From assembly GCA_963718665.1 (NCBI GenBank), contig OY970359.1:768001-832000 (forward strand): 64,000 nucleotides of DNA. The letters are read 5' to 3'. Position 1 is the first letter of the stretch. The number at the start of each line of letters is the position of its first letter. Of this stretch, positions 1 to 64,000 are shown piece by piece. Under the pieces are notes generated by a model. That model was not told where the DNA came from and made no database searches. It saw nothing but the letters and a program-made list of their open reading frames with translations. This DNA comes from an uncultured Phycisphaerales bacterium (GTDB lineage Bacteria > Planctomycetota > Phycisphaerae > Sedimentisphaerales > Anaerobacaceae). The translations under genes and the position numbers were made by a program.

Positions 1-821
1 CCCTGGCGTGGTATCTGCGGTATCGAAGCAATTACCGAAGATTCAGCGCGCTGGTCGGGCCTTTCGTGCTGACATTGTTGCCGATGGCGCTGATTCTGCT
101 TGAGCCGGACCTGGGGACAGTGCTTTTGATGATGCCGGTATTTCTCACTATGCTGTTTATCGCGGGGGCAAAAGTTAAGCATCTTGCGCTGATATTATTT
201 ATCGCTTTACTAATCAGCCCGCTTATGTGGTTCAAAATGCAGTCATATCAACGGCTGCGAATAAGCAGTGTTCTGCTGCAAAGCGAATGGCTTCGCCAAA
301 AAGCCGAGCAGCACCCGGCGCTTGGCAGGTTATTAGTCGGGGGGCCATTCTCATCCAAAAAATGGAAGGAAAACTGGGGCTATCATCTTATAAGGTCGAA
401 ATACGCAATCGCCTCGGGCGGTGCAACCGGCTACGGCTTCGGCAAGGGGCCTTTCGTCAAATACGACTTTCTGCCCGAAAGACACAATGACTTTATCTTT
501 TCCATTATCGCACATCAGTGGGGTTTTGTCGGGTGCGTCGGGGTTCTTGCGCTATACATAATATTACTGGTGTGCGGACTGGAGATAGCGGGCGAGACGA
601 CCGACCCGTTTGCCCGGCTGCTGGCCGCGGGAATAACATCAATGTTCGCGATTCAGCTTATCGTCAATGTGGCGATGACGCTGGGGCTTACGCCCATTAC
701 AGGAATTACGCTGCCGTTTATCAGTTACGGCGGGTCGAGTTTGGCATTCAGCATGCTTTGTGTGGGGCTTCTCAATAACGTGGGCCGATGGCGGCCTTTT
801 ACCGTCGCGCCAAGACGATGA
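1..821 (+). CDS. SEDS family peptidoglycan glycosyltransferase (RodA/FtsW), 5'-partial
   Basis: EPDLGT, 'FLPERHNDFIFS', 'GITLPFISYGGSS' motifs; frame appears to run off the window start. Confidence 0.9.
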   Translation, partial: LAWYLRYRSNYRRFSALVGPFVLTLLPMALILLEPDLGTVLLMMPVFLTMLFIAGAKVKHLALILFIALLISPLMWFKMQSYQRLRISSVLLQSEWLRQKAEQHPALGRLLVGGPFSSKKWKENWGYHLIRSKYAIASGGATGYGFGKGPFVKYDFLPERHNDFIFSIIAHQWGFVGCVGVLALYIILLVCGLEIAGETTDPFARLLAAGITSMFAIQLIVNVAMTLGLTPITGITLPFISYGGSSLAFSMLCVGLLNNVGRWRPFTVAPRR

Positions 822-828
822 TAAATTT

Positions 829-903
829 TACCGCGGAGCACGCGGCGACCGCAGAGTTGTTTTTTATTCTGTTTCCTCTGCGTCCTTTGCGGTCTCTGCG
901 GTG
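829..903. repeat. Short palindromic repeat (ACCGCGGAGCACGCGG.../...CTCTGCGGT family)
   Basis: Inverted pair overlapping the murJ 3' end; related copies at ~13296-13313, 13918-13991 and 15771-15872. Confidence 0.6.
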
Positions 904-2525
904 AATAGTCTGCCGCGAAGCTCAGCGATTTCCGGGGAGCCAAGCAGCCAGGCCGTGCCTACAAAAACGAAAGCACCTGCCGGCACGCAGGTAACAACAA
1001 CAATCCAGTTTCGCGTATCTTTCATAAGCCCCAGCAGAAGATAAATGACCGCGGACATAACAGCCGAAGCGATAATGCCGCGAGTTACGCTCGCGAGAAT
1101 CTTTCTGCCGCCGAATAACACGAGGCGTTTACGCAGCAGGTAAACAAGAACAACGGCGTTAATCGCGAAGGTAATCGTAGTCGATAGACCGAATGCGCCT
1201 GCACCAAGCCACGGTATCCAGACCATTGTTACCACCATAAGCAGATTAATCACTACAAGGGTACATGAAACCTTCAATGGTGTTGCGGTATCTTTCATTG
1301 AATAAAATGCGCGGGCGAGAATCTGGTAACTGCAATAAGCCCACATACCGAGAACATACATCTGGAGGACAAAAGCCGCCTGTGCCGCGTCTTCCGGACT
1401 GAAATTGCGGCGGGCATATATGACCTTCACAATCGGCCCAGCTAAAATATACAGGCCCGCTCCCGTGGCAATGCCTTCCATCAACGCAAGCCGCAAGGCC
1501 CGGTTGATACTGTCACGCAGATTTACAATGTCATTGCGGGCGGCGTAACGGGTAAGCAGCGGAAAGACCGCCACCCCAAGCGAAATCGCCAATACCCCCA
1601 TCGGGAACTGGTATAGCGCACGAGCGGCGTTCACTCGCGTTATAACCCCCGGCGTAAGCGGCTTGTGGAGCACCCAGCCGAATATGTTTATATCCGGAGC
1701 CGTAGCCGTAGCGGTAAGGTTCCAGGAGATTATTGTCGCCAGAAGTTCCGAAATTTGCAAAAACCCCAGTCCCAAAAGCACCGGCATAAGCAGCTTGATT
1801 ATCGGGACGATACCCGGCTCAACCGGCGTCAGGCGCACGCGAATCGAAAAGCCGCTTTTGCGCAACAGCCATAAAACCGCGATAAGCTGGATAAGTCCCG
1901 CTATTATCACGCTGAAGGCGACAATCACAAGCTGGCCCGGCAGATTGCCTTTTAGTGTCGGGGCAATCCACCACGCGGCTATGATTCCTACTATATTGAA
2001 TATGATTGGCGCGGTGGCGGGAAAGGCAAAGTGCCCGCGACAGTTCAGAGCAGCCGAGCCAAGAGCGAGCAGGCACACCGTAACCATATACGGGAACATA
2101 ATCGTCGCCATCATCATCAGAAATTGCCTGTCGGCAGACCCCGGCAATAATGCGACGACCACAAAGACAATCTCCACCAAAAGCATAACGGCCAGCAGGA
2201 ACACCGCCAGAAGCGCCATCGCATTGGCCAACAGTTTAGAGGCCTTTTCGAACCCGTCTTTTTCGACGGTATCGGTGAAAACAGGCACAAATGCCGACGA
2301 CAACGCCCCCTCTCCAAACAGCCGGCGGAAAAGATTAGGTATTTGAAACGCCAGGCCGTATGCGTCCGTCAGGCGGTTGGCACCCAGCGATGTTACGCCC
2401 ATATCGCGGAAAAGACCAAAAACACGGGAAACAAGCGTTATGCCCGCCACTACCTTTGCTGAACTGAAAAAATGCTCACGTTCACGGTGAGCTTCCTTAT
2501 GCTCCTGGCGAGTTTTTTCGCTCAT
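864..2525 (-). CDS. murJ: Lipid II flippase MurJ (MviN)
   Basis: 'SRVFGLFRD', 'AFQIPNLFRRLFGEGALSSAFVPVF', 'LYQFPMGV' motifs; many TM segments. Confidence 0.95.
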   Translation of the reverse strand: MSEKTRQEHKEAHREREHFFSSAKVVAGITLVSRVFGLFRDMGVTSLGANRLTDAYGLAFQIPNLFRRLFGEGALSSAFVPVFTDTVEKDGFEKASKLLANAMALLAVFLLAVMLLVEIVFVVVALLPGSADRQFLMMMATIMFPYMVTVCLLALGSAALNCRGHFAFPATAPIIFNIVGIIAAWWIAPTLKGNLPGQLVIVAFSVIIAGLIQLIAVLWLLRKSGFSIRVRLTPVEPGIVPIIKLLMPVLLGLGFLQISELLATIISWNLTATATAPDINIFGWVLHKPLTPGVITRVNAARALYQFPMGVLAISLGVAVFPLLTRYAARNDIVNLRDSINRALRLALMEGIATGAGLYILAGPIVKVIYARRNFSPEDAAQAAFVLQMYVLGMWAYCSYQILARAFYSMKDTATPLKVSCTLVVINLLMVVTMVWIPWLGAGAFGLSTTITFAINAVVLVYLLRKRLVLFGGRKILASVTRGIIASAVMSAVIYLLLGLMKDTRNWIVVVTCVPAGAFVFVGTAWLLGSPEIAELRGRLFTAETAKDAEETE

Positions 2526-2779
2526 AGGGACGAATTATACTCCAATCGCAAATTACTTCAAAAATACCTTTAACTCACTCAACACATCGGCAAACTGCCG
2601 CACCGAAGCCCCATAAATAATTGAATAATACTTTAAGAACCGCACTACCCTTTCATTTAAACCGTATATGTGTCAAAATACTGAAATTTAGGGCAAAAAC
2701 ATAACACCTAAAGCAATAAGCCGAATTACCCGAAGTATTGGGTAACGAGTGATATCTATAGTTTATGTGCGGACGGTAG

Positions 2780-5278
2780 ATGCGAACATCTGGCATTAGA
2801 AGAATTGCGGCAATTTTGACGGTAGTTCTGGCGTTGTCCGGCTCGGTATCAGCCACAGAGGCGGACAATCCCGAACCCAATGCGCCTCCCCCAAGAATGC
2901 GCCCAATAGGGGGCAAAATGCTGTATATGCCGATGCCCGAAAAACTCTTTTCGCCTTCGGTAAGCCAGTTGTTTTACGAAATGGCCTATGAGATATCGCA
3001 CAGAGATAACATAACCGATTCCCAGGCGGAGCAGGCCGTTGCGCTGCTTAATGCCGCGATGGAGATGGACTCCAGCGCCGGTTTCGCCACAGCCGATATG
3101 CTTGAAATACTGTCTCGGCCCAGGTCACAACATCATTTACAAATGCTGTATGACACCCTCATCAAATACACCGATAAAAACGCCGATTCATTAGTCGCTA
3201 CAAACGCCGCCAAATACCTGCTTAACCAACTCGATTCCCGCGAGCAGCGGGAAACACTGCTTAGGCGAATGATTCAGGACATAGGCGAGTCCAACCTTTT
3301 CGTCAGGTCCGAGCTCGCCACGGCGCTGGGTCTTTTGTTTGCCGAGAAGGCCGATAACACAAACGCCATCAAGGCAATGGCTACGGCCTATAGCTGGAAC
3401 AAATACAATCAGCTTGCTTTTGAGAAGCTCGTTGAACTGATGCCCGACCAGATAAGCCCCGTATTGAATCTCGAATACCTTCGGTTTAAACTTCGGAAAA
3501 ACCCGCTCAACCTCGGAGCCGCCATCGCTCTTGCGCAATATTCCCAAAAAACACAGCTTTATGACACGGCAGCCGGCGACTATCAGTATTGTGCCGATTT
3601 GTTCCAGTTCCTGTATCCCGGTCAGAATGTCCCCACCGCCATTTATATTGACTGGATGACATGCTGCTATAATGCCCCGCGAGGCAAGCCAAAATGCCTG
3701 CAGTTAGCCGAGCAATTCCGTAAACAGGGGCGGTTCAATCTTCAAATAGAAGTCCTCGCCGCCAGGGCCGCCGCAAAGACAGGCGACACTAAAACAGCCG
3801 GCCAAATCATCGAAACAGCCGAACAGAAAGCAATACAGGCCATCGGGGAATCAGTTGACTATAAATCGCTTGCATGGTTCTACTGCTTCATTCAAAAAAA
3901 ACCAGAGAAAGCCGTTGACTATGCCAACAAAGCGTACGCCGCCGAGCCGAATTCGCCTGTCACCGCCGGCCTGCTTGCCTGCGCCATGGTGGATAGTAAT
4001 CAGCTCGACTCCGCTAAACCGCTCTTTGAAAACTTTCCGCAGACGCAGTTCGCTGACTTCGCAAAAGCCAGGTTCAATCTCGCAAAAGGGCAGAAACAGT
4101 CAGCGCTCGATTCGATGCGGGCGGCAATCGACAAAGACCCCGGCTCAATCGTGGCTGAACAGGCCCTTATGCTGCTCGACGAGCAAAAATCGGAATATAT
4201 CCCAATATACGACACAAACTTAATTACAGTGGCATTTAAACAATCTGTCGGCGAGCAGATTATACCTCAATTCATGAGCCCCGACAGGATGCTGTCGTTC
4301 CAGCTTAATATACGCGGCAACAGGTTCGCCTACGGCAGCGACTTCACGGGTGCGATAACCATCACAAACAACTGGTATGAGCCGGTTGTTATCTCCGAAG
4401 ACGGGCTTTGCAAAGGCCACATATTAATAGACGCCAATGTTACCGGCGACATCAGCAGGCGATACGACAAAATCGTGCTGACCACAACAAGACCATCGCA
4501 GCCCATCGAACCGGGGCGCAGCGTTACTGTCCCCGTCCGACTTTATGCCGGCCCGCTAAAACAACTGCTTCTAAGCCACCCCCAGGCCTCGCTGAACATC
4601 CGATTCACCGCCTACTTAGACCCGGTTACAACTCCCGACGGTAATATGATAAGCGCAATACCCGGCATAATGCCCGTGATAGTCGATATCGAACGCCCCA
4701 GGACAGAAATCACCCAGGGCTACCTGCAAAACCGCTTCAATTCACTTTCGCAGGACAAGCAAGGCCCAAAAATCAAAGCTGCACAGCTCTTTGCGGGGTT
4801 ACTGATGGAAAGCCGGGAAATGGCTAATTCTCCCCTCGACTCCACTCGGAACGGGCAGGCATCTTACAAATTCGTATCCAACGAGGGGATGAACACAATG
4901 CTTGAATCAGCGCTGGCCCAGGGCTTGACCGACAGCGACTGGGTGGTCCGAACTCACAGTATGGCTGCGATTGCCGAACTGCCGCTGGACTACAAACTGA
5001 CCAACGCGGTCGCTGCGGGGCTAAACGACCAGCACTGGCCCGCGCGTATGACGGCCGTCTGGTTATTAGCACAAAAACAACAGGACTACAACTTCACAAA
5101 GGTCCTCGACCATATCGCCCAGTATGACGACAGGGATTTCGTTCGCAATATGGCCATCGCCTTTGGCGCCAAAGCAGCCCCGCCAAAACAAACCATCGAA
5201 GAGCCATTCCCTGACCTGTTAAAAAAGGACCCCAATGCCGACAGCAACAATATTTTTGCGTTACCTCCCAACCAATAA
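2780..5278 (+). CDS. Exported TPR/HEAT-repeat protein
   Basis: Signal peptide, helical Ala/Tyr-rich repeats, C-terminal HEAT-like 'DWVVRTHS..', 'WPARMTAV' segments. Confidence 0.65.
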   Translation: MRTSGIRRIAAILTVVLALSGSVSATEADNPEPNAPPPRMRPIGGKMLYMPMPEKLFSPSVSQLFYEMAYEISHRDNITDSQAEQAVALLNAAMEMDSSAGFATADMLEILSRPRSQHHLQMLYDTLIKYTDKNADSLVATNAAKYLLNQLDSREQRETLLRRMIQDIGESNLFVRSELATALGLLFAEKADNTNAIKAMATAYSWNKYNQLAFEKLVELMPDQISPVLNLEYLRFKLRKNPLNLGAAIALAQYSQKTQLYDTAAGDYQYCADLFQFLYPGQNVPTAIYIDWMTCCYNAPRGKPKCLQLAEQFRKQGRFNLQIEVLAARAAAKTGDTKTAGQIIETAEQKAIQAIGESVDYKSLAWFYCFIQKKPEKAVDYANKAYAAEPNSPVTAGLLACAMVDSNQLDSAKPLFENFPQTQFADFAKARFNLAKGQKQSALDSMRAAIDKDPGSIVAEQALMLLDEQKSEYIPIYDTNLITVAFKQSVGEQIIPQFMSPDRMLSFQLNIRGNRFAYGSDFTGAITITNNWYEPVVISEDGLCKGHILIDANVTGDISRRYDKIVLTTTRPSQPIEPGRSVTVPVRLYAGPLKQLLLSHPQASLNIRFTAYLDPVTTPDGNMISAIPGIMPVIVDIERPRTEITQGYLQNRFNSLSQDKQGPKIKAAQLFAGLLMESREMANSPLDSTRNGQASYKFVSNEGMNTMLESALAQGLTDSDWVVRTHSMAAIAELPLDYKLTNAVAAGLNDQHWPARMTAVWLLAQKQQDYNFTKVLDHIAQYDDRDFVRNMAIAFGAKAAPPKQTIEEPFPDLLKKDPNADSNNIFALPPNQ

Positions 5279-5437
5279 TGGCTGATTGCTCTATCCCCCC
5301 TCTGCTAAAATCCTCTAAAATTTCAAAAAATTTGCTTTGTATTGTGAGACCAATTTTGTAACATTTCGACCATCGTATTCGTATATACTTTTTTGATGAC
5401 CGTACTTTGGGGTGGTTTTTTTGGAAAGGGTATTGAA

Positions 5438-5611
5438 ATGCCGGCACAAGTTGACAAAGAAAAATGCACTGGTTGCGAATCCTGCGTCGAGGAATGCCCC
5501 AGTGAGGCAATCTCGATGGAAGACGGAAAAGCAAAGGTAAACCCGGAGGCCTGCATCGATTGCGGCGTATGCGTCGATGCCTGCCCGGAACAGGCAATCA
5601 GTATGCAGTAA
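5438..5611 (+). CDS. 2[4Fe-4S] ferredoxin
   Basis: Two CxxCxxCxxxCP motifs; ATG at 5438 after an AAGGG RBS-like sequence. Confidence 0.93.
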   Translation: MPAQVDKEKCTGCESCVEECPSEAISMEDGKAKVNPEACIDCGVCVDACPEQAISMQ

Positions 5612-5621
5612 GCATGCGGTT

Positions 5622-5696
5622 GGCCCCATCGTCTAGGCCGGTCCAGGACACCGGGTTTTCAACCCGGCGACAGGGGTTCGAATCCCCTTGGGGCTA
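5622..5696 (+). tRNA. tRNA-Glu(TTC)
   Basis: Acceptor GGCCCCA/TGGGGCT, anticodon arm CCGGG-TTTTCAA-CCCGG, T-loop GGTTCGAATCC. Confidence 0.95.
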
Positions 5697-5777
5697 TTCG
5701 ATTTACGATTTATGATTGCTGATTTCCGATTTGAAAGCGGAAACCTTATAAATCTACAATCGCAAATCCTTTACGTC

Positions 5778-6848
5778 TTACCTGCTCTGTCTTTCAGGTA
5801 AGGCGTTTACCGCGTTGCAGGTTTTTATCGCGACCAATATATATGTGATGAAATGCCCGATGCCTGCCGCGGCTGCGATAGATACGAGCACCCATGAGGC
5901 AAGAGTATAGCCCTCAAAAGCCCTGTTTATAAGTCCAGTGAATGGAAATACGCATATCATAGGAATCATCACAAATATTGCGGCTGACATAAATAAAACT
6001 GCGTATATCAGAAACAGCGTCATCGGCAACCTTACGGCCCTTATCGAACGCCGAATTATAAATGAGTTGTAGTCCTCCGTGAATCCCGTGAGCATTAACA
6101 ATGCCCAGTAAATATTGAAGACCGGGATGAATAAAAACCCGACTGCCCGGCCCGGCGAGATGGACGGCTGGCTGTCCTTAATGGCCGCCCACATCTTGTA
6201 AAACAGCATAAGCTCGATTGCCACACTGCATACGAGGAAAACATCCGCAGCCGCAAAAGCCGTAATCACAGTTGACTTGGCCCCTTTTTGTACCGCCAGA
6301 ACAAGGCCTAACGCGCCTAAAATTCCCGCGATAATCCGCACAGCCATCCAGCAATATACAAACACCGTTTTTGATAACGCTGTCCCGCCACCTTGTGGCG
6401 AGGTCTCACCCGCCTCGGCTCTCGCCGTAGGCGAGGTCGGGCCAGAGGCGGATTTCGATACCGCTTTGGGTCCGGGCTGCTCTTGCTTTGTTGGCCCCGC
6501 ACTTATTGGGGGAGGCACTATGGGAACAGGGCTTTTTACCTGAGGCGTTATTGGTTCAGGACCCACCAAAGGGCGAGGTCTCGTCAAAGGCGGACTTTTC
6601 ACAGGCGGGGCTGCGGGCGCCGGCGGTTCTGCCGGGGGCACGACTTTCGCCGGAGGCGTGACTGGTTCGGGATTCTTTACGGGCTGCTCTACGGCTGCCG
6701 GCTCGCCGAGCTTCGCGGGCGAAGCGGGTGTTTCTATGAATGGCTCAATGGTAAATTGCTGGACGCATTTGGGGCATTTCGCCTGTTTGCCGACGTTCGT
6801 TTCATTCACATTAAACTTTGATTTGCAATTCGGACACTGTGTTTTCAT
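5778..6848 (-). CDS. Zinc-ribbon (MJ0042-type) membrane protein with Pro-rich linker
   Basis: N-terminal CPNC...CPKC, Pro-rich linker, C-terminal TM helices. Confidence 0.75.
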   Translation of the reverse strand: MKTQCPNCKSKFNVNETNVGKQAKCPKCVQQFTIEPFIETPASPAKLGEPAAVEQPVKNPEPVTPPAKVVPPAEPPAPAAPPVKSPPLTRPRPLVGPEPITPQVKSPVPIVPPPISAGPTKQEQPGPKAVSKSASGPTSPTARAEAGETSPQGGGTALSKTVFVYCWMAVRIIAGILGALGLVLAVQKGAKSTVITAFAAADVFLVCSVAIELMLFYKMWAAIKDSQPSISPGRAVGFLFIPVFNIYWALLMLTGFTEDYNSFIIRRSIRAVRLPMTLFLIYAVLFMSAAIFVMIPMICVFPFTGLINRAFEGYTLASWVLVSIAAAAGIGHFITYILVAIKTCNAVNALPERQSR

Positions 6849-7068
6849 AGAATAAGCCCTTTATTTCCTCTCTTCCCGAGCCAGACACTCCTTCCCGGGT
6901 TCGATTTAATGACCGGGAACTATTCTACCATATTTTAAGCTGACCCGAAGTGGTTTTACCTGATTTTTCTTTGGTAATCACCGGCAAAAGGGTATAATCA
7001 AAAGTGTCTTTTAGCCCCGGTGAGCTGATGACAGCCGCTGAGAGGCAAAGGCAAAGAAGGAGAAGAGT

Positions 7069-9960
7069 ATGAAAAGTAAAACACGTCTAAAGGCCACCCT
7101 AATTGCAATTATGGCAATGGTGTTATTTCTAAGCCAAACGGCGGGTGCTGATTATAATTACGGCGAGGCGCTTCAGAAAGCGATTTACTTCTATATGCAG
7201 CAGCGCTGCGGCCCCCTGCCGGCTGATAACCCTGTGATATGGCGGGCTGACTCGTGCCTGAACGACGGGGCTGACGTCGGGCAGGATTTGGCCGGCGGCT
7301 ATCTGGATGCCGGCGACAACGTGAAGTTCGGCCTGCCCATGGCTTCAACGGTGGCGACGCTGAGCTGGGGTGTTTACGAATATCGAAGCGCCTTTGTCAA
7401 CGCAGGCCTGCTGGATAAGGTTCTCGACGACATCAGATGGGGCACCGATTACTTCATCAAATGCCACACCGCTACAAATGAATTTTATTATCAGGTTGGC
7501 GCCGGAAGCGCCGACCACGCATGGTGGGGACCAGTTGAGGTAATTGAAGAGGTAATGACCCGGCCATCGTACAAAGTTACAGCCGCATCGCCCGGTTCGT
7601 GCGTTGTCGGCGGAACAGCCGCGGCCCTTGCGTCTGCCTCCATAGTTTTAATGCCGACCGACCCAAACTATGCTTCCTTATGTCTGACTCACGCCCAGCA
7701 ATTATTCGACTTCGCCTACACCACCCAAAGCGATTCCGGCTACACGGCCGCCAACGGATTTTATACTTCCTACAGCGGATACTGGGATGAACTGTCAGCC
7801 GCCGCCGCATGGCTTTACCTTGCCACCAACGATGCAAACTACCTGGCTAAGGCTGAGCTTTGCGCGAACAACTGGGGCATGGAAGGACAAACCGGCTACT
7901 GGGGCTACAAGTGGACCCATTCCTGGGACGATATGCATTATATGGCACAAATCCTGCTGGCACGGGCCACAGGAAAGCAAATCTACATCGACTCAATCGA
8001 ACGCAACCTCGACTTCTGGCAGCCCGGCGGAGGTATCACTTACACCCCCGGCGGGCTGGCTTGGCTGGACTCGTGGGCTTCGCTACGTTACGCCGCCAAT
8101 GCTTCGCTCTTAGCGTTTATCTGGGCAGACGACAGCCACGGTAATGCGGCAAAGAAAACCGGCTACAGAAACTTCGCGGTAAGACAGATTAAATACATCC
8201 TCGGAGACAACCCTCGCGCCGGCAGTTACATTATCGGCTTCGGCGCCAATTATCCTCAGTACCCGCATCACAGGACGGCACACGGCTCATGGGCCAATAG
8301 TATAGACACACCGAGCCAAACCAGGCACGTGATCCAGGGGGCGATGGTCGGCGGACCCGACAGCAGCGACAACTATCAGGACGTCAGAAGCAACTATACA
8401 GAGAACGAGGTGGCCTGCGACTATGATGCTGCCCTGGTGGGGGCGCTGGCAAAGATGTATTCACTTTACGGCGGGACTCCCATTTCCGGTTTTCCCAGAA
8501 CGAGCGACTTCGCACAAGACCAGGACCCATACACCGAGTACTTTCCCAACGCCAAGATTAACTCGCAAGGAACTACCTATACAGAGTGGAGTGTTGACCT
8601 GACCAACCACTCGGCCTGGCCGGCACGAGTGACCGATAAGCTCTCTTACCGTTACTTCTTCGACCTGACGGAAGCATTTAACGCCGGCTACACTATAAAC
8701 AATGTTACAGTAACGAAAAATTATACCGAAGTGCCGGTTACTGTAACCGGTCCGACACACTTAAGAGATAATATTTACTATGTCACGGTAGATTACACGG
8801 GAAGCGCAATTTATCCCGGCGGGCAGTCAGAATCCGCAAGAGAAACGCAGGTCCGCATAGCCCTGCCAAACAATGCCCCCGCTGCCGCCTGGGACCCGAA
8901 CAACGACTGGTCGTATCAGGGTCTTACCACGACGGCCGCCCAGACCCCGTACATTCCGGTTTATGACAACGGCATTCGCATCTACGGGCAGGAACCCGGA
9001 CCAATCCTGCCGCCTGTTTCTATTGCGGGCTTCATCAAAAACGATTGCGACGTGCCGATATCAGGCGTGCTTGTTACCGCCACCAACAGCGGCGGGCAAT
9101 ACACGACCGACATAAACGGCTTCTACACATTCTCGGTGGACAGTAACTGGTCAGGAACGATAACGCCGAGCAAAAAACATTACACATTTGAGCCCAACCA
9201 GATGATTTATGCTAATGTGGAGGCCAACGCGCAGGACCAGAATTACACTGCCAATAACATTTACGACCTCGACTGCGACGGGGTAATTGGCCTGGGTGAT
9301 TTCGCAGTGATGGCCGACTACTGGCTCGCGACCGGCCCCGGAATACCATGCGATTTTGTCGCCGATGGAACAGTGAACTTCCTCGATTTCGCAAAACTCG
9401 CATCCGCCTCGACAAACAATCCGCCGACCATTTCTATAATTTCACCGGCCGACGGCACTGAGTTTAACGCCCCCGCGACCGTTACGATAAATGCCACGGC
9501 GTCTGACAGCGACGGCTCCGTGAGCAAGGTCGATTTCTATCAGGGTTCAACATTACTGGGGACAGATACTAATACACCTTATTCCTTCACCTGGAATAAC
9601 GTGACCGACGGCAACTATATTCTGACTGCCAAAGCAACCGATGATGAAGGAGCCGTAACCACCTCCTCCGCGGTCAATATAACAGTGAACGTAACAACCG
9701 GATGCACCTGCATCGCCGGCTGCGACACAAGGACCGTCATTACTGCGCCTTTCACCCAAGATGGTGCAGGCGAGTTCTGCTGGGAATCAACCAATCTCGG
9801 CACTTACATAAACAACTGGAATATGGACAAATTAACCGTGAACGGAACTGACTATACAGGTCAATATGTCTTCACTTCTGCCATTCCTAAAATCAACGGC
9901 AAATATTACGTTTACTATAAAGGGTCTTACGCCTGGAGCCACTTCGAGGCCGAGAATTAG
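7069..9960 (+). CDS. Secreted GH9 endoglucanase with CBM3, dockerin-like, Ig-like and probable CBM64 modules
   Basis: 'GGYLDAGDNVKFGLPMA', 'PHHRTAH', 'DVRSNYTENEVACDY' GH9 motifs; CBM3c-like 'LSYRYFFDLTE..WDPNNDWSY'; C-terminal 'DGAGEFCW..NWN..WSHFEA'. Confidence 0.92.
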   Translation: MKSKTRLKATLIAIMAMVLFLSQTAGADYNYGEALQKAIYFYMQQRCGPLPADNPVIWRADSCLNDGADVGQDLAGGYLDAGDNVKFGLPMASTVATLSWGVYEYRSAFVNAGLLDKVLDDIRWGTDYFIKCHTATNEFYYQVGAGSADHAWWGPVEVIEEVMTRPSYKVTAASPGSCVVGGTAAALASASIVLMPTDPNYASLCLTHAQQLFDFAYTTQSDSGYTAANGFYTSYSGYWDELSAAAAWLYLATNDANYLAKAELCANNWGMEGQTGYWGYKWTHSWDDMHYMAQILLARATGKQIYIDSIERNLDFWQPGGGITYTPGGLAWLDSWASLRYAANASLLAFIWADDSHGNAAKKTGYRNFAVRQIKYILGDNPRAGSYIIGFGANYPQYPHHRTAHGSWANSIDTPSQTRHVIQGAMVGGPDSSDNYQDVRSNYTENEVACDYDAALVGALAKMYSLYGGTPISGFPRTSDFAQDQDPYTEYFPNAKINSQGTTYTEWSVDLTNHSAWPARVTDKLSYRYFFDLTEAFNAGYTINNVTVTKNYTEVPVTVTGPTHLRDNIYYVTVDYTGSAIYPGGQSESARETQVRIALPNNAPAAAWDPNNDWSYQGLTTTAAQTPYIPVYDNGIRIYGQEPGPILPPVSIAGFIKNDCDVPISGVLVTATNSGGQYTTDINGFYTFSVDSNWSGTITPSKKHYTFEPNQMIYANVEANAQDQNYTANNIYDLDCDGVIGLGDFAVMADYWLATGPGIPCDFVADGTVNFLDFAKLASASTNNPPTISIISPADGTEFNAPATVTINATASDSDGSVSKVDFYQGSTLLGTDTNTPYSFTWNNVTDGNYILTAKATDDEGAVTTSSAVNITVNVTTGCTCIAGCDTRTVITAPFTQDGAGEFCWESTNLGTYINNWNMDKLTVNGTDYTGQYVFTSAIPKINGKYYVYYKGSYAWSHFEAEN

Positions 9961-10111
9961 AAATTGACATCTTTGCTATTAAACTGCCATGCTTTTGCGG
10001 CCTTGGTGCGGTGATTTGGTTTGACCCTGCTCACCACGGGTTGAGACGAAAACGTTAAAAGAAACGCCCCGAAATGTTATCTTTACTGCCGCTTTGATGT
10101 CTTCCGGCAAT

Positions 10112-10723
10112 TCAGACCATTTTCGCCAGGCCGTCGAAGCAGATTTGCGACCAGGTTTCCATAGTATCGCGAACCTCCTGCAATTCGGAGATACTCATAA
10201 AGCCCATCTGCGTTATCATTTGCTCACGCCTCTCGACCTTCGGTTCATCCAAAGTCCACAAATGCACGATTCCCAGATGCACATGGCCAACCTCGTTTGA
10301 ATCGTCATTGAGAAGAGCGACAATTTTATCAGTGTAAGCCGCTTTCACCGAAACTTCTTCAGCTACCTCTCGCTGCACGGCTTCAAGGTAAGTTTTATAT
10401 GATTCCGCAGTGAATAACGTCCAATCAACAGGGTTTATATGGCCGCCGATGCCGAGAGAACGTTTGGCGACAAGGCGGGTTTCGCCCGCGCGTTTGCCGC
10501 GGACATAGCTTAGGTATTTGCCGGTGCAGGTCATAATCACATAAGGGATGAGCTGCTTAAAGGACGGGTCTTTTTCGGCCTGCGGCCGGGGCATAAAACG
10601 GGGAACGCCCGGGGCAAAAAGTTTATCGAGATACTTTTGAGTATCCATCGCAAGGCCGTTAAACGCGCCTGCGCTTTCAAAGACCTTCCGCTGGACTACC
10701 AATACCTGTTCATCTTGTGCCAT
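10112..10723 (-). CDS. NUDIX-like phosphoesterase
   Basis: 'KQLIPY', 'SLGIGGHIN', 'REVAEEV', 'VGHVHLG' motifs. Confidence 0.75.
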   Translation of the reverse strand: MAQDEQVLVVQRKVFESAGAFNGLAMDTQKYLDKLFAPGVPRFMPRPQAEKDPSFKQLIPYVIMTCTGKYLSYVRGKRAGETRLVAKRSLGIGGHINPVDWTLFTAESYKTYLEAVQREVAEEVSVKAAYTDKIVALLNDDSNEVGHVHLGIVHLWTLDEPKVERREQMITQMGFMSISELQEVRDTMETWSQICFDGLAKMV

Positions 10724-10760
10724 TCCCTGCTCCGTTTTTTACGAGATTATGAACGACATC

Positions 10761-11240
10761 TTAAACGCCCATACCAGAGACCTTGGTCTCAAAAACCATC
10801 TTGTCGCCTACTAAGCCCTGGATATAGGCGTCGTATTTTCGGCCCGGCTTGAATTTTGTTATTTTACCTAAGAGCAACAGTCGCTGGCCCGGCTGGACAG
10901 TCGCACGGAACTTAGCCGAGTCAATACTGGCAAAACCGATGAAGCAGTTCTCGCCCAGAACATGCCTGACGAAGTAACTAAGCAACTGGGCAGCCGACTC
11001 AATCATAATCACGCCCGGCATAAGGGGTCTTCCCGGTATGTGTCCGCGAATCCAGAACTCCTTGTCGGTTACGTCCTTGTAACCGAGCACAAGCATATTG
11101 GGCTTGTCATACCAGAGCACGCCATCGAGCTGCTGCATTTCGTAATTCTGGGGATTGACCTTTAGGATGTCATCCCTGTTAAAAATCGGCTTGCCGGCGA
11201 GGTTTATCTTCGATAAATCGAATAATAGCGGCGGAGGCAT
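10761..11240 (-). CDS. fabZ: 3-hydroxyacyl-ACP dehydratase (FabZ/FabA hotdog family)
   Basis: 'GHIPGRPLMPGVIMIESAAQ' motif. Confidence 0.85.
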   Translation of the reverse strand: MPPPLLFDLSKINLAGKPIFNRDDILKVNPQNYEMQQLDGVLWYDKPNMLVLGYKDVTDKEFWIRGHIPGRPLMPGVIMIESAAQLLSYFVRHVLGENCFIGFASIDSAKFRATVQPGQRLLLLGKITKFKPGRKYDAYIQGLVGDKMVFETKVSGMGV

Positions 11241-11363
11241 TATTTATCCCTGAAAATGGGGACTTGGCGCAATTGCTGTCTCTCACTCGAACCGCCCCAC
11301 GGCCATCCGCGTCAGCGAGCCGATATAAGCCAAATCCAGCGTCCAAAATGTGCCTGTTATTAC

Positions 11364-11537
11364 CTACTGTGTTGTTCTGATTTCGAGAACTTTGTTGCGA
11401 ACAAGCTGGGCCGCCTGCTTGATACTCTGCATCTGCTTGCGAACCCGCGTCCCTGCGGCCTTGTTTCCGCCCTCGGCCTTGCTGACGTCTGCTTCAATTT
11501 CTGCTACCATTACTTTCAAATTTTCGTACTCTTGCAT
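11364..11537 (-). CDS. Small basic histone H1-like (Hc1-type) protein, 57 aa, not in the ORF track
   Basis: MQEYENLKVMVAEIEADVSKAEGGNKAAGTRVRKQMQSIKQAAQLVRNKVLEIRTTQ; GNKAAGTRxRK motif; GGAGG RBS upstream. Confidence 0.85.
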   Translation of the reverse strand: MQEYENLKVMVAEIEADVSKAEGGNKAAGTRVRKQMQSIKQAAQLVRNKVLEIRTTQ

Positions 11538-11673
11538 CGATGTGCCTCCAGTTAAGTAAGAGGGTTAACGTTCCTTGTTTTCCAAGCTGATGACTGAAAC
11601 TTATACTATACAAAACCGCCTTGTCAAAGAAAAATCGGCGTTTTTTTCAAAAAAACCGCTATCCCCAAAACTT

Positions 11674-12150
11674 CTAATGACCTAATTTTTTGGTCAACTC
11701 CGCGATTCTTTTGCCCCAGCGGGCGCAAAGTTTCTCGACCCTCTGGTCCGGCTTGCCTATCGAAACCGGCCCGTAGTGGTCGCCCTGCGGGTCGCCCTGC
11801 ACCACCATACCGCTGATAATCATCGCGTGCAGAATATCTAAAACCGTCGTCTCATTGCCGCCGGCGATATTGGCGGAACTGGTAAAGGCCGCCCCGACCT
11901 TGCCGTCTAACTGACCGTGTTTTACCACCGCGTCGTCAATCATTTGCTTCATCTGTGCCGCCATACCTCCGTAATAAGTGGGCGAACCCATTACTATCGC
12001 GTCGTATTTGAGCAGGTCATCAACTTTTACTTTGGCGAGTTCTTTGCAGTCGGTCTCCAGCCCGCCTTCGTTCATCGCCTTTGTTATCATCTCCGCCATC
12101 TGCTTTGTATTGCCGCTCCTCGAATAATAAATCACTATTCCCTTAGACAT
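11674..12150 (-). CDS. Flavodoxin / WrbA-like NAD(P)H-dependent oxidoreductase
   Basis: 'YYSRSGNTKQMA', 'GSPTYYG' FMN-binding motifs. Confidence 0.88.
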   Translation of the reverse strand: MSKGIVIYYSRSGNTKQMAEMITKAMNEGGLETDCKELAKVKVDDLLKYDAIVMGSPTYYGGMAAQMKQMIDDAVVKHGQLDGKVGAAFTSSANIAGGNETTVLDILHAMIISGMVVQGDPQGDHYGPVSIGKPDQRVEKLCARWGKRIAELTKKLGH

Positions 12151-12183
12151 TTTTTACTCCTTTTCTGTTTATCTGTGGAAACC

Positions 12184-12966
12184 TTATTTTTTCAACGGTA
12201 TTATTTCCGGCTTGCCAAAGCCATCTGGAATTGTAAACTCAAACACCTTTTCGTCAATCGTCTCATTGACCTTCGGCTTTGCGAAACTAATCTCGTAAAT
12301 ATCATCCTCGGTTGAAACCGCTGAGATTTTCGCAGGCAGCATCAATCCCTTGTCAATCCAGACCTCAACCAATTTGTAATCGTCCTTGTATTGCGAATCA
12401 GGTTTGACCTTCAAATGCAGATGCGTTAATCCGTTTGGTTCGCCGACGAGATTAATATCGAACTGCTGCTGTAAATCTTCCGTCTTATCAAAACCAATCA
12501 GCGGGAAATTTCTCTTGGCCAATTCAAACGCGTCAATCTGCTCATTGGCCTCGGCCAACTGCCTCTTCTGCACCTGCTTAATCTGGTAATCAATATGCGT
12601 AAGCCACCGGCCATCGAAAATATATTGCTCGCCATATTTCTGCTGAGGATTTTCATCCTGTGTGAGGGTATCGAAGTTGATTCTCAGTTTTGAACCATTG
12701 CCGAGCCGGGCGTAATACAGGTTGCCCGTCCGCAGCGTTTTCGATTCGAGCACCGGCTGGCTGAAAAGGTAATTGACTTCGCATTGATACGATTGCAGCC
12801 GGCTTGTCTTTTGCTTAAGGCCATCCAGAATGCTCGATACATAATTCGCGTCGCCCGTCGATTGTTCGGCACAGGATGCTTGACCGCATCCGCCGACTGT
12901 CACCGCCAAGATAACCAGTATTCTCAACATAAAAACCCTTTGCCGCCGCATAAACAGTATTACCAT
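12184..12966 (-). CDS. LolA-like outer-membrane lipoprotein carrier
   Basis: Lipobox-like 'VGGC', 'IFDGRWL', terminal 'VFEFTIPDG'. Confidence 0.7.
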   Translation of the reverse strand: MVILFMRRQRVFMLRILVILAVTVGGCGQASCAEQSTGDANYVSSILDGLKQKTSRLQSYQCEVNYLFSQPVLESKTLRTGNLYYARLGNGSKLRINFDTLTQDENPQQKYGEQYIFDGRWLTHIDYQIKQVQKRQLAEANEQIDAFELAKRNFPLIGFDKTEDLQQQFDINLVGEPNGLTHLHLKVKPDSQYKDDYKLVEVWIDKGLMLPAKISAVSTEDDIYEISFAKPKVNETIDEKVFEFTIPDGFGKPEIIPLKK

Positions 12967-13026
12967 ACGCCAACGAACTTTTGTTAATTAAAAATTGGGA
13001 ACTGCCATTCGTAACTGTCCCTAATT

Positions 13027-13290
13027 TTACTCATTCCTGTTTTCGAGTTGAGCTATGAAATCTTCAAATTGTTTTTTCTGCCATGTGGCATATTTATGGT
13101 CTTTTTTTCGTATGTCTTCATCGTCCCTCCAATGATAAAGCAAACAATAAATACGATTCAATAATACATCGGATGGACATTTGGGCCATTTATCAATTAC
13201 TTCTTGAGCTGTCAATTGCCCGTTAATCATTTGCCATAGCAATAAAATGGCCGTTGCCCGTTGATTTGTATCTTTTTCTATGTTATCCAT
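13027..13290 (-). CDS. Hypothetical protein (87 aa, AT-rich)
   Basis: ORF filling the gap between co-oriented genes. Confidence 0.55.
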   Translation of the reverse strand: MDNIEKDTNQRATAILLLWQMINGQLTAQEVIDKWPKCPSDVLLNRIYCLLYHWRDDEDIRKKDHKYATWQKKQFEDFIAQLENRNE

Positions 13291-13319
13291 TTTTTCTCAG
13301 CGTTCTCTGCGGTATTTTA

Positions 13320-13904
13320 TTACCTGCCGTCGATAATCTTGAGCAAACCAGCGATATTTTCAATAACAAAATCGGCATACTGCGCAAATTCGTCGGCCTT
13401 GTGATGATTCTTTAATAATACCGGAATCGCCCCTGCGGCCCTGGCACAAAGCAAATCGAAAAGATAATCGCCTACTACCAATGCCTCCTGCGGCTTTATC
13501 CCAAACCGCTCGCAAAGATACAGGACGCCAAAGGCATCGGGCTTTACCGGCCCATCCTCTCTGCCCACAACCGCGTCGAATTTCAAGCCGTGTTTTGCAG
13601 CAACCGCAAAGGCATTTTCCTTCTTGTTTCGGGTCAATATGCCTATGAGAATTTTCCTCCTGCGCAGTTCTTCGAGCGTCTCTTTTGCGCCGGGATTCAA
13701 CGTCGATTCGGCGACCGCTTTTTCCTCGTGATAATGTAAAATCTTTTCTACTTCCGCTCTCTTTTGCGGCGTCATTTTTTCCATCAATTCGAGAATCGGC
13801 CCAGCGTCGGTCGGCACGCCCATTTCCCGACGAATCGCGTCAAAATCAAAAAACGGCTGCGTTATCGTTCCGTCGAGGTCAAATATCACCGCTTTAATTC
13901 GCAT
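13320..13904 (-). CDS. HAD-family hydrolase
   Basis: 'FDLDGT', 'KPD', 'VGDYLFD' motifs. Confidence 0.9.
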   Translation of the reverse strand: MRIKAVIFDLDGTITQPFFDFDAIRREMGVPTDAGPILELMEKMTPQKRAEVEKILHYHEEKAVAESTLNPGAKETLEELRRRKILIGILTRNKKENAFAVAAKHGLKFDAVVGREDGPVKPDAFGVLYLCERFGIKPQEALVVGDYLFDLLCARAAGAIPVLLKNHHKADEFAQYADFVIENIAGLLKIIDGR

Positions 13905-13997
13905 ATCGAACAATCCTCACCGCTGAGATCGCAAAGCACGCAGTGTTTATTTTTGAGTTTTTCTCCGCGGTCTCCGCGTGCTCTGCGGTAAATCCTC

Positions 13998-14879
13998 TTA
14001 TGATTTTCCGCGAAGAAGCTCTATCAGGTATCGCGTTTCCTGGCTTATGACGCGGTCTTTGCGAACAAGGATGCCCGTCGGGCGAACAAACCTCTCATTT
14101 GAAAACTCAATCGCCTTTATGGTGCCCGCCGCAAGCTCCTGCGATAACGCGGTGCGGGGCAAGATACTGACGCCCGAATTGATTTCAACCGCCCTTTTGA
14201 CCGTCTCGATGTTGTCGAACTCCATCGCGGGCCTTATGACCACGTTATACCGCTGAAAAATTCCGTCTATCCAATCCCGCGTAGGCACTCCCTCCTCAAA
14301 ACCGATAAACCGCTCCATCTGCAGCTTATGAATATCAATCTGCGACTGCTTTGCCAGTGGATGCTTCGAGCTGCATGCCAGAACCAGCGGCTCATCCTCA
14401 AACTCATACACATCAAGCCGCTTATCCCTTCTCGGCACCGCGACAAGACCGATATCAAGCTCGCCCGCCAGCACCAGCTCGTAAATTTTTTCCGAGATAA
14501 AGTACGCCACGTGAACGTTGACGCTGGGCCTTTTGACCATAAATCTTTTGATATACTCCGGCAGCGAATGCATACCGATACTGTAAATCGCTCCCACGTT
14601 TATCCTGCTCTGGGCAGCCGACTTGAGCGAGTTCATCTCGCTGTTGAGCTGGTCGTACCTGTCCACGATATCCCTTGCCGCCCGATATAAAAGCTCTCCG
14701 GCGGCCGTCAATTCCAAAGGTCTTTTCTGCCGGTTAAGTAATTGGCACTTGTGCTCTATTTCCAGTTGAGCCACCTGCTGCGAAACCGCCGACTGACTGA
14801 CTAAATGCTTATCCGCCGTCTTGGAAAAACTCCGCAGCGTCGCCAAATCGCAAAACATCCTCAATGTTTCTATGTGCAT
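13998..14879 (-). CDS. LysR-family transcriptional regulator
   Basis: 'SFSKTA..SQSAVSQQVAQLE' HTH plus substrate-binding domain. Confidence 0.93.
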   Translation of the reverse strand: MHIETLRMFCDLATLRSFSKTADKHLVSQSAVSQQVAQLEIEHKCQLLNRQKRPLELTAAGELLYRAARDIVDRYDQLNSEMNSLKSAAQSRINVGAIYSIGMHSLPEYIKRFMVKRPSVNVHVAYFISEKIYELVLAGELDIGLVAVPRRDKRLDVYEFEDEPLVLACSSKHPLAKQSQIDIHKLQMERFIGFEEGVPTRDWIDGIFQRYNVVIRPAMEFDNIETVKRAVEINSGVSILPRTALSQELAAGTIKAIEFSNERFVRPTGILVRKDRVISQETRYLIELLRGKS

Positions 14880-15246
14880 TATAAGTCCCCTTGATGAACC
14901 ATATTAAACAAACCTGTATTTATCCTGCTGGTAGTTAGTATTCTTATGCTATTATAAGTTTAATCATGGGCAATTGCATAAGTTTTACTTATTTTAACAA
15001 TTGCCTGATAAAATGCAATCCTGACTTTCGCCCTGATATAACTTGTCAAAATCTGGAAAGGACGGACTTATACGAAAAAGGGGCCTGACCCCTTTATGGG
15101 GTGCCCTTTTTGTTGCCTTCAAACGAAAATGCAATTACAATCTGCTATTGGTAGGGTGGGGTTTACCCCATCATTACTGAAAAAATATACTCATAAACTT
15201 GTGAAACCCGTCAAGTAGTGTGCAGACCACACCCTGCTGGTTCTCG

Positions 15247-15423
15247 CTATTTAGGCACGCTGAAAATGGCTAACCGCCTGTTCCCGAAGTTGAAAGTTTG
15301 AAGAAGGGCGGCGACAAAGACACGTTTTCTCCCCTTCACAATTGCAAGCCGCCAACCTGCCCCCTTTGTCATCCTCTCGCCTTTTCCGGCTTTCTGCCCC
15401 TTAATGCTGATTTCAGTAGCCAT
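15247..15423 (-). CDS. Small basic hypothetical protein (58 aa)
   Basis: AAGGAG RBS before ATG at 15423; MATEISIKGQKAGKG... Confidence 0.55.
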   Translation of the reverse strand: MATEISIKGQKAGKGERMTKGAGWRLAIVKGRKRVFVAALLQTFNFGNRRLAIFSVPK

Positions 15424-15682
15424 ATTGATCTCCTTACAAATTTGATGTGACTGGATTCTCTTGTCTTTCACGATTCATCCGGCCAATGCGCTGTTTGTGT
15501 TTCGCCCTCCGTGTTTCGCGTCTCAAATAATTCTACTGGCCGTGTATCTTGACACAAGGTCCCCAACAGTTTCGACAATTCCCAAGCTTATGCCCAACCC
15601 GTCTGCTTGTCAATCCGGTGGCCGAATATCAGGGCGTCTTTTTTATTGTCTGACGGTCTCGTGACAGATACAATCCTACTCG

Positions 15683-16501
15683 ATGGAAAGAGAAATTGAT
15701 ACAAGCAAAGTCGTCCGCCAGCACGCTGAAATGGCGGAATTCTTCTCCGGCGGATTAACCGTTAAAAAATTAACCGCGGAGCACGCAGAGAACGCAGAGA
15801 AAGAAATTAAATTAAACTCTGCCCCCGCTGCTGTCTTGCGACAGCAAGACGCGGGGGCGGTCTCGGTGGTGAAAAAAACTCGCCCGCCCGCCTCGCCTGA
15901 GGTCATCAAGGAACTTGAGGATATAGCCGAACAGACGCGCAAATGCCGCAAATGCGAACTCGGCTCACTGCGCAAAAACGCTGTGCCGGGAGAAGGCAAT
16001 ATTTCCGCCCGCATAATGTTCGTCGGCGAAGCCCCCGGAGCAGATGAAGACACACAAGGCAGACCATTCGTAGGAAGAGCGGGACAATTGTTGGACAAAA
16101 TCATCGCCGCCTGCGGCCTCAAACGCGAAGACGTCTGGATTGGCAACATCCTCAAGTGCAGGCCGCCGGATAACCGCGACCCAAAACCTGAAGAGATAAT
16201 CGCCTGCATCCCCTATCTGCAAAGGCAAATCGAGCTAATCAACCCGGAAATCATAGTCGCCCTCGGCGCACACGCCGCCAAGACATTACTCGATACCCCT
16301 AAAGCAATAGGCCAGTTACGAGGCGTTTTCCACGAATATATCCCCGGCATAGGCCACAAACCCATAAAACTTATGCCCACTTTCCACCCGGCCTACCTGC
16401 TTCGCAACTACTCCGACGATAACCGCAGAAAGGTCTGGGATGATATGAAAAAGGTCCTGGCGGAACTGGGCCTGCCTGTACCTCAGAAAACAGGTAAATA
16501 A
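15683..16501 (+). CDS. Uracil-DNA glycosylase family 4 (Fe-S)
   Basis: CRKC, 'FVGEAPG', 'PFVGRAGQLL', 'KCRPP.NR', 'FHPAYLLR'. Confidence 0.95.
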   Translation: MEREIDTSKVVRQHAEMAEFFSGGLTVKKLTAEHAENAEKEIKLNSAPAAVLRQQDAGAVSVVKKTRPPASPEVIKELEDIAEQTRKCRKCELGSLRKNAVPGEGNISARIMFVGEAPGADEDTQGRPFVGRAGQLLDKIIAACGLKREDVWIGNILKCRPPDNRDPKPEEIIACIPYLQRQIELINPEIIVALGAHAAKTLLDTPKAIGQLRGVFHEYIPGIGHKPIKLMPTFHPAYLLRNYSDDNRRKVWDDMKKVLAELGLPVPQKTGK

Positions 16502-16665
16502 TCACCACCTGAATCGCTTTGCTCTCTGGCTATCCCAAGCAGCGCAACTCGCCTCTAATTTGCTTGCAATTTTGCCCTTTTGGCTGTAAAGTATGCGAAG
16601 TTTATCTGAGTGAATTTTTCCTTCAGGATTCTGCTTGTTGTAATATCCTGATATTAAAAAAGTTA

Positions 16666-16738
<73 letters not shown>

Positions 16739-16858
16739 CTCAAAAACGTGGTTTTTAGCGTCGGGAGATTTCCAACTTGTCCGCTGTTTGTCTTTTTTGG
16801 GAAGGTCGACAGGGGATTTCGGACAAAATGAGGGATAATCCGTAGAGGGCACACAAGG

Positions 16859-17908
16859 ATGATAAATGCGAAAACAGTTTTTGTTCTGGGTGCTGGGGCC
16901 AGTTGCCCTTATGGTTATCCTTCTGGTGTACGTCTCCACAAGCGGGTATGTCTCTCTAAGGGATTTTTGCAGGATTATAATGCGGAGAGGTTGCCAGATT
17001 TCTCAAAATTTGCGAGAGATTCTAAATTACAACAGATAGAAGAATTTAAGGATGCCTTCAACAAATCGAGTATCAAATCAATAGACAAGTTTATGGCATA
17101 TAATCCCAAACTTGCACCGATTGGAAAATACATCATTGCTTTTGAGATTTTAAGGGCCGAGCAGCAGAGTCTCTTTGGGGAAGAGGCCAAATTAGAACAG
17201 GAAATAATTGAGTTTGACCATAGGGGATTCGCTTTCCAACCAGAAGACTATTTGTCACGACGATTTTTTCAAGGTGATGATTGGTGTTCATACCTTTATA
17301 ATCGACTTATTGAAGGGGCAGTTGGCCCCAGTGCACTTCCTAACTTTTCTGATGGCAAACTTGTATTTATTACATTTAACTACGACAGGTCGCTGGAACA
17401 ATTTTTTTACGAAGCCCTCCGTAATTCATTTACAGGGTCGCAGGAAGACGACATTGTTAAATCATTGGAGCAGTTGAAAATTCTGCATGTTTACGGTCAG
17501 ATTGCACCCCTCAAATGGCAGAACCCAAAGGATTATATTGATTACAAGACACAAATGAGCGAAGTGTTACTACAACGTGCGGCAAATAATATCAGAACAA
17601 TACACGAGGAGAAGCAGAATCCGGAACTGACAGAAGCACAAAACTTACTAAAACAAGCCGAACAGATATTTTTTCTTGGTTTTGGATATGCACAGGAAAA
17701 TATGGAAGTCCTGAAGCTGTCAGGGATAATCTCGGAAGCGTCTCGGTGTTACGGGACGGCGTTTGGTTTAGAGACAAGGGAAATTCAGGACATACGTGCT
17801 AAGATTATTCAAGGAGTGCAACGCGGTTCGGCTATGTATTGGAACCGAGATTTAATAAAAATTGAGAAAGAAATGGATTGCCTGAAATTATTGAGAAATT
17901 ACTTGTAG
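16859..17908 (+). CDS. SIR2-like (SIR2_2) domain protein
   Basis: 'VFVLGAGAS', 'FITFNYD', 'LHVYG', 'FFLGFGY' motifs; AT-richer than neighbours. Confidence 0.75.
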   Translation: MINAKTVFVLGAGASCPYGYPSGVRLHKRVCLSKGFLQDYNAERLPDFSKFARDSKLQQIEEFKDAFNKSSIKSIDKFMAYNPKLAPIGKYIIAFEILRAEQQSLFGEEAKLEQEIIEFDHRGFAFQPEDYLSRRFFQGDDWCSYLYNRLIEGAVGPSALPNFSDGKLVFITFNYDRSLEQFFYEALRNSFTGSQEDDIVKSLEQLKILHVYGQIAPLKWQNPKDYIDYKTQMSEVLLQRAANNIRTIHEEKQNPELTEAQNLLKQAEQIFFLGFGYAQENMEVLKLSGIISEASRCYGTAFGLETREIQDIRAKIIQGVQRGSAMYWNRDLIKIEKEMDCLKLLRNYL

Positions 17909-18134
17909 GGCTGGCAAACCAGGCATTCAATTCCCCTGCTCTGAGCTTGCTCTTTTGAACCCTTGACGCGATAGGTCGCAGCCGAAAAATGCCCTCGCTC
18001 TTAGTGACAACGGCGGCGGGACAGTGGCCTTGCGAGTAAAAGTCACTCAACAGTGACCGCCGACTGACCCTTTTTTGCAGACACTCTGGAAGAATTTACA
18101 AATCGGCGTATCTGCGTTTTTAATCCGAACGAAT

Positions 18135-18398
18135 CTACCCACCTGATTTTTGAAATTTATCCTTGTTATCAACCCAAATATGGACACTTTCTTCTACCCA
18201 AGAAAGAAGTACATCTTCCACTGCTTGACACCCCACCGACATACTCAAATCATAGGCCGCATCAGTAATGCCGCAAACAAAAGGGCTAAATGGTTTGCCG
18301 TTTTTGAAATCTTGGAGATACGTACTCCCGCGTTTTCTAATCATCATAATTTCGTATTTCTCACCCTTGTACTCAATAGTTTTTAACAATTTAGTCAT
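18135..18398 (-). CDS. Hypothetical protein
   Basis: AAGGAG RBS before ATG at 18398 (MTKLLKTIEYKG...). Confidence 0.55.
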   Translation of the reverse strand: MTKLLKTIEYKGEKYEIMMIRKRGSTYLQDFKNGKPFSPFVCGITDAAYDLSMSVGCQAVEDVLLSWVEESVHIWVDNKDKFQKSGG

Positions 18399-18744
18399 TT
18401 TGATTACTCCTTTATCTCGCCATATCAAGAACTCCAAGAAGTGCCTGCCTTTTGCCCCCAGCCAAAGGTGATTTTCATTATACGCTTTCTGATAGTGGAA
18501 TCAAGGCAAAACGGGCATTGCCAGTTGATACCTCAAAGGATATGTTTTCCGGTTATGGAAAAGGCCGCAAAAACACACCAGCTTTACGATACCCTGCTTG
18601 ACATCGGCCAGTCGGAGCGTAACATTAGGGGTTGAACCGGCAGCAAAAGACACAAGGTTTTAATGCAATTTCGGGCTTTTCTGAAACGTCCTATCAGGAA
18701 AGGTCAACCGCACCCGCAAGTTTATAGGATTCTGAGAACAAGAT

Positions 18745-20319
18745 ATGAATGTATTACTTGTTTTTGCGGTTATCTTTGTCGGGGCTGTCGATTCCAAATC
18801 CCTGACCGGGCCGCAAGGCATCTCAGACAGTCCTTTTGAAAATTCAGCCCCTGCGACACCTCAAAACAAGATAGATGAGCTGGTCCTCGCCGGGTTAAAG
18901 CGGTCGGGCATTCAGCCGGCCAATATATGCTCCGACGCGGTATTTGTCCGCCGAGTTTATATTGACGTGATTGGCACACTGCCCACCCAAAAAGAGGCCG
19001 ATGAGTTCCTGCGGAACCAGAATCCAAACAAGCGCATATCGCTTATCAACCGCCTGTTGGAACGAGAGGAATTTGTCGATTACTGGACGCTGAAATGGTG
19101 CGACCTGCTGAGGGTCAAGTCCGAATTCCCCATAAACCTTTGGCCAAACGCAGTGCAGGCGTATTATCACTGGATTCACGATTCGCTGCGCACAAATATG
19201 CCTTATGACCAGTTCGCCCGCGAGTTACTGACTTCGAGCGGGAGCAACTTCCGCGTGCCGCAGGCAAATTTCTACCGCGCGATTCAGGGCCGCAATTCCT
19301 CCGATATCGCCAGGACAGTTGCCCTGACGTTTATGGGGACACGTTACGAAAGTTTGCCTCAATCCACCCGGACTAATATGGAAGCTTTTTTCTCACAGGT
19401 CGCCTATAAGAAAACCGCCGAGTGGAAGGAAGAAATCGTATATCTGAACCCGGCGCTGGCCGGCCCGCGTGAGGCCGTTTTCCCGGACGGCAGAAAAGTG
19501 CAAATTCAGCCAAAGGATGACCCAAGGCGTTTATTCGCCGACTGGCTTACCGAACCGAATAATCAATGGTTCGCACGCAATATAACCAACCGCGTATGGG
19601 CATGGCTGATGGGTCGCGGCATTATTAACGAGCCGGATGATATCCGGCCGGATAACCCACCGATAAATCCTGAACTGCTTGCCTTTTTGGAAAAGGAGCT
19701 TGTAAAATCCAAATACGACCTGAAACATATTTACCGGCTAATACTCAACTCCGGCACATATCAGCAATCTTCGATTCCCCGCAACAATAATCCGCGAGTC
19801 GAGGCGATGTTCGCCTGCTATCCTGTCCGCCGGCTGGACGCGGAAGTGCTAATCGACGCTTTAGACCAGATTGGCGGGACAGGAGAAAACTATTCGAGCG
19901 ACATACCGGAACCCTTCACCTTTATTCCCGAAGGGCAGCGAACCATTAAACTGGAGGACGGCAGCATAACAAGTCAGTTTCTCGAAATGTTCGGCAGACC
20001 CGCACGCGATACCGGACTGGAATCCGAACGCAACAACCAGCCCTCGGATTCTCAGCGGCTGTATCTGCTCAATTCAAACGATATAAAAAACAAGATAGAA
20101 CGCAGCCCGATATTGCGCCAGCAGGCAGAAGCAGCAAAAGGAAACCGCACTGAGCTTATAAAAAATATATACCTGACCATCCTGTCCCGTTATCCGACAA
20201 AGTCCGAATCAGAAACGGCTGAAAAATATTTTCAAAGCGAAGGAATGACGCGAAAAGCCGCTATTGATGACCTGGCGTGGGTGCTGATTAACACCAAGGA
20301 GTTTTTATATCGGCATTAA
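18745..20319 (+). CDS. DUF1549/DUF1553 (PSD1-type) planctomycete protein
   Basis: 'FVRRVYIDVIGTLPT', 'NRVWAWLMGRGI', 'RRLDAEVL', 'LINTKEFLYRH'. Confidence 0.88.
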   Translation: MNVLLVFAVIFVGAVDSKSLTGPQGISDSPFENSAPATPQNKIDELVLAGLKRSGIQPANICSDAVFVRRVYIDVIGTLPTQKEADEFLRNQNPNKRISLINRLLEREEFVDYWTLKWCDLLRVKSEFPINLWPNAVQAYYHWIHDSLRTNMPYDQFARELLTSSGSNFRVPQANFYRAIQGRNSSDIARTVALTFMGTRYESLPQSTRTNMEAFFSQVAYKKTAEWKEEIVYLNPALAGPREAVFPDGRKVQIQPKDDPRRLFADWLTEPNNQWFARNITNRVWAWLMGRGIINEPDDIRPDNPPINPELLAFLEKELVKSKYDLKHIYRLILNSGTYQQSSIPRNNNPRVEAMFACYPVRRLDAEVLIDALDQIGGTGENYSSDIPEPFTFIPEGQRTIKLEDGSITSQFLEMFGRPARDTGLESERNNQPSDSQRLYLLNSNDIKNKIERSPILRQQAEAAKGNRTELIKNIYLTILSRYPTKSESETAEKYFQSEGMTRKAAIDDLAWVLINTKEFLYRH

Positions 20320-20336
20320 AATCGCTGATAAAATAT

Positions 20337-21671
20337 ATGAGAGAACAGAGAAAAATAAATTTTATTACCCGGCGAGAAACGCTGAAGCTGGGACTTCTCA
20401 GCGCAGCAGGTTTTGCCTTCGCTGAAAGATTCAGCGGATACGCCTTCGGCGAAGATGCAAATTTGCCGCCGGCAACCAGGCGAGCGCCCGCGAAAGCGGT
20501 TATAGAACTTTGGATGTCGGGCGGGCCGTCGCATTTAGACACATTTGACCCCAAACCGCAAGCGGGCAACGATTACTGTGGCCCATTCAAAAACCCGATT
20601 GCGACAAATGTGGAAGGCATACAAATCTGCGAACTGCTGCCACAGCTCGCCAAACAGGCGGACAAATACTCAATCATTCGCAGTATGACCCACGGCAGTA
20701 ACGCCCATGAAACGGCAACATACATAATGAAAACCGGCCGAAAACCCGGCGATAACCTGGTTTTCCCCGGCATGGGGGCGGTTGTCTCATTATTCAAAGG
20801 ATATGACCACGGCTATAAAGGCCTGATTCCGCCGTACATTGTGCTTACCGACACCGAAGGGCGATTCTCCGAAGAAGGTTTCCTCGGCCCACGCTACAAG
20901 CCATTCGCCACGGGAGGCGACCCGAGCCAAAAGCGTTTCGTCGTATCGGGAGTCGTTGCGGAGGGCATTTCAGACCAGAGGCAGAAAAGCAGGCGAGAGC
21001 TGCTTGGCTCACTCGATTCACTCGGTAAAGCAATGCCCGGAAATCCACAATTCGAACAGTTAGACCAATGTGAGGAAAAGGCCTACAACCTGATTCTCGG
21101 TGACAGCGGCAAAGTATTCGATATGTCTAATGAAAAAGACGAGCTTAGGGATAAATACGGCAGGAACAAATTCGGACAATCCTGTCTGATGGCCCGCCGG
21201 CTTGTAGAAATCGGCGTCCCGTACATCACCGTCGACTCCCGCGGTTGGGATACCCATAAGCAGAATTTCGAGACGATGCGCCGCAAACTTCCCGAACTGG
21301 ACAAGGGAATGGCCACCCTGCTGCAGGACCTAAGCGACCGGGGCCTGCTTGACAGCACCATAGTAATATGGATGGGCGAATTCGGACGCACGCCGAAAAT
21401 ACAATGGGAATCACCCTGGAACGGTGGGCGGGGACATTATGGCAACTGCTTCAGCGCGGTTGTCGCGGGAGGCGGATTCAAAGGCGGACGGGTTGTCGGC
21501 GCATCGGACGATAAAGGCGAGGAAGTAGCCCGGCGTCCCGTGCTCGCGGCAGATTTAATCGGCAGTATATATGAACTGCTGGGCATCGACCCGGATGGTC
21601 CGCTTCCGAACCCGAAAGGGTTAGCTCTTCAGGTTATGCCTTCAACCGGCCGGCTAAAGGAAATAATGTAA
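20337..21671 (+). CDS. DUF1501 domain protein with Tat signal
   Basis: 'TRRETLK', 'GGPSHLDTFDPKP', 'WDTH', 'GEFGRTP'. Confidence 0.9.
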   Translation: MREQRKINFITRRETLKLGLLSAAGFAFAERFSGYAFGEDANLPPATRRAPAKAVIELWMSGGPSHLDTFDPKPQAGNDYCGPFKNPIATNVEGIQICELLPQLAKQADKYSIIRSMTHGSNAHETATYIMKTGRKPGDNLVFPGMGAVVSLFKGYDHGYKGLIPPYIVLTDTEGRFSEEGFLGPRYKPFATGGDPSQKRFVVSGVVAEGISDQRQKSRRELLGSLDSLGKAMPGNPQFEQLDQCEEKAYNLILGDSGKVFDMSNEKDELRDKYGRNKFGQSCLMARRLVEIGVPYITVDSRGWDTHKQNFETMRRKLPELDKGMATLLQDLSDRGLLDSTIVIWMGEFGRTPKIQWESPWNGGRGHYGNCFSAVVAGGGFKGGRVVGASDDKGEEVARRPVLAADLIGSIYELLGIDPDGPLPNPKGLALQVMPSTGRLKEIM

Positions 21672-21680
21672 ACGAGCGAG

Positions 21681-24032
21681 ATGATTACTTTATCGAGACG
21701 ATTACTGATTGTGGTTTTGGTCTTATACGCGGCAAATGCGCAGGGCGCCTCAAATGAAAGAGAGCCGCACATCGGGTACCTTTACCCGGCCGGCGGGCAA
21801 CAAGGCTCCGTCATTAAAATTACCGTGGGCGGACAGTTTATTAAAGACATCAACGAAGTATATGTAACCGGCCAGGGGGTGCACGGCTCGGTAATACGCT
21901 ACATTGGCCGGGTAAAACCTTTGAACGGCGACCAGCGCAAGGAACTCCAGAGACAGATTAATGAATTACGAAAAAAACTTCAGGGCCTGGGCAAAAAACC
22001 GATGCCTCCAATCGCACAGGACGCAAATAAACCTGCCGATGCAAATAAGCCCGACGATACAAACACGCCGCCGGTTACGCTGCCGGACCATCCCCTTTTG
22101 CGAAATCTCGAAAAGCTAAGCCCAAAGGGACTTCAAAAGGTTGCGGAAGAATTCCTCAGCAATAAATATCCCGTCAGCATGCAGATTGGTGAAATGGCGA
22201 TTATCGAAATCACCATCGACCCCAACGCCGAACCGGGCGACCGGGAGCTTCGGATTGGAACCAGCGCCGGCCTGACAAACCCATTATGCTTCCAGGTCGG
22301 GCTGCTGCCGGAAACATGCTCGCCGGAACTCAAAGACCCGGGCAAACCCTTTACACCAAAAGTCCGGATTCCCGTCCTGCTCAACGGACAGATTCTTCCC
22401 GGCGAGGCGGACCGTTTTCGCTTCAGCGCAAAAAAAGGACAGAATCTCACGATAGAGGCACAGGCCCGACATCTGATTCCATATCTCGCAGACGCTGTGC
22501 CCGGCTGGTTTCAGGCGATCTTGACTCTGTATGACACCAAAGGCAAAGAGCTGGCCTACGCGGGCAATTACCTTTTTAATCCCGACCCGGTGTTATTTTA
22601 CAGGATTACCAGGGACGGCGACTATGAGATTGAGATTCGCGACTCCATTTACCGTGGGCGGGAGGATTTCGTCTATCGCGTCAGCTTGTCGGAACAACCA
22701 TTCATAACACAAATGTTTCCGCTCGGAGGTCAGACGGGGGTCTTCACGGTCGCTTCAATATCCGGCTGGAATCTCGACACCAACGAAATACCGCTGGATA
22801 CAATGCCCGGCGGCGGTGCAATCCGTCAGGCCCAGTTGCGGCAAAACAACCAGCGAAGTAATAGCGTCCCTTACGCGGTGGATACACTGCCCGAATGTGA
22901 TGAAATCGAAGACAACGGCACAACAGAAGACGCTCAGCACATTATCCTGCCGCAAATAGTTAACGGGCGAATCAGTAAGCCGGGCGATATTGACATATTC
23001 CGGTTCGACGCCAACGCCGGCGACGAGATAGTGGCTGAGGTATATGCTCGCAGGTTGAATTCCCCTCTCGACTCGCTGCTGTGGCTCAGTGACGCCAACG
23101 GGAAGGTGCTGGGATACAACGACGATAACGGGGATAAGAACGTGGGCCTGCTCACGCACAACGCCGATTCGTATTTGCGTCTCCGGCTGCCTGAAACCGG
23201 GGCATACTTTATGCATCTGGCCGACTCGGAGAATCACGGCGGCCCGGATTACGGCTATCGCCTGCGAATCAGCCACCCACAGCCGGATTTTGCCCTGTTA
23301 GCAGCGCCATCAAGTATAAACATCCTGGCCGGCGGCACCGTTCCAGTAACCATTGAAGCATTACGCAAAGACGGCTTTAACGGTGAAATCGAAGTGATGC
23401 TCAAAGACGCGCCGCCCGGCTTCAAACTAAGCGGGGCACGAATCCCAGCGGGATGCGACCGCTTACGCGTTACTCTTACGGCTCCGCAAAAGCCACTGGA
23501 GCAGCCAATTAATCTGCAACTTGAAGGCCGGGCCAAAATCGACGGCCAGGCGGTCAGCAGGCCGGTTACACCAGCGGAGGATATGATGCAGGCGTTTATC
23601 TACCAGCATATGGTTCCATCTCAGGAGCTTATGGTCATGACGGGATATTACAAACGCCGTGCACCGACTTTTGAGCTGGTCGATGATAACAATATTAAAA
23701 TCCCCGCAGGCGGTAAAACCAAAGTGCGGGTCAAAATACCGAGAAGACCAGCGTCCCCCGCACCCACTATCTATCTTGAACTTAGCGAACCGCCCGCAGG
23801 CCTGATACTTGGGGATGTGAACATAATCCCCGGCGAATTAACATTCGCGATTGCTGTGGACAGCAACGCCGCCAAAGTCGGGCTTGTGGATAATCTTATT
23901 GTGGATGTCTCCGCTGACCCGCCAAATAATCCCCAGAACAACCAAAAGAAGATGCCCAAACAGCGGGTTTACCTGGGCGTCCTGCCTGCCATACCGTTTG
24001 AGATTACGCCAAGAGATAACAAAGACAAATGA
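21681..24032 (+). CDS. Secreted PPC-domain protein of DUF1501 clusters
   Basis: 'YLYPAGGQQG', 'DRFRF', 'ARRLNSPLDS', 'YRLRIS' PPC-type repeats. Confidence 0.75.
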   Translation: MITLSRRLLIVVLVLYAANAQGASNEREPHIGYLYPAGGQQGSVIKITVGGQFIKDINEVYVTGQGVHGSVIRYIGRVKPLNGDQRKELQRQINELRKKLQGLGKKPMPPIAQDANKPADANKPDDTNTPPVTLPDHPLLRNLEKLSPKGLQKVAEEFLSNKYPVSMQIGEMAIIEITIDPNAEPGDRELRIGTSAGLTNPLCFQVGLLPETCSPELKDPGKPFTPKVRIPVLLNGQILPGEADRFRFSAKKGQNLTIEAQARHLIPYLADAVPGWFQAILTLYDTKGKELAYAGNYLFNPDPVLFYRITRDGDYEIEIRDSIYRGREDFVYRVSLSEQPFITQMFPLGGQTGVFTVASISGWNLDTNEIPLDTMPGGGAIRQAQLRQNNQRSNSVPYAVDTLPECDEIEDNGTTEDAQHIILPQIVNGRISKPGDIDIFRFDANAGDEIVAEVYARRLNSPLDSLLWLSDANGKVLGYNDDNGDKNVGLLTHNADSYLRLRLPETGAYFMHLADSENHGGPDYGYRLRISHPQPDFALLAAPSSINILAGGTVPVTIEALRKDGFNGEIEVMLKDAPPGFKLSGARIPAGCDRLRVTLTAPQKPLEQPINLQLEGRAKIDGQAVSRPVTPAEDMMQAFIYQHMVPSQELMVMTGYYKRRAPTFELVDDNNIKIPAGGKTKVRVKIPRRPASPAPTIYLELSEPPAGLILGDVNIIPGELTFAIAVDSNAAKVGLVDNLIVDVSADPPNNPQNNQKKMPKQRVYLGVLPAIPFEITPRDNKDK

Positions 24033-24154
24033 TTAAACTCGTGGATACCCCACAATTGCGAAACCAAGTTGGAATCCAGATAAGGCAACAGGCGTTAAAA
24101 GAGCTTACGCATACGAAAATGGCTGCAAAAACACAACAGCTTTATGATGACTTG

Positions 24155-24328
24155 TTAAACCCCAAATATCCTAACGACAATCAAAACCACAAGCATGCCG
24201 ACGACTAACAAGCTGGCCCTAAGTACTCTTGCCTGTTTGGTTTTGGGCTCGATTAACTGCCAGAAAAAAGCCGCTACAACCGCCACAAGGCAGATTCGCA
24301 GAACAAAAATTATAACGCTCCAGACCAT
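24155..24328 (-). CDS. Small two-TM membrane protein
   Basis: MVWSVIIFVLR...; two hydrophobic stretches. Confidence 0.5.
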   Translation of the reverse strand: MVWSVIIFVLRICLVAVVAAFFWQLIEPKTKQARVLRASLLVVGMLVVLIVVRIFGV

Positions 24329-24598
24329 ATTCAAATTATATACCATTTTATCATTTTTAGTCAAGCAAAAATTGCCCATTTTAACATCATTCTAACCCAA
24401 TAGCTTCCTACCCAATTTCCCAGTATCAAAAAACGGTTTGCTGGCCAGCCAACAGGGCAATTCGGTACTCGATGCAGACAAAAGCTGAACTCTCCCTATT
24501 GGCCGGTTTCAGTAAATATTAAAGCCCAAAAGAAGTATGAGCCGAAAAGAACACAGGATGTTTCACAACATAACTGGTTTAAATTTAAGGAGATACAG

Positions 24599-24835
24599 AT
24601 GCAGTTCTTCACAGAAATCAAGAAATGGCTGGCGGAGATTACTGAAATAGCGCTGCTGTTGATTGCCCTCGGTGTCGCGGTTGAGATTCTGTTTGGTAAC
24701 ACTGTGCCGTTCTTCGGCCAGGTGATTACCAATATAACGGGAATCCTGAAGGTCCTTGGCGAAAACGGGCTGGTGGGTCTGGTCGCTCTTGGGATTATTC
24801 TGTACCTGTTCAATAAGAGGAAAGCTACCAACTAA
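24599..24835 (+). CDS. Small membrane protein
   Basis: AAGGAG RBS; 'LGENGLVGLVALGII'. Confidence 0.7.
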   Translation: MQFFTEIKKWLAEITEIALLLIALGVAVEILFGNTVPFFGQVITNITGILKVLGENGLVGLVALGIILYLFNKRKATN

Positions 24836-24872
24836 GCCGGCCTGCTTGAACACCCGAACAAAAGTAACTTAT

Positions 24873-24922
24873 GCCGCGCGGCCTGACAGTAAACAAGTCC
24901 GGCTGCGCGGCCTTTTTATTTT
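24873..24922 (+). terminator. Intrinsic terminator
   Basis: GCCGCGCGGCC...GGCTGCGCGGC stem followed by a T-rich tract. Confidence 0.7.
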
Positions 24923-25046
24923 GTCCCAATAATTATCTGCGGAAAATATCCTGTGTTATCTCCGCTCATTATCGTTTCACATAAGAGAGGCCTTCCGGTA
25001 GAAATGGTGCACGGCGGCTTAAGCGGCCTCGGAAAACTACGTTACC

Positions 25047-25118
25047 CAGCAAAATACGTTGCTTTAAGGTCAGCTTTCCCAAAAACTTAGCATCGGATGA
25101 GTTTTTTTATGGTACGGG
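25047..25118 (+). repeat. Array repeat copy 1 (right half)
   Basis: ..AAGGTCAGCTTTCCCAAAAACTTAGCATCGGATGAGTTTTTTTATGGTACGGG. Confidence 0.85.
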
Positions 25119-25330
25119 ATATGCGAGTCAAATTGCGAGGCGATGACAGACTGATTGGTGTGCCCGTCAAAACGGGTAAGCGTTTATTCTTCTGTCGCCG
25201 AACATTGAAAGCGTTTTGATGATATAATAGTGTGAAGTGGCTGTTTGCAATAAAAGGCCAGATGAGAACGTCTGAAAGAAATAGCGGGATAGGGTATTAA
25301 ATAATGGGGCTGAAGATAAGTTAAGGAATA

Positions 25331-26035
25331 ATGAAAATGAAAACGACAAGATTTACGTTAATTTCAATCGTGGTATTGGGCATTTTGATTGGGCAGTCAA
25401 ACTCGGCTTTGGCACGCACCAATGTATCTATGGGTGTTGGCGTTGGCTTTCCGGGTTTTTATGGTGGTTACCGCGCCGGTCCATACGGGTATCCGCATAA
25501 TTACCATTATTGGGGACCGGGCTGGGGTGGGCGGTACAATTATCCGTACGGCAGGACCATTATTGTCTCCGGTGGATATTGGTATGACTGGGGGCCGGAC
25601 TATTATGTTGTCGACCAGCCGATAATCGAAAGCGCCCCGGTGGTTGTTGAAAACCAAACAGTGGTGGGTTCGACAAACTCACCACAGGTTGTACAGCCAA
25701 AGCGAATCGATAAGGAGACACAGGCACTACTTAAAACCCTGCGATACAAGAGAGGCGTGCTTCTCAAGCAGCTTAAGACAGGTGACAAAGAGCAGCGAAT
25801 GCAAGCGATAAAAGAATTGGCGGCATTCTCTTTTGATGATAACGTTAGACAATCCCTTGAGAAAGTTCTGCTCTCGGACCCTGACCCCGAATTGCGAACA
25901 GAAGTTGCGAATGCATTCGGCGAAGTGAAGAACGTCAAAGCCATGGCTGCCCTCGAAAAAGCGAGGGTAGAAGATGCGGATGAGAATGTTCGCAAAGCAG
26001 CCGACCAGGCAATCAAAAACCTGGGGAGCAACTAA
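25331..26035 (+). CDS. Exported protein, Gly/Tyr-rich N-terminus plus HEAT repeats
   Basis: Signal peptide; 'DPDPELRTEVANAFG', 'DENVRKAA'. Confidence 0.75.
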   Translation: MKMKTTRFTLISIVVLGILIGQSNSALARTNVSMGVGVGFPGFYGGYRAGPYGYPHNYHYWGPGWGGRYNYPYGRTIIVSGGYWYDWGPDYYVVDQPIIESAPVVVENQTVVGSTNSPQVVQPKRIDKETQALLKTLRYKRGVLLKQLKTGDKEQRMQAIKELAAFSFDDNVRQSLEKVLLSDPDPELRTEVANAFGEVKNVKAMAALEKARVEDADENVRKAADQAIKNLGSN

Positions 26036-26103
26036 GTTCAACTTCTGTTTACAGATTGAATTCTGTAATAATAGGTGTATGGTCGCTGGGGCAAGGTAAC
26101 AAG

Positions 26104-26285
26104 CCCGTACTGCCCAACCATCAGGCCGTCCTCCTGTATGACTTCAAAAGCCCACAAGACGCTCCAGACGTAGGAATTATGCTGCATAACTGCTAAAAAG
26201 TCGACCAATTTCAACAAAGTATGCTGATTACTAAGATTAGCTTTCCTAAATATTTAACGTCGGATGAGTTTTTTTATAGTACGGG
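26104..26285 (+). mobile_element. Array repeat copy 2 (near-complete MITE-like element)
   Basis: CCCGTACT...AGTACGGG ends; internal CATCAGGCC..CTCCTGTATGACTTCAAAAGCC and GTCGACCAATTTCA blocks. Confidence 0.88.
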
Positions 26286-26287
26286 AT

Positions 26288-28669
26288 TCACACATGTTTG
26301 CCCGCCTTGCCCAGACCCCATTTCCAGTTGCGGATTTCCGGCATATCTTCGCCGTGCTTGTCGATGTACTGTTTGTGCTCGATGAGCTTGTCCTTGAGCT
26401 GCTGCTTAAGGTAAACGCCCTTGTCGCCGGTCTGCGGCAGTCGGTCGATGGTATCCATCACGAGATGGAAGCGGTCCAGTTCGTTCAGCACCGTCATGTC
26501 AAAGGGCGTGGTGATGGTGCCCTCTTCCTTGTAGCCGCGGACGTGGAAGTTGTCGTGGTTGGTGCGGCGGTAGGTCAGCCGGTGGATCAACCACGGATAA
26601 GCATGGAAGGCGAAGATGACCGGCTTGTCCTTGGTGAAGAGCTCGTCGAAATCTATGTCGCTCAACCCGTGCGGGTGCTCCGTGCTGGGCTCCAGCTTCA
26701 TGAGGTCGACGACGTTGACCACCCGGATTTTCAGGTCGGGCAGATGCTCTCGTATAATTGAGACGGCGGCGAGCGTCTCCAGTGTAGGCACGTCGCCACA
26801 GCAGGCCATGACCACGTCGGGCGCAACGCCCTGGTCGTTGCTGGCCCACGGCCAGATGCCGATGCCCTCGGTGCAGTGCTTGACGGCGGCGTCCATCGTC
26901 AGCCACTGCGGCGCCGGGTGTTTGCCCGCGATCACGACATTAACGTAATGGCGGCTGCGCAGGCAGTGGTCCATCACCGACAGCAGACAGTTTGCATCCG
27001 GCGGAAGGTAAACACGCACGACTTCGGCCTTCTTGTTCACGACGTGGTCGATGAAACCGGGATCCTGGTGAGTGAAGCCGTTGTGATCCTGGCGCCAGAC
27101 ATGCGAGGCCAACAGATAGTTTAAGGAGGCGATCTTCCGCCGCCACGGCAGGTGCGATGTGACCTTCAGCCACTTGGCGTGCTGGTTGAACATCGAATCG
27201 ACGATATGGATGAACGCCTCGTAGCAGTTGAAGAGTCCATGCCGCCCGGTGAGCAGGTAGCCCTCGAGCCAGCCCTCGCATTGGTGTTCGCTGAGCATTT
27301 CCATCACGCGCCCAGTGGGCGCGAGAAATTCGTCGTTCGGAACGGTCGCGGCGTCCCATTGGCGTTTGGTAACTTCAAAGAGGGCCTCCAAGCCGTTGGA
27401 GAGCGTCTCGTCAGGGCCAAAGACCCGGAAATTCCGCTGGTCACTGTTCAGCTTTGCAACATCGCGCAGGAAACGCCCGAGCACATGCGTATCGCCGATG
27501 CCAGCCGTCCCCGGCGAGGGCACGTCCTCCGCGTAGTCGCGGAAATCCGGCATCCGCAGGTCGCGGAGCAGAATGCCGCCGTTGGCGTGGGGATTTGCGC
27601 CCATGCGTCGTTCGCCCTTCGGCGCAAGTTCGGCCAGTTCCGGTTTCAGACGGCCCTGCTTATCGAAGAGTTCCTCCGGCCGGTAGCTCCTCAGCCATTC
27701 TTCCAACAGCTTGAGGTGTTCGGGATGGGTGGCCGGATCGGAGAGCGGCACCTGGTGCGAACGGAAAGTGCCTTCAACCTGCAGGCCATCGACCATCTTA
27801 GGCCCCGTCCAGCCCTTGGGTGAATTGAGGACGATCATCGGCCAGCGAGGACGCACGCAGTTGCCGCGAACGCGGGCATCCTGCTGGATTCTTTTTATCT
27901 CCTCGACCGCCATGTCAAGCGCCGTAGCCATGGCCTCATGCATCAGCTCTGGCTCGTGACCCTCGACGAAGTATGGCGTCCACCCGTAGCCGCGGAGTAA
28001 CTGTTCCAATTCCTCGCGGGTGATGCGGGCGAGGAGAGTCGGGTTGGAAATCTTATAGCCGTTGAGATGCAGGATAGGCAGCACCGCGCCATCGGTGGCC
28101 GGATTGAGAAACTTGTTGGAATGCCACGCTGTGGCCAGCGGTCCCGTTTCCGCCTCGCCATCGCCGACAACGCAGGCAACGACGAGATTGGGATTGTCGA
28201 ACACCGCCCCGAACGAATGGCTGAGCGAATAGCCCAGCTCGCCGCCCTCGTGGATCGAGCCCGGGCACTCCGGTGATGCGTGACTTGGAATTCCTCCGGG
28301 AAACGAAAACTGAATAAAGAGCTTCCGAAGTCCGGCCTCATCCTGGCTGATATTGGGATAGATCTCGCTGTAAGTGCCCTCGAGATAAGTGTTGCCCACG
28401 ACTGCCGGGCCGCCGTGACCGGGGCCGGAGACGTAAATCATGTCGAGGTCGTATTTTTTGATGACCCGGTTCAAGTGCACATAAATGAAGTTCTGCCCGG
28501 GTGTCGTGCCCCAGTGTCCCAGCAGCATGTGTTTCACATCCGCGAGCGTCAGCGGCCGCTTCAGCAGCGGATTGTCGTAGAGATAAATCTGGCCAACCGA
28601 CAGATAGTTGGCGGCACGCCAGTAGGCATCCATCTTGTGGAGCAGTTCCGGGGAAAGAGTTTTTGTCGT
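26288..28669 (-). CDS. xfp: Phosphoketolase (XFP family)
   Basis: 'LLGHWGT', 'GPGHG', 'HEGGELGY', 'GDGEAETGP', 'LSEH'; first in-frame ATG is 28633, while the codon positioned after the RBS (28669) is ACG. Confidence 0.95.
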
Positions 28670-28687
28670 GATTCAATTCTCCTTTTT

Positions 28688-29899
28688 TCAGCCAAGGCCG
28701 AGAACACGGCAAACCGTCTTGGCTATCATGCATTCTTCGTCCGTGCGGATGACGCGAATAGCGACTCGGCTGGTCTGTGCAGAAATCACGCCCTCATTCG
28801 CCGCGTTTCGCTTTTCTTCGAGTTCGATTCCAAGAAATCCCAGCCCATCACAAATCCGGGCGCGGACCGTGGACGCATTCTCTCCGATACCGCCGGCGAA
28901 TACCAGTGTATCCAGTCCGCCCAACGCCGCCGCAAATGCGCCGATCCATTTCTTGACCTGATAGCAAAACATCGCGACCGCTTCAGCCGCCCGCACATCC
29001 TGCGTTTCACGGTCGAGCAAGTCACGCATGTCTGAACTGGTTTCAGAAATTCCGAGCAGACCGGACTGGAAATTGACCATCTCGTTGAATTGCTTATCGC
29101 TCATTTTTTCAGTGCGCGCCAGATACCAAACCAGTCCGGGATCGATATCGCCTGAGCGGGTGCTCATCGGCACCCCGGCTGTCGGGGTGAAACTCATGCT
29201 TGTGTCCACGGGTCTGCCGTCACGCACCGCCGCCAAACTTGCCCCATTGCCGAGGTGGGCGAGGATGACCCGGCCTTGTGCCGCTTCCGACCCGGCTAAG
29301 CGGGCCAGTTCTCCCATTAGAAACGCATACGACAACCCGTGAAATCCGTACCGCCGCACCCCTTGCGATTCGTAGCGTCGCGGGATAGGCAACAACCGGG
29401 CCACGCGCGGCAGGTCATGGTGAAAAGCCGTGTCGAAACACGCCACCTGGGGCAGGTCAGGAAATCGGTGATGAAACGCCTCGGTCAACAGTATCTCCTC
29501 CGGCAAATGCTCCGGATCGAATGGACTAAGCCAGCGCAGCTCCTCAACCATTTCCGCAGTGATTCGCTGCGGCTTGCTATACTTCGGCCCGCCATGCACC
29601 ACGCGATGCCCCACCGCGGTCAATGCATCGCGCCCGCCGCGTTCCTCGATCCAATCCATCAGAGCGCCTACCGCCACTGTGTGATCCGGCGCCTTAACCA
29701 ACCGCGAAAAGTTGTCCGCCCGGCTCAATCCTTTCACCCGCAAGGTGGCCTCCGGCAGTCCAATCCGCTCAATCTCGCCCCCCAGAATCCGTCGGGGCGA
29801 GTCACCGGCCTCGAACAATGCGAACTTGATGCTCGATGAGCCACCATTGATTGTCAGCACGGTAGCGTGAGTCGGTTTTGTGGTTGACCGGTTTGTCAT
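28688..29899 (-). CDS. ackA: Acetate/propionate kinase
   Basis: 'TINGGSSSIKF', 'GHRVVHGG', 'FDTAFH', 'RRYGFHGLSY', 'HLGNGAS'; GGAGG RBS before ATG 29899. Confidence 0.95.
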   Translation of the reverse strand: MTNRSTTKPTHATVLTINGGSSSIKFALFEAGDSPRRILGGEIERIGLPEATLRVKGLSRADNFSRLVKAPDHTVAVGALMDWIEERGGRDALTAVGHRVVHGGPKYSKPQRITAEMVEELRWLSPFDPEHLPEEILLTEAFHHRFPDLPQVACFDTAFHHDLPRVARLLPIPRRYESQGVRRYGFHGLSYAFLMGELARLAGSEAAQGRVILAHLGNGASLAAVRDGRPVDTSMSFTPTAGVPMSTRSGDIDPGLVWYLARTEKMSDKQFNEMVNFQSGLLGISETSSDMRDLLDRETQDVRAAEAVAMFCYQVKKWIGAFAAALGGLDTLVFAGGIGENASTVRARICDGLGFLGIELEEKRNAANEGVISAQTSRVAIRVIRTDEECMIAKTVCRVLGLG

Positions 29900-29972
29900 T
29901 CTGCAACCTCCAATCCAAAAGAAGCCAGTTTCGCACACGTGGACTTGTAATCCGTGTGACAAATACCTCGAA

Positions 29973-32519
29973 TCATCGCTGCCACAGTATTTGAGCGGCT
30001 TCCAGAGGAACCGCAACACCATCGTAGTTCGGTATCACCCTCGCTGTATAATCTTTCGCAGGCCGGGTCGCTGATACCGTTACGCTGTAGATGTAACCTC
30101 TGACAGCGCCTACGAGTTGTCGGCCTCGCTTCATTTCCTGCCGTACCGGACTACTGCCATTTATCCCATCCGCATAAAGCTCCACTCGAACCGCATCCGG
30201 GTCGATGTCGTTGAGATAGACCTTAACTTCAAATATATGCTGCTGTCCGTAGGTTTCAACCTTTATTTCGCCGAAACGCATCGCAGCCCATTTTTGTTCG
30301 AGAGTATGCCGCCAATCTACCAGCTTTTTGCCCATCGCACCTTTATCGGAAGCACGCACACGATAGGATGCCGCAGCCGGAAGGTAATGCTGCTCGGTGT
30401 ATTCTCGAACGGTGCGGTTGGCTGAAAAGCGAGGCGTCAACTTCGCCATGCTTTCACGAATACGCGCTACCCATGCTTTAGGAAGCCCCTTCTCATCACG
30501 GTTATAAAACTCGGGAACCAACTCGTGTTCGAGCAGGTTGTAAAGTGCGTTTGCTTCGACAGCATCCCAGGCCGGGTCTTCGCCATGTTCCTGGCCGTCT
30601 CCCAGCGCCCACCCAACTTCCGGCGTGTATGCTTCGGCCCACCAGCCATCCAACTCCGACAGATTGATGCCTCCATTGACAAGCACTTTCATGCCGCTGG
30701 TTCCACTCGCCTCCCAAGGCCTCCGTGGTGTGTTAATCCAGACATCCACCCCCTGCACCAAGTGCCCGGTCAAATGCATATCATAGTCGCTAAGGAATAC
30801 CGCATGCTGGCGCACCTCGGGCCGCCGGATAAAACGCGTCCATTCCTGAATCATTTCCTGCCCTGCCTTGTCCTCCGGATGGGCTTTGCCGGCGATAATG
30901 AGTTGAACAGGACGCTGAGTATCGGTCAACAGGCGAAGTAGTCGCTGCGGATCATGCAGCAGCAGATTCGGTCTCTTGTAGGTCGCGAATCGGCGTGCAA
31001 AACCAAGCGTTAATGCGTTTGGGTCAAATAGATGCTTTGCATTGTCAACCATTTCGGGTGATGCGCCTGACTCAGCCAGTTGCCGAGACAGCCGTTCACG
31101 GGCATATTCAACGAGGGACTTACGGGCCTCAGCACGAAATTGCCAGAGCCTGGCGTCGGAGATGCGGCGAATGTTCTGCTCCATTGTTTCGGTCGTTCCC
31201 AGCCAACGGTCTTTTCCGCAGGCCTCAGTCCAAAGTTCGTCGGCTGCCGCTGAATCCCAGGTCGACGTATGGACCCCGTTGGTAACGGACCCGATGGGCA
31301 CTTCGTCTGCCGGCCAGTGCGGAAAGAGAGGTTCAAATAGGTGCCGGCTGACTTTCCCATGCAAGCGGCTCACGCCATTTACCGCCCCGCTGCCTCTTAT
31401 GGCGAGGTAAGCCATATTGAAATACTCCGACGAGTCGTTAGAGTTTTGCCGTCCAAGAGCGAGCAAATCGTGGATTGGTATATTAAGCCTCTTCCGGGCA
31501 TACCAATCAAGGTATTGCTCGATAAGGGCTGGAGCGAAACGGTCAAAGCCGGCGGCTACCGGTGTGTGCGTGGTGAATAGATTACCAGCTCGCGTGACAG
31601 CCAGTGCTGCTTCAAAAGGTTGGCCTGTATCTTCCATGAAATTTCTTGCGCGTTCCAGCACAGCGAAGGCGGCATGCCCTTCATTGAGGTGGCAGACCTC
31701 GGGCTGGATGCCAAGCGCACGGAGCAGCCGCCATCCTCCAATCCCGAGTATTAGTTCTTGTTTAAGTCGCAACTCCGACCCACCACCGTAAAGCTCGCTT
31801 GTAATTCCTCTATGAGCTGGAAAGTTCGCAGCGTCATTGGTGTCCAGCAGGTAAAGTTTAACTCTGCCGACCTGGACCTGCCAGGCGCGCAGCCACACCG
31901 AATAACCGGGAAGCACAACTTCCAGCCGCAACCACTCCCCGTTCGGTCTTCGCAGAGGCGTGATTGGCAATTGCCCCGGGTCGTTGTATGGAAACAGGGC
32001 TTGTTGTGCTCCATCCTTATCAATCACCTGGCGAAAATAGCCCTGCTGGTATAGCAGCCCCACGCCGACCACCGGCACACCCAAATCGCTGGCGGCTTTG
32101 AGCTGGTCGCCTGCCACATTACCAAGCCCGCCCGAATATATGGGCAGGGCCTCGCTCAGCATAAATTCCATACAGAAATAAACGACACAGGTCAAAGGAG
32201 CTTTTGGATAACTTTGTTGAAACCACGCAGGCGCTGCCGACTTGCGGCCCTTGAGTTCCAAAAGCTCATCCACTTCCCTGCGAAATCCGGTGTTAGCCAA
32301 TAAGTTTTTAAGTTTTTCACGTGAAACCGTCTGCAAAACGACCCATGGATTTGATGTCAGTTCCCACAATTCCGGGTCGAGCTGTCTCCAGACTTTGTCC
32401 CCATAATGGCTCCACGACCATCGCATATCCAGAGCAAGCTCAGCCAGAGAATCGAACCCTTCGACTTCCACAGGCATAAAAGAGTATATTGGATTGCCGA
32501 CATGTGTTTGCTTGTACAT
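29973..32519 (-). CDS. glgP: Alpha-glucan phosphorylase
   Basis: 'YSGGLG', 'HLNEGH', 'FARRFATYKR', 'EASGTSGMK'. Confidence 0.95.
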   Translation of the reverse strand: MYKQTHVGNPIYSFMPVEVEGFDSLAELALDMRWSWSHYGDKVWRQLDPELWELTSNPWVVLQTVSREKLKNLLANTGFRREVDELLELKGRKSAAPAWFQQSYPKAPLTCVVYFCMEFMLSEALPIYSGGLGNVAGDQLKAASDLGVPVVGVGLLYQQGYFRQVIDKDGAQQALFPYNDPGQLPITPLRRPNGEWLRLEVVLPGYSVWLRAWQVQVGRVKLYLLDTNDAANFPAHRGITSELYGGGSELRLKQELILGIGGWRLLRALGIQPEVCHLNEGHAAFAVLERARNFMEDTGQPFEAALAVTRAGNLFTTHTPVAAGFDRFAPALIEQYLDWYARKRLNIPIHDLLALGRQNSNDSSEYFNMAYLAIRGSGAVNGVSRLHGKVSRHLFEPLFPHWPADEVPIGSVTNGVHTSTWDSAAADELWTEACGKDRWLGTTETMEQNIRRISDARLWQFRAEARKSLVEYARERLSRQLAESGASPEMVDNAKHLFDPNALTLGFARRFATYKRPNLLLHDPQRLLRLLTDTQRPVQLIIAGKAHPEDKAGQEMIQEWTRFIRRPEVRQHAVFLSDYDMHLTGHLVQGVDVWINTPRRPWEASGTSGMKVLVNGGINLSELDGWWAEAYTPEVGWALGDGQEHGEDPAWDAVEANALYNLLEHELVPEFYNRDEKGLPKAWVARIRESMAKLTPRFSANRTVREYTEQHYLPAAASYRVRASDKGAMGKKLVDWRHTLEQKWAAMRFGEIKVETYGQQHIFEVKVYLNDIDPDAVRVELYADGINGSSPVRQEMKRGRQLVGAVRGYIYSVTVSATRPAKDYTARVIPNYDGVAVPLEAAQILWQR

Positions 32520-32609
32520 TGTCACTCCTTAAGATTTTTCCTTAACGGAAACTCCAACCGCATCACCGACGATCCCGTTACAGAATCGGTTTCAAAGAGG
32601 CGCAATTGC

Positions 32610-32722
32610 AGGAATTATAGCGCAAAACCGAAGGGAAGTCGACCAATTTCAGCAAAACAAGCTGCTTGTAAGGTCAGCTTTCCCAAAAACTTAGCATCGG
32701 ATGCGTTTTTTTATAGTACAGG
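32610..32722 (+). repeat. Array repeat copy 3 (right ~60%)
   Basis: AGGAATTATAGCGC..GTCGACCAATTTCAGC..CGGATGCGTTTTTTTATAGTAC. Confidence 0.85.
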
Positions 32723-32739
32723 TTGGCTCTTTTTTGTGC

Positions 32740-33159
32740 TCACCCTCTATTGGAACTTTGTGGCTGTAAGCACTTTTTTGTAAGCCAAAAAACGCTTTCC
32801 CATATTACCAATGCAACAATGGTAGCGCCCGTATCGATAAGCCATTCTGAGAAACTTGTCGAGCGACCAAAAAACTGCTGCGTGTATTCATCTATAGCAC
32901 CATAAATCGTCATAATCAGCAGCACCACCACGATGCGGCGTAGTGAGCTGAAATTGAATGCTGCTAAAGTTAAGATGAACCAACTGCTCAATCCCAAAAA
33001 GCCCAATACGTGCAGAGCAAAATGTCCCAAGTCACGAATCTCTCTTGGAATTGTGTTATATGGAACATGGGTAGCAGTGAATGCTCCTATCCACATAAGA
33101 ATGAAAATGACCAAGATTAGTTTTCGATGACGATATAGCAGTTGATTATTACTGTGCAT
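32740..33159 (-). CDS. VanZ-family membrane protein
   Basis: 'ATHVP', 'YGAIDEYTQQFFGRS..D'. Confidence 0.8.
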   Translation of the reverse strand: MHSNNQLLYRHRKLILVIFILMWIGAFTATHVPYNTIPREIRDLGHFALHVLGFLGLSSWFILTLAAFNFSSLRRIVVVLLIMTIYGAIDEYTQQFFGRSTSFSEWLIDTGATIVALVIWESVFWLTKKCLQPQSSNRG

Positions 33160-33184
33160 TTATGGTTACTTTCTTAGGACTCAT

Positions 33185-33356
33185 CCCATTCATCAGGCCG
33201 CCCTCCTGTATGACTTTAAAAGTCCATCAATACGTTTCTGACAAATGAATTATACTGCATAACTACTGGAAGTCGACCAATTTCAGCAAAGTAAGCCGCT
33301 TGAAGGATAAGCTTTCCCATAAACTTAGCGTCGGATGAGTTTTTTTATAGTACGCG
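33185..33356 (+). mobile_element. Array repeat copy 4 (lacks left TIR)
   Basis: CATCAGGCCGCCCTCCTGTATGAC...CGGATGAGTTTTTTTATAGTACGCG. Confidence 0.88.
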
Positions 33357-33388
33357 GTACAGGACTTGAACCTGTGACATCCTGCGTG
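33354..33388 (-). pseudogene. tRNA 3'-half remnant (Val-like), att-like
   Basis: Reverse complement CACGCAGGATGTCACAGGTTCAAGTCCTGTACCGC has a full T-arm. Confidence 0.65.
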
Positions 33389-33400
33389 CGGGGCAAATGG

Positions 33401-33900
33401 TTACGCGTTTGTTGTGAAGATATCGCGGGCGATATCCTCGCCTGCGTTGCTGGCATAGTAATGCTCAACTGCTTTCTGGCCTTTGCTTTCGAACATTTTT
33501 GCTGAAGAAAATGCGCCGTTTTTCATCAAAATGGCGATGACTATGCACGCGGCAACGCTGGCGAATGAATTTTTGTACTTGGCGCATCTTTCGATAATGT
33601 TCAGGTCGGGTCGGATATTTCGGAGATATTCGGCTTTAGCAGTTGTTCGCAGGCAGTGTTTGAGCACACCGATTGCCTGTGTATTGGCTCGCATCAGCAG
33701 ATTGAGATTGTGCGGCTGGGATTTTAACAGCGATATTGCAAGCTCAACCTTGCCGAGACGCGCCAATCGTCGCTGGCAACGCGGGCAGTCGGCAATATGA
33801 TTTTGTATCCAGTGTCGGTCAGGACTGAAACTGTTGGCCATCAGCCGAATGCCCGGTCTCTAAGTTGTCTGCAGTAATTTTTCCCCTTCGAGGCCCACAT
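33401..33900 (-). CDS. Zinc-binding anti-sigma factor-like protein (probable 1-nt frameshift near 33845)
   Basis: HxxxCxxC ('HIADCPRC'), one TM helix, follows ECF sigma; upstream ATG at 33900 is in another frame. Confidence 0.65.
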
Positions 33901-33904
33901 ATAA

Positions 33905-34465
33905 TTACCTTGTTTCCTTTCTCATCTGCGCAGCCAGAAGCTGCACTGCTTTGCATCTGTAAACCCTCGCGGTCGCGGCCGTGATTCCCATAATCTTTGC
34001 GACCTGCTCATAGGGCAAGTCTCCGAGGTCGTGCAGAGTTACGACATCACGAAAATGATCTGGCAGCTCCGCGATACCCGCTCTTAATGTCTCGGTTAGA
34101 TATCGTGTATCAAGCTCACTGGCGGGAGAATTAGTATTGTTCTGTGTGGTTATCACCGGCGGGGGATTATTCTTTTCTACAAGTTTATGTCTCAGGATTG
34201 ATATGGCTATGTTGCTTGCCGAACGAAAGACATACGCCTTTACATGTTCGGGTTTGCATCCGTGCTCGTGATGCGCTAGTTTCAGAAACGTATCCTGATA
34301 AGCATCGCAAACGTCCTGTTCGTTGCCGAGTATTCGCCACAGCATATTAACCAGCCCCCGGCCGTGCTGCTGCATAGCGCAGAGAACCCAACCCTGCGTT
34401 CTTTCCAACGTCGCCGGGATTGGAACATCCCACAACAATTCGATGCTGACAGCCCTGCCAGTCAT
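33905..34465 (-). CDS. ECF RNA polymerase sigma factor
   Basis: 'DAYQDTFLK' region 2, 'LPDHFRDVVTLH..YEQVAKIMG' region 4. Confidence 0.9.
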   Translation of the reverse strand: MTGRAVSIELLWDVPIPATLERTQGWVLCAMQQHGRGLVNMLWRILGNEQDVCDAYQDTFLKLAHHEHGCKPEHVKAYVFRSASNIAISILRHKLVEKNNPPPVITTQNNTNSPASELDTRYLTETLRAGIAELPDHFRDVVTLHDLGDLPYEQVAKIMGITAATARVYRCKAVQLLAAQMRKETR

Positions 34466-34636
34466 AATTTCTCCGATTATTAAGACGCGCTGCCTGATAT
34501 TATGTTAACACCAATTCAATGCCAAATGGTTAAAAATCTCATTTTTTCTGAATAACATTTGGCCCTGCCGGCGCGTCTGAATCTACAGGAGGGCGGAGAG
34601 AAAAAGCGGTAATACGTTTGTTAGGAGTACAGGGAA

Positions 34637-35812
34637 ATGGCTTTAACTCTTTATAAAGACAAGTCTTACGAGCGAAAACCGCAAGCGGGTGACGTTGTCG
34701 CACTTGTGGATGAACTGCTCACAAAAGCCGTGGATATAGGCGCCAGCGACATTCATTTTGAGCCGACCGGGTCTGAACTGGTGGTAAAATTTCGACTTGA
34801 CGGGGTGCTGAACACGGTCGAATCTTTGCCAAAAGCTGTTTCAGACAACGTAATTTCACGCCTGAAGGTTCTGGGCGGGCTTCTGACGTATCGCAATGAT
34901 GTGCCCCAGGAAGGACGGATGGAAATCAACAATGGTCACGGAAATATTGTTGACCGTCGGCTCTCGGTATTTCCGACAATATACGGCCAAAGATGTGTGG
35001 TGAGAATTTTCTACCAGAACGTTCAGTTGACAGACCTCGGACAACTTGGATTCGCACCGGAGATATATGCTGCGTTGAAGCAAATCACCTATGCTAATCA
35101 GGGTGTTCTGCTGGTGACTGGACCGGCAGGCAGCGGCAAAAGCACCACCTTAGGTGCGGTTCTGCGACATATCCAGGAACAATTTCCGGGTAAAAGCATC
35201 GTCACTCTGGAAGACCCCGTGGAAATTCGACTCGATGGCGTTACCCAAGTTCAAATCACGCCTTTTGGTCCGATGACTTTCCCGACGGCTCTGCGTTCAC
35301 TTCTTCGCCAGGACCCCCAGGTCCTGATGATAGGCGAGATTCGGGATGCTGAAACAGCGAAGATAGCAATTGAAGCGGGCCTTACGGGGCATCTGCTGAT
35401 GAGCACAATGCACAGCGGCTCAGCCGCGTCGGCGATTCTACGCCTTCTGGAGATGGGTATCGAGCCATACCAGGTGACATCAAGTATATCGGCTGTTCTG
35501 AATCAGCAGCTTGTCCGCCGACTATGCGACAAATGCAAAAAACAAACAGCTTCCGGCGATTGCGAACCAGTCGGATGTGATGATTGTTTTGGAACTGGAT
35601 TTCGGGGCAGGATGTTGATTGCCGAGCTTGTCCGGCTTGACAGCCAGTTGCGAAAAGCGATTCTCGCCAAGACCGATACTGATGAAATTGAGAAAGTCCT
35701 GACTAATAAAGGGCACACTGGTATGGTTGAAGACGGCAGGCGATTGGTTGCTGACGGCCTGACCACGCAGGATGAGCTTGATAAAGTATGCGGCTCAGCA
35801 GGGGATATTTGA
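34637..35812 (+). CDS. GspE/PilB-family assembly ATPase
   Basis: 'ASDIHFEP', Walker A GPAGSGKS, 'LEDPVE', 'LRQDPQVLMIGEIRD', 'TGHL'. Confidence 0.93.
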   Translation: MALTLYKDKSYERKPQAGDVVALVDELLTKAVDIGASDIHFEPTGSELVVKFRLDGVLNTVESLPKAVSDNVISRLKVLGGLLTYRNDVPQEGRMEINNGHGNIVDRRLSVFPTIYGQRCVVRIFYQNVQLTDLGQLGFAPEIYAALKQITYANQGVLLVTGPAGSGKSTTLGAVLRHIQEQFPGKSIVTLEDPVEIRLDGVTQVQITPFGPMTFPTALRSLLRQDPQVLMIGEIRDAETAKIAIEAGLTGHLLMSTMHSGSAASAILRLLEMGIEPYQVTSSISAVLNQQLVRRLCDKCKKQTASGDCEPVGCDDCFGTGFRGRMLIAELVRLDSQLRKAILAKTDTDEIEKVLTNKGHTGMVEDGRRLVADGLTTQDELDKVCGSAGDI

Positions 35813-35841
35813 CAGGTAAATAATAATACGGGAGATTCAGG

Positions 35842-37047
35842 ATGGCGACTTTTGAATATAGTGCGATGACGGCTTCTGACCGGCTGATGAAAGGTATTAT
35901 CGAAGCCGGGTCGGTGCAGGAAGCATCTGAATTGCTTGAGCAGATGCGGCTCAAAGTCAATTCGCTCGAAAAAGCCAAATCCGAAAGGCCTAAAACGCCT
36001 ATTGCCAGGACAGAGTTTCTGCTTTTCAATCAGCAGCTTGCCTCGCTTACCAAAGCCGGGATTCCTTTGGAACAAGGGCTGAGAGAGCTGTCGAAGGACG
36101 TGGCTTCGAAGCCGATGCGCAAGCTGATAGATTCGATTGCCCTGGACCTCGAAGCGGGGATGAGCATTGAGCGGGCATTTGAGAAAAGGAAAGAGCATTT
36201 CCCGCCGCTCTATGGCCGGATACTCAAGGCCGGCGTCGAGACAGGCCGGCTCAGCGAAATGCTGACGAGCTTAAACAGACACATTGAGGTTTCCAGCCAG
36301 ACAAGACGGATAGTATTCGAAGCGATGGCCTATCCGGCGGTCGTTTTTGTTATGGGTTCCCTTATTACGACTTTTTTGCTGCTGTTTATAGTTCCAAAGT
36401 TCAAGAATATTTTACAGGAAATGCTGGAAGGGCAAGGACTGCCTCTGCTGACGCAGTTCGCTTTATCTATGTCGGATCACATTTTATATTTCTGGCTGGT
36501 AATCGGCTGTCTGGTTGTTGCGATTTTGGGAATCAATGCGATTCTCCGGTCGTTCCCGGAGGGACGACGAATCAGGGAAGCTATATTTTTACGCATACCC
36601 GCGTTCGGACCTTTATATCACAGCACCATATTGAGCAAGATGGCCGAGGCAATGGCGATGATGGTCGCGGCCGGCTGTGATATGCCAACGTGCCTGCGGC
36701 TTGGGCCTGACGCGGCGAGCAGTGAAACACTGATAAGGGAGGGGAACATGATTGCCGGGCAGATTGAAAAAGGAGCCGGCATTCTCGACGCCGGGCAATT
36801 TTGCCGGGTTATGCCCCGGTTCTTTCTTTATTCGATTCAACTGGGTTCGCAGCGAAATGAGCTGGAAGACAACCTGCGAAGCTTAGGCGATATGTATGCC
36901 CAGCAGGTTCGCAGTGCCCAGACCCGCCTGCAGGGGCTATTGTTGCCCGTTATGATTATCTTTGTGGGCTTTTTCATAATGCTGTGCATTCTTGCGATGT
37001 TTCTGCCAATGATAAAGATAATTTCAACTCTTAATGTTGGCGGTTAA
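35842..37047 (+). CDS. GspF/PilC-family platform protein
   Basis: 'QLASLTKAGIPL', 'AMAYP', 'AMFLP'. Confidence 0.9.
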   Translation: MATFEYSAMTASDRLMKGIIEAGSVQEASELLEQMRLKVNSLEKAKSERPKTPIARTEFLLFNQQLASLTKAGIPLEQGLRELSKDVASKPMRKLIDSIALDLEAGMSIERAFEKRKEHFPPLYGRILKAGVETGRLSEMLTSLNRHIEVSSQTRRIVFEAMAYPAVVFVMGSLITTFLLLFIVPKFKNILQEMLEGQGLPLLTQFALSMSDHILYFWLVIGCLVVAILGINAILRSFPEGRRIREAIFLRIPAFGPLYHSTILSKMAEAMAMMVAAGCDMPTCLRLGPDAASSETLIREGNMIAGQIEKGAGILDAGQFCRVMPRFFLYSIQLGSQRNELEDNLRSLGDMYAQQVRSAQTRLQGLLLPVMIIFVGFFIMLCILAMFLPMIKIISTLNVGG

Positions 37048-37055
37048 GGATTTTT

Positions 37056-38507
37056 ATGCTGGTTGCTTTGGCAATTATGCTGTTGATTGTTTTGGTAATT
37101 CTTGCTTTTTACAAGCCGTGGATGGGGTTTGTCGCCGGCATTGTGCTTAGTATATGTATGGCGATGTACGGCATCGCGTTTGAATTAGTGGAGATATTTG
37201 CAGCTGCACTTTTCATTTTTTTTGCTACGCTGTTGATAACTGCTTTTGGCCCCAGCAGGGAGGGCTCCCGATGGGCCAGAATCTGGGCAAGGAGGATTCT
37301 GACGGCCTTTTTCCTGATTCTGTTTACGGTCGCTGCCTTTGCATTTTTTGGTACATGGGGCGGAATTGGACTGGTTTTTGTTGAGTTGTTTATTGGGGCG
37401 GTAATCGGCGCGTTCACAACATCAGAATTCGCCAGGTCTTCTTACGTAATAACCACGATTGGTGCGAGCATGAGGCAGAATCTTCCGTTGCCTATGGCGC
37501 TGGAAATGGCTGCGGTTGGTCAGGATGAAAAACGAGCAGATATACTTAGAAATATAAAGAAGTGGCTTGTTGAAGGATACTCTTTGAGCGAATCGTTCAG
37601 GCGCGGATATCCTAAATGTCCCGGCTATATCGTGTCGATGGTAGCTGCCGGCGAACGAATCGGACAGATACCGCAGGCGATTGACGCCCTCGAGCAGGAT
37701 TTGGTCTCAAAGGCAAACACCAGCAAAAAAGTCAGGCACGTTCCTTTATTATATCCGCCGTTAGTGCTGTTTGTTATTTTTATACAGGTATTACTGGTGA
37801 TGGTGTTTGTTTTACCTAAAGTGAGGGCGGTACTGGCAGAAATGAGCAATGGCATGCAATTACCTGCGGCAACAAGGTTGTTAATGGCTATTTCAGAATA
37901 TTTTACGAAAGGCAGCGGCTCAGGGCTTATCCTTGTATTGGCCTTGCTGGTTTTGGTCTGTGGTACAGTTTATATTCGCGTCAGGTCAAGACCGCGCCGG
38001 GCTGAAAAACCGTATTTGATTTCCCGCGCAGGTGATTTTTTAAAGTGGCATCTGCCTTTTATCCGGTGGTATGAGTGGTGCTGCGCGATGCAGCGGATAG
38101 CCGGTATGCTTCGGCTTTCGCTTAATGCCGGCTGCACGGTCAACGAGGCGATAGCCAATGCACTCCGGCTGGACATAAACGAATGCTTCAGGAGAGAAGT
38201 TAAAAACTGGCTGGCAAGGGTTGAACGCGGAGACGATATAGGGTTGTCGGCCCGGCAGTGCGGTATGGGAAGCGCGATGGCATGGGCTTTTGCCGATGTG
38301 CATAACCATCGAAATACTCTCGATATTCTCGAAACGCTTGAAACATCGTATCGCTGGGGTTATAGCCGGCTGGCCACATTAGCAAGGTTCATAATTGGTC
38401 CGTGTGAAACAATTTGCCTTGGGCTGATGGTCGGATTTATTGTTTATGCCATATTCTCTCCTATTATAACGATTATATACGCGACAGCAAGTTCGATGAC
38501 ACCTTGA
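37056..38507 (+). CDS. Second GspF/PilC-family protein with extra N-terminal TMs
   Basis: 'EGYSLSES', 'MVAAGERIG', 'AIFSP'. Confidence 0.85.
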   Translation: MLVALAIMLLIVLVILAFYKPWMGFVAGIVLSICMAMYGIAFELVEIFAAALFIFFATLLITAFGPSREGSRWARIWARRILTAFFLILFTVAAFAFFGTWGGIGLVFVELFIGAVIGAFTTSEFARSSYVITTIGASMRQNLPLPMALEMAAVGQDEKRADILRNIKKWLVEGYSLSESFRRGYPKCPGYIVSMVAAGERIGQIPQAIDALEQDLVSKANTSKKVRHVPLLYPPLVLFVIFIQVLLVMVFVLPKVRAVLAEMSNGMQLPAATRLLMAISEYFTKGSGSGLILVLALLVLVCGTVYIRVRSRPRRAEKPYLISRAGDFLKWHLPFIRWYEWCCAMQRIAGMLRLSLNAGCTVNEAIANALRLDINECFRREVKNWLARVERGDDIGLSARQCGMGSAMAWAFADVHNHRNTLDILETLETSYRWGYSRLATLARFIIGPCETICLGLMVGFIVYAIFSPIITIIYATASSMTP

Positions 38508-38529
38508 TTTGGATGAAAGACGGGAAATA

Positions 38530-38949
38530 ATGAGAACTGAACGAACCAGATATCGCGGCCTGATGATGACCGAATTGATTGTTTCTTTAGCCGTTCTCGG
38601 GATGATTATGGTTGCCTTCGCGATATCGCTTGATGGTTTCAGGCGACTAAACCACTATCATTTTACAAAACAACGCTGTGTGTCCGCAGCGCAGGCAACA
38701 CTCGACAGCATTGCTGTTACAGGCAAGGCGATTGACGAAGCTGACGTGAACCGATTATGGCCGGGTGTCATTGTTAAAATTGAAGAATCAGAAGGAACGG
38801 ACCAATGGAAAGGATTAAAGCTTATTAGCGTCTCAGCCAAAGGAACTACGAGAAATAAAAAGGTTGAGGTCCGCTTATCGAGATATTTTTTGACTAACAG
38901 TATCGCGATAAGCAAAGCAGGCGATATGCCTGTTTTGCGGGAGCATTAA
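38530..38949 (+). CDS. Type IV (pseudo)pilin
   Basis: Prepilin-like 'RG|LMMTELIVSLAVL'. Confidence 0.75.
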   Translation: MRTERTRYRGLMMTELIVSLAVLGMIMVAFAISLDGFRRLNHYHFTKQRCVSAAQATLDSIAVTGKAIDEADVNRLWPGVIVKIEESEGTDQWKGLKLISVSAKGTTRNKKVEVRLSRYFLTNSIAISKAGDMPVLREH

Positions 38950-38950
38950 G

Positions 38951-39460
38951 ATGCGCAAGGGTTATTTTCTTGTCGAAATGGTGGTTGTCCTTTCCATTAT
39001 GGCAATGGTCATGGCGGCGCTGGATCGTTTTTTTGGAACGCTTATATATGATTTGCCCAGGGACTCCCGCCTCATTCAGGAAAACACCTCTCTTAACAAT
39101 GTGATAAGTCATATACGGGCTGATGTCGTTTCAGCAAAAACCTTGTCGGAGTCCGTCAATGGCCCTAACGAACCTAATACGCTGTTGATGAAAATGTCGG
39201 ATGGTGTGATTTCTTATAAGTTCAGCAATGGTCGCGTTTTTCGCAGTTTTGTCGGTGGCGCCACGGGTGCAGCAAGCGGAAATATGGCGTGGTCGGTTCC
39301 CCACGGCCAAATTGAGTGGCGGGTCTGGAACAAAAACAAAACGGGTTGCGCGGTTGAGATAAGCACCTGTATCGAGGATAAAAATTTTGGCCATATACGG
39401 AAAAAGATGGCTAACAACAATTTATTTTTTGCCGGCGCATTATTGGAAGCTGCCAAATGA
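38951..39460 (+). CDS. Type IV (pseudo)pilin
   Basis: 'KG|YFLVEMVVV'. Confidence 0.8.
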   Translation: MRKGYFLVEMVVVLSIMAMVMAALDRFFGTLIYDLPRDSRLIQENTSLNNVISHIRADVVSAKTLSESVNGPNEPNTLLMKMSDGVISYKFSNGRVFRSFVGGATGAASGNMAWSVPHGQIEWRVWNKNKTGCAVEISTCIEDKNFGHIRKKMANNNLFFAGALLEAAK

Positions 39461-39843
39461 ACGCCAGAAAATCGAGACATAGCGGTTTCGTTATGCTTAT
39501 TGTCATCGCTATTCTCGCACTGATTGGGATATATATGATTGTTCTGGCCTCCGATGCGAACATCTTAGGTTTTCAGGCCGACCAGGCGTACCTTGAGGCG
39601 TGCCAGCAGAATCTTACCGCAAGCGGGTTGGCCTGGGCGAAGAAAAATGCTAATACCTCAATGACCACAGCTGCCGCTGTTGAATTGGATACTGCGGATA
39701 TGGGGATTAAGAAAGCGGCCTTGAGTGTCAAGCTGTCTGTCGGAGAAAAGGGCAAATCGCAAGTCGAAATAAAAACATCCTGCAGCAAAGCCAGACAACG
39801 GCTCCGTTCTGTTAAGAAACTTGCCATTGAAACCCGGCCATAA
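39457..39843 (+). CDS. PilX/GspK-like minor pilin
   Basis: 'SG|FVMLIVI' without E5; 'ASGLAWA'. Confidence 0.65.
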   Translation: MNARKSRHSGFVMLIVIAILALIGIYMIVLASDANILGFQADQAYLEACQQNLTASGLAWAKKNANTSMTTAAAVELDTADMGIKKAALSVKLSVGEKGKSQVEIKTSCSKARQRLRSVKKLAIETRP

Positions 39844-39853
39844 TGCGGGAAAC

Positions 39854-39896
39854 TGGGCGGTACAGAACTCGAAACTGTAGCATCCTGCGTATAAGG
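39854..39896 (-). pseudogene. Degenerate tRNA-Val-like 3'-half remnant
   Basis: Reverse complement CCTTATACGCAGGATGCTACAGTTTCGAGTTCTGTACCGCCCA; similar to the 33354 remnant. Confidence 0.55.
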
Positions 39897-39944
39897 CGAG
39901 ATGTTCCAAAAACTTAGAATCGGGCGAGTTTTTTATAGTACGCG
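39890..39944 (+). repeat. Array repeat copy 5 (right end)
   Basis: TATAAGGCGAGATGTTCCAAAAACTTAGAATCGGGCGAGTTTTTTATAGTACGCG. Confidence 0.75.
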
Positions 39945-40125
39945 TTCAAAGTATTGGTAATTTGCAAGAAAATTCGCTTACTTGTTACTTTTTTAGTTGA
40001 AAAATCCTTAAAAAGCAGTCATAAAGTTTGAATTGTAATGGCAAATTAAGTACTCTATTGGAAATGAAGTTTGGCGGCGTAGCTGAAGAGATATAAATAA
40101 GTAATCCCAAATTAGGAAGGATACT

Positions 40126-42378
40126 ATGAAGACCAGCTTATCGTTTATTGTCGTGATACTTGCTCTGATGGGTATCGGCAGCTCCAGCGACAACTCGGTT
40201 AACTACTCAGCAGCAGCTCATTCGAGTACCAGTACTCGAATGGAAACGGTTAACGTCGCTGGGCAAAACCTCACTATAACCGAGGTGGGCGATTTACTAT
40301 CAACGCCACTCAGTTCTTCTATCACCGTAGCCAAGACCTCCGTTACAGAATCGAGCACCTTCACCATAAAAATGGCGGTGACAAACACGGGGGCTACAAC
40401 AGTCACAGGCGTCCAGCCCTCATCGCTGGATGTTAACGGAACGGGTTGGGCAGCGTTGCTCAAATGGCCGTCTCCTGCGTCGGCGTCAATCGCTCCTGGA
40501 AAAACGGTCAAGTTCTCTATGAATTACAAGGCGATGCTGGCCGGGACAGTGACTTTAAGCGGTAATGCGACAAGTTCAGATGGAAACTCTATTGTGAGTT
40601 CCTCACCATCTATTACTATTCTGCCCAAGAAAATAGGTACTGCCGCAGTTACCGATGATTTAGGCAACGCGATGCTGAAATCCGGCAAAGTTACCCTTCC
40701 AATCCAGATACAGGACGAGGATACAGGCAGTCCCATTACGGGGCTTTCGCTCTCGCTGGCGTTGGATAAAAAGAACCCCTCGCGTGCCGTGCTCGCCGTG
40801 GCAGACCCTCTCGGCAGGTATCCGCTTCAAATTCTCGTGCTTCAAGGCCCGAACACAGTCGCAGCCTCATCAGCAGCCGTCTGCAGGGCGGTTTCCCAGC
40901 ATCAGGATACTGACCCGCTTACCGTCAGTTCCCAGCCGGATTGCAGTCCTGACAATTTGTACTCTCACGTAATATTACCGATTGAAACATCAGCGTTGCC
41001 CTCTCTGAAAGTGAATGCTCCTCCTTCTCCACTATCGGACACGATATCGTCTGCAACCGAGTCGGCCCTGAGTTCAGCGATGCTAGAGAAATTGAAGGCT
41101 ACCGTGTCCAAAACAACGATTTCATGTAAGGATGCTCTGGCAGAGGATAAAGCCACACTCGCCGGATTACCCGTGGATAAAATAATTGACAAATTCATCA
41201 TTGACCCGGCGGCCACGGCCGCTTGCGCCATTGCATTCCCCGAATTTGCGGCGGCCTGTCCTGAAATTGTCGAATCAGCCGGCAAAGCAGGTGATATGCT
41301 CAAGGCGGTGAACATTATGACAGATGTGTTCCAATGTGGCCTGAATCCGAGCGATGAGCTTGTACTCCAAAGGATCACATTACTGCCCGGTTCTGCTGAC
41401 GTCCTGCTGTATCAGGAGCTTGTCTCGCCGGAGAAGACCACGCCCACGTTTGTTCAAGTCCCGGTGTCGGCAACAGACCAATATGGTCAGCCGCTCTCGA
41501 CCGGTTCGCTCGAAATGTTCAGTCAGTCGAATCAGGGAGTCGGTTTGCGAGCAGTTATCGAAAATGGCGAGGCGGAAGTTCCTGTTCCCCTTGGAGATTA
41601 CAACTGGACACTGCGTTCGAAGAACTTTAAACCACAGTGCGGTCAGGTTTCGGTGAATGACAGCAATGCGACCATAACGGCGGTTATGCAGCCGCAGCCA
41701 ATTGCCTCGGGCACTGCAACTGCTGATCAACTCACAGGATTCCTGCCGGAAGGCACAACGTTCACTGTAACTCCGCACTTCTTCGATGCAAATGGTAATG
41801 AAGTGGCATGCAGCGGCCAGGTGAAATTCTATGCCCACAACCCAGTGGGCACGCTGGTCGCAACCGTTGATGCCGATACAGGCCTTGTTACTATGCAGGG
41901 TGGCTGCGGCGCAGCCGGAATCACCGCCTGGTGTAATGGCATGGAAAGCCAACGATTGCTTGTCTCCACCGACTGCGATGGAACATTGCCGCCATCGCCT
42001 CCTACGGTGGCGGGACTGCCCAAAGGGTTCCCCCAAAACCTCCCCACGGGAAATTACGTGATGACGTGGTCGGCGGATGTCAGCAGCTTCCAGTGTTGCA
42101 GCGGCTCACCACCAACATGCGCCACTTCTCCAGGGTACTCTGTCCCTCCCACGACTGTCGGCACATTCCCATTGACAAACCTGAAGACCTTTGCGAAGGT
42201 GGTGGTGCAGGCCTTCAATTACGCAGTTGCGAGCGTCAGTGAGCCGGGCTGTTCTCAGTCCGTGAGCTATTCCCCCTTCACCGACGACGCGTTCACGGTG
42301 ACCTACACCGTGACCTGTTCCCAGGAGGACTGTACCGATGCTATCACAACGTTTACCTTCACCTTGCAAAAGCAGTAG
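40126..42378 (+). CDS. Secreted Ser/Thr-rich multidomain (Ig-like) protein
   Basis: AGGAAGG RBS, signal peptide, beta-rich segments, Cys-rich C-terminus. Confidence 0.7.
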   Translation: MKTSLSFIVVILALMGIGSSSDNSVNYSAAAHSSTSTRMETVNVAGQNLTITEVGDLLSTPLSSSITVAKTSVTESSTFTIKMAVTNTGATTVTGVQPSSLDVNGTGWAALLKWPSPASASIAPGKTVKFSMNYKAMLAGTVTLSGNATSSDGNSIVSSSPSITILPKKIGTAAVTDDLGNAMLKSGKVTLPIQIQDEDTGSPITGLSLSLALDKKNPSRAVLAVADPLGRYPLQILVLQGPNTVAASSAAVCRAVSQHQDTDPLTVSSQPDCSPDNLYSHVILPIETSALPSLKVNAPPSPLSDTISSATESALSSAMLEKLKATVSKTTISCKDALAEDKATLAGLPVDKIIDKFIIDPAATAACAIAFPEFAAACPEIVESAGKAGDMLKAVNIMTDVFQCGLNPSDELVLQRITLLPGSADVLLYQELVSPEKTTPTFVQVPVSATDQYGQPLSTGSLEMFSQSNQGVGLRAVIENGEAEVPVPLGDYNWTLRSKNFKPQCGQVSVNDSNATITAVMQPQPIASGTATADQLTGFLPEGTTFTVTPHFFDANGNEVACSGQVKFYAHNPVGTLVATVDADTGLVTMQGGCGAAGITAWCNGMESQRLLVSTDCDGTLPPSPPTVAGLPKGFPQNLPTGNYVMTWSADVSSFQCCSGSPPTCATSPGYSVPPTTVGTFPLTNLKTFAKVVVQAFNYAVASVSEPGCSQSVSYSPFTDDAFTVTYTVTCSQEDCTDAITTFTFTLQKQ

Positions 42379-42844
42379 CCCCGCGCAGCGCGAATATAGT
42401 CATGGGTGCATCTGATGGGTGCGCCTGTAGCTCAATATCCATGTTTCTGTCCGATGCAACCGGCCAAGTTGGAACTGTAACGATTCATGTAGTAATTCCC
42501 TCCCTCACCTCGGGTACGACCGACACCAGCGGTTCGGATTAGCTGACCGCCTGAAAAAATAAAGTATAGATGGCCCGATGGCCGATGAATCTTTGAACAA
42601 AGTACGAGTTACCCGGATGCATAGCTTTGCCTGAAGCGGTGTCTATGCACATCAAAGAGAAGACCCAAGATGGCTTTTACTCTGGGGGTCATTGTATGTT
42701 TAGCGGATTGCGATAGTCAAAGCCGCAAGGAATGACTGAAAATAATTGCGTTTTAAGATGGATATGATAACCTGCGGAAATAGGAATGTGTAGTAGTGAT
42801 GTTAAGGCGTGTATATGAGAAACCTCAGATTAAGGAGACAGAAA

Positions 42845-43435
42845 ATGAGAAAGTTACTGACGATGTTTGTATTATTGGGGGTATTAGGTGTATGTGCGCC
42901 CTCGTATGGGTTCATCGTCGTTTATAAAGTAGCCATCAGCTATAAAACACTTGCCACTGATTATGACACGATAGCCAAAGGCGCGATAAAGGGCGTTCTG
43001 GTGATGAATATCGACGATTCCAGCGAACCCGCTGTGATTGACGAGGCACAATTTGTGCTTTATGGCAACGTCGAAGGCGGAAAACATTATGAATCGCTCG
43101 ATATTACCGACTATATAGAGTTAACGGAGAGCGAGAATAATGCGGCCATAACCATAGGTGCGACAGGGGGTATTGATTACAGCGCTAATCTGTTCGGGAA
43201 GTTAAAAGCGACAAATATCGGCCTTTCGGATAAAAAATGGATTCCCTCCGCCTTGAGCGGCGGCATACTTATGAATGGCACATTCTTTTACATAGCGGAT
43301 CTCATAGGGTTTAGCGCCGTTTCAGCAACTCTCGATTCCAAAACGACCCAAACTACCAATAGAACAGGGGCTAATGTTAGCGACGTCGTTGATAATATCA
43401 TAAGTGCATTGGGAGGTTATTCGCCTCTGTTATAA
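42845..43435 (+). CDS. Exported hypothetical protein
   Basis: AAGGAG RBS before ATG 42845; signal peptide MRKLLTMFVLL.. Confidence 0.7.
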   Translation: MRKLLTMFVLLGVLGVCAPSYGFIVVYKVAISYKTLATDYDTIAKGAIKGVLVMNIDDSSEPAVIDEAQFVLYGNVEGGKHYESLDITDYIELTESENNAAITIGATGGIDYSANLFGKLKATNIGLSDKKWIPSALSGGILMNGTFFYIADLIGFSAVSATLDSKTTQTTNRTGANVSDVVDNIISALGGYSPLL

Positions 43436-43495
43436 GTCGTCTGATTGTAGGGTGGATAGGGCAGGAAACTTGCCGTTTGAATATTCGCTACCGAT

Positions 43496-43687
43496 CCCGT
43501 ACTGTAAAAATATTCATATCATCCATCAGACCGCCCTCCTGTATGACTTCAAAAGCCCGCCAAAACACTCAGGATACAGGAACCATACTGCGGAACCATA
43601 GGAAAGCCGACCAATTTCAATAAAATCAATGGCTTATAAGGCCAGATATTCCATAAACTTAGCATCGGATGAATTTTTAATAGTGCG
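43496..43687 (+). mobile_element. Array repeat copy 6 (full length)
   Basis: CCCGTACTGTAAAAATATTC...CGGATGAATTTTTAATAGTGCG. Confidence 0.9.
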
Positions 43688-43776
43688 ACTCAAAACCGCT
43701 GAACCATTAAACACGCCCTAAAAAAACAAAAAAGGCAGTGCAACATAAATTGTTGCGACTGCCTTACTTACATCAG

Positions 43777-43948
43777 TAGCGGGGGCATCATATAAGGACC
43801 TGAAGATACCGGATTTTTAGCACACTATGCCGAAAATTGATGGCACTTTTGTCACCTTTTGAACACTGCCAAAACGCGTAACTCTTTATCCGTCAAACCG
43901 TTACCGAATGTCACCCCTCTATACCCTGACAAAGTTTTAAAACCTACC
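43777..43948 (+). repeat. 172-bp direct repeat, copy A (starts with tRNA-fMet 3'-end-like core)
   Basis: First 88 nt identical to 50099-50186. Confidence 0.9.
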
Positions 43949-43951
43949 TCC

Positions 43952-43996
43952 TAAAAATCAGCTTTACCTAAAACTTAGCATCGGATGAATATTTTT
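43952..43996 (+). repeat. Array repeat copy 7 (right-end fragment)
   Basis: TCAGCTTTACCTAAAACTTAGCATCGGATGAATATTTTT. Confidence 0.7.
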
Positions 43997-44113
43997 CTGT
44001 GGGATATTTGCATCCTGCGCGAAAATAGCTGAAAAATTTGCCTTTTTGACAAAGAGAACTGTTGAGTCAATTGCTGTTCTTTATATCTTAGGCTTATCAT
44101 CTTGCTTAAGGCG

Positions 44114-46315
44114 TCAATTCTCATCTCTGTTTCTTGCCCAGGATTTGTATTTTTCAAATGCCCCGGAACTCCGCCAGACCTTTTCATCCCAGTTATCGCC
44201 TATGTCCATAAAATAATCTCTTGCGTCCTCTTTTTCACCGCAGGCACAAGCCATAAAACATAAACGATTGCAAGTTTCTATATCCTTGAAACCAGGAAAT
44301 TGCTTGGCGAAATCCTTCTGTCCCTCCTTGATGCGTTTATAGTCAAAACCCGATTCTCTAAATTCATTCACATCTTTCACATAACACGTCATTTTACGCG
44401 CAAGCAAAAAGTAGAGAGATTGCCCTATTTCATTTTTAGTTGATTCGGCAGCCTCTCTGGCAAGCTGTTCATATTGACCAGGTTCTCCATACCATCGGGG
44501 CAAATAGGCAAAACCACGGGTAGAATAAAGAGGATAATAAGTCGGTTCGATTGCAACCCCTTTTTCGAAAGCAGTTTCAATGTCACCCAATTTGTGAAGG
44601 CCCGTCGCAACAGAAATCCATTTTTCATAAAGGGCTGGGTCTTTGACATTCAGCTTTTCCGCTTCTTTCAACACATCCAGAGCTTTTGAAAGATCCTGTT
44701 CAAAAGGCTGCCAGGCTGTCGGTGATACGGTATTTGAGTATCCACTGCCGCGTATATGCCATCCCTGCCAATAAAGAGAAATCGCCAAAGCAATGCGCGG
44801 TGTTATAGAAGATGGATATTTAGAAATCCATTTTTCGCAATATATAGTATTGTCTTCAAATGGGCGGCTGCCATAGCCGATTTCGAATGCACTATAAAAA
44901 TAATCCAATTGCCAGTTGCCGTTGGTGAAACGTCTCTTTTCACTTCGTATCTGAGAAGCCATTTTTTCCAATTCATCAAAATCTTCTGCTCTCAAATACA
45001 TATGTATTTCCTGCAGGCAGAATTCGTTGTTGTCATATATTTTGTTATAACCTAACATTGCTCCATCATCGTAAATACCACATTTTTTGTTTTTAAAGCA
45101 TTTATTGTTGTCAACGTGCGGCGCACAGTTCTTGTCGATGCTTATGCCATGCCATTTGTTTTCTGTACAAATATTTTCGCTTACAGTTCCGGTGACACCA
45201 TTTCGCAAAAGGATGCCATTGATTCCATTGCGGCGGCATATATTTTTAACAGCCGATACACTTGTTTGACTGCTGATTTCAATTCCACTTAAGCCATTGT
45301 CAAAACAATTGTTGTCGCTGACATTAAACGGACTTTTTGAAACAAACAAGATACCTGACCATTTATTTCCACAGAACGTATTTGCGGATACTTCCACAGT
45401 CGCATTGTCTTGCATGGTCATGCCATTATGTGCATTGTTTTTACATAAATTACCCTGCACAATGCCGTCAGTAAAATCCTTGAAATGGATGCCGTTCCTC
45501 TTATTGTTAACACATGTATTGTTTTTTAATTCGACATTGCCGTTGCCAAGGACAAGGATGCCGTAGGAACGGTTATTATAAATCGTACAATCAACGATCG
45601 AAACATGATTCAAATGCACATGGTCATTCTCAATTCTGATACCATCGGAAGAACTGTCGCAAATAATAAGATGTTCAAGCGATGCGCCGCTATTGTCTAT
45701 CTGCACGATGGGCCAATTGCCTTCGGATTCGTCTCCGATAATTTCAGTGTTATAATGCCTTAATGTCAATTTACTGATTTGAGCATTCTTGCAGTTATCA
45801 ATTTTCAATACGGGACCGATACGCATATCGCCTTGTATTATCACACTGTTGCAATCTTCGCCTTGGAGAATTATTCCATCTTTAAGCGTCAATGATTCTG
45901 TATAAATACCGTTTTTGATATGAACCGTATCGCCGGGCTTTGCGGAATCAATAGCAGACTGAATTGTTTTAGACAATTTGCTATCAACCTCTAGTACCCT
46001 TCCTGATGGAACAATAGGCTCAAGTTTGGTGATCACATGCTGTATTACGCCAGGTTGTATAGTGATTGGCTGCACGCCAAGATAAATTGAAAGTTCAAAA
46101 GCGACAACAGAGATTGCAATAACAAAAAATAAAATGGCAATGGCAAGTTTGAATTTACGTGAAATTAAAATATTTATACATGCTCCTTTCTGCCAATGGT
46201 TTTCTATTGTCCCTCGAAATCTGGGGACACCATATAATGGCACTAACTTAACTGGAATTTCCCGTATCAAACGCTTGGCTACGCAACCAAGCTTTCCAAT
46301 TCTCGATAATATCAA
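44114..46315 (-). CDS. Membrane-anchored right-handed beta-helix protein with C-terminal helical DUF4034-like domain; start uncertain
   Basis: Repeated 'N.C..N...GI' coils; C-terminal 'WHIRGSGYSNTV', 'YLPRWYG'. Confidence 0.75.
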   Translation of the reverse strand: MILSRIGKLGCVAKRLIREIPVKLVPLYGVPRFRGTIENHWQKGACINILISRKFKLAIAILFFVIAISVVAFELSIYLGVQPITIQPGVIQHVITKLEPIVPSGRVLEVDSKLSKTIQSAIDSAKPGDTVHIKNGIYTESLTLKDGIILQGEDCNSVIIQGDMRIGPVLKIDNCKNAQISKLTLRHYNTEIIGDESEGNWPIVQIDNSGASLEHLIICDSSSDGIRIENDHVHLNHVSIVDCTIYNNRSYGILVLGNGNVELKNNTCVNNKRNGIHFKDFTDGIVQGNLCKNNAHNGMTMQDNATVEVSANTFCGNKWSGILFVSKSPFNVSDNNCFDNGLSGIEISSQTSVSAVKNICRRNGINGILLRNGVTGTVSENICTENKWHGISIDKNCAPHVDNNKCFKNKKCGIYDDGAMLGYNKIYDNNEFCLQEIHMYLRAEDFDELEKMASQIRSEKRRFTNGNWQLDYFYSAFEIGYGSRPFEDNTIYCEKWISKYPSSITPRIALAISLYWQGWHIRGSGYSNTVSPTAWQPFEQDLSKALDVLKEAEKLNVKDPALYEKWISVATGLHKLGDIETAFEKGVAIEPTYYPLYSTRGFAYLPRWYGEPGQYEQLAREAAESTKNEIGQSLYFLLARKMTCYVKDVNEFRESGFDYKRIKEGQKDFAKQFPGFKDIETCNRLCFMACACGEKEDARDYFMDIGDNWDEKVWRSSGAFEKYKSWARNRDEN

Positions 46316-46810
46316 AATCTTCGAGGTGTCCTAATCTTAGTTGAAGGTTCAATGGCTACTTCTGTTGGACATATTAAGCGGCCCTTTCTTTCATAGCAAC
46401 AGATTTTCCCTTCAGCGAATGAAGATATAATGAGTTCAACATCAAGGGCCTTGAAAAGATAGATGTGGCGCCTCAAGATCTAGAATATGTATATAGAGCA
46501 ATGCTGCTTTAAGACATTCATCACGTTCAGAGGCTGATAAAACAGCTGTTTTACATCCAATAGCGGGGGCGCGCTCGTGGCCGTATCACATGAAAAATGC
46601 CTTCTGGGAAAAATGGTGCGTGGCGGCTTAAATTGACCGATTGCCGTGGTTTTCTTGTCGTTGTTACCATTCGTCTACTCCTTAACCAAGTGCTTAATAT
46701 GGGAAATCCTAATTTTAAACACGTAGAGAGGCGATTTTTCTTGATTTTTCGGCCTGTTTCTGGCTATAATATGGAACCTAGTTTTATGCTGATTGTTCAT
46801 GGAGGACGGT

Positions 46811-48445
46811 GTGAGCAGATACGCCCGAATCATGGCGTTGTGGGGTGTCATAGTTTCAGCACAATATTGTGTGCTGACGCAGAAGGCATACGGTCTGGTG
46901 GAATCAACCGGTCCAGACGGGTCTGATGCAATAGCGGTGCACCAACTCGGCATTACGGGAAAAGGCGTTAATGTCGGATTCATATCGGCTGACAGTGTGC
47001 TAACCACACATGAGGCCTTCCAAGACGCCAACGGCATTATACATGCTTTTGATTACGACTTCACAGGCGACGGTAATTCGATTACCGCACACGACACGCA
47101 ATTGGCAGGAATAATCGCGAGCAACGGTGGAGCCGCATATCCGAACGAAATCGGAGTAGCTCCAGGAGCGGTTATTTACTCTGCAAGAGTTTCGGACAAC
47201 AGCGGAAACGTTTCAAGCACATGGCTTATTAACGCCCTCAATGAGCTGATTGAAGATTATAATTGCCGTGTGATTGTTACCGGGTTCGAATTTACTACAG
47301 GGACAGGAACCGAACCTAACGGCAATAGCCCATGGACACTGCTTTACGATTATTATGCGTATCAGTATGGCGTGACTTTTGTAAATGCGGCGGGCAATCG
47401 AAACACGTATGTTACCATATTTGGCGACGCTTATAACGGCATAACCACGGGCGGACTTCGGCTTACCGACCCGAATAACCCCTCTGACTATCGCTGGGCG
47501 GGACTTATAAGCGGTTCCGGGCCAACAACAGACGGCAGACGCAAGCCGGATATAACCGCACCATCACAAAATCAGATAGTGCCAACATCGAGCAGTGATA
47601 CAGCATGGACGACGGTTGGGTCAACAGGCGGGGAAACGAGTTGGGCGGAACCGCATGCCGCAGGGGCGGCTGCACTGTTACTGGAACTTGCGGACACAAC
47701 ACCGGGGCCGAATGATAATAGCAGCGTTGTAATAAAGGCGGTGCTGGTTAATTCCGCGATGCCGAATGTTAACAGTAAAACGGACATCAGCACAAATCCG
47801 GCAGATTCGAACAATACCTGGCAGGCGGACAGGGGTTATGGTCGGCTTGATTGTCTTCGAGCTTATCAACTGCTGGATACCAACGAAGTCGAGCCCGGAA
47901 CGACAATCACACAGGACAGGGGCTGGGGATTCGGTCGGATTGGGCAAGGGGCAACAAATGTTTACACGATTCATATAGCGCAAAGGTGCCGGCTTATAGC
48001 AACAACCACCTGGCTGCGAAGGATAGACAATATGATGTACGCCCATTTGGCCAACATCGATATGAATGTTTGTGCGCCGGGTGAGCCGAACGCAATTTTT
48101 AACAAAACCATGTTTGGCTACAATACCAGTGACAATCTTATAAAATGTGACCTGCTCATACTCACGCCTGGCGATTATACAATCACAATTGCGAATAACT
48201 CGACGAGCAACGAGACAGCCAATTACGGCTTTGCTTTTGAACTTCATCCGATTATGGCGGGCGATTTGCCGCCAATAGATTATGTCGTGAACTACAACGA
48301 TTTATCGACATTGGCCGCGGACTGGCTGTCGGATGACTCGCCGCTTGATTCACTGCTGGCCCCCAACGGCGTTATAGATTTTGCCGACTTCGCGATACTG
48401 GCACAGAACTGGCTGCAAATCGACCCCCTCTACTATCAATATTGA
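46811..48445 (+). CDS. Secreted S8 subtilase with dockerin-like tail
   Basis: 'HDTQLAGII', 'AAGN', 'KPDITAP', 'TSWAEPH'; tail 'DFADFAILAQNWL'; GTG start after GGAGG. Confidence 0.85.
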   Translation: MSRYARIMALWGVIVSAQYCVLTQKAYGLVESTGPDGSDAIAVHQLGITGKGVNVGFISADSVLTTHEAFQDANGIIHAFDYDFTGDGNSITAHDTQLAGIIASNGGAAYPNEIGVAPGAVIYSARVSDNSGNVSSTWLINALNELIEDYNCRVIVTGFEFTTGTGTEPNGNSPWTLLYDYYAYQYGVTFVNAAGNRNTYVTIFGDAYNGITTGGLRLTDPNNPSDYRWAGLISGSGPTTDGRRKPDITAPSQNQIVPTSSSDTAWTTVGSTGGETSWAEPHAAGAAALLLELADTTPGPNDNSSVVIKAVLVNSAMPNVNSKTDISTNPADSNNTWQADRGYGRLDCLRAYQLLDTNEVEPGTTITQDRGWGFGRIGQGATNVYTIHIAQRCRLIATTTWLRRIDNMMYAHLANIDMNVCAPGEPNAIFNKTMFGYNTSDNLIKCDLLILTPGDYTITIANNSTSNETANYGFAFELHPIMAGDLPPIDYVVNYNDLSTLAADWLSDDSPLDSLLAPNGVIDFADFAILAQNWLQIDPLYYQY

Positions 48446-48535
48446 AGCTGTTATAAAGCTATAACGACATAGGAAAGTCGATATTTCCGACATTTCTGGA
48501 CAGTACCACAGACGCTAAAAGGCAAGAATGTCAAA

Positions 48536-48585
48536 AATGTCAGCTTTCCTAAATCTTAACATCGGATGAGTTTTTTTATAGTACG
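48536..48585 (+). repeat. Array repeat copy 8 (right end)
   Basis: TCAGCTTTCCTAAATCTTAACATCGGATGAGTTTTTTTATAGTACG. Confidence 0.8.
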
Positions 48586-48603
48586 AGTACACGTTATTTA
48601 TCC

Positions 48604-48804
48604 TTAGGATTTATTTCTATAAAGTATCGGCCATAAAAAGTAATATATCAAGAATGTCATGATAAAAGTAAGGATAGCTGAAAGCATAATTTGTTTAAAA
48701 TACCATGACAGGATTATTTTGAATGTAAAAGCAGACCCAATTGTAGCCCCTAAAGCAACACCAATACTAGCCAATATTCTCATTTTCATTTTGTAATCTT
48801 TCAA
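48604..48804 (-). CDS. Small two-TM hypothetical protein
   Basis: AT-rich ORF filling the interval between repeat copies 8 and 9. Confidence 0.45.
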   Translation of the reverse strand: MKDYKMKMRILASIGVALGATIGSAFTFKIILSWYFKQIMLSAILTFIMTFLIYYFLWPILYRNKS

Positions 48805-48866
48805 TACCGACGGTTAAATTTTCCTATTACCATAAGTATATAAAGTTCAGTTGAGAGTAAAACAAT

Positions 48867-49002
48867 CCCGTACTGTAAAAATATTCATCTCAACCATCAG
48901 GCCACACTCCTGTACGGCTTCAAAAGCCTACGAAGACGCTCCCGACATAGGAATTATATCGCGGAACCAAAGGGAAGTCGACCGATTTTAACAAAATAAG
49001 CT
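48867..49002 (+). mobile_element. Array repeat copy 9 (left ~70%, truncated at the IS)
   Basis: CCCGTACTGTAAAAATATTC...GTCGACCGATTTTAACAAAATAAGCT, then IS end. Confidence 0.88.
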
Positions 49003-49991
49003 TGTCCTACTCAAAAATTCGAACTTGTTCTATTTCAATAACTTATGTAAACTCCCTGAATTGCTACCAAAAATTGATTCTATAGGAATTCATGGGAGAA
49101 AGCAACCTTGAAAACGCTTTGTATGCTTATTGTTGATTTATTCACCGCCCTGCTCAAGAGCAAACGGGACTTGATCCTCGAAAACCTTGTTCTCCGTCAG
49201 CAATTGGCTATCCAGCAACGCAGCATCAAAAGGCCTAAAATCAAAAATATAGACCGTATCTTCTGGGTCTGGCTGTTCAAAATCTGGGACCATTGGAAAT
49301 CCGCACTGATTATCGTCAAACCCCAGACAGTTATTGGCTGGCACCACAAAGGTTTCAAACTATACTGGCGATGGAAGTCTCACAGAACCGGCAGACCAAC
49401 GACTGATTGGGAACTGATCAAGCTTATCCGAAGGTTTCAGAAGGAAAATCCAACCTGGTCGTCTCAACGGATTCAGGGCGAACTGGCAAAGCTCGGATAC
49501 ACTGTCTGTGATAATACCGTGGCCAAATACATGCAAAAACACAGCTGGGATGATGCTTCGCGACAGCTATGGCTGACCTTTCGCCGAGAGTGTCTGAACC
49601 ACGTCATCACTCTGAATGAAAGACATCTGCATAGCGTGCTGAACGAATACATCAATGAATATTACAACATCAGCAGAACACATATATCACTTAAGAAGGA
49701 TTCGCCCGTGCATCGCCCCCTGTTCAAACCAATGGCAATATCGTTAGCAAAGCCATCCTCGGCGGCCTGCATCACAATTACAGCCGAGTTGCCTGAATAC
49801 AAATCATGCTCTGGTTATCAAGCAAAACAGAGAACTTCTGCACCAACAATGAAGATTCAGCAAAAAACATGTTCCGGCCAGAGAAAGCCCCTTCCAAATC
49901 AGTTAATATCAACTTGCCAATGAGCAATTTCCCCCATCCGACATCCAAAAAACGTTAACTTTTACGGCCGGATGAATTTTTGAGTAGGACA
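49003..49991 (+). mobile_element. Internally deleted IS (rve/integrase-core DDE type) with perfect 18-bp TIRs
   Basis: TGTCCTACTCAAAAATTC ... GAATTTTTGAGTAGGACA. Confidence 0.9.
49108..49796 (+). pseudogene. Transposase pseudogene
   Basis: 'LENLVLRQQL', 'ENPTW..RIQGEL.KLG'; 'WLTF' fused directly to 'RRECLNH' (catalytic core missing); tail 'ILGGLHHNYSRVA*' in another frame. Confidence 0.88.
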
Positions 49992-50098
49992 CTTCATTGA
50001 ACAGTTCGTTGGCCCGATGATCTTGAAGACCGATGGAACCGTGACCAGAAAAAAAACACCGCCCTCGGAAGAACCCGAAGGCGGTGTGATACGGCCAC

Positions 50099-50270
50099 TA
50101 GCGGGGGCATCATATAAGGACCTGAAGATACCGGATTTTTAGCACACTATGCCGAAAATTGATGGCACTTTTGTCACCTTTTGAACGCCGCCAAAATGCG
50201 TAACTCTTTACCAGTAAAACCTTTAGTGAATGTCACCCCTCTATACCCTGACAAAGATTTAAGTCCTACC
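50099..50270 (+). repeat. 172-bp direct repeat, copy B
   Basis: Matches 43777-43948. Confidence 0.9.
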
Positions 50271-50315
50271 CAGCTTCCAGCCACGGTGGACATAGGTAGC
50301 CAATCTCTCGCTAGA

Positions 50316-50493
50316 ACTGTACCCATCCATCAGGCCGCTCTCCTGTATGACTTCAAAAGCCCACCCAAACGTTTCTGACATAGGAATTATATCGCAGAAC
50401 CGTAGGGAAGTCGACCAATTTCAACAAAATTAGCTGCTTGTAAGATCATCTTTACCACAAACTTAACGTCGGATGAGTTTTTATATAGTACGG
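50316..50493 (+). mobile_element. Array repeat copy 10
   Basis: Minus strand encodes CQKRLGGLLKSYRRAA*; ends CGGATGAGTTTTTATATAGTACGG. Confidence 0.9.
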
Positions 50494-50625
50494 CATTTAG
50501 AACACGTGCGTATGAGATTGATGAAGGCAATATCGTTGGTTCTTGGTCTCTCAGTGACAACTGGGGGCTTTTATACTGATCCTCGTTAAGGAATAGGCTA
50601 AAATATGGTAGTATTTCTTGACGGA

Positions 50626-50994
50626 TCAGCTTAATCCGACCAGTATTGTGCCGCCGACAATCAGCACAACGCCCACCCATCGCCGCAGCCCAATCTGCTC
50701 CTTCAACAGCAGCCGGCAGAATACCATTATAATTACTAGTTCCAAACTACTGATGAGGTAGGCCATGCTGACATCCAATGTTCTCAACGCGAATGTCCAG
50801 CAAAACCCCGCCACCACGAAACACGCCACGCCCAAACTGACCAATTTGTATCGTTTCAGGGCCAGTCGCAGTACCGCAAAGGTCGTGTGGTTGTAACGGC
50901 CAAAATCCACCGATTGCTTGAATGCAACATGGCCCAGCCCCTCGGTGATGACCGATCCCAGAACCAACAGCAGTCCAGGCAGGCGTTCTATCAT
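50626..50994 (-). CDS. SMR/EamA-family small transporter (ArnE/F-like)
   Basis: 4 TM; 'LDVSMAY', 'LKEQIGLRRWVGVVLI'. Confidence 0.8.
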   Translation of the reverse strand: MIERLPGLLLVLGSVITEGLGHVAFKQSVDFGRYNHTTFAVLRLALKRYKLVSLGVACFVVAGFCWTFALRTLDVSMAYLISSLELVIIMVFCRLLLKEQIGLRRWVGVVLIVGGTILVGLS

Positions 50995-51461
50995 AGCATG
51001 GTTTCCGATGGTTGGCCTGGCATTGCGCGAGGCGAGGGCATATGAGGAGCCCTCGTGTTATGATCGGTGCTGCTGATGAACCAGACCCCAACCAGGATCA
51101 TGACAATGCCTACCATCCGCATCACGCCAACCTTCTCACCGAAGAACATAACTGAGCAGGCAACCACCGAGACCAAACTCAAGGCGGTGATCGGTCGGGC
51201 GTAGCTGAGGTCCGCCTTGGCAAGCAGAAGAATCCAGAAAATGAATTGGACTCCAAAAATGCTCAACAGGAAGTAGAATATCGGTTGAACCGTCACTGTC
51301 CGCACCGTTTCCATGAAACCGGCTGACTCCGGCACGCCAAGGACAACAGATTTCCACACCATTTGCGCCACCGTCTCCACCACGATGGTAATGGTTAGAA
51401 TCAACCAAACCATACGTGGAAACTTCGCGATGTTCTTACCGGCTTGTGGGAGATGCTCCAT
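50991..51461 (-). CDS. SMR/EamA-family small transporter (ArnE/F-like)
   Basis: 'ADLSYARPITAL', 'FGEKV..RMVG'; 4-nt overlap with partner. Confidence 0.8.
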   Translation of the reverse strand: MEHLPQAGKNIAKFPRMVWLILTITIVVETVAQMVWKSVVLGVPESAGFMETVRTVTVQPIFYFLLSIFGVQFIFWILLLAKADLSYARPITALSLVSVVACSVMFFGEKVGVMRMVGIVMILVGVWFISSTDHNTRAPHMPSPRAMPGQPSETML

Positions 51462-51534
51462 CAGACATTTCCTATTTGATCCGATATTTCCGACTTAATG
51501 CTTTTTCGACTTTCAACTCCATTATTCGCGGCAG

Positions 51535-52206
51535 CTAAAGTAGGCCCTGTTCCTTATAACGCCGTTTCACGTCAGGAAAATGCTTTGCAATTGCGTGTTC
51601 TGCTAGATTACGGATTGGTCCTCCGTATATCATCCCATGTTCCAAATGGTTGCACAAGTACTCAAGTTGAAAATACCGACATACGGCATGTCCGACGTCA
51701 GTATATGCGTTGGCGCATATCTCTCTCACAAATATTCCCCGACAGGACAAGTCATCAATAAGCTGAAAGATACTTTTGAATAATAGCTGGACGCTTCGCA
51801 GTTTCCTGAACGAAGGATGCATACATATCTGTGAAAAGTAAATATCATAAAAGCCGGGAGGACCAAAAAATTGAACTTTGTCAATAGTAATCTGGCTGTC
51901 GAGTAATCTGCCGCGTTTGGCAACAGCATAATCTTCAGGAAGCAACGGAGCAAAATGCCAGTAACCCACAATGCTCCGCGGTTTGTTAACTAACAAACGC
52001 CAAGTGTCAGGTTGGTTCATGAAAACTGGCGCCCATTGAGCTATATCACCTTCGTGTTTAAGAACCAAACCCGGAATCGTCATGTAGTCGAGTCGGATAA
52101 GTTCGTCCACCAGCATTCGGCCATTCCATCCCCACGATAGGACATCCTGAACCCCGGCAACGGTAATACCAAGTGCACCCATAGTTTTATTAATATTTCC
52201 CTTCAA
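51535..52206 (-). CDS. GNAT-fold-like hypothetical protein; N-terminus possibly frameshifted
   Basis: 'IVGYWHF', 'ICMHPSFR', 'ANAYT..G'. Confidence 0.55.
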   Translation of the reverse strand: MKGNINKTMGALGITVAGVQDVLSWGWNGRMLVDELIRLDYMTIPGLVLKHEGDIAQWAPVFMNQPDTWRLLVNKPRSIVGYWHFAPLLPEDYAVAKRGRLLDSQITIDKVQFFGPPGFYDIYFSQICMHPSFRKLRSVQLLFKSIFQLIDDLSCRGIFVREICANAYTDVGHAVCRYFQLEYLCNHLEHGMIYGGPIRNLAEHAIAKHFPDVKRRYKEQGLL

Positions 52207-52332
52207 TTCAACAAGCCCTATAATACGAATTTTATAGTGCTTTGTTTATAGTTTTTTGCATAGTTTTTTCATCCATGGTTATATTTTAGACGGCAGAGTT
52301 TGACTTCAAATTTTCACGGCAATATATATGTC

Positions 52333-52379
52333 CCCAAGTTAACAAGAACCTTTCTTCAAGATTACATTTTTGTAATGTT
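52333..52379 (-). promoter_or_regulatory. 47-bp regulatory element, copy A (contains ATTACA-N4-TGTAAT box)
   Basis: 46/47 identical to the reverse complement of 54821-54867. Confidence 0.75.
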
Positions 52380-52385
52380 CAGCAA

Positions 52386-52519
52386 CCCACCAAAACACTC
52401 CCAACATAGGAATTATATCGCGGAACCAAAGGAAGGTTGACCAATTTCAACAAGACACGCTACTTGTAATATCAAATTCACCAAAAACTTAGCATCAAAT
52501 AAGTTTTTTATGGTACGCG
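52386..52519 (+). repeat. Array repeat copy 11 (right ~70%)
   Basis: ACATAGGAATTATATCGCGGAACC..TTGACCAATTTCAAC..AGTTTTTTATGGTACGCG. Confidence 0.85.
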
Positions 52520-52633
52520 ATATCGCTGGCTGTTATTAGTTCCTCAAAAAATTTCAAAATAAAACTCTTATTCACTCAGCATAGATTATAATATCCTGTA
52601 AAAATAATCCTTTACTGCAAAGGAAAACAAGCT

Positions 52634-54095
52634 GTGCTGGCGGGAAAAATTAACGTTTTGCGGCAAGATATCGCTTTCAGATTAAGTCTCTGGTATGCCC
52701 TTATTCTGCTGCTGCTGTTTACAATATCTTTTATATCCTTCTCTTTGCTGGCCAAGACCGGAATGGGGAAAAATGCGGAAAAGGATACGTTAGCCGATGT
52801 TGATGAATGTAAATCCATATTCCAGTCCGAGGGGTTAGAGGGTCTGCGTAAGGAGTTTCTTTTGCAAGCACATGCCGCTGGCAAAGGAAATATCAGCCTA
52901 AGTGTTCTGAATTCTAAAGGCCTGATACTTATAATTTCAGATTCGCCAAAATGGCAAAATTTTGCCGTTCAACCTGACAGGCTGAACCTTGCACTTGACC
53001 GAGACAAACCGGTGGTGGACATTATCAAAGTTCCTAGTTTTAAGAACAAGGCTATTGTTGTTTATGCCCGTTTGTCGCCGGACAAAATACTGAGAATTGC
53101 CCATCTTTTACGCCAGGATGAAAATTTCCTTTACGACCTGCAGAAAACCCTGATAGTCGTCATGGCAATTACACTGGTAACTGTTATTATCGCCGGCTGG
53201 TTTATACTGAAGCAGGTCATCGGGCGAGTAGTTGTGGTAACCAATACCGCCTTGTCCATCAAGGGCAGCTCGCTGAGCAAACGGGTCCCTGTCAGCGGGC
53301 TGATGGATGAGGTTGATCGTCTTGCTCAAGCCTTTAATAACATGTTAGACAAGATTGAATCCCTCGTAAAAAGCCAGCAGGAAATAACCGACAACGTGGC
53401 CCACGACCTTAGAATCCCGCTGACAAGAATTCGCCTTATCGCTGAATCGCTTTTGACCGCACGAGGCGAAAAAACTGATTCACAAGAATCTGTTAGTATG
53501 ATAATAGAAGAATCCGACCGTCTTTTGGAAATGATTAATACAATGCTCGAAATCAAATCTATCGAGATGGGCATAGCTATATGGAACCTGACCGACGTCG
53601 ACATTGCCGAGGTCATAAAACAGGCGTGTGAATTCTTCCAGCTGGCGGCTGAGGACAAAGGACTTACTCTGAAGTTAAATCAAATTATATCTTTTGTGGT
53701 CAAAGCCGATCTGCGCTGTCTGCAGCGGGTCTTTTCCAACCTGATTGACAACGCTGTCAAATATACTCCGCCAGCGGGTAATATCGAGATTACCATGCGG
53801 GCCATCAATCATGAGATAGCTGTTGAAATTTCCGATACGGGAATCGGCATCGCACCCGATGCCCTACCACGAATATTTGAACGTTTCTACCGCGGTGACA
53901 AAAGCCGAAACGTCTCCGGATTGGGACTTGGCCTGAGCCTGGCGGAAACAATTATCAAAGCGACATGGCGGAAGAATTGAAGTTGAAAGTACGGTTGGCA
54001 ATGGAAGTACCTTTACCGTCTTTTTGCCCGGCTGCAGGCCGGCCAATAACATGACCAAAAAAGAGGAACTGTGTAATGAGAGCTCTGATAGTTGA
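52634..54095 (+). CDS. HAMP-HisKA-HATPase sensor kinase (CusS-like), +1 frameshift at ~53963
   Basis: 'VAHDLRIPL', 'NLIDNAVKY', 'DTGIGI', 'GLGLGL'; expected 'HGGRIEVES..GSTFTVFLP' continues in another frame. Confidence 0.88.
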
Positions 54096-54756
54096 AGATG
54101 ATGAGAAGATCGCCTCGTTTATCCTAAAGGGATTAAAAGAGAACGGCTTTGCTGTCGATCATACCGGCAATGGTGAAGACGGCCTTCACATGGCTTTGAC
54201 CGAGCCGTACGATGCTGCCATTATCGATATCATGCTGCCCAAGCTCGACGGCCTCACACTTATCAAAGAAATGCGGAAGAACAATATTAAGACCCCGGTG
54301 ATAATTTTAAGTGCCCGAGGCACCATTGATGACCGTGTAAAAGGTCTCCATGCAGGGGGCGACGATTACCTCACTAAGCCTTTTGCCTTTACCGAGCTCC
54401 TGGCCCGTGCCCAGTCCCTTATTCGAAGGGTCAGCGGCATCGCCGAACCCACCAGCTTATCTGTTCATGACATCTCTATGGATTTTCTCAGGCGGGAGGT
54501 TACCCGTGCGGGCAAAAAAATCGAACTCACGTCCCTTGAATTTGCGCTTCTCGAATACCTCATACGAAACGTCAACACCGTTATCTCCAAGACAATGATT
54601 ATGGAACATATATGGAAATATAATTTCGACCCGCAGACAAACATCGTTGATGTCCTGGTCTGCCGGGTGCGAAATAAGATCGACCGCGATTTCGGCGAGA
54701 AATTGATACATACTCTTCGCGGGGTCGGTTACATCCTTAAAACGCCTGAATTGTAA
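54076..54756 (+). CDS. OmpR/PhoB-family response regulator (CusR/CopR-like)
   Basis: 'LIVEDD', 'DIMLP', 'DDYLTKPF', 'IHTLRGVGY'. Confidence 0.93.
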   Translation: MRALIVEDDEKIASFILKGLKENGFAVDHTGNGEDGLHMALTEPYDAAIIDIMLPKLDGLTLIKEMRKNNIKTPVIILSARGTIDDRVKGLHAGGDDYLTKPFAFTELLARAQSLIRRVSGIAEPTSLSVHDISMDFLRREVTRAGKKIELTSLEFALLEYLIRNVNTVISKTMIMEHIWKYNFDPQTNIVDVLVCRVRNKIDRDFGEKLIHTLRGVGYILKTPEL

Positions 54757-54820
54757 CACCGAAAAAGACAAAACCTTACAGATTTCCCTTCTTTCTTTTG
54801 ACCTCTTCAGCAAGCATCTT

Positions 54821-54867
54821 AACATTACAAAAATGTAATCTTAAAGAAAGGTTCTTGTTAACTTGGG
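54821..54867 (+). promoter_or_regulatory. 47-bp regulatory element, copy B
   Basis: AACATTACAAAAATGTAATCTTAAAGAAAGGTTCTTGTTAACTTGGG. Confidence 0.75.
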
Positions 54868-54978
54868 AAGCACATAATGCCATGTAAAGTCGTTTTCTGA
54901 AATCCGAAAGGATAAATTTGTGGTAAAGACGGCAAAGAAGACCTTGCATGAGCCAGATTTAACGTTCTTGGTGCGCGT

Positions 54979-56469
54979 ATGATAAAGTACAAGCATGTTC
55001 TCGCTCTGAACCCGTACTTTGGGGAAGCTACCGCTGCAATGGGGATTTTCCCACCAACAGGCCTTGAGTACATTGCCGCAAGCATGAAGGGCTTGGTAGG
55101 GAAGGTGACACTTCTGGACCTTCGCAATGAGAAGGCCTACCAGAACCCTAAGAATCTCAGTGAGTTCATCAGAGCTGAGATCGATTTGCTCTGCATCAGC
55201 ATCGGATGGGAAACTAAATTTAAGAAAATCTGTGATTTCGTCGCTCAATTGCCGCCTGAAGTCACCACAGTTGTCGGGGGCTACAAGGCCACTATGGAAG
55301 TTGAACATCTGTTCGACTGTTGTCCGAATATAGATATGGTCGTACGAGGTGAAGGTGAAGAGATTATACAGCAGATTGTCAAAGGGGTTCCGCCAGAGAA
55401 TATCCCCGGGTTGTCGTATCGGACAAATGGAAATATCGTTCACAACGAAAACTGTCCATTACCCGACATCACAAGCATTCCGTTTCCAGACCGGTCTCTT
55501 AGAAGGCATGATTATAACATGATAGTGCAGGATGTCCGCCTCAGCAGGCAGACATTTGACACGATATTGTCGGCAAGGGGCTGTCCGTTTAAATGCAAGT
55601 TCTGCACCTTTAGCCTCAATCCGCTCGGGCAGAAAAGAAGCTACACGGAACGGCCGGTCGAGTCGGTCATTGAAGAACTGAAGACGATTACCGCCAACGT
55701 CGTGCTTTTCAGCGATGACAACTTTTCCACAAACCCAAAGAGGAGTGAGAGACTTTGCGATCTGATCATCGCAAACAACATCAGGAAGACTTTTCTTATC
55801 CAAACCAGGATTGACATCGCCAATCATCCCGGGCTACTCGACAAGGCATGGAAAGCAGGATTCAGAATCTTTCTTATCGGAATCGAGTCCCCTCACGATT
55901 GGATTCTCGAACAGATTCAAAAGGGCATCACCCAACAGCAGATCCGGGATGCGTTTGCGGTACTGACACAGTATGACTTCTTTCTGCATGGGTATTTCAT
56001 CTACGGCAATATCGGCGAGACGGAAGAAGAAATGCTCTACATCCCGAAGTTTGCTAAGGAGCTCAAGCTGGATTCCATCAGTTTCCAGAAACTCCGCGTC
56101 GAGAAATTCTCACCCCTGAAGGAAATAGTTGAAACAACGCCGGGCTACTACTACAAACGTATCGGCGGTTCCGTCTATTCGGACCGTTACGGGCCTAAGG
56201 AACTTAAGCGAATCCGGAACAGAATCCGCTCGGCATTCTACGATCTCCCGCAGATTCTCCATATCGCCAAAAAGGCCGGGCGATTGGGCCTTTTCCGTTG
56301 GAGCGATTTGATGATTGCATTGCCTAATTTACCCCGCCTCGTGTATGGGTTGGCCAGACGAAAAACGCGAAAGAAAAAGTACGTCGTCAGCTTAAATGAG
56401 ACAGTAAAGAGGCCTGTTTTGGTTGACGACGTACATTACGGCAAGCTGACTTACTCAAAATTAATCTGA
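54979..56469 (+). CDS. B12-binding-domain radical SAM protein
   Basis: 'PPTGLEYIAA', 'VVRGEGE', 'RGCPFKCKFC', 'DDNF', 'GIES'. Confidence 0.9.
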   Translation: MIKYKHVLALNPYFGEATAAMGIFPPTGLEYIAASMKGLVGKVTLLDLRNEKAYQNPKNLSEFIRAEIDLLCISIGWETKFKKICDFVAQLPPEVTTVVGGYKATMEVEHLFDCCPNIDMVVRGEGEEIIQQIVKGVPPENIPGLSYRTNGNIVHNENCPLPDITSIPFPDRSLRRHDYNMIVQDVRLSRQTFDTILSARGCPFKCKFCTFSLNPLGQKRSYTERPVESVIEELKTITANVVLFSDDNFSTNPKRSERLCDLIIANNIRKTFLIQTRIDIANHPGLLDKAWKAGFRIFLIGIESPHDWILEQIQKGITQQQIRDAFAVLTQYDFFLHGYFIYGNIGETEEEMLYIPKFAKELKLDSISFQKLRVEKFSPLKEIVETTPGYYYKRIGGSVYSDRYGPKELKRIRNRIRSAFYDLPQILHIAKKAGRLGLFRWSDLMIALPNLPRLVYGLARRKTRKKKYVVSLNETVKRPVLVDDVHYGKLTYSKLI

Positions 56470-56508
56470 GAGCAAAAAAATAGTGAATTCAGTTGAGTTT
56501 AATGGTGT

Positions 56509-58125
56509 GTGTGTTTTCAACAGCTTCACTATCCCCATTATTTGATGACTTTAGAGCTGACAAAAACAAAAGCATTCTTGATAGCCCTTCTTGTTTGGGC
56601 AGGGATATACCTTCCTTATTTGGGTGCGCCTGAATTTCAATGTGAAGAAGCCCGTGGAGTCCTTCCAGCCATAAATATGCTCAAAACCGGCAACTGGATA
56701 GTGCCTGTTGTTGGAGGCAGGGAATTTTACAGCAAGCCCCCCGGAATCAACTGGATAGTTGCTGCTTCATTTTTAATCACCGGCGAAAAAACGGAGTTTA
56801 CCGCCCGGCTTCCGACGGTCATGTTTATTTTGATATTTGCAGCACTTCTAATCTGGATGCCCGGTCCGTGGCTCAGCCTTCCGGCCAGATTTATTTCCAC
56901 ACTGGTTTTTCTGACAAGTATCGGCATAATAGAATGGGGCCGAATGATAGAAATCGAGGCCATCTACACGGTTTTGACAGGCCTATCAATTTTATGGTGG
57001 TTAAACATCTGGAGCCGCAACGGTTCCAAATGGCTATTGTGGATTGTACCTTCTGTCGTGATTGCTTACGGCTTTCTTACGAAAGGTCCCTTTATCGTGA
57101 TATTTTTTTACAGCACAATCTTTATGGTTTTGCTCTATAACAAAAGTCTTAAGGAGTTTTTTGTCGTTCCACATATTATCGGGATTGCTATTATGGTGTC
57201 TGTGAGTTTGGGCTGGCTGTACCTTGCCTTATCTCGCGCTTCGGCACCTGCCCTGTCCAGCGATATGATGGGGCAGTTTATTGGACATACCATATTCCAT
57301 AGTTTCAGCTTAATGCTCTTTGCTGACAAAATTGTAAAAGCCCTTGCGCTTTTGCTTCCATGGCTTATATTTTTGCCTATTTTATGGGATAAAAATATTG
57401 TGGAACGCCTTGAACCCCAGAATCGCAGCACATTCAAGGCCTGCAGGACGGCGTTGATAATCTGTTTTTTACTGCTTAATCTTATGCCGGGTGCCCAAGG
57501 ACGATACTCCCTTCCTCTTATCCCTTTGGCCGCTTATTTGCTGGGCTGGATATTATCACTTCATCAAGGATTTACCTTGTCTGACCGAGTATGGAAGAAT
57601 TTGCTTCTCGGATGTTTCATCGCATTACCCGTGACAGCGGTTGTGGGGTTGTTTGTGGTAACGGCAAAGTGGCCCGCCTTTATTGTAACTGCGGTGACTA
57701 TTTGTGTTGCAATCACCGTTTTCCTGAAGCGAGACCTGCTGCGAAACGCGCTTAATCTTTCTACGGCAACTGCCGTTGTGGTTGCCTTCTCTATGCTTCT
57801 GTATGCAGTATATGGTATATTTTTCGTCATACGTTATGAGGTAGATAGGCCCAGCGCGTATACAGTAAACAGGATTGTCCCTCAAGGCGATACTGTGTAC
57901 CTGTTTGATTCCAGATACCAGACTTTCTACTTTTATATTCGTCAGCCATTTAAGTATCTGGTGTCCGAAGATGAGATTGACAAAGACGTACACTATTTGG
58001 TTCTGGAAGAAAGAATCCTGCAGGATTTAGTAGCGAACCATCAGCTTTATCGGCGTTCGCCTAAAATCCTGTACGAATTTCCGGAAAAGATTCCGACGCG
58101 ATACAGGTTGGTCGAGCTGAATTGA
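56509..58125 (+). CDS. ArnT/PMT-family (GT39/GT83-like) membrane glycosyltransferase
   Basis: 'EAR..AINM...NW', 'KPPG..W', 'ARLP', 'LTKGP', 'LLPW', 'RYSLPL.P'. Confidence 0.85.
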   Translation: MCFQQLHYPHYLMTLELTKTKAFLIALLVWAGIYLPYLGAPEFQCEEARGVLPAINMLKTGNWIVPVVGGREFYSKPPGINWIVAASFLITGEKTEFTARLPTVMFILIFAALLIWMPGPWLSLPARFISTLVFLTSIGIIEWGRMIEIEAIYTVLTGLSILWWLNIWSRNGSKWLLWIVPSVVIAYGFLTKGPFIVIFFYSTIFMVLLYNKSLKEFFVVPHIIGIAIMVSVSLGWLYLALSRASAPALSSDMMGQFIGHTIFHSFSLMLFADKIVKALALLLPWLIFLPILWDKNIVERLEPQNRSTFKACRTALIICFLLLNLMPGAQGRYSLPLIPLAAYLLGWILSLHQGFTLSDRVWKNLLLGCFIALPVTAVVGLFVVTAKWPAFIVTAVTICVAITVFLKRDLLRNALNLSTATAVVVAFSMLLYAVYGIFFVIRYEVDRPSAYTVNRIVPQGDTVYLFDSRYQTFYFYIRQPFKYLVSEDEIDKDVHYLVLEERILQDLVANHQLYRRSPKILYEFPEKIPTRYRLVELN

Positions 58126-58223
58126 CCGAAGTTAAATGGAGGCGATAGCCTATGGCCTATTTTGGTTAACGACATACATTACGGCAAGCCCTTTTTGAAC
58201 AAAAAAGCAAATAGTTCAGAGGA

Positions 58224-58317
58224 GAATTATATCGCAGAACCGAGGGGAAGCCTCAATAGTTTATAAGGCCAGATGTCCCATAAACTCAGCATAGGATGAG
58301 TTTTTTTATAGTACGGG
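58224..58317 (+). repeat. Array repeat copy 12 (partial, internally deleted)
   Basis: GAATTATATCGCAGAACCG..ATAAGGCCAGATG..GGATGAGTTTTTTTATAGTACGGG. Confidence 0.82.
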
Positions 58318-58465
58318 AGTGTATTCGGGAAATATGCAATATTTGTCCACGAAATCCGTCTTGGTATTCAATTAAGGCAAAAGATCATTGAAAAATGTAA
58401 ACGGGTGAGGTTAGAATCGCGGAATTATTACGGGATAAAAAACAGGCGATAAAGGAGAAAAACAA

Positions 58466-59521
58466 ATGGTTACAAAAGAAACGGTCTTACAAAGTGTGCT
58501 GTCGATAACGGCGATTGTCTGCGTGGCAGCATTTTGCGGCGTCGCATCAGGCGAAGAGTCAAGTTACAAGCTGATTAAGAGGGTGCCGATAGGCGGCGAG
58601 GGCGGCTGGGATTATCTTGCCGTCGATAGCGCGACAAATCGATGTTATATCTCGCACGCCAATCACGTCGTTGTTTTTGATACGGAGAAAGAAAAAGTAA
58701 TCGGCGACATAAACAATACGCCCGGCGTGCACGGGATAGCAATCGCCGCGGGGCTTAATAAAGGTTACATAAGCAACGGCGGCGACAGCACGGTAACGGT
58801 TTTCGATACGGCGACGCTGAAAGAAACCGCCAGGATTAAGGTAGGCAACAGGCCCGACGCCATTTTGTTCGACCCGGCGACAAAACGCGTCTTCACATTC
58901 AACGCAGGCAGCAAAGACAGCACCGTTATCGACGCCGTTAAAGACATAAATATCGGCAATATACCTTTGGGCGGCAAGCCGGAATTCGCGCAATCCGACG
59001 AGAAGGGGCAGGTATTCGTCAATATGGAGGACAAAAACGAAATCGCCGTGATAGACGCCGAAAAGCTGACCGTTACGAACAATTGGCCGATTTCGCCCTG
59101 CGAATCACCCAGCGGATTGGCCATTGACCGCAAAAACAAGCGGCTCTTTTCGGTCTGCTCAAACGGCAAAATGGCGATAACCGATTACACAACGGGCAAG
59201 AGTTTAGCAACGCCTGCTATAGGCAGAGGGCCTGACGCGGCGGCTTTTGACCCCGAAACAGGTTTTGCATTCAGCTCCAATGGAATGGATGGGACATTGA
59301 CGGTGATAAAGGAAGCCCCGGCCGGCCAATTCAAGGTTGTCGAAACCGTGGCAACTGCGCCGATGGCGCGCACTATGGCGCTGGACCCGAAAACGCACAG
59401 GATATACCTTGTTACGGCGAAAGTAAAACCGCCCGCACCTGGAGAGCAACAGGGCGGACGCCGCAGAAACTTTGAGCCGGACTCATTTGAATTGCTGATT
59501 GTCGGTCCAGCCGCAAAATAA
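58466..59521 (+). CDS. YncE-family beta-propeller protein
   Basis: 'GGWDYL', 'GVHGIA', 'PDAILFDP', 'ARTMALDP'. Confidence 0.88.
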   Translation: MVTKETVLQSVLSITAIVCVAAFCGVASGEESSYKLIKRVPIGGEGGWDYLAVDSATNRCYISHANHVVVFDTEKEKVIGDINNTPGVHGIAIAAGLNKGYISNGGDSTVTVFDTATLKETARIKVGNRPDAILFDPATKRVFTFNAGSKDSTVIDAVKDINIGNIPLGGKPEFAQSDEKGQVFVNMEDKNEIAVIDAEKLTVTNNWPISPCESPSGLAIDRKNKRLFSVCSNGKMAITDYTTGKSLATPAIGRGPDAAAFDPETGFAFSSNGMDGTLTVIKEAPAGQFKVVETVATAPMARTMALDPKTHRIYLVTAKVKPPAPGEQQGGRRRNFEPDSFELLIVGPAAK

Positions 59522-59659
59522 AAAACGTTTACGCCGGGTTCATGATTTAACTTATGCCGGATAATACAGTTTGGCGTTGGCCGAAATACCCTGTTTTGAA
59601 GGGTTTTTGCCGAGGGTAACGGCGACAAGATTATAAAATGACAAGGATTTGAGCTAACA

Positions 59660-61033
59660 ATGCACTCGTTATATCGAACACTGCGGACAGCAATACGCTC
59701 TTTAAGACGGCATATTATGAGGTCGGCGCTGACCTGCTTAGGAATCGTTATCGGCATCGCATCCGTCATCGCGATAATCGAAATCGGTCAGGGGACAAAC
59801 TATTCGATACAGCAGACAATTGCTGCGATTGGCGCCAACGTAATACAGATTGACCCCAGCCAGGTGATTGTTGGAGGCGTGAGCACCGGGGCGGGAGGCA
59901 AGCCGACACTTAGCCCCGATGACTGCGACGCGATTCTACGGGAGTGCAGCGCGGTTCGCTGCGGCTCGCCGAGCGTCGATTGCAGAATGCAGATTGTTTA
60001 CAGCAATCGCAACTGGTCGCCGATGAACATACTGGGGGCATCGCCTGATTACCTGGTGGTCCGTAACTGGACAAACCTGGCCGAGGGAGAGGTGTTTACA
60101 GAACACGACGTGCGAAGCGGGGCACGGGTGTGCTTAGTCGGGCAGACGATTGTCAGAGAACTTTTCAAAGGTGAGAGCCCTGTCGGCAAAGAGATTCGCG
60201 TCAAGAACGTAGCGATGAAGGTGATTGGCGTACTCAGCGAAAAAGGCGCGAATATGATGGGCAGAGACCAGGATGATTTTGTTGTTGCGCCGTGGACTAC
60301 CGTCAAATTTCAGTTGTCGGGTTCAAGGCAATCCCAAACTGCCGTAACGACCACCCCGTCATCAACTACGCAGGAAAAAGCCCTTAGCCAACTCTACCCG
60401 GACCAGCAGGTCCAGCTTTACGCGCAACAGTCAGCTGCCCAGGCGGCAAACAGGCCTCAGATGACGCGTTTTAACGACCTCGACGATATCTGGGTTTCGG
60501 CGGCTTCGCAGGAAGAAATCCCACAGGCCATCCAGCAGATTACGAGCTTACTCCGCGAACGGCACCGGATACCAGAGGGCGCACCCGACGACTTCAGAAT
60601 CCGCGACCTGACGGAAATTTCACAGACACTGGCCTCGACACAGAAAACAATGATACACCTGTTGACATGCGTAGCGTTAATATCGCTGATAGTCGGCGGT
60701 GTTGGTATTATGAACATAATGCTGGCTTCGGTAATGGAGCGAACGAGAGAAATTGGCGTCCGGATGGCGATAGGCGCACGAGCTAGAGACATCCTTCGCC
60801 AGTTCCTGACCGAAGCTGTAATTCTTTGTCTTCTCGGTGGCGCGGCGGGCATACTGCTTGGCCGGGGCGCTTCAATAGCGGTTACGGTGTTTCTGAAATG
60901 GAAGACAATATCATCGGTGCCTGCGATAGTGGCTGCTTTCGTGGTCGCCGCCAGCGTGGGAATCATCTTCGGTTTTTATCCGGCGTGGAAGGCATCTCGC
61001 TTAGACCCTATTGAGGCCTTGCGTTACGAGTAG
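59660..61033 (+). CDS. MacB/FtsX-family ABC permease
   Basis: '[10 protein letters not shown]', '[21 protein letters not shown]', 'DPIEALRYE'. Confidence 0.93.
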
Positions 61034-61140
61034 TGAGAAGCCAGAGAACTCAACAAACTAAAGGCCAGCAAACCAGTTTGCTGCAAACGCCCGTAAGGTG
61101 CAAATATTCACATATTTATCAGCGATTAGATTCATCATGA

Positions 61141-61332
61141 CCCGTACTGTAAAAACATTCGCCCCACCCGTCAGGCCGCCCTCTTGTATGACTTCAAAAG
61201 CCTACCAAGATGCTCCCAATATAGGAATCATATCGCGGAACCAAAGGAAAGGCGACCAATTTCAGCAAAATAAGTTGCTTGTAAGTTCAGGTGTTCTTAA
61301 AACTTAACGTCGGATGAGTTTTTTTATAGTAC
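61141..61332 (+). mobile_element. Array repeat copy 13 (full length)
   Basis: CCCGTACTGTAAAAACATTC...CGGATGAGTTTTTTTATAGTAC. Confidence 0.9.
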
Positions 61333-61378
61333 TGGAGAACAAAAACTGGTGACTGTCCCCACGGATGACCGAAACGGC

Positions 61379-61620
61379 TTAAAGAACTTCTTTCCAAACA
61401 GGTAGCAGTAGCAGGTCAGCAAGGAGAATATGTGAATGGCAATCATTATTCTCACATCTATAGAAATAATTGCCTTTCCCTTGATTCTCTCTTTCTGGTT
61501 TCATTTTTTTCTTACACACGGGACAACAAGGAGGAGTTAGCGATTTGAAATCATCCTCTGAAAGAAAAACAGGTCTATCGAAGTTTTTACATTGTTGGCG
61601 TTTACATACGACAACCACCC
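61379..61620 (-). pseudogene. Cys-rich ORF, probably 5'-truncated by the IS end
   Basis: C..C, CPVC, C....C pairs; reading frame abuts the TIR at 61621. Confidence 0.4.
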
Positions 61621-61768
61621 TGTCCTACTCAAAAATTCGAACTTGTTTAATTTCAATGACTTATGTAAACTTCCTGAGTCGTTGTTAAGATTCGATATTA
61701 CAGCAATATTCGGGAGGAATCAATATTGAAAACCCTTACAAAACTCATTTTTGAGTTATTCAGCTTAA
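61621..61768 (+). mobile_element. Orphan IS left end (same family as 49003)
   Basis: TGTCCTACTCAAAAATTCGAACTTGTT identical to 49003; ORF start MKTLTKLIFELF resembles MKTLCMLIVDLF. Confidence 0.85.
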
Positions 61769-61842
61769 TAGCGGGGGGAGGATTCGAACCTCCGACCTCC
61801 GGGTTATGGGCCCGACGAGCTACCAGACTGCTCTACCCCGCG
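61769..61842 (-). tRNA. Initiator tRNA-Met(CAT)
   Basis: CGCGGGG..CCCCGCTA with unpaired 1:72, three G-C pairs at the anticodon stem, GGTTCGAATCC. Confidence 0.93.
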
Positions 61843-61895
61843 GTCATTCAAAAAATAATACCACCAAACTGCCTCTCCAGCAAGAATAAAACCGG

Positions 61896-62312
61896 TTACA
61901 GATTTTTCCTGATTTTATCGGCAATTATTTCTACCTGACCAGGTCTGTACTTATATGAAGGCCACTGCGCAAAAACGCCATCACCTATCTTACGCGGCAC
62001 TATATGAAAATGCAAATGGTCAACAACCTGCCCCGCAGCCCTGCCGTTATTGCATAGCACATTATATCCATCAGCGCCGGCTGCCAAAGCGACCGCGCCG
62101 GCAATTTTGCCCAAACGAGTCCAAATTTGTCCCAGCAGTTCAGGCGGACAACTATGCACTTTTTCAACATGCTGACGAGGCATCACGAGCGTATGGCCAT
62201 CGCTGATTGGACCTATATCGAGAAACGCCACGACAACCTCATCCTCGTAGATTTTAGCTGCTGGTATCTGGCCCGACACTATCTTGCAGAAAATGCAATC
62301 CTGAACGCCCAT
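61896..62312 (-). CDS. HIT-family protein
   Basis: 'DCIFCKI', 'AGQVVDHLHFHIVP'. Confidence 0.93.
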   Translation of the reverse strand: MGVQDCIFCKIVSGQIPAAKIYEDEVVVAFLDIGPISDGHTLVMPRQHVEKVHSCPPELLGQIWTRLGKIAGAVALAAGADGYNVLCNNGRAAGQVVDHLHFHIVPRKIGDGVFAQWPSYKYRPGQVEIIADKIRKNL

Positions 62313-62346
62313 TGTCTGACTCCCTCACCGAATAATCAACAACGGC

Positions 62347-62838
62347 TTACTGCTGTGCGCCGGCCGCGGCGGTTTTGGCCTTTTTGCCGGCTTTGGAGTG
62401 CTCACCTTTTTCGCCCTTATGCTTTTTCTCAACATGCTCAGAGCCGACCAACTGAAGCAAAACCAGCTCGCCGTTATCACCCAGCCGTCTTTTCGCCAGG
62501 TGAATAATTCGCGTATATCCGCCTTTCCTGTCCAAATACCGCGGACCAAGCTCACTGAACAATTTGCCGATAATCGTGCCCTTGCGAACCTGCTGACCTT
62601 CTTCATCCTTGAATATGTTACGGTCGCCCAACTGCGAAATTGCCTGCCGTCTTGCCGCCAATGTCCCTTTCCTGGCCAGTGTAATCAGCTTCTCGGCAAA
62701 ACCTTTTACTTCCTTTGCCTTTCTAATGGTCGTCGAAATCGTCTCGTGCTCAAAAAGCGCTACCGCCAGATTGCGACGTAACGCAATGCGATGCTCGCTT
62801 GTTCGACTTAATTGTCTGCCTGCGACTCTGTGACGCAT
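62347..62838 (-). CDS. rplQ: 50S ribosomal protein L17
   Basis: 'MRHRVAGRQLSR..HR', 'GGYTRII', 'RLGD'. Confidence 0.97.
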   Translation of the reverse strand: MRHRVAGRQLSRTSEHRIALRRNLAVALFEHETISTTIRKAKEVKGFAEKLITLARKGTLAARRQAISQLGDRNIFKDEEGQQVRKGTIIGKLFSELGPRYLDRKGGYTRIIHLAKRRLGDNGELVLLQLVGSEHVEKKHKGEKGEHSKAGKKAKTAAAGAQQ

Positions 62839-62915
62839 AAACTTAAAAACCCCTTTCCGCTTTCGGCGGATAAATTACCGCCTCGCCGTCAAAACGCGAA
62901 GCTAAATACTCAAAA

Positions 62916-63914
62916 TCATTCTATTCCAGTCATTCCCAGCGACAAGCCGAGGTCCGCGAGCTTTCTCTTGACTTCGCGCAAGCTGGTTTTGCCGAAACTG
63001 CGAACCTCAAGCAGTTCCGCCTCTGTCATTTTGGCAAGCTGCCTGACGGTTTCAATTTTAACCGATTCGAGACAGTTGTTCGCCCGAACTGAAAGCTCAA
63101 GCTCCTGTATAGGCATATTCAGTTTGGTCTGCATTTCTTCGCCAACCTTGGGCTGCGGCTGGTCAACCGCAATATCGCCTGACACTGTTTCAGTTCCTAT
63201 TTCGCTGTACTGCACAAACGGATTGATGTGTTTGCGCAGAATCTTGGCTGCCTCGACCATCGCCATATCCGGCGTAATTGCCCCGTTAGTCCATATTTCA
63301 AGTATCAGCCGGTCATAATCGGTCTTTTGTCCGACTCGAGTATCCTCTGTGATGTATCGCACCCTGGTAACTGGCGAATACGCCGCATCAATCACTATTC
63401 TGCCGATTTCCTGCTCGTATCTGTCGGCCACTGCAAGCCGTTCCGCAGCGGGCACATAACCACGGCCGCTTTCAACCACCATCTCTATCTCGAAATTCAC
63501 GTCTTCTGTCAGGGTGGCTATCACTTTGTCCTTATCAATTATTTCTATCGCGGGGTCGGCAACGATATTGGCCGCGGTCACAACGCCGGCTTTATTGGCC
63601 GTAACCTTCATCATCTTCGGCCCTTCCGTCTGAAGCCGGACCGTCAGATTCTTGATGTTCAGGACAATATCCGTCACGTCTTCCATTACGCCCTTTATCG
63701 AGGTAAACTCATGGTCGACCCCCGCTATCTTTATGGAAGTAACCGCGCTGCCTTCAAGCGAGCTGAGCAAAACCCGCCTCAAGCTGTTGCCGATTGTCGT
63801 GCCCAAACCTCGCTCGAACGGCTCGACATAAAATTTCCCATATCTGTCGTTCGCTATCTTACTGTCGCGCTCGACACGAGTCGGTAATTCAAGACCACGC
63901 CATGTAATTCGCAT
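62916..63914 (-). CDS. rpoA: RNA polymerase alpha subunit
   Basis: 'EPFERGLGTTIGNSLRRVLLSS', 'LELSVRANNCL'; GAGGAGG RBS before ATG 63914. Confidence 0.97.
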   Translation of the reverse strand: MRITWRGLELPTRVERDSKIANDRYGKFYVEPFERGLGTTIGNSLRRVLLSSLEGSAVTSIKIAGVDHEFTSIKGVMEDVTDIVLNIKNLTVRLQTEGPKMMKVTANKAGVVTAANIVADPAIEIIDKDKVIATLTEDVNFEIEMVVESGRGYVPAAERLAVADRYEQEIGRIVIDAAYSPVTRVRYITEDTRVGQKTDYDRLILEIWTNGAITPDMAMVEAAKILRKHINPFVQYSEIGTETVSGDIAVDQPQPKVGEEMQTKLNMPIQELELSVRANNCLESVKIETVRQLAKMTEAELLEVRSFGKTSLREVKRKLADLGLSLGMTGIE

Positions 63915-63945
63915 ACTGGCCTCCTCAAAATCAGCCAATTCAAAC

Positions 63946-64000
63946 CTATCTCGAACAGAACTCAACAACCAACTGCTCCTCTACCGGGATTTGAACATCA
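63946..64000 (-). CDS. rpsD: 30S ribosomal protein S4, 3' end only
   Basis: ..DVQIPVEEQLVVEFCSR*, directly upstream of rpoA. Confidence 0.85.
   Translation of the reverse strand, partial: DVQIPVEEQLVVEFCSR

What the first reader, a model, noticed from the sequence alone, without database searches (positions are those of the whole stretch)
25047..61332. Integron-like cassette array punctuated by 13 co-oriented transposon-end repeats
Seen: 13 copies of one ~190-bp family (starting 25047, 26104, 32610, 33185, 39890, 43496, 43952, 48536, 48867, 50316, 52386, 58224, 61141). All share one orientation, all are intergenic, none lies in the housekeeping flanks, and the array stops ~440 bp from the tRNA-fMet 3' end. 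Intervals hold mostly self-contained modules of 0.3-6.5 kb: HEAT gene; glgP-ackA-xfp; VanZ; ECF + T2SS; two secreted proteins; beta-helix + S8; a 66-aa ORF; SMR pair + GNAT-like; TCS + radical SAM + ArnT-like; YncE + MacB. Random MITE insertion should give mixed orientations and a dispersed distribution. Inference: an iterative, oriented gene-capture platform in which an rve/DDE transposase acting in trans adds cargo next to an existing end, analogous to an integron but without attC sites or IntI. I do not know a described system with this layout.
Basis: partly seen in the sequence, partly recalled or inferred. Interest (0 to 1): 0.88.

Follow-up and report, generated by a model that had tools for sequence, protein, structure and literature searches.

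The report
Mini-transposon-jointed gene cassette array
Next to a tRNA gene this bacterium keeps a row of gene modules separated by same-facing remnants of one jumping element, and related species carry the same modules between the same remnants in other orders and places, so the remnants appear to act as joints for swapping genes.

Summary
The 13 co-oriented repeats are real, but only about six are near full length. They are a ~190-bp internal-deletion derivative (MITE) of a 1.23-kb insertion sequence. That IS encodes an rve/DD35E transposase, has 5'-CGT termini and makes no visible target duplication; its intact ORF lies between the same ends in 1 of 24 genus genomes. Similar arrays occur in the genus, often 3' of tRNAs (118 of 130 neighbouring pairs co-oriented). 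Fifteen inter-repeat intervals recur end to end in other genomes, six of them from this window, mostly with new neighbours and sometimes at other loci. Several cargo genes sit at repeat-free ancestral loci in relatives, so they were captured. The layout is that of IS26 pseudo-compound-transposon arrays, so it is not without precedent, but here the joints are non-coding, ~79% identical and from another transposase family. No IntI, no attC hairpin, no gene-orientation rule. Whether transposase or RecA does the swapping is unresolved; the copies are old, some joins bypass the repeat, and tandem accretion at tRNA-fMet also shaped the island. The scan's notes showed no earlier report of this repeat. 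New variant of a known kind.

The parts
24973..25046 (-). Decayed 'E' arm (repeat family that elsewhere ends in a tRNA-fMet 3' 9-mer); outer boundary of the island
   Evidence: blastn of the 46561 arm; same boundary in G017, G007, G006
25047..25118 (-). MITE copy 1, upstream-end (IRL) half
   Evidence: HMM 114-188
25331..26035 (+). Cassette K: HEAT-repeat gene
   Evidence: Pfam; same interval end to end in G017:C2 at another array position
26104..26285 (-). MITE copy 2, near full length
26288..32525 (-). glgP-ackA-xfp module, compacted from a larger mobile island
   Evidence: Pfam; parts are spaced apart in G006, G002, G008, G019
32571..32722 (-). MITE copy 3, lacks the downstream end
   Evidence: glgP plus this end recurs in G007 and G017, alignment stopping at the terminus
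32740..33159 (-). Cassette L: VanZ-like gene
   Evidence: shared end to end with G007:C4
33178..33356 (-). MITE copy 4, near full length
33357..33400 (-). 3' half of tRNA-Val(TAC), joined to the element terminus 3 nt short of its end
   Evidence: 35 nt identical to the host tRNA-Val(TAC)
33401..39843 (.). Cassette F: ECF sigma plus T2SS/pilus-type operon
   Evidence: repeat-bounded in G007 and G017, repeat-free beside tRNA-Val(TAC) in more distant relatives
39846..39895 (-). Second, decayed 3' half of tRNA-Val(TAC)
39882..39945 (-). MITE copy 5, IRL fragment
40126..43435 (+). Cassette G: two predicted secreted proteins
   Evidence: shared end to end with G007, G017
43496..43690 (-). MITE copy 6, both termini
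   Evidence: chimeric relative to its G007/G017 counterparts
43777..43948 (-). 'D6' arm ending in the tRNA-fMet 3' 9-mer (att-like junction)
43954..44006 (-). MITE copy 7, fragment
44114..46315 (-). Beta-helix gene
46561..46640 (-). 'E' arm ending in the tRNA-fMet 3' 9-mer
46713..48467 (+). S8 peptidase copy, identical in its core to the native locus at 2.58 Mb
   Evidence: twofold depth in run X1
48535..48587 (-). MITE copy 8, IRL fragment
48604..48804 (-). 66-aa ORF
48867..49002 (-). MITE copy 9, interrupted by the sister IS
49003..49991 (+). Sister IS (TGT ends) with internally deleted rve gene 49108-49923
   Evidence: intact 340-aa relatives in G014, G016, G017
50099..50270 (-). Second 'D6' arm with tRNA-fMet 9-mer
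50316..50494 (-). MITE copy 10, near full length; same flank as the intact IS in G020
50626..52206 (-). Cassette H: EamA/SMR pair plus a 223-aa ORF; second copy at 1.426 Mb
52365..52520 (-). MITE copy 11, lacks the downstream end
52634..58125 (+). Composite interval: two-component pair, B12 radical SAM, ArnT-like gene
   Evidence: parts occur separately in relatives
58224..58317 (-). MITE copy 12, IRL half
58466..61033 (+). Cassette M: YncE-like plus MacB, from two separate native loci
61141..61335 (-). MITE copy 13, both termini, IRL facing the tRNA
61621..61762 (+). Lone left end of the sister IS
61769..61842 (-). tRNA-Met(CAT), initiator type by sequence features (recalled criteria); anchor of the island

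Best explanation
The repeat is a MITE of a CGT-ended rve/DD35E insertion sequence, and the array works like an IS26 pseudo-compound-transposon array. Step 1 (junctions seen, enzyme inferred): the transposase joined element termini to new targets without target duplication, so that a gene came to lie between two directly oriented copies. Step 2 (inferred): cargo plus one copy left as a circle. Step 3 (outcome seen, catalyst unknown): the unit re-entered by conservative recombination with a resident copy, which forces the same orientation and leaves one copy between neighbours. Arrays collect downstream of tRNAs, inside islands first opened by integrase-driven elements, and units travel between loci and between congeners. 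Deletion trims them to about one gene. G000 has no intact cognate transposase, so any present activity needs RecA or an incoming IS.
For: Intact 357-aa ORF between the same two ends in G020; repeat consensus matches its 5' end (93/111) and 3' end (69/79); D177, D243, E278 invariant in 27 of 27 homologues; fold closest to IstA, Mos1, TnsB and retroviral integrases. Identity to unjoined homologous flanks drops to chance at the terminal base (0.90 at -12, 0.59 at -2, 0.26 at -1; 58 of 239 flanks had such a homologue). No duplication at the termini in 68 of 68 two-ended copies; 0 of 8 copies with both flanks traced show an empty site (read by eye). 118 of 130 neighbouring pairs co-oriented. 15 interval classes, 40 of 118 intervals, shared end to end; neighbours differ 30 times, agree 4 times, unknown 40 (pairs not independent); shared cargo keeps its orientation in 55 of 66 pairs. 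Same cassette at different loci, e.g. a 7.9-kb unit at 1.68 Mb in G000 but at tRNA-fMet in G006 and G008. The repeat beside a shared cassette is near-identical when the neighbour is shared and usually unrelated beyond ~25 nt when it is not. G000 carries a repeat where relatives have MacB.
Against: Full copies are ~79% identical within arrays, within genomes and between genomes, on a star-like tree: no recent copying. Cognate intact ORF in only 1 of 24 genus genomes, and its downstream terminus deviates from consensus. No circle junction in contigs of four runs (contigs are a weak test). Some joins bypass the termini: YncE-MacB, the S8 copy, the H rearrangement, ArnT with its own 36-bp direct repeats. 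Cassette F sits at the tmRNA locus of G019 with no repeat in the fetched 12 kb. YncE left its native site without a repeat scar. Half of the window's intervals were not found end to end elsewhere. The relatives' segments were chosen around repeat hits.
Confidence: 0.55

Rival explanations
1. Tandem accretion: integrase-driven elements integrated one after another at tRNA 3' ends, each carrying the IS/MITE beside its right arm in fixed orientation; adjacent deletions removed their backbones. The repeats are passengers, not the joints.
For: Three extra tRNA-fMet 3' 9-mers with conserved arms (E, D6) in the window, each close to a repeat; the intact IS in G020 abuts a D6 arm; a primase plus tyrosine integrase element lies just 3' of tRNA-fMet in G020; IRL faces the tRNA at 7 of 7 tRNA/tmRNA types with a copy within 1.6 kb (threshold set after seeing the data). 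Mechanism described in PMC5704250 (passages).
Against: Only 3 cores for 13 repeats; shared units end at the repeat, not at the cores; units recur at different tRNA loci and in other order; no integrase in the array.
Confidence: 0.2
2. An old MITE burst seeded existing islands; orientation bias at insertion and adjacent deletions removed target duplications and brought ends close to genes; no circular units are involved.
For: Star-like tree, 84% terminal branch length; one cargo (SMR pair) is joined at three different distances; adjacent deletion removes duplications (PMC11708052, passages).
Against: Does not explain identical two-sided junctions with swapped neighbours and swapped repeat copies, or units at different loci; intact family members also lack duplications.
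Confidence: 0.15
3. Co-orientation reflects a replication-linked insertion bias.
For: 23 of 25 G000 copies, 6 of 7 clusters, have the transposase sense on the leading strand inferred from GC skew.
Against: Seven clusters give P about 0.06; the cross-genome tally was 74 to 67 with unreliable anchors; at tmRNA, Pro-CGG and Val-CAC, lagging-strand genes in G000, copies follow the tRNA (assumes conserved synteny).
Confidence: 0.05
4. A true integron-like system: a tyrosine recombinase uses the repeat as an attC-like site.
For: Broken tyrosine recombinase genes lie inward of repeat-like ends at three G000 loci.
Against: No IntI in G000; 1 of 24 genus genomes has one, and that genome has no repeat match. 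The small recombinase is in 2 of 24 genomes and far below the IntI cut-off. No special hairpin (z 0.55 and -0.48). The repeat is plainly IS-derived.
Confidence: 0.05

Closest known systems
IS26-family pseudo-compound transposon arrays and translocatable units (PMC7885326, passages; PMC12561309, passages)
   Same: Cargo interspersed with directly oriented elements; single copies without target duplication; unit = cargo plus one element that re-enters at a resident copy.
   Different: Joints are non-coding ~190-bp MITEs at ~79% identity, whereas the IS26 targeted reaction needs identity at the reacting end; the transposase has no IS6 hit; chromosomal, tRNA-anchored, metabolic and stress cargo.
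MITE-flanked composite elements of Acinetobacter (439-bp MITE, PMC3934969, passages)
   Same: Two same-direction MITEs flank and mobilise cargo, by transposition or homologous recombination.
   Different: There one identical pair with a 5-bp duplication; here a dozen diverged copies shared between successive units, no duplication.
Tandem accretion of ICE/IME/CIME at tRNA 3' ends (PMC5704250, passages)
   Same: Island grows 3' of a tRNA and holds repeated copies of the tRNA's 3' end.
   Different: Most unit boundaries here are IS termini, not att sites.
IS481 / IS3-related rve transposases
   Same: DD35E triad with K at E+7, HTH domains, best NCBIfam hit IS481.
   Different: 107.8 bits against a cut-off of 224; CGT rather than TGT termini in most members; no target duplication seen.
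Integrons
   Same: Array of mostly one-gene units (60 of 118 intervals hold one ORF) that are re-ordered and exchanged.
   Different: No IntI, no attC hairpin, no common gene orientation (98 sense, 133 antisense), units up to 8 kb with their own upstream regions.

Membership tests
Integron | IntI integrase | tested here: not met
   TIGR02249: 0 in G000, 1 of 24 genus genomes
Integron | attC sites forming a stable ssDNA hairpin | tested here: not met
   One full copy folded on both strands, z 0.55 and -0.48; Rfam finds only the tRNA
Integron | Cassette genes co-oriented with a common promoter | tested here: not met
   98 sense, 133 antisense ORFs in 118 intervals
IS26 (IS6) family arrays | IS6-family transposase | tested here: not met
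   No IS6 model among NCBIfam or Pfam hits
IS26 (IS6) family arrays | Cargo between directly oriented copies, no duplication around single copies | tested here: met
   118 of 130 pairs; 0 of 68 with duplication at the termini
IS26 (IS6) family arrays | [quoted passage not shown] | not testable with these tools
   Exchange points lean towards the termini, 14 of 24 within 27 nt (read by eye), but repeated homologous recombination can give the same
IS26 (IS6) family arrays | Circular translocatable units | tested here: inconclusive
   No credible joint in contigs of four runs over 42500-62400
IS481 family | Family HMM above cut-off | tested here: not met
   107.8 against 224 bits
IS481 family | DDE triad in an RNase H fold | tested here: met
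IS481 family | TGT termini and short target duplication (recalled) | tested here: not met
   Terminal base C in 86-93% of ends with intact GTAC; CGT in near-identical intact copies; TGT in the sister IS and Streptomyces relatives; no duplication
MITE | Short, non-coding, terminal inverted repeats, derived from an autonomous IS | tested here: met
MITE | Target duplication and empty sites from simple insertion | tested here: not met
Tandem accretion island (ICE/IME/CIME) | Repeated 3' end of the target tRNA | tested here: met
   Three extra 9-mers in the window, of 9 in the genome; similar in G017, G020, G014, G002, G015
Tandem accretion island (ICE/IME/CIME) | Integrase acting on those sites | tested here: inconclusive
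   None in the array; one near the tRNA in G020, specificity untested

The most novel reading that the evidence does not exclude
An unclassified CGT-ended rve transposase performs end-to-end conservative exchange between diverged MITEs, so that the MITEs serve as attC-like joints of a genus-wide, tRNA-anchored cassette pool of single stress and metabolic genes: a DDE-driven counterpart of the integron.
Probability: 0.3. Interest if true: 0.88.

Novelty: new variant of a known kind. Interest (0 to 1): 0.72.

Why it matters
Arrays of directly oriented elements are known mainly from IS26-type resistance regions. Here the same layout appears in an environmental genus, built from non-coding remnants of a widespread transposase family that passes no NCBIfam cut-off and leaves no target duplication, and it moves ordinary genes: in G014 and G007 superoxide dismutase, glutathione peroxidase, desulfoferrodoxin and cytochrome c peroxidase each occupy their own interval. 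If the transposase catalyses the exchange, this is a second route to IS26-like behaviour and an integron analogue. An intact ORF and its ends are in hand, so the question is directly testable.

Tried and rejected
PF00665 search of G000: no match; the cognate protein finds only the broken sister ORF. Small tyrosine recombinase as driver: 2 of 24 genomes, rejected. attC-like fold: rejected. GTAC or CG as the target duplication: considered; intact relatives vary after CGT and unjoined flanks diverge at the terminal base, so CGT/TGT is the terminus. Repeat as promoter for cargo: a -10-like hexamer is visible, but the scan called no promoter in copy 13 and downstream genes show no bias (44 sense, 47 antisense). 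Replichore test across relatives failed on poor anchors. Local duplication of the repeat: rejected, same-array identity 0.792 against 0.791 between genomes. Reads: no RNA holder listed; the joints seen are cross-mapping to the second H locus and to the D6 repeat. Viral contigs: 0 exact matches to the end pattern, 4 loci with distant transposases, not examined. PDB sequence searches: none; single-sequence model unusable. The automatic inverted-repeat calls are partly misplaced and count as weak. Paper searches: searches gave 0; searches listed nothing that describes this system by title or abstract start; some searches gave the comparators. No supplements were read. Look-ups in the scan's notes by sequence, words and genome found nothing.
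Full report
Observation. The window is 768001-832000 of a single 2.61-Mb contig. An HMM of the repeat finds 13 copies between 25047 and 61336, all on one strand, at the stated places. About six are near full length; the rest keep one side. The genome has 25 hits at E<0.01, 13 of them in this 36.3 kb; uniform draws gave at most 6. The repeat matched 18 of 23 same-genus genomes, four of them by one weak hit only, and 0 of 37 genomes of other genera.

What the repeat is. Searching with the window's broken rve ORF led to G020:C3, where an intact 357-aa ORF lies between the two ends of the repeat. The repeat consensus aligns to that element's 5' end (93/111) and to its last codons and 3' end (69/79). 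It is therefore a MITE made by one internal deletion, with the transposase sense on the minus strand of the window and its upstream end (IRL) facing the tRNA. The protein has invariant D177, D243 and E278 in 27 homologues, models as an RNase H-type transposase (pLDDT 72.9; best matches IstA, Mos1, HIV integrase, TnsB), and passes no NCBIfam cut-off (IS481 107.8 of 224). Relatives were found in 44 of 121 family genomes, in metagenomes and in other phyla; the top named hits are Sedimentisphaerales and other planctomycete MAGs. Only G020 among 24 genus genomes has the cognate ORF intact. The ORF at 49108-49923 is a sister IS with TGT ends, inserted into copy 9 and lacking its catalytic core.

Termini. 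Near-identical intact copies at different sites align exactly from CGT to ACG. In 58 of 239 flanks with an unjoined homologue, identity falls from about 0.9 to 0.26 at the terminal base, with a partial drop to 0.5-0.7 over the last five bases that I cannot explain. None of 68 two-ended copies has a duplication at the termini; eight have 3-4-nt matches at other offsets. For the 8 copies with both flanks traced, the two unjoined homologues lie in different places. Intact relatives also show none: 0 of 21 automatic calls, several misplaced, two near-identical copies, and 3 of 3 callable of 9 copies on a Streptomyces plasmid. Simple insertion does not describe the present state of these copies.

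Arrays in relatives. I fetched 52 segments (1.45 Mb) chosen around repeat hits or at the orthologous tRNA; with G000 they hold 185 hits. Of 130 neighbouring pairs closer than 15 kb, 118 are co-oriented. Where a copy lies within 1.6 kb of a tRNA or tmRNA 3' end, IRL faces it at 7 of 7 gene types; more distant cases are mixed (Val-CAC with, Ser, Thr and Leu against, Gly both). The 118 intervals have a median of 1.9 kb, 60 hold one ORF, and coding density is 85%.

Intervals behave as cassettes. Forty of 118 intervals fall into 15 classes shared end to end (at least 88% mutual cover), including 6 of the window's 12. Neighbours differ in 30 comparisons, agree in 4 and are unknown in 40; the pairs are not independent. 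Orthologous tRNA-fMet arrays read, from the far end, C-A-F-G in G007, C-A-x-F-x-G-x-K in G017, K-x-L-F-G in G000 and E-D in G006. Class D is at 1.68 Mb in G000 but at tRNA-fMet in G006 and G008; class N is near tRNA-Gly in G000 and near tRNA-Val in G017. Alignments of glgP, VanZ, MacB and YncE-MacB stop at the IRL terminus. Where the neighbour is shared, the repeat between is near-identical throughout (170 of 170, 59 of 59 columns). Where it is not, similarity ends within 27 nt of the cassette in 14 of 24 long comparisons, at 32-80 nt in 7 and beyond 120 nt in 3 (cassettes at least 92% identical, read by eye). Junctions are thus kept while the copy beside them changes, which means exchange by recombination in or at the repeat. 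The bias towards the ends fits an end-to-end reaction, but the ends are also the best conserved part, and repeated RecA crossovers would shift the same way.

Where cargo comes from. An unselected search of 24 genomes with the cargo, followed by 40 flanks not already held, found a repeat within 1 kb in only 4. The ECF-T2SS operon sits repeat-free at its tRNA-Val(TAC)-region locus in G014, G015, G002, G009, G013 and G021; in G000 it carries tRNA-Val 3' halves at both edges. YncE, MacB, the radical SAM gene and S8 have conserved repeat-free native loci. G000 lacks YncE at its native site without a scar, and has a repeat plus another gene where relatives have MacB. The S8 copy equals the native copy except for 8 mismatches at its edges, and that native copy is only 84-85% identical to relatives against 89-93% for its flanks, so an imported allele overwrote it. 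This is ordinary recombination, and it is recent.

A second process. Two arm families (E, D6) end in the tRNA-fMet 3' 9-mer at 43777, 46561 and 50099, as expected from tandem accretion of integrating elements (PMC5704250, passages). They account for the island's origin and perhaps for the polarity, not for most boundaries.

Age. Full copies average 79% identity in every comparison class, with a maximum of 0.92 within a genome and 0.95, on a tree with 84% terminal length. Amplification is old; later history is rearrangement without copying.

Mechanism. Shown: IS origin, precise termini, no duplication, co-orientation, re-assorted units, capture from native loci. Inferred: circles of cargo plus one copy, and their entry at resident copies. 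Unknown: the catalyst. IS26 forms such arrays by copy-in and targeted conservative reactions, needing identity at the reacting end (PMC7885326, passages); translocatable units are also proposed for other families (PMC12561309, passages), and same-direction MITE pairs mobilise integrons (PMC3934969, passages). That TnsB-like enzymes without a second nuclease give cointegrates is recalled, not tested.

Against my reading: no recent identical copies, one intact ORF in 24 genomes, no circle seen, several joins that bypass the repeat, cassette F at the tmRNA locus of G019 with no repeat nearby, and a selected sample of relatives.

Verdict. A real, genus-wide cassette-shuffling arrangement that works like an IS26 array but is neither an IS26-family structure nor an integron. 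Ten paper searches showed no description of it; the library lacks most subscription journals. New variant of a known kind, interest 0.72.

Noticed in passing
G014:C9 6.8-18.5 kb (L032); G007:C17 43-51.5 kb (L055): Runs of one-gene cassettes rich in oxidative-stress enzymes: desulfoferrodoxin, aldo-keto reductase, SOD, glutathione peroxidase; SOD, glutathione peroxidase, di-haem peroxidase.
   Followed up: partly
G000 2343231-2344250 and 2116014-2116784; G007:C4 11340-11972 (L029): A 214-aa tyrosine recombinase without an N-terminal binding domain, broken twice in G000, where sister-IS and repeat-type ends lie upstream; intact in G007.
   Followed up: partly
G000 1728986-1731027 (L004): Broken XerD-like recombinase gene with a C-terminal Cys motif between two inward-pointing repeat-type ends.
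   Followed up: no
window 52333-52382 and 54818-54867: 50-bp inverted repeat, 96% complementary, around copy 11 and the two-component pair; origin unknown.
   Followed up: no
window 56411-56446 and 58154-58189: 36-bp direct repeat flanking the ArnT-like gene.
   Followed up: no
window 50623-52302 and G000 1425798-1427600: The SMR pair and the next ORF are duplicated at 99.9-100% with one part inverted; twofold depth in X1.
   Followed up: partly
element flanks, G000 and relatives: Both outer flanks share a W-Y-S-C bias next to the terminus, and identity to unjoined sites sags over the last five bases: target preference or bases carried from the donor.
   Followed up: partly
G017:C2 8.05-9.49 kb (L075): An intact third IS of the family sits 17 bp from the tRNA-fMet 3' end, nested at the start codon of a sister IS.
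   Followed up: partly
NZ_CP108854.1 (L343-L374): A Streptomyces linear plasmid holds 43 matches to a distant family member; the full-length ones are only 72-75% identical to the query copy.
   Followed up: partly
all repeat hits: IRL halves outnumber IRR halves 74 to 14; unexplained, partly common descent of E-fused copies.
   Followed up: partly
G004:C269 3-773: The one IntI above cut-off in the genus is in a genome without the repeat.
   Followed up: no
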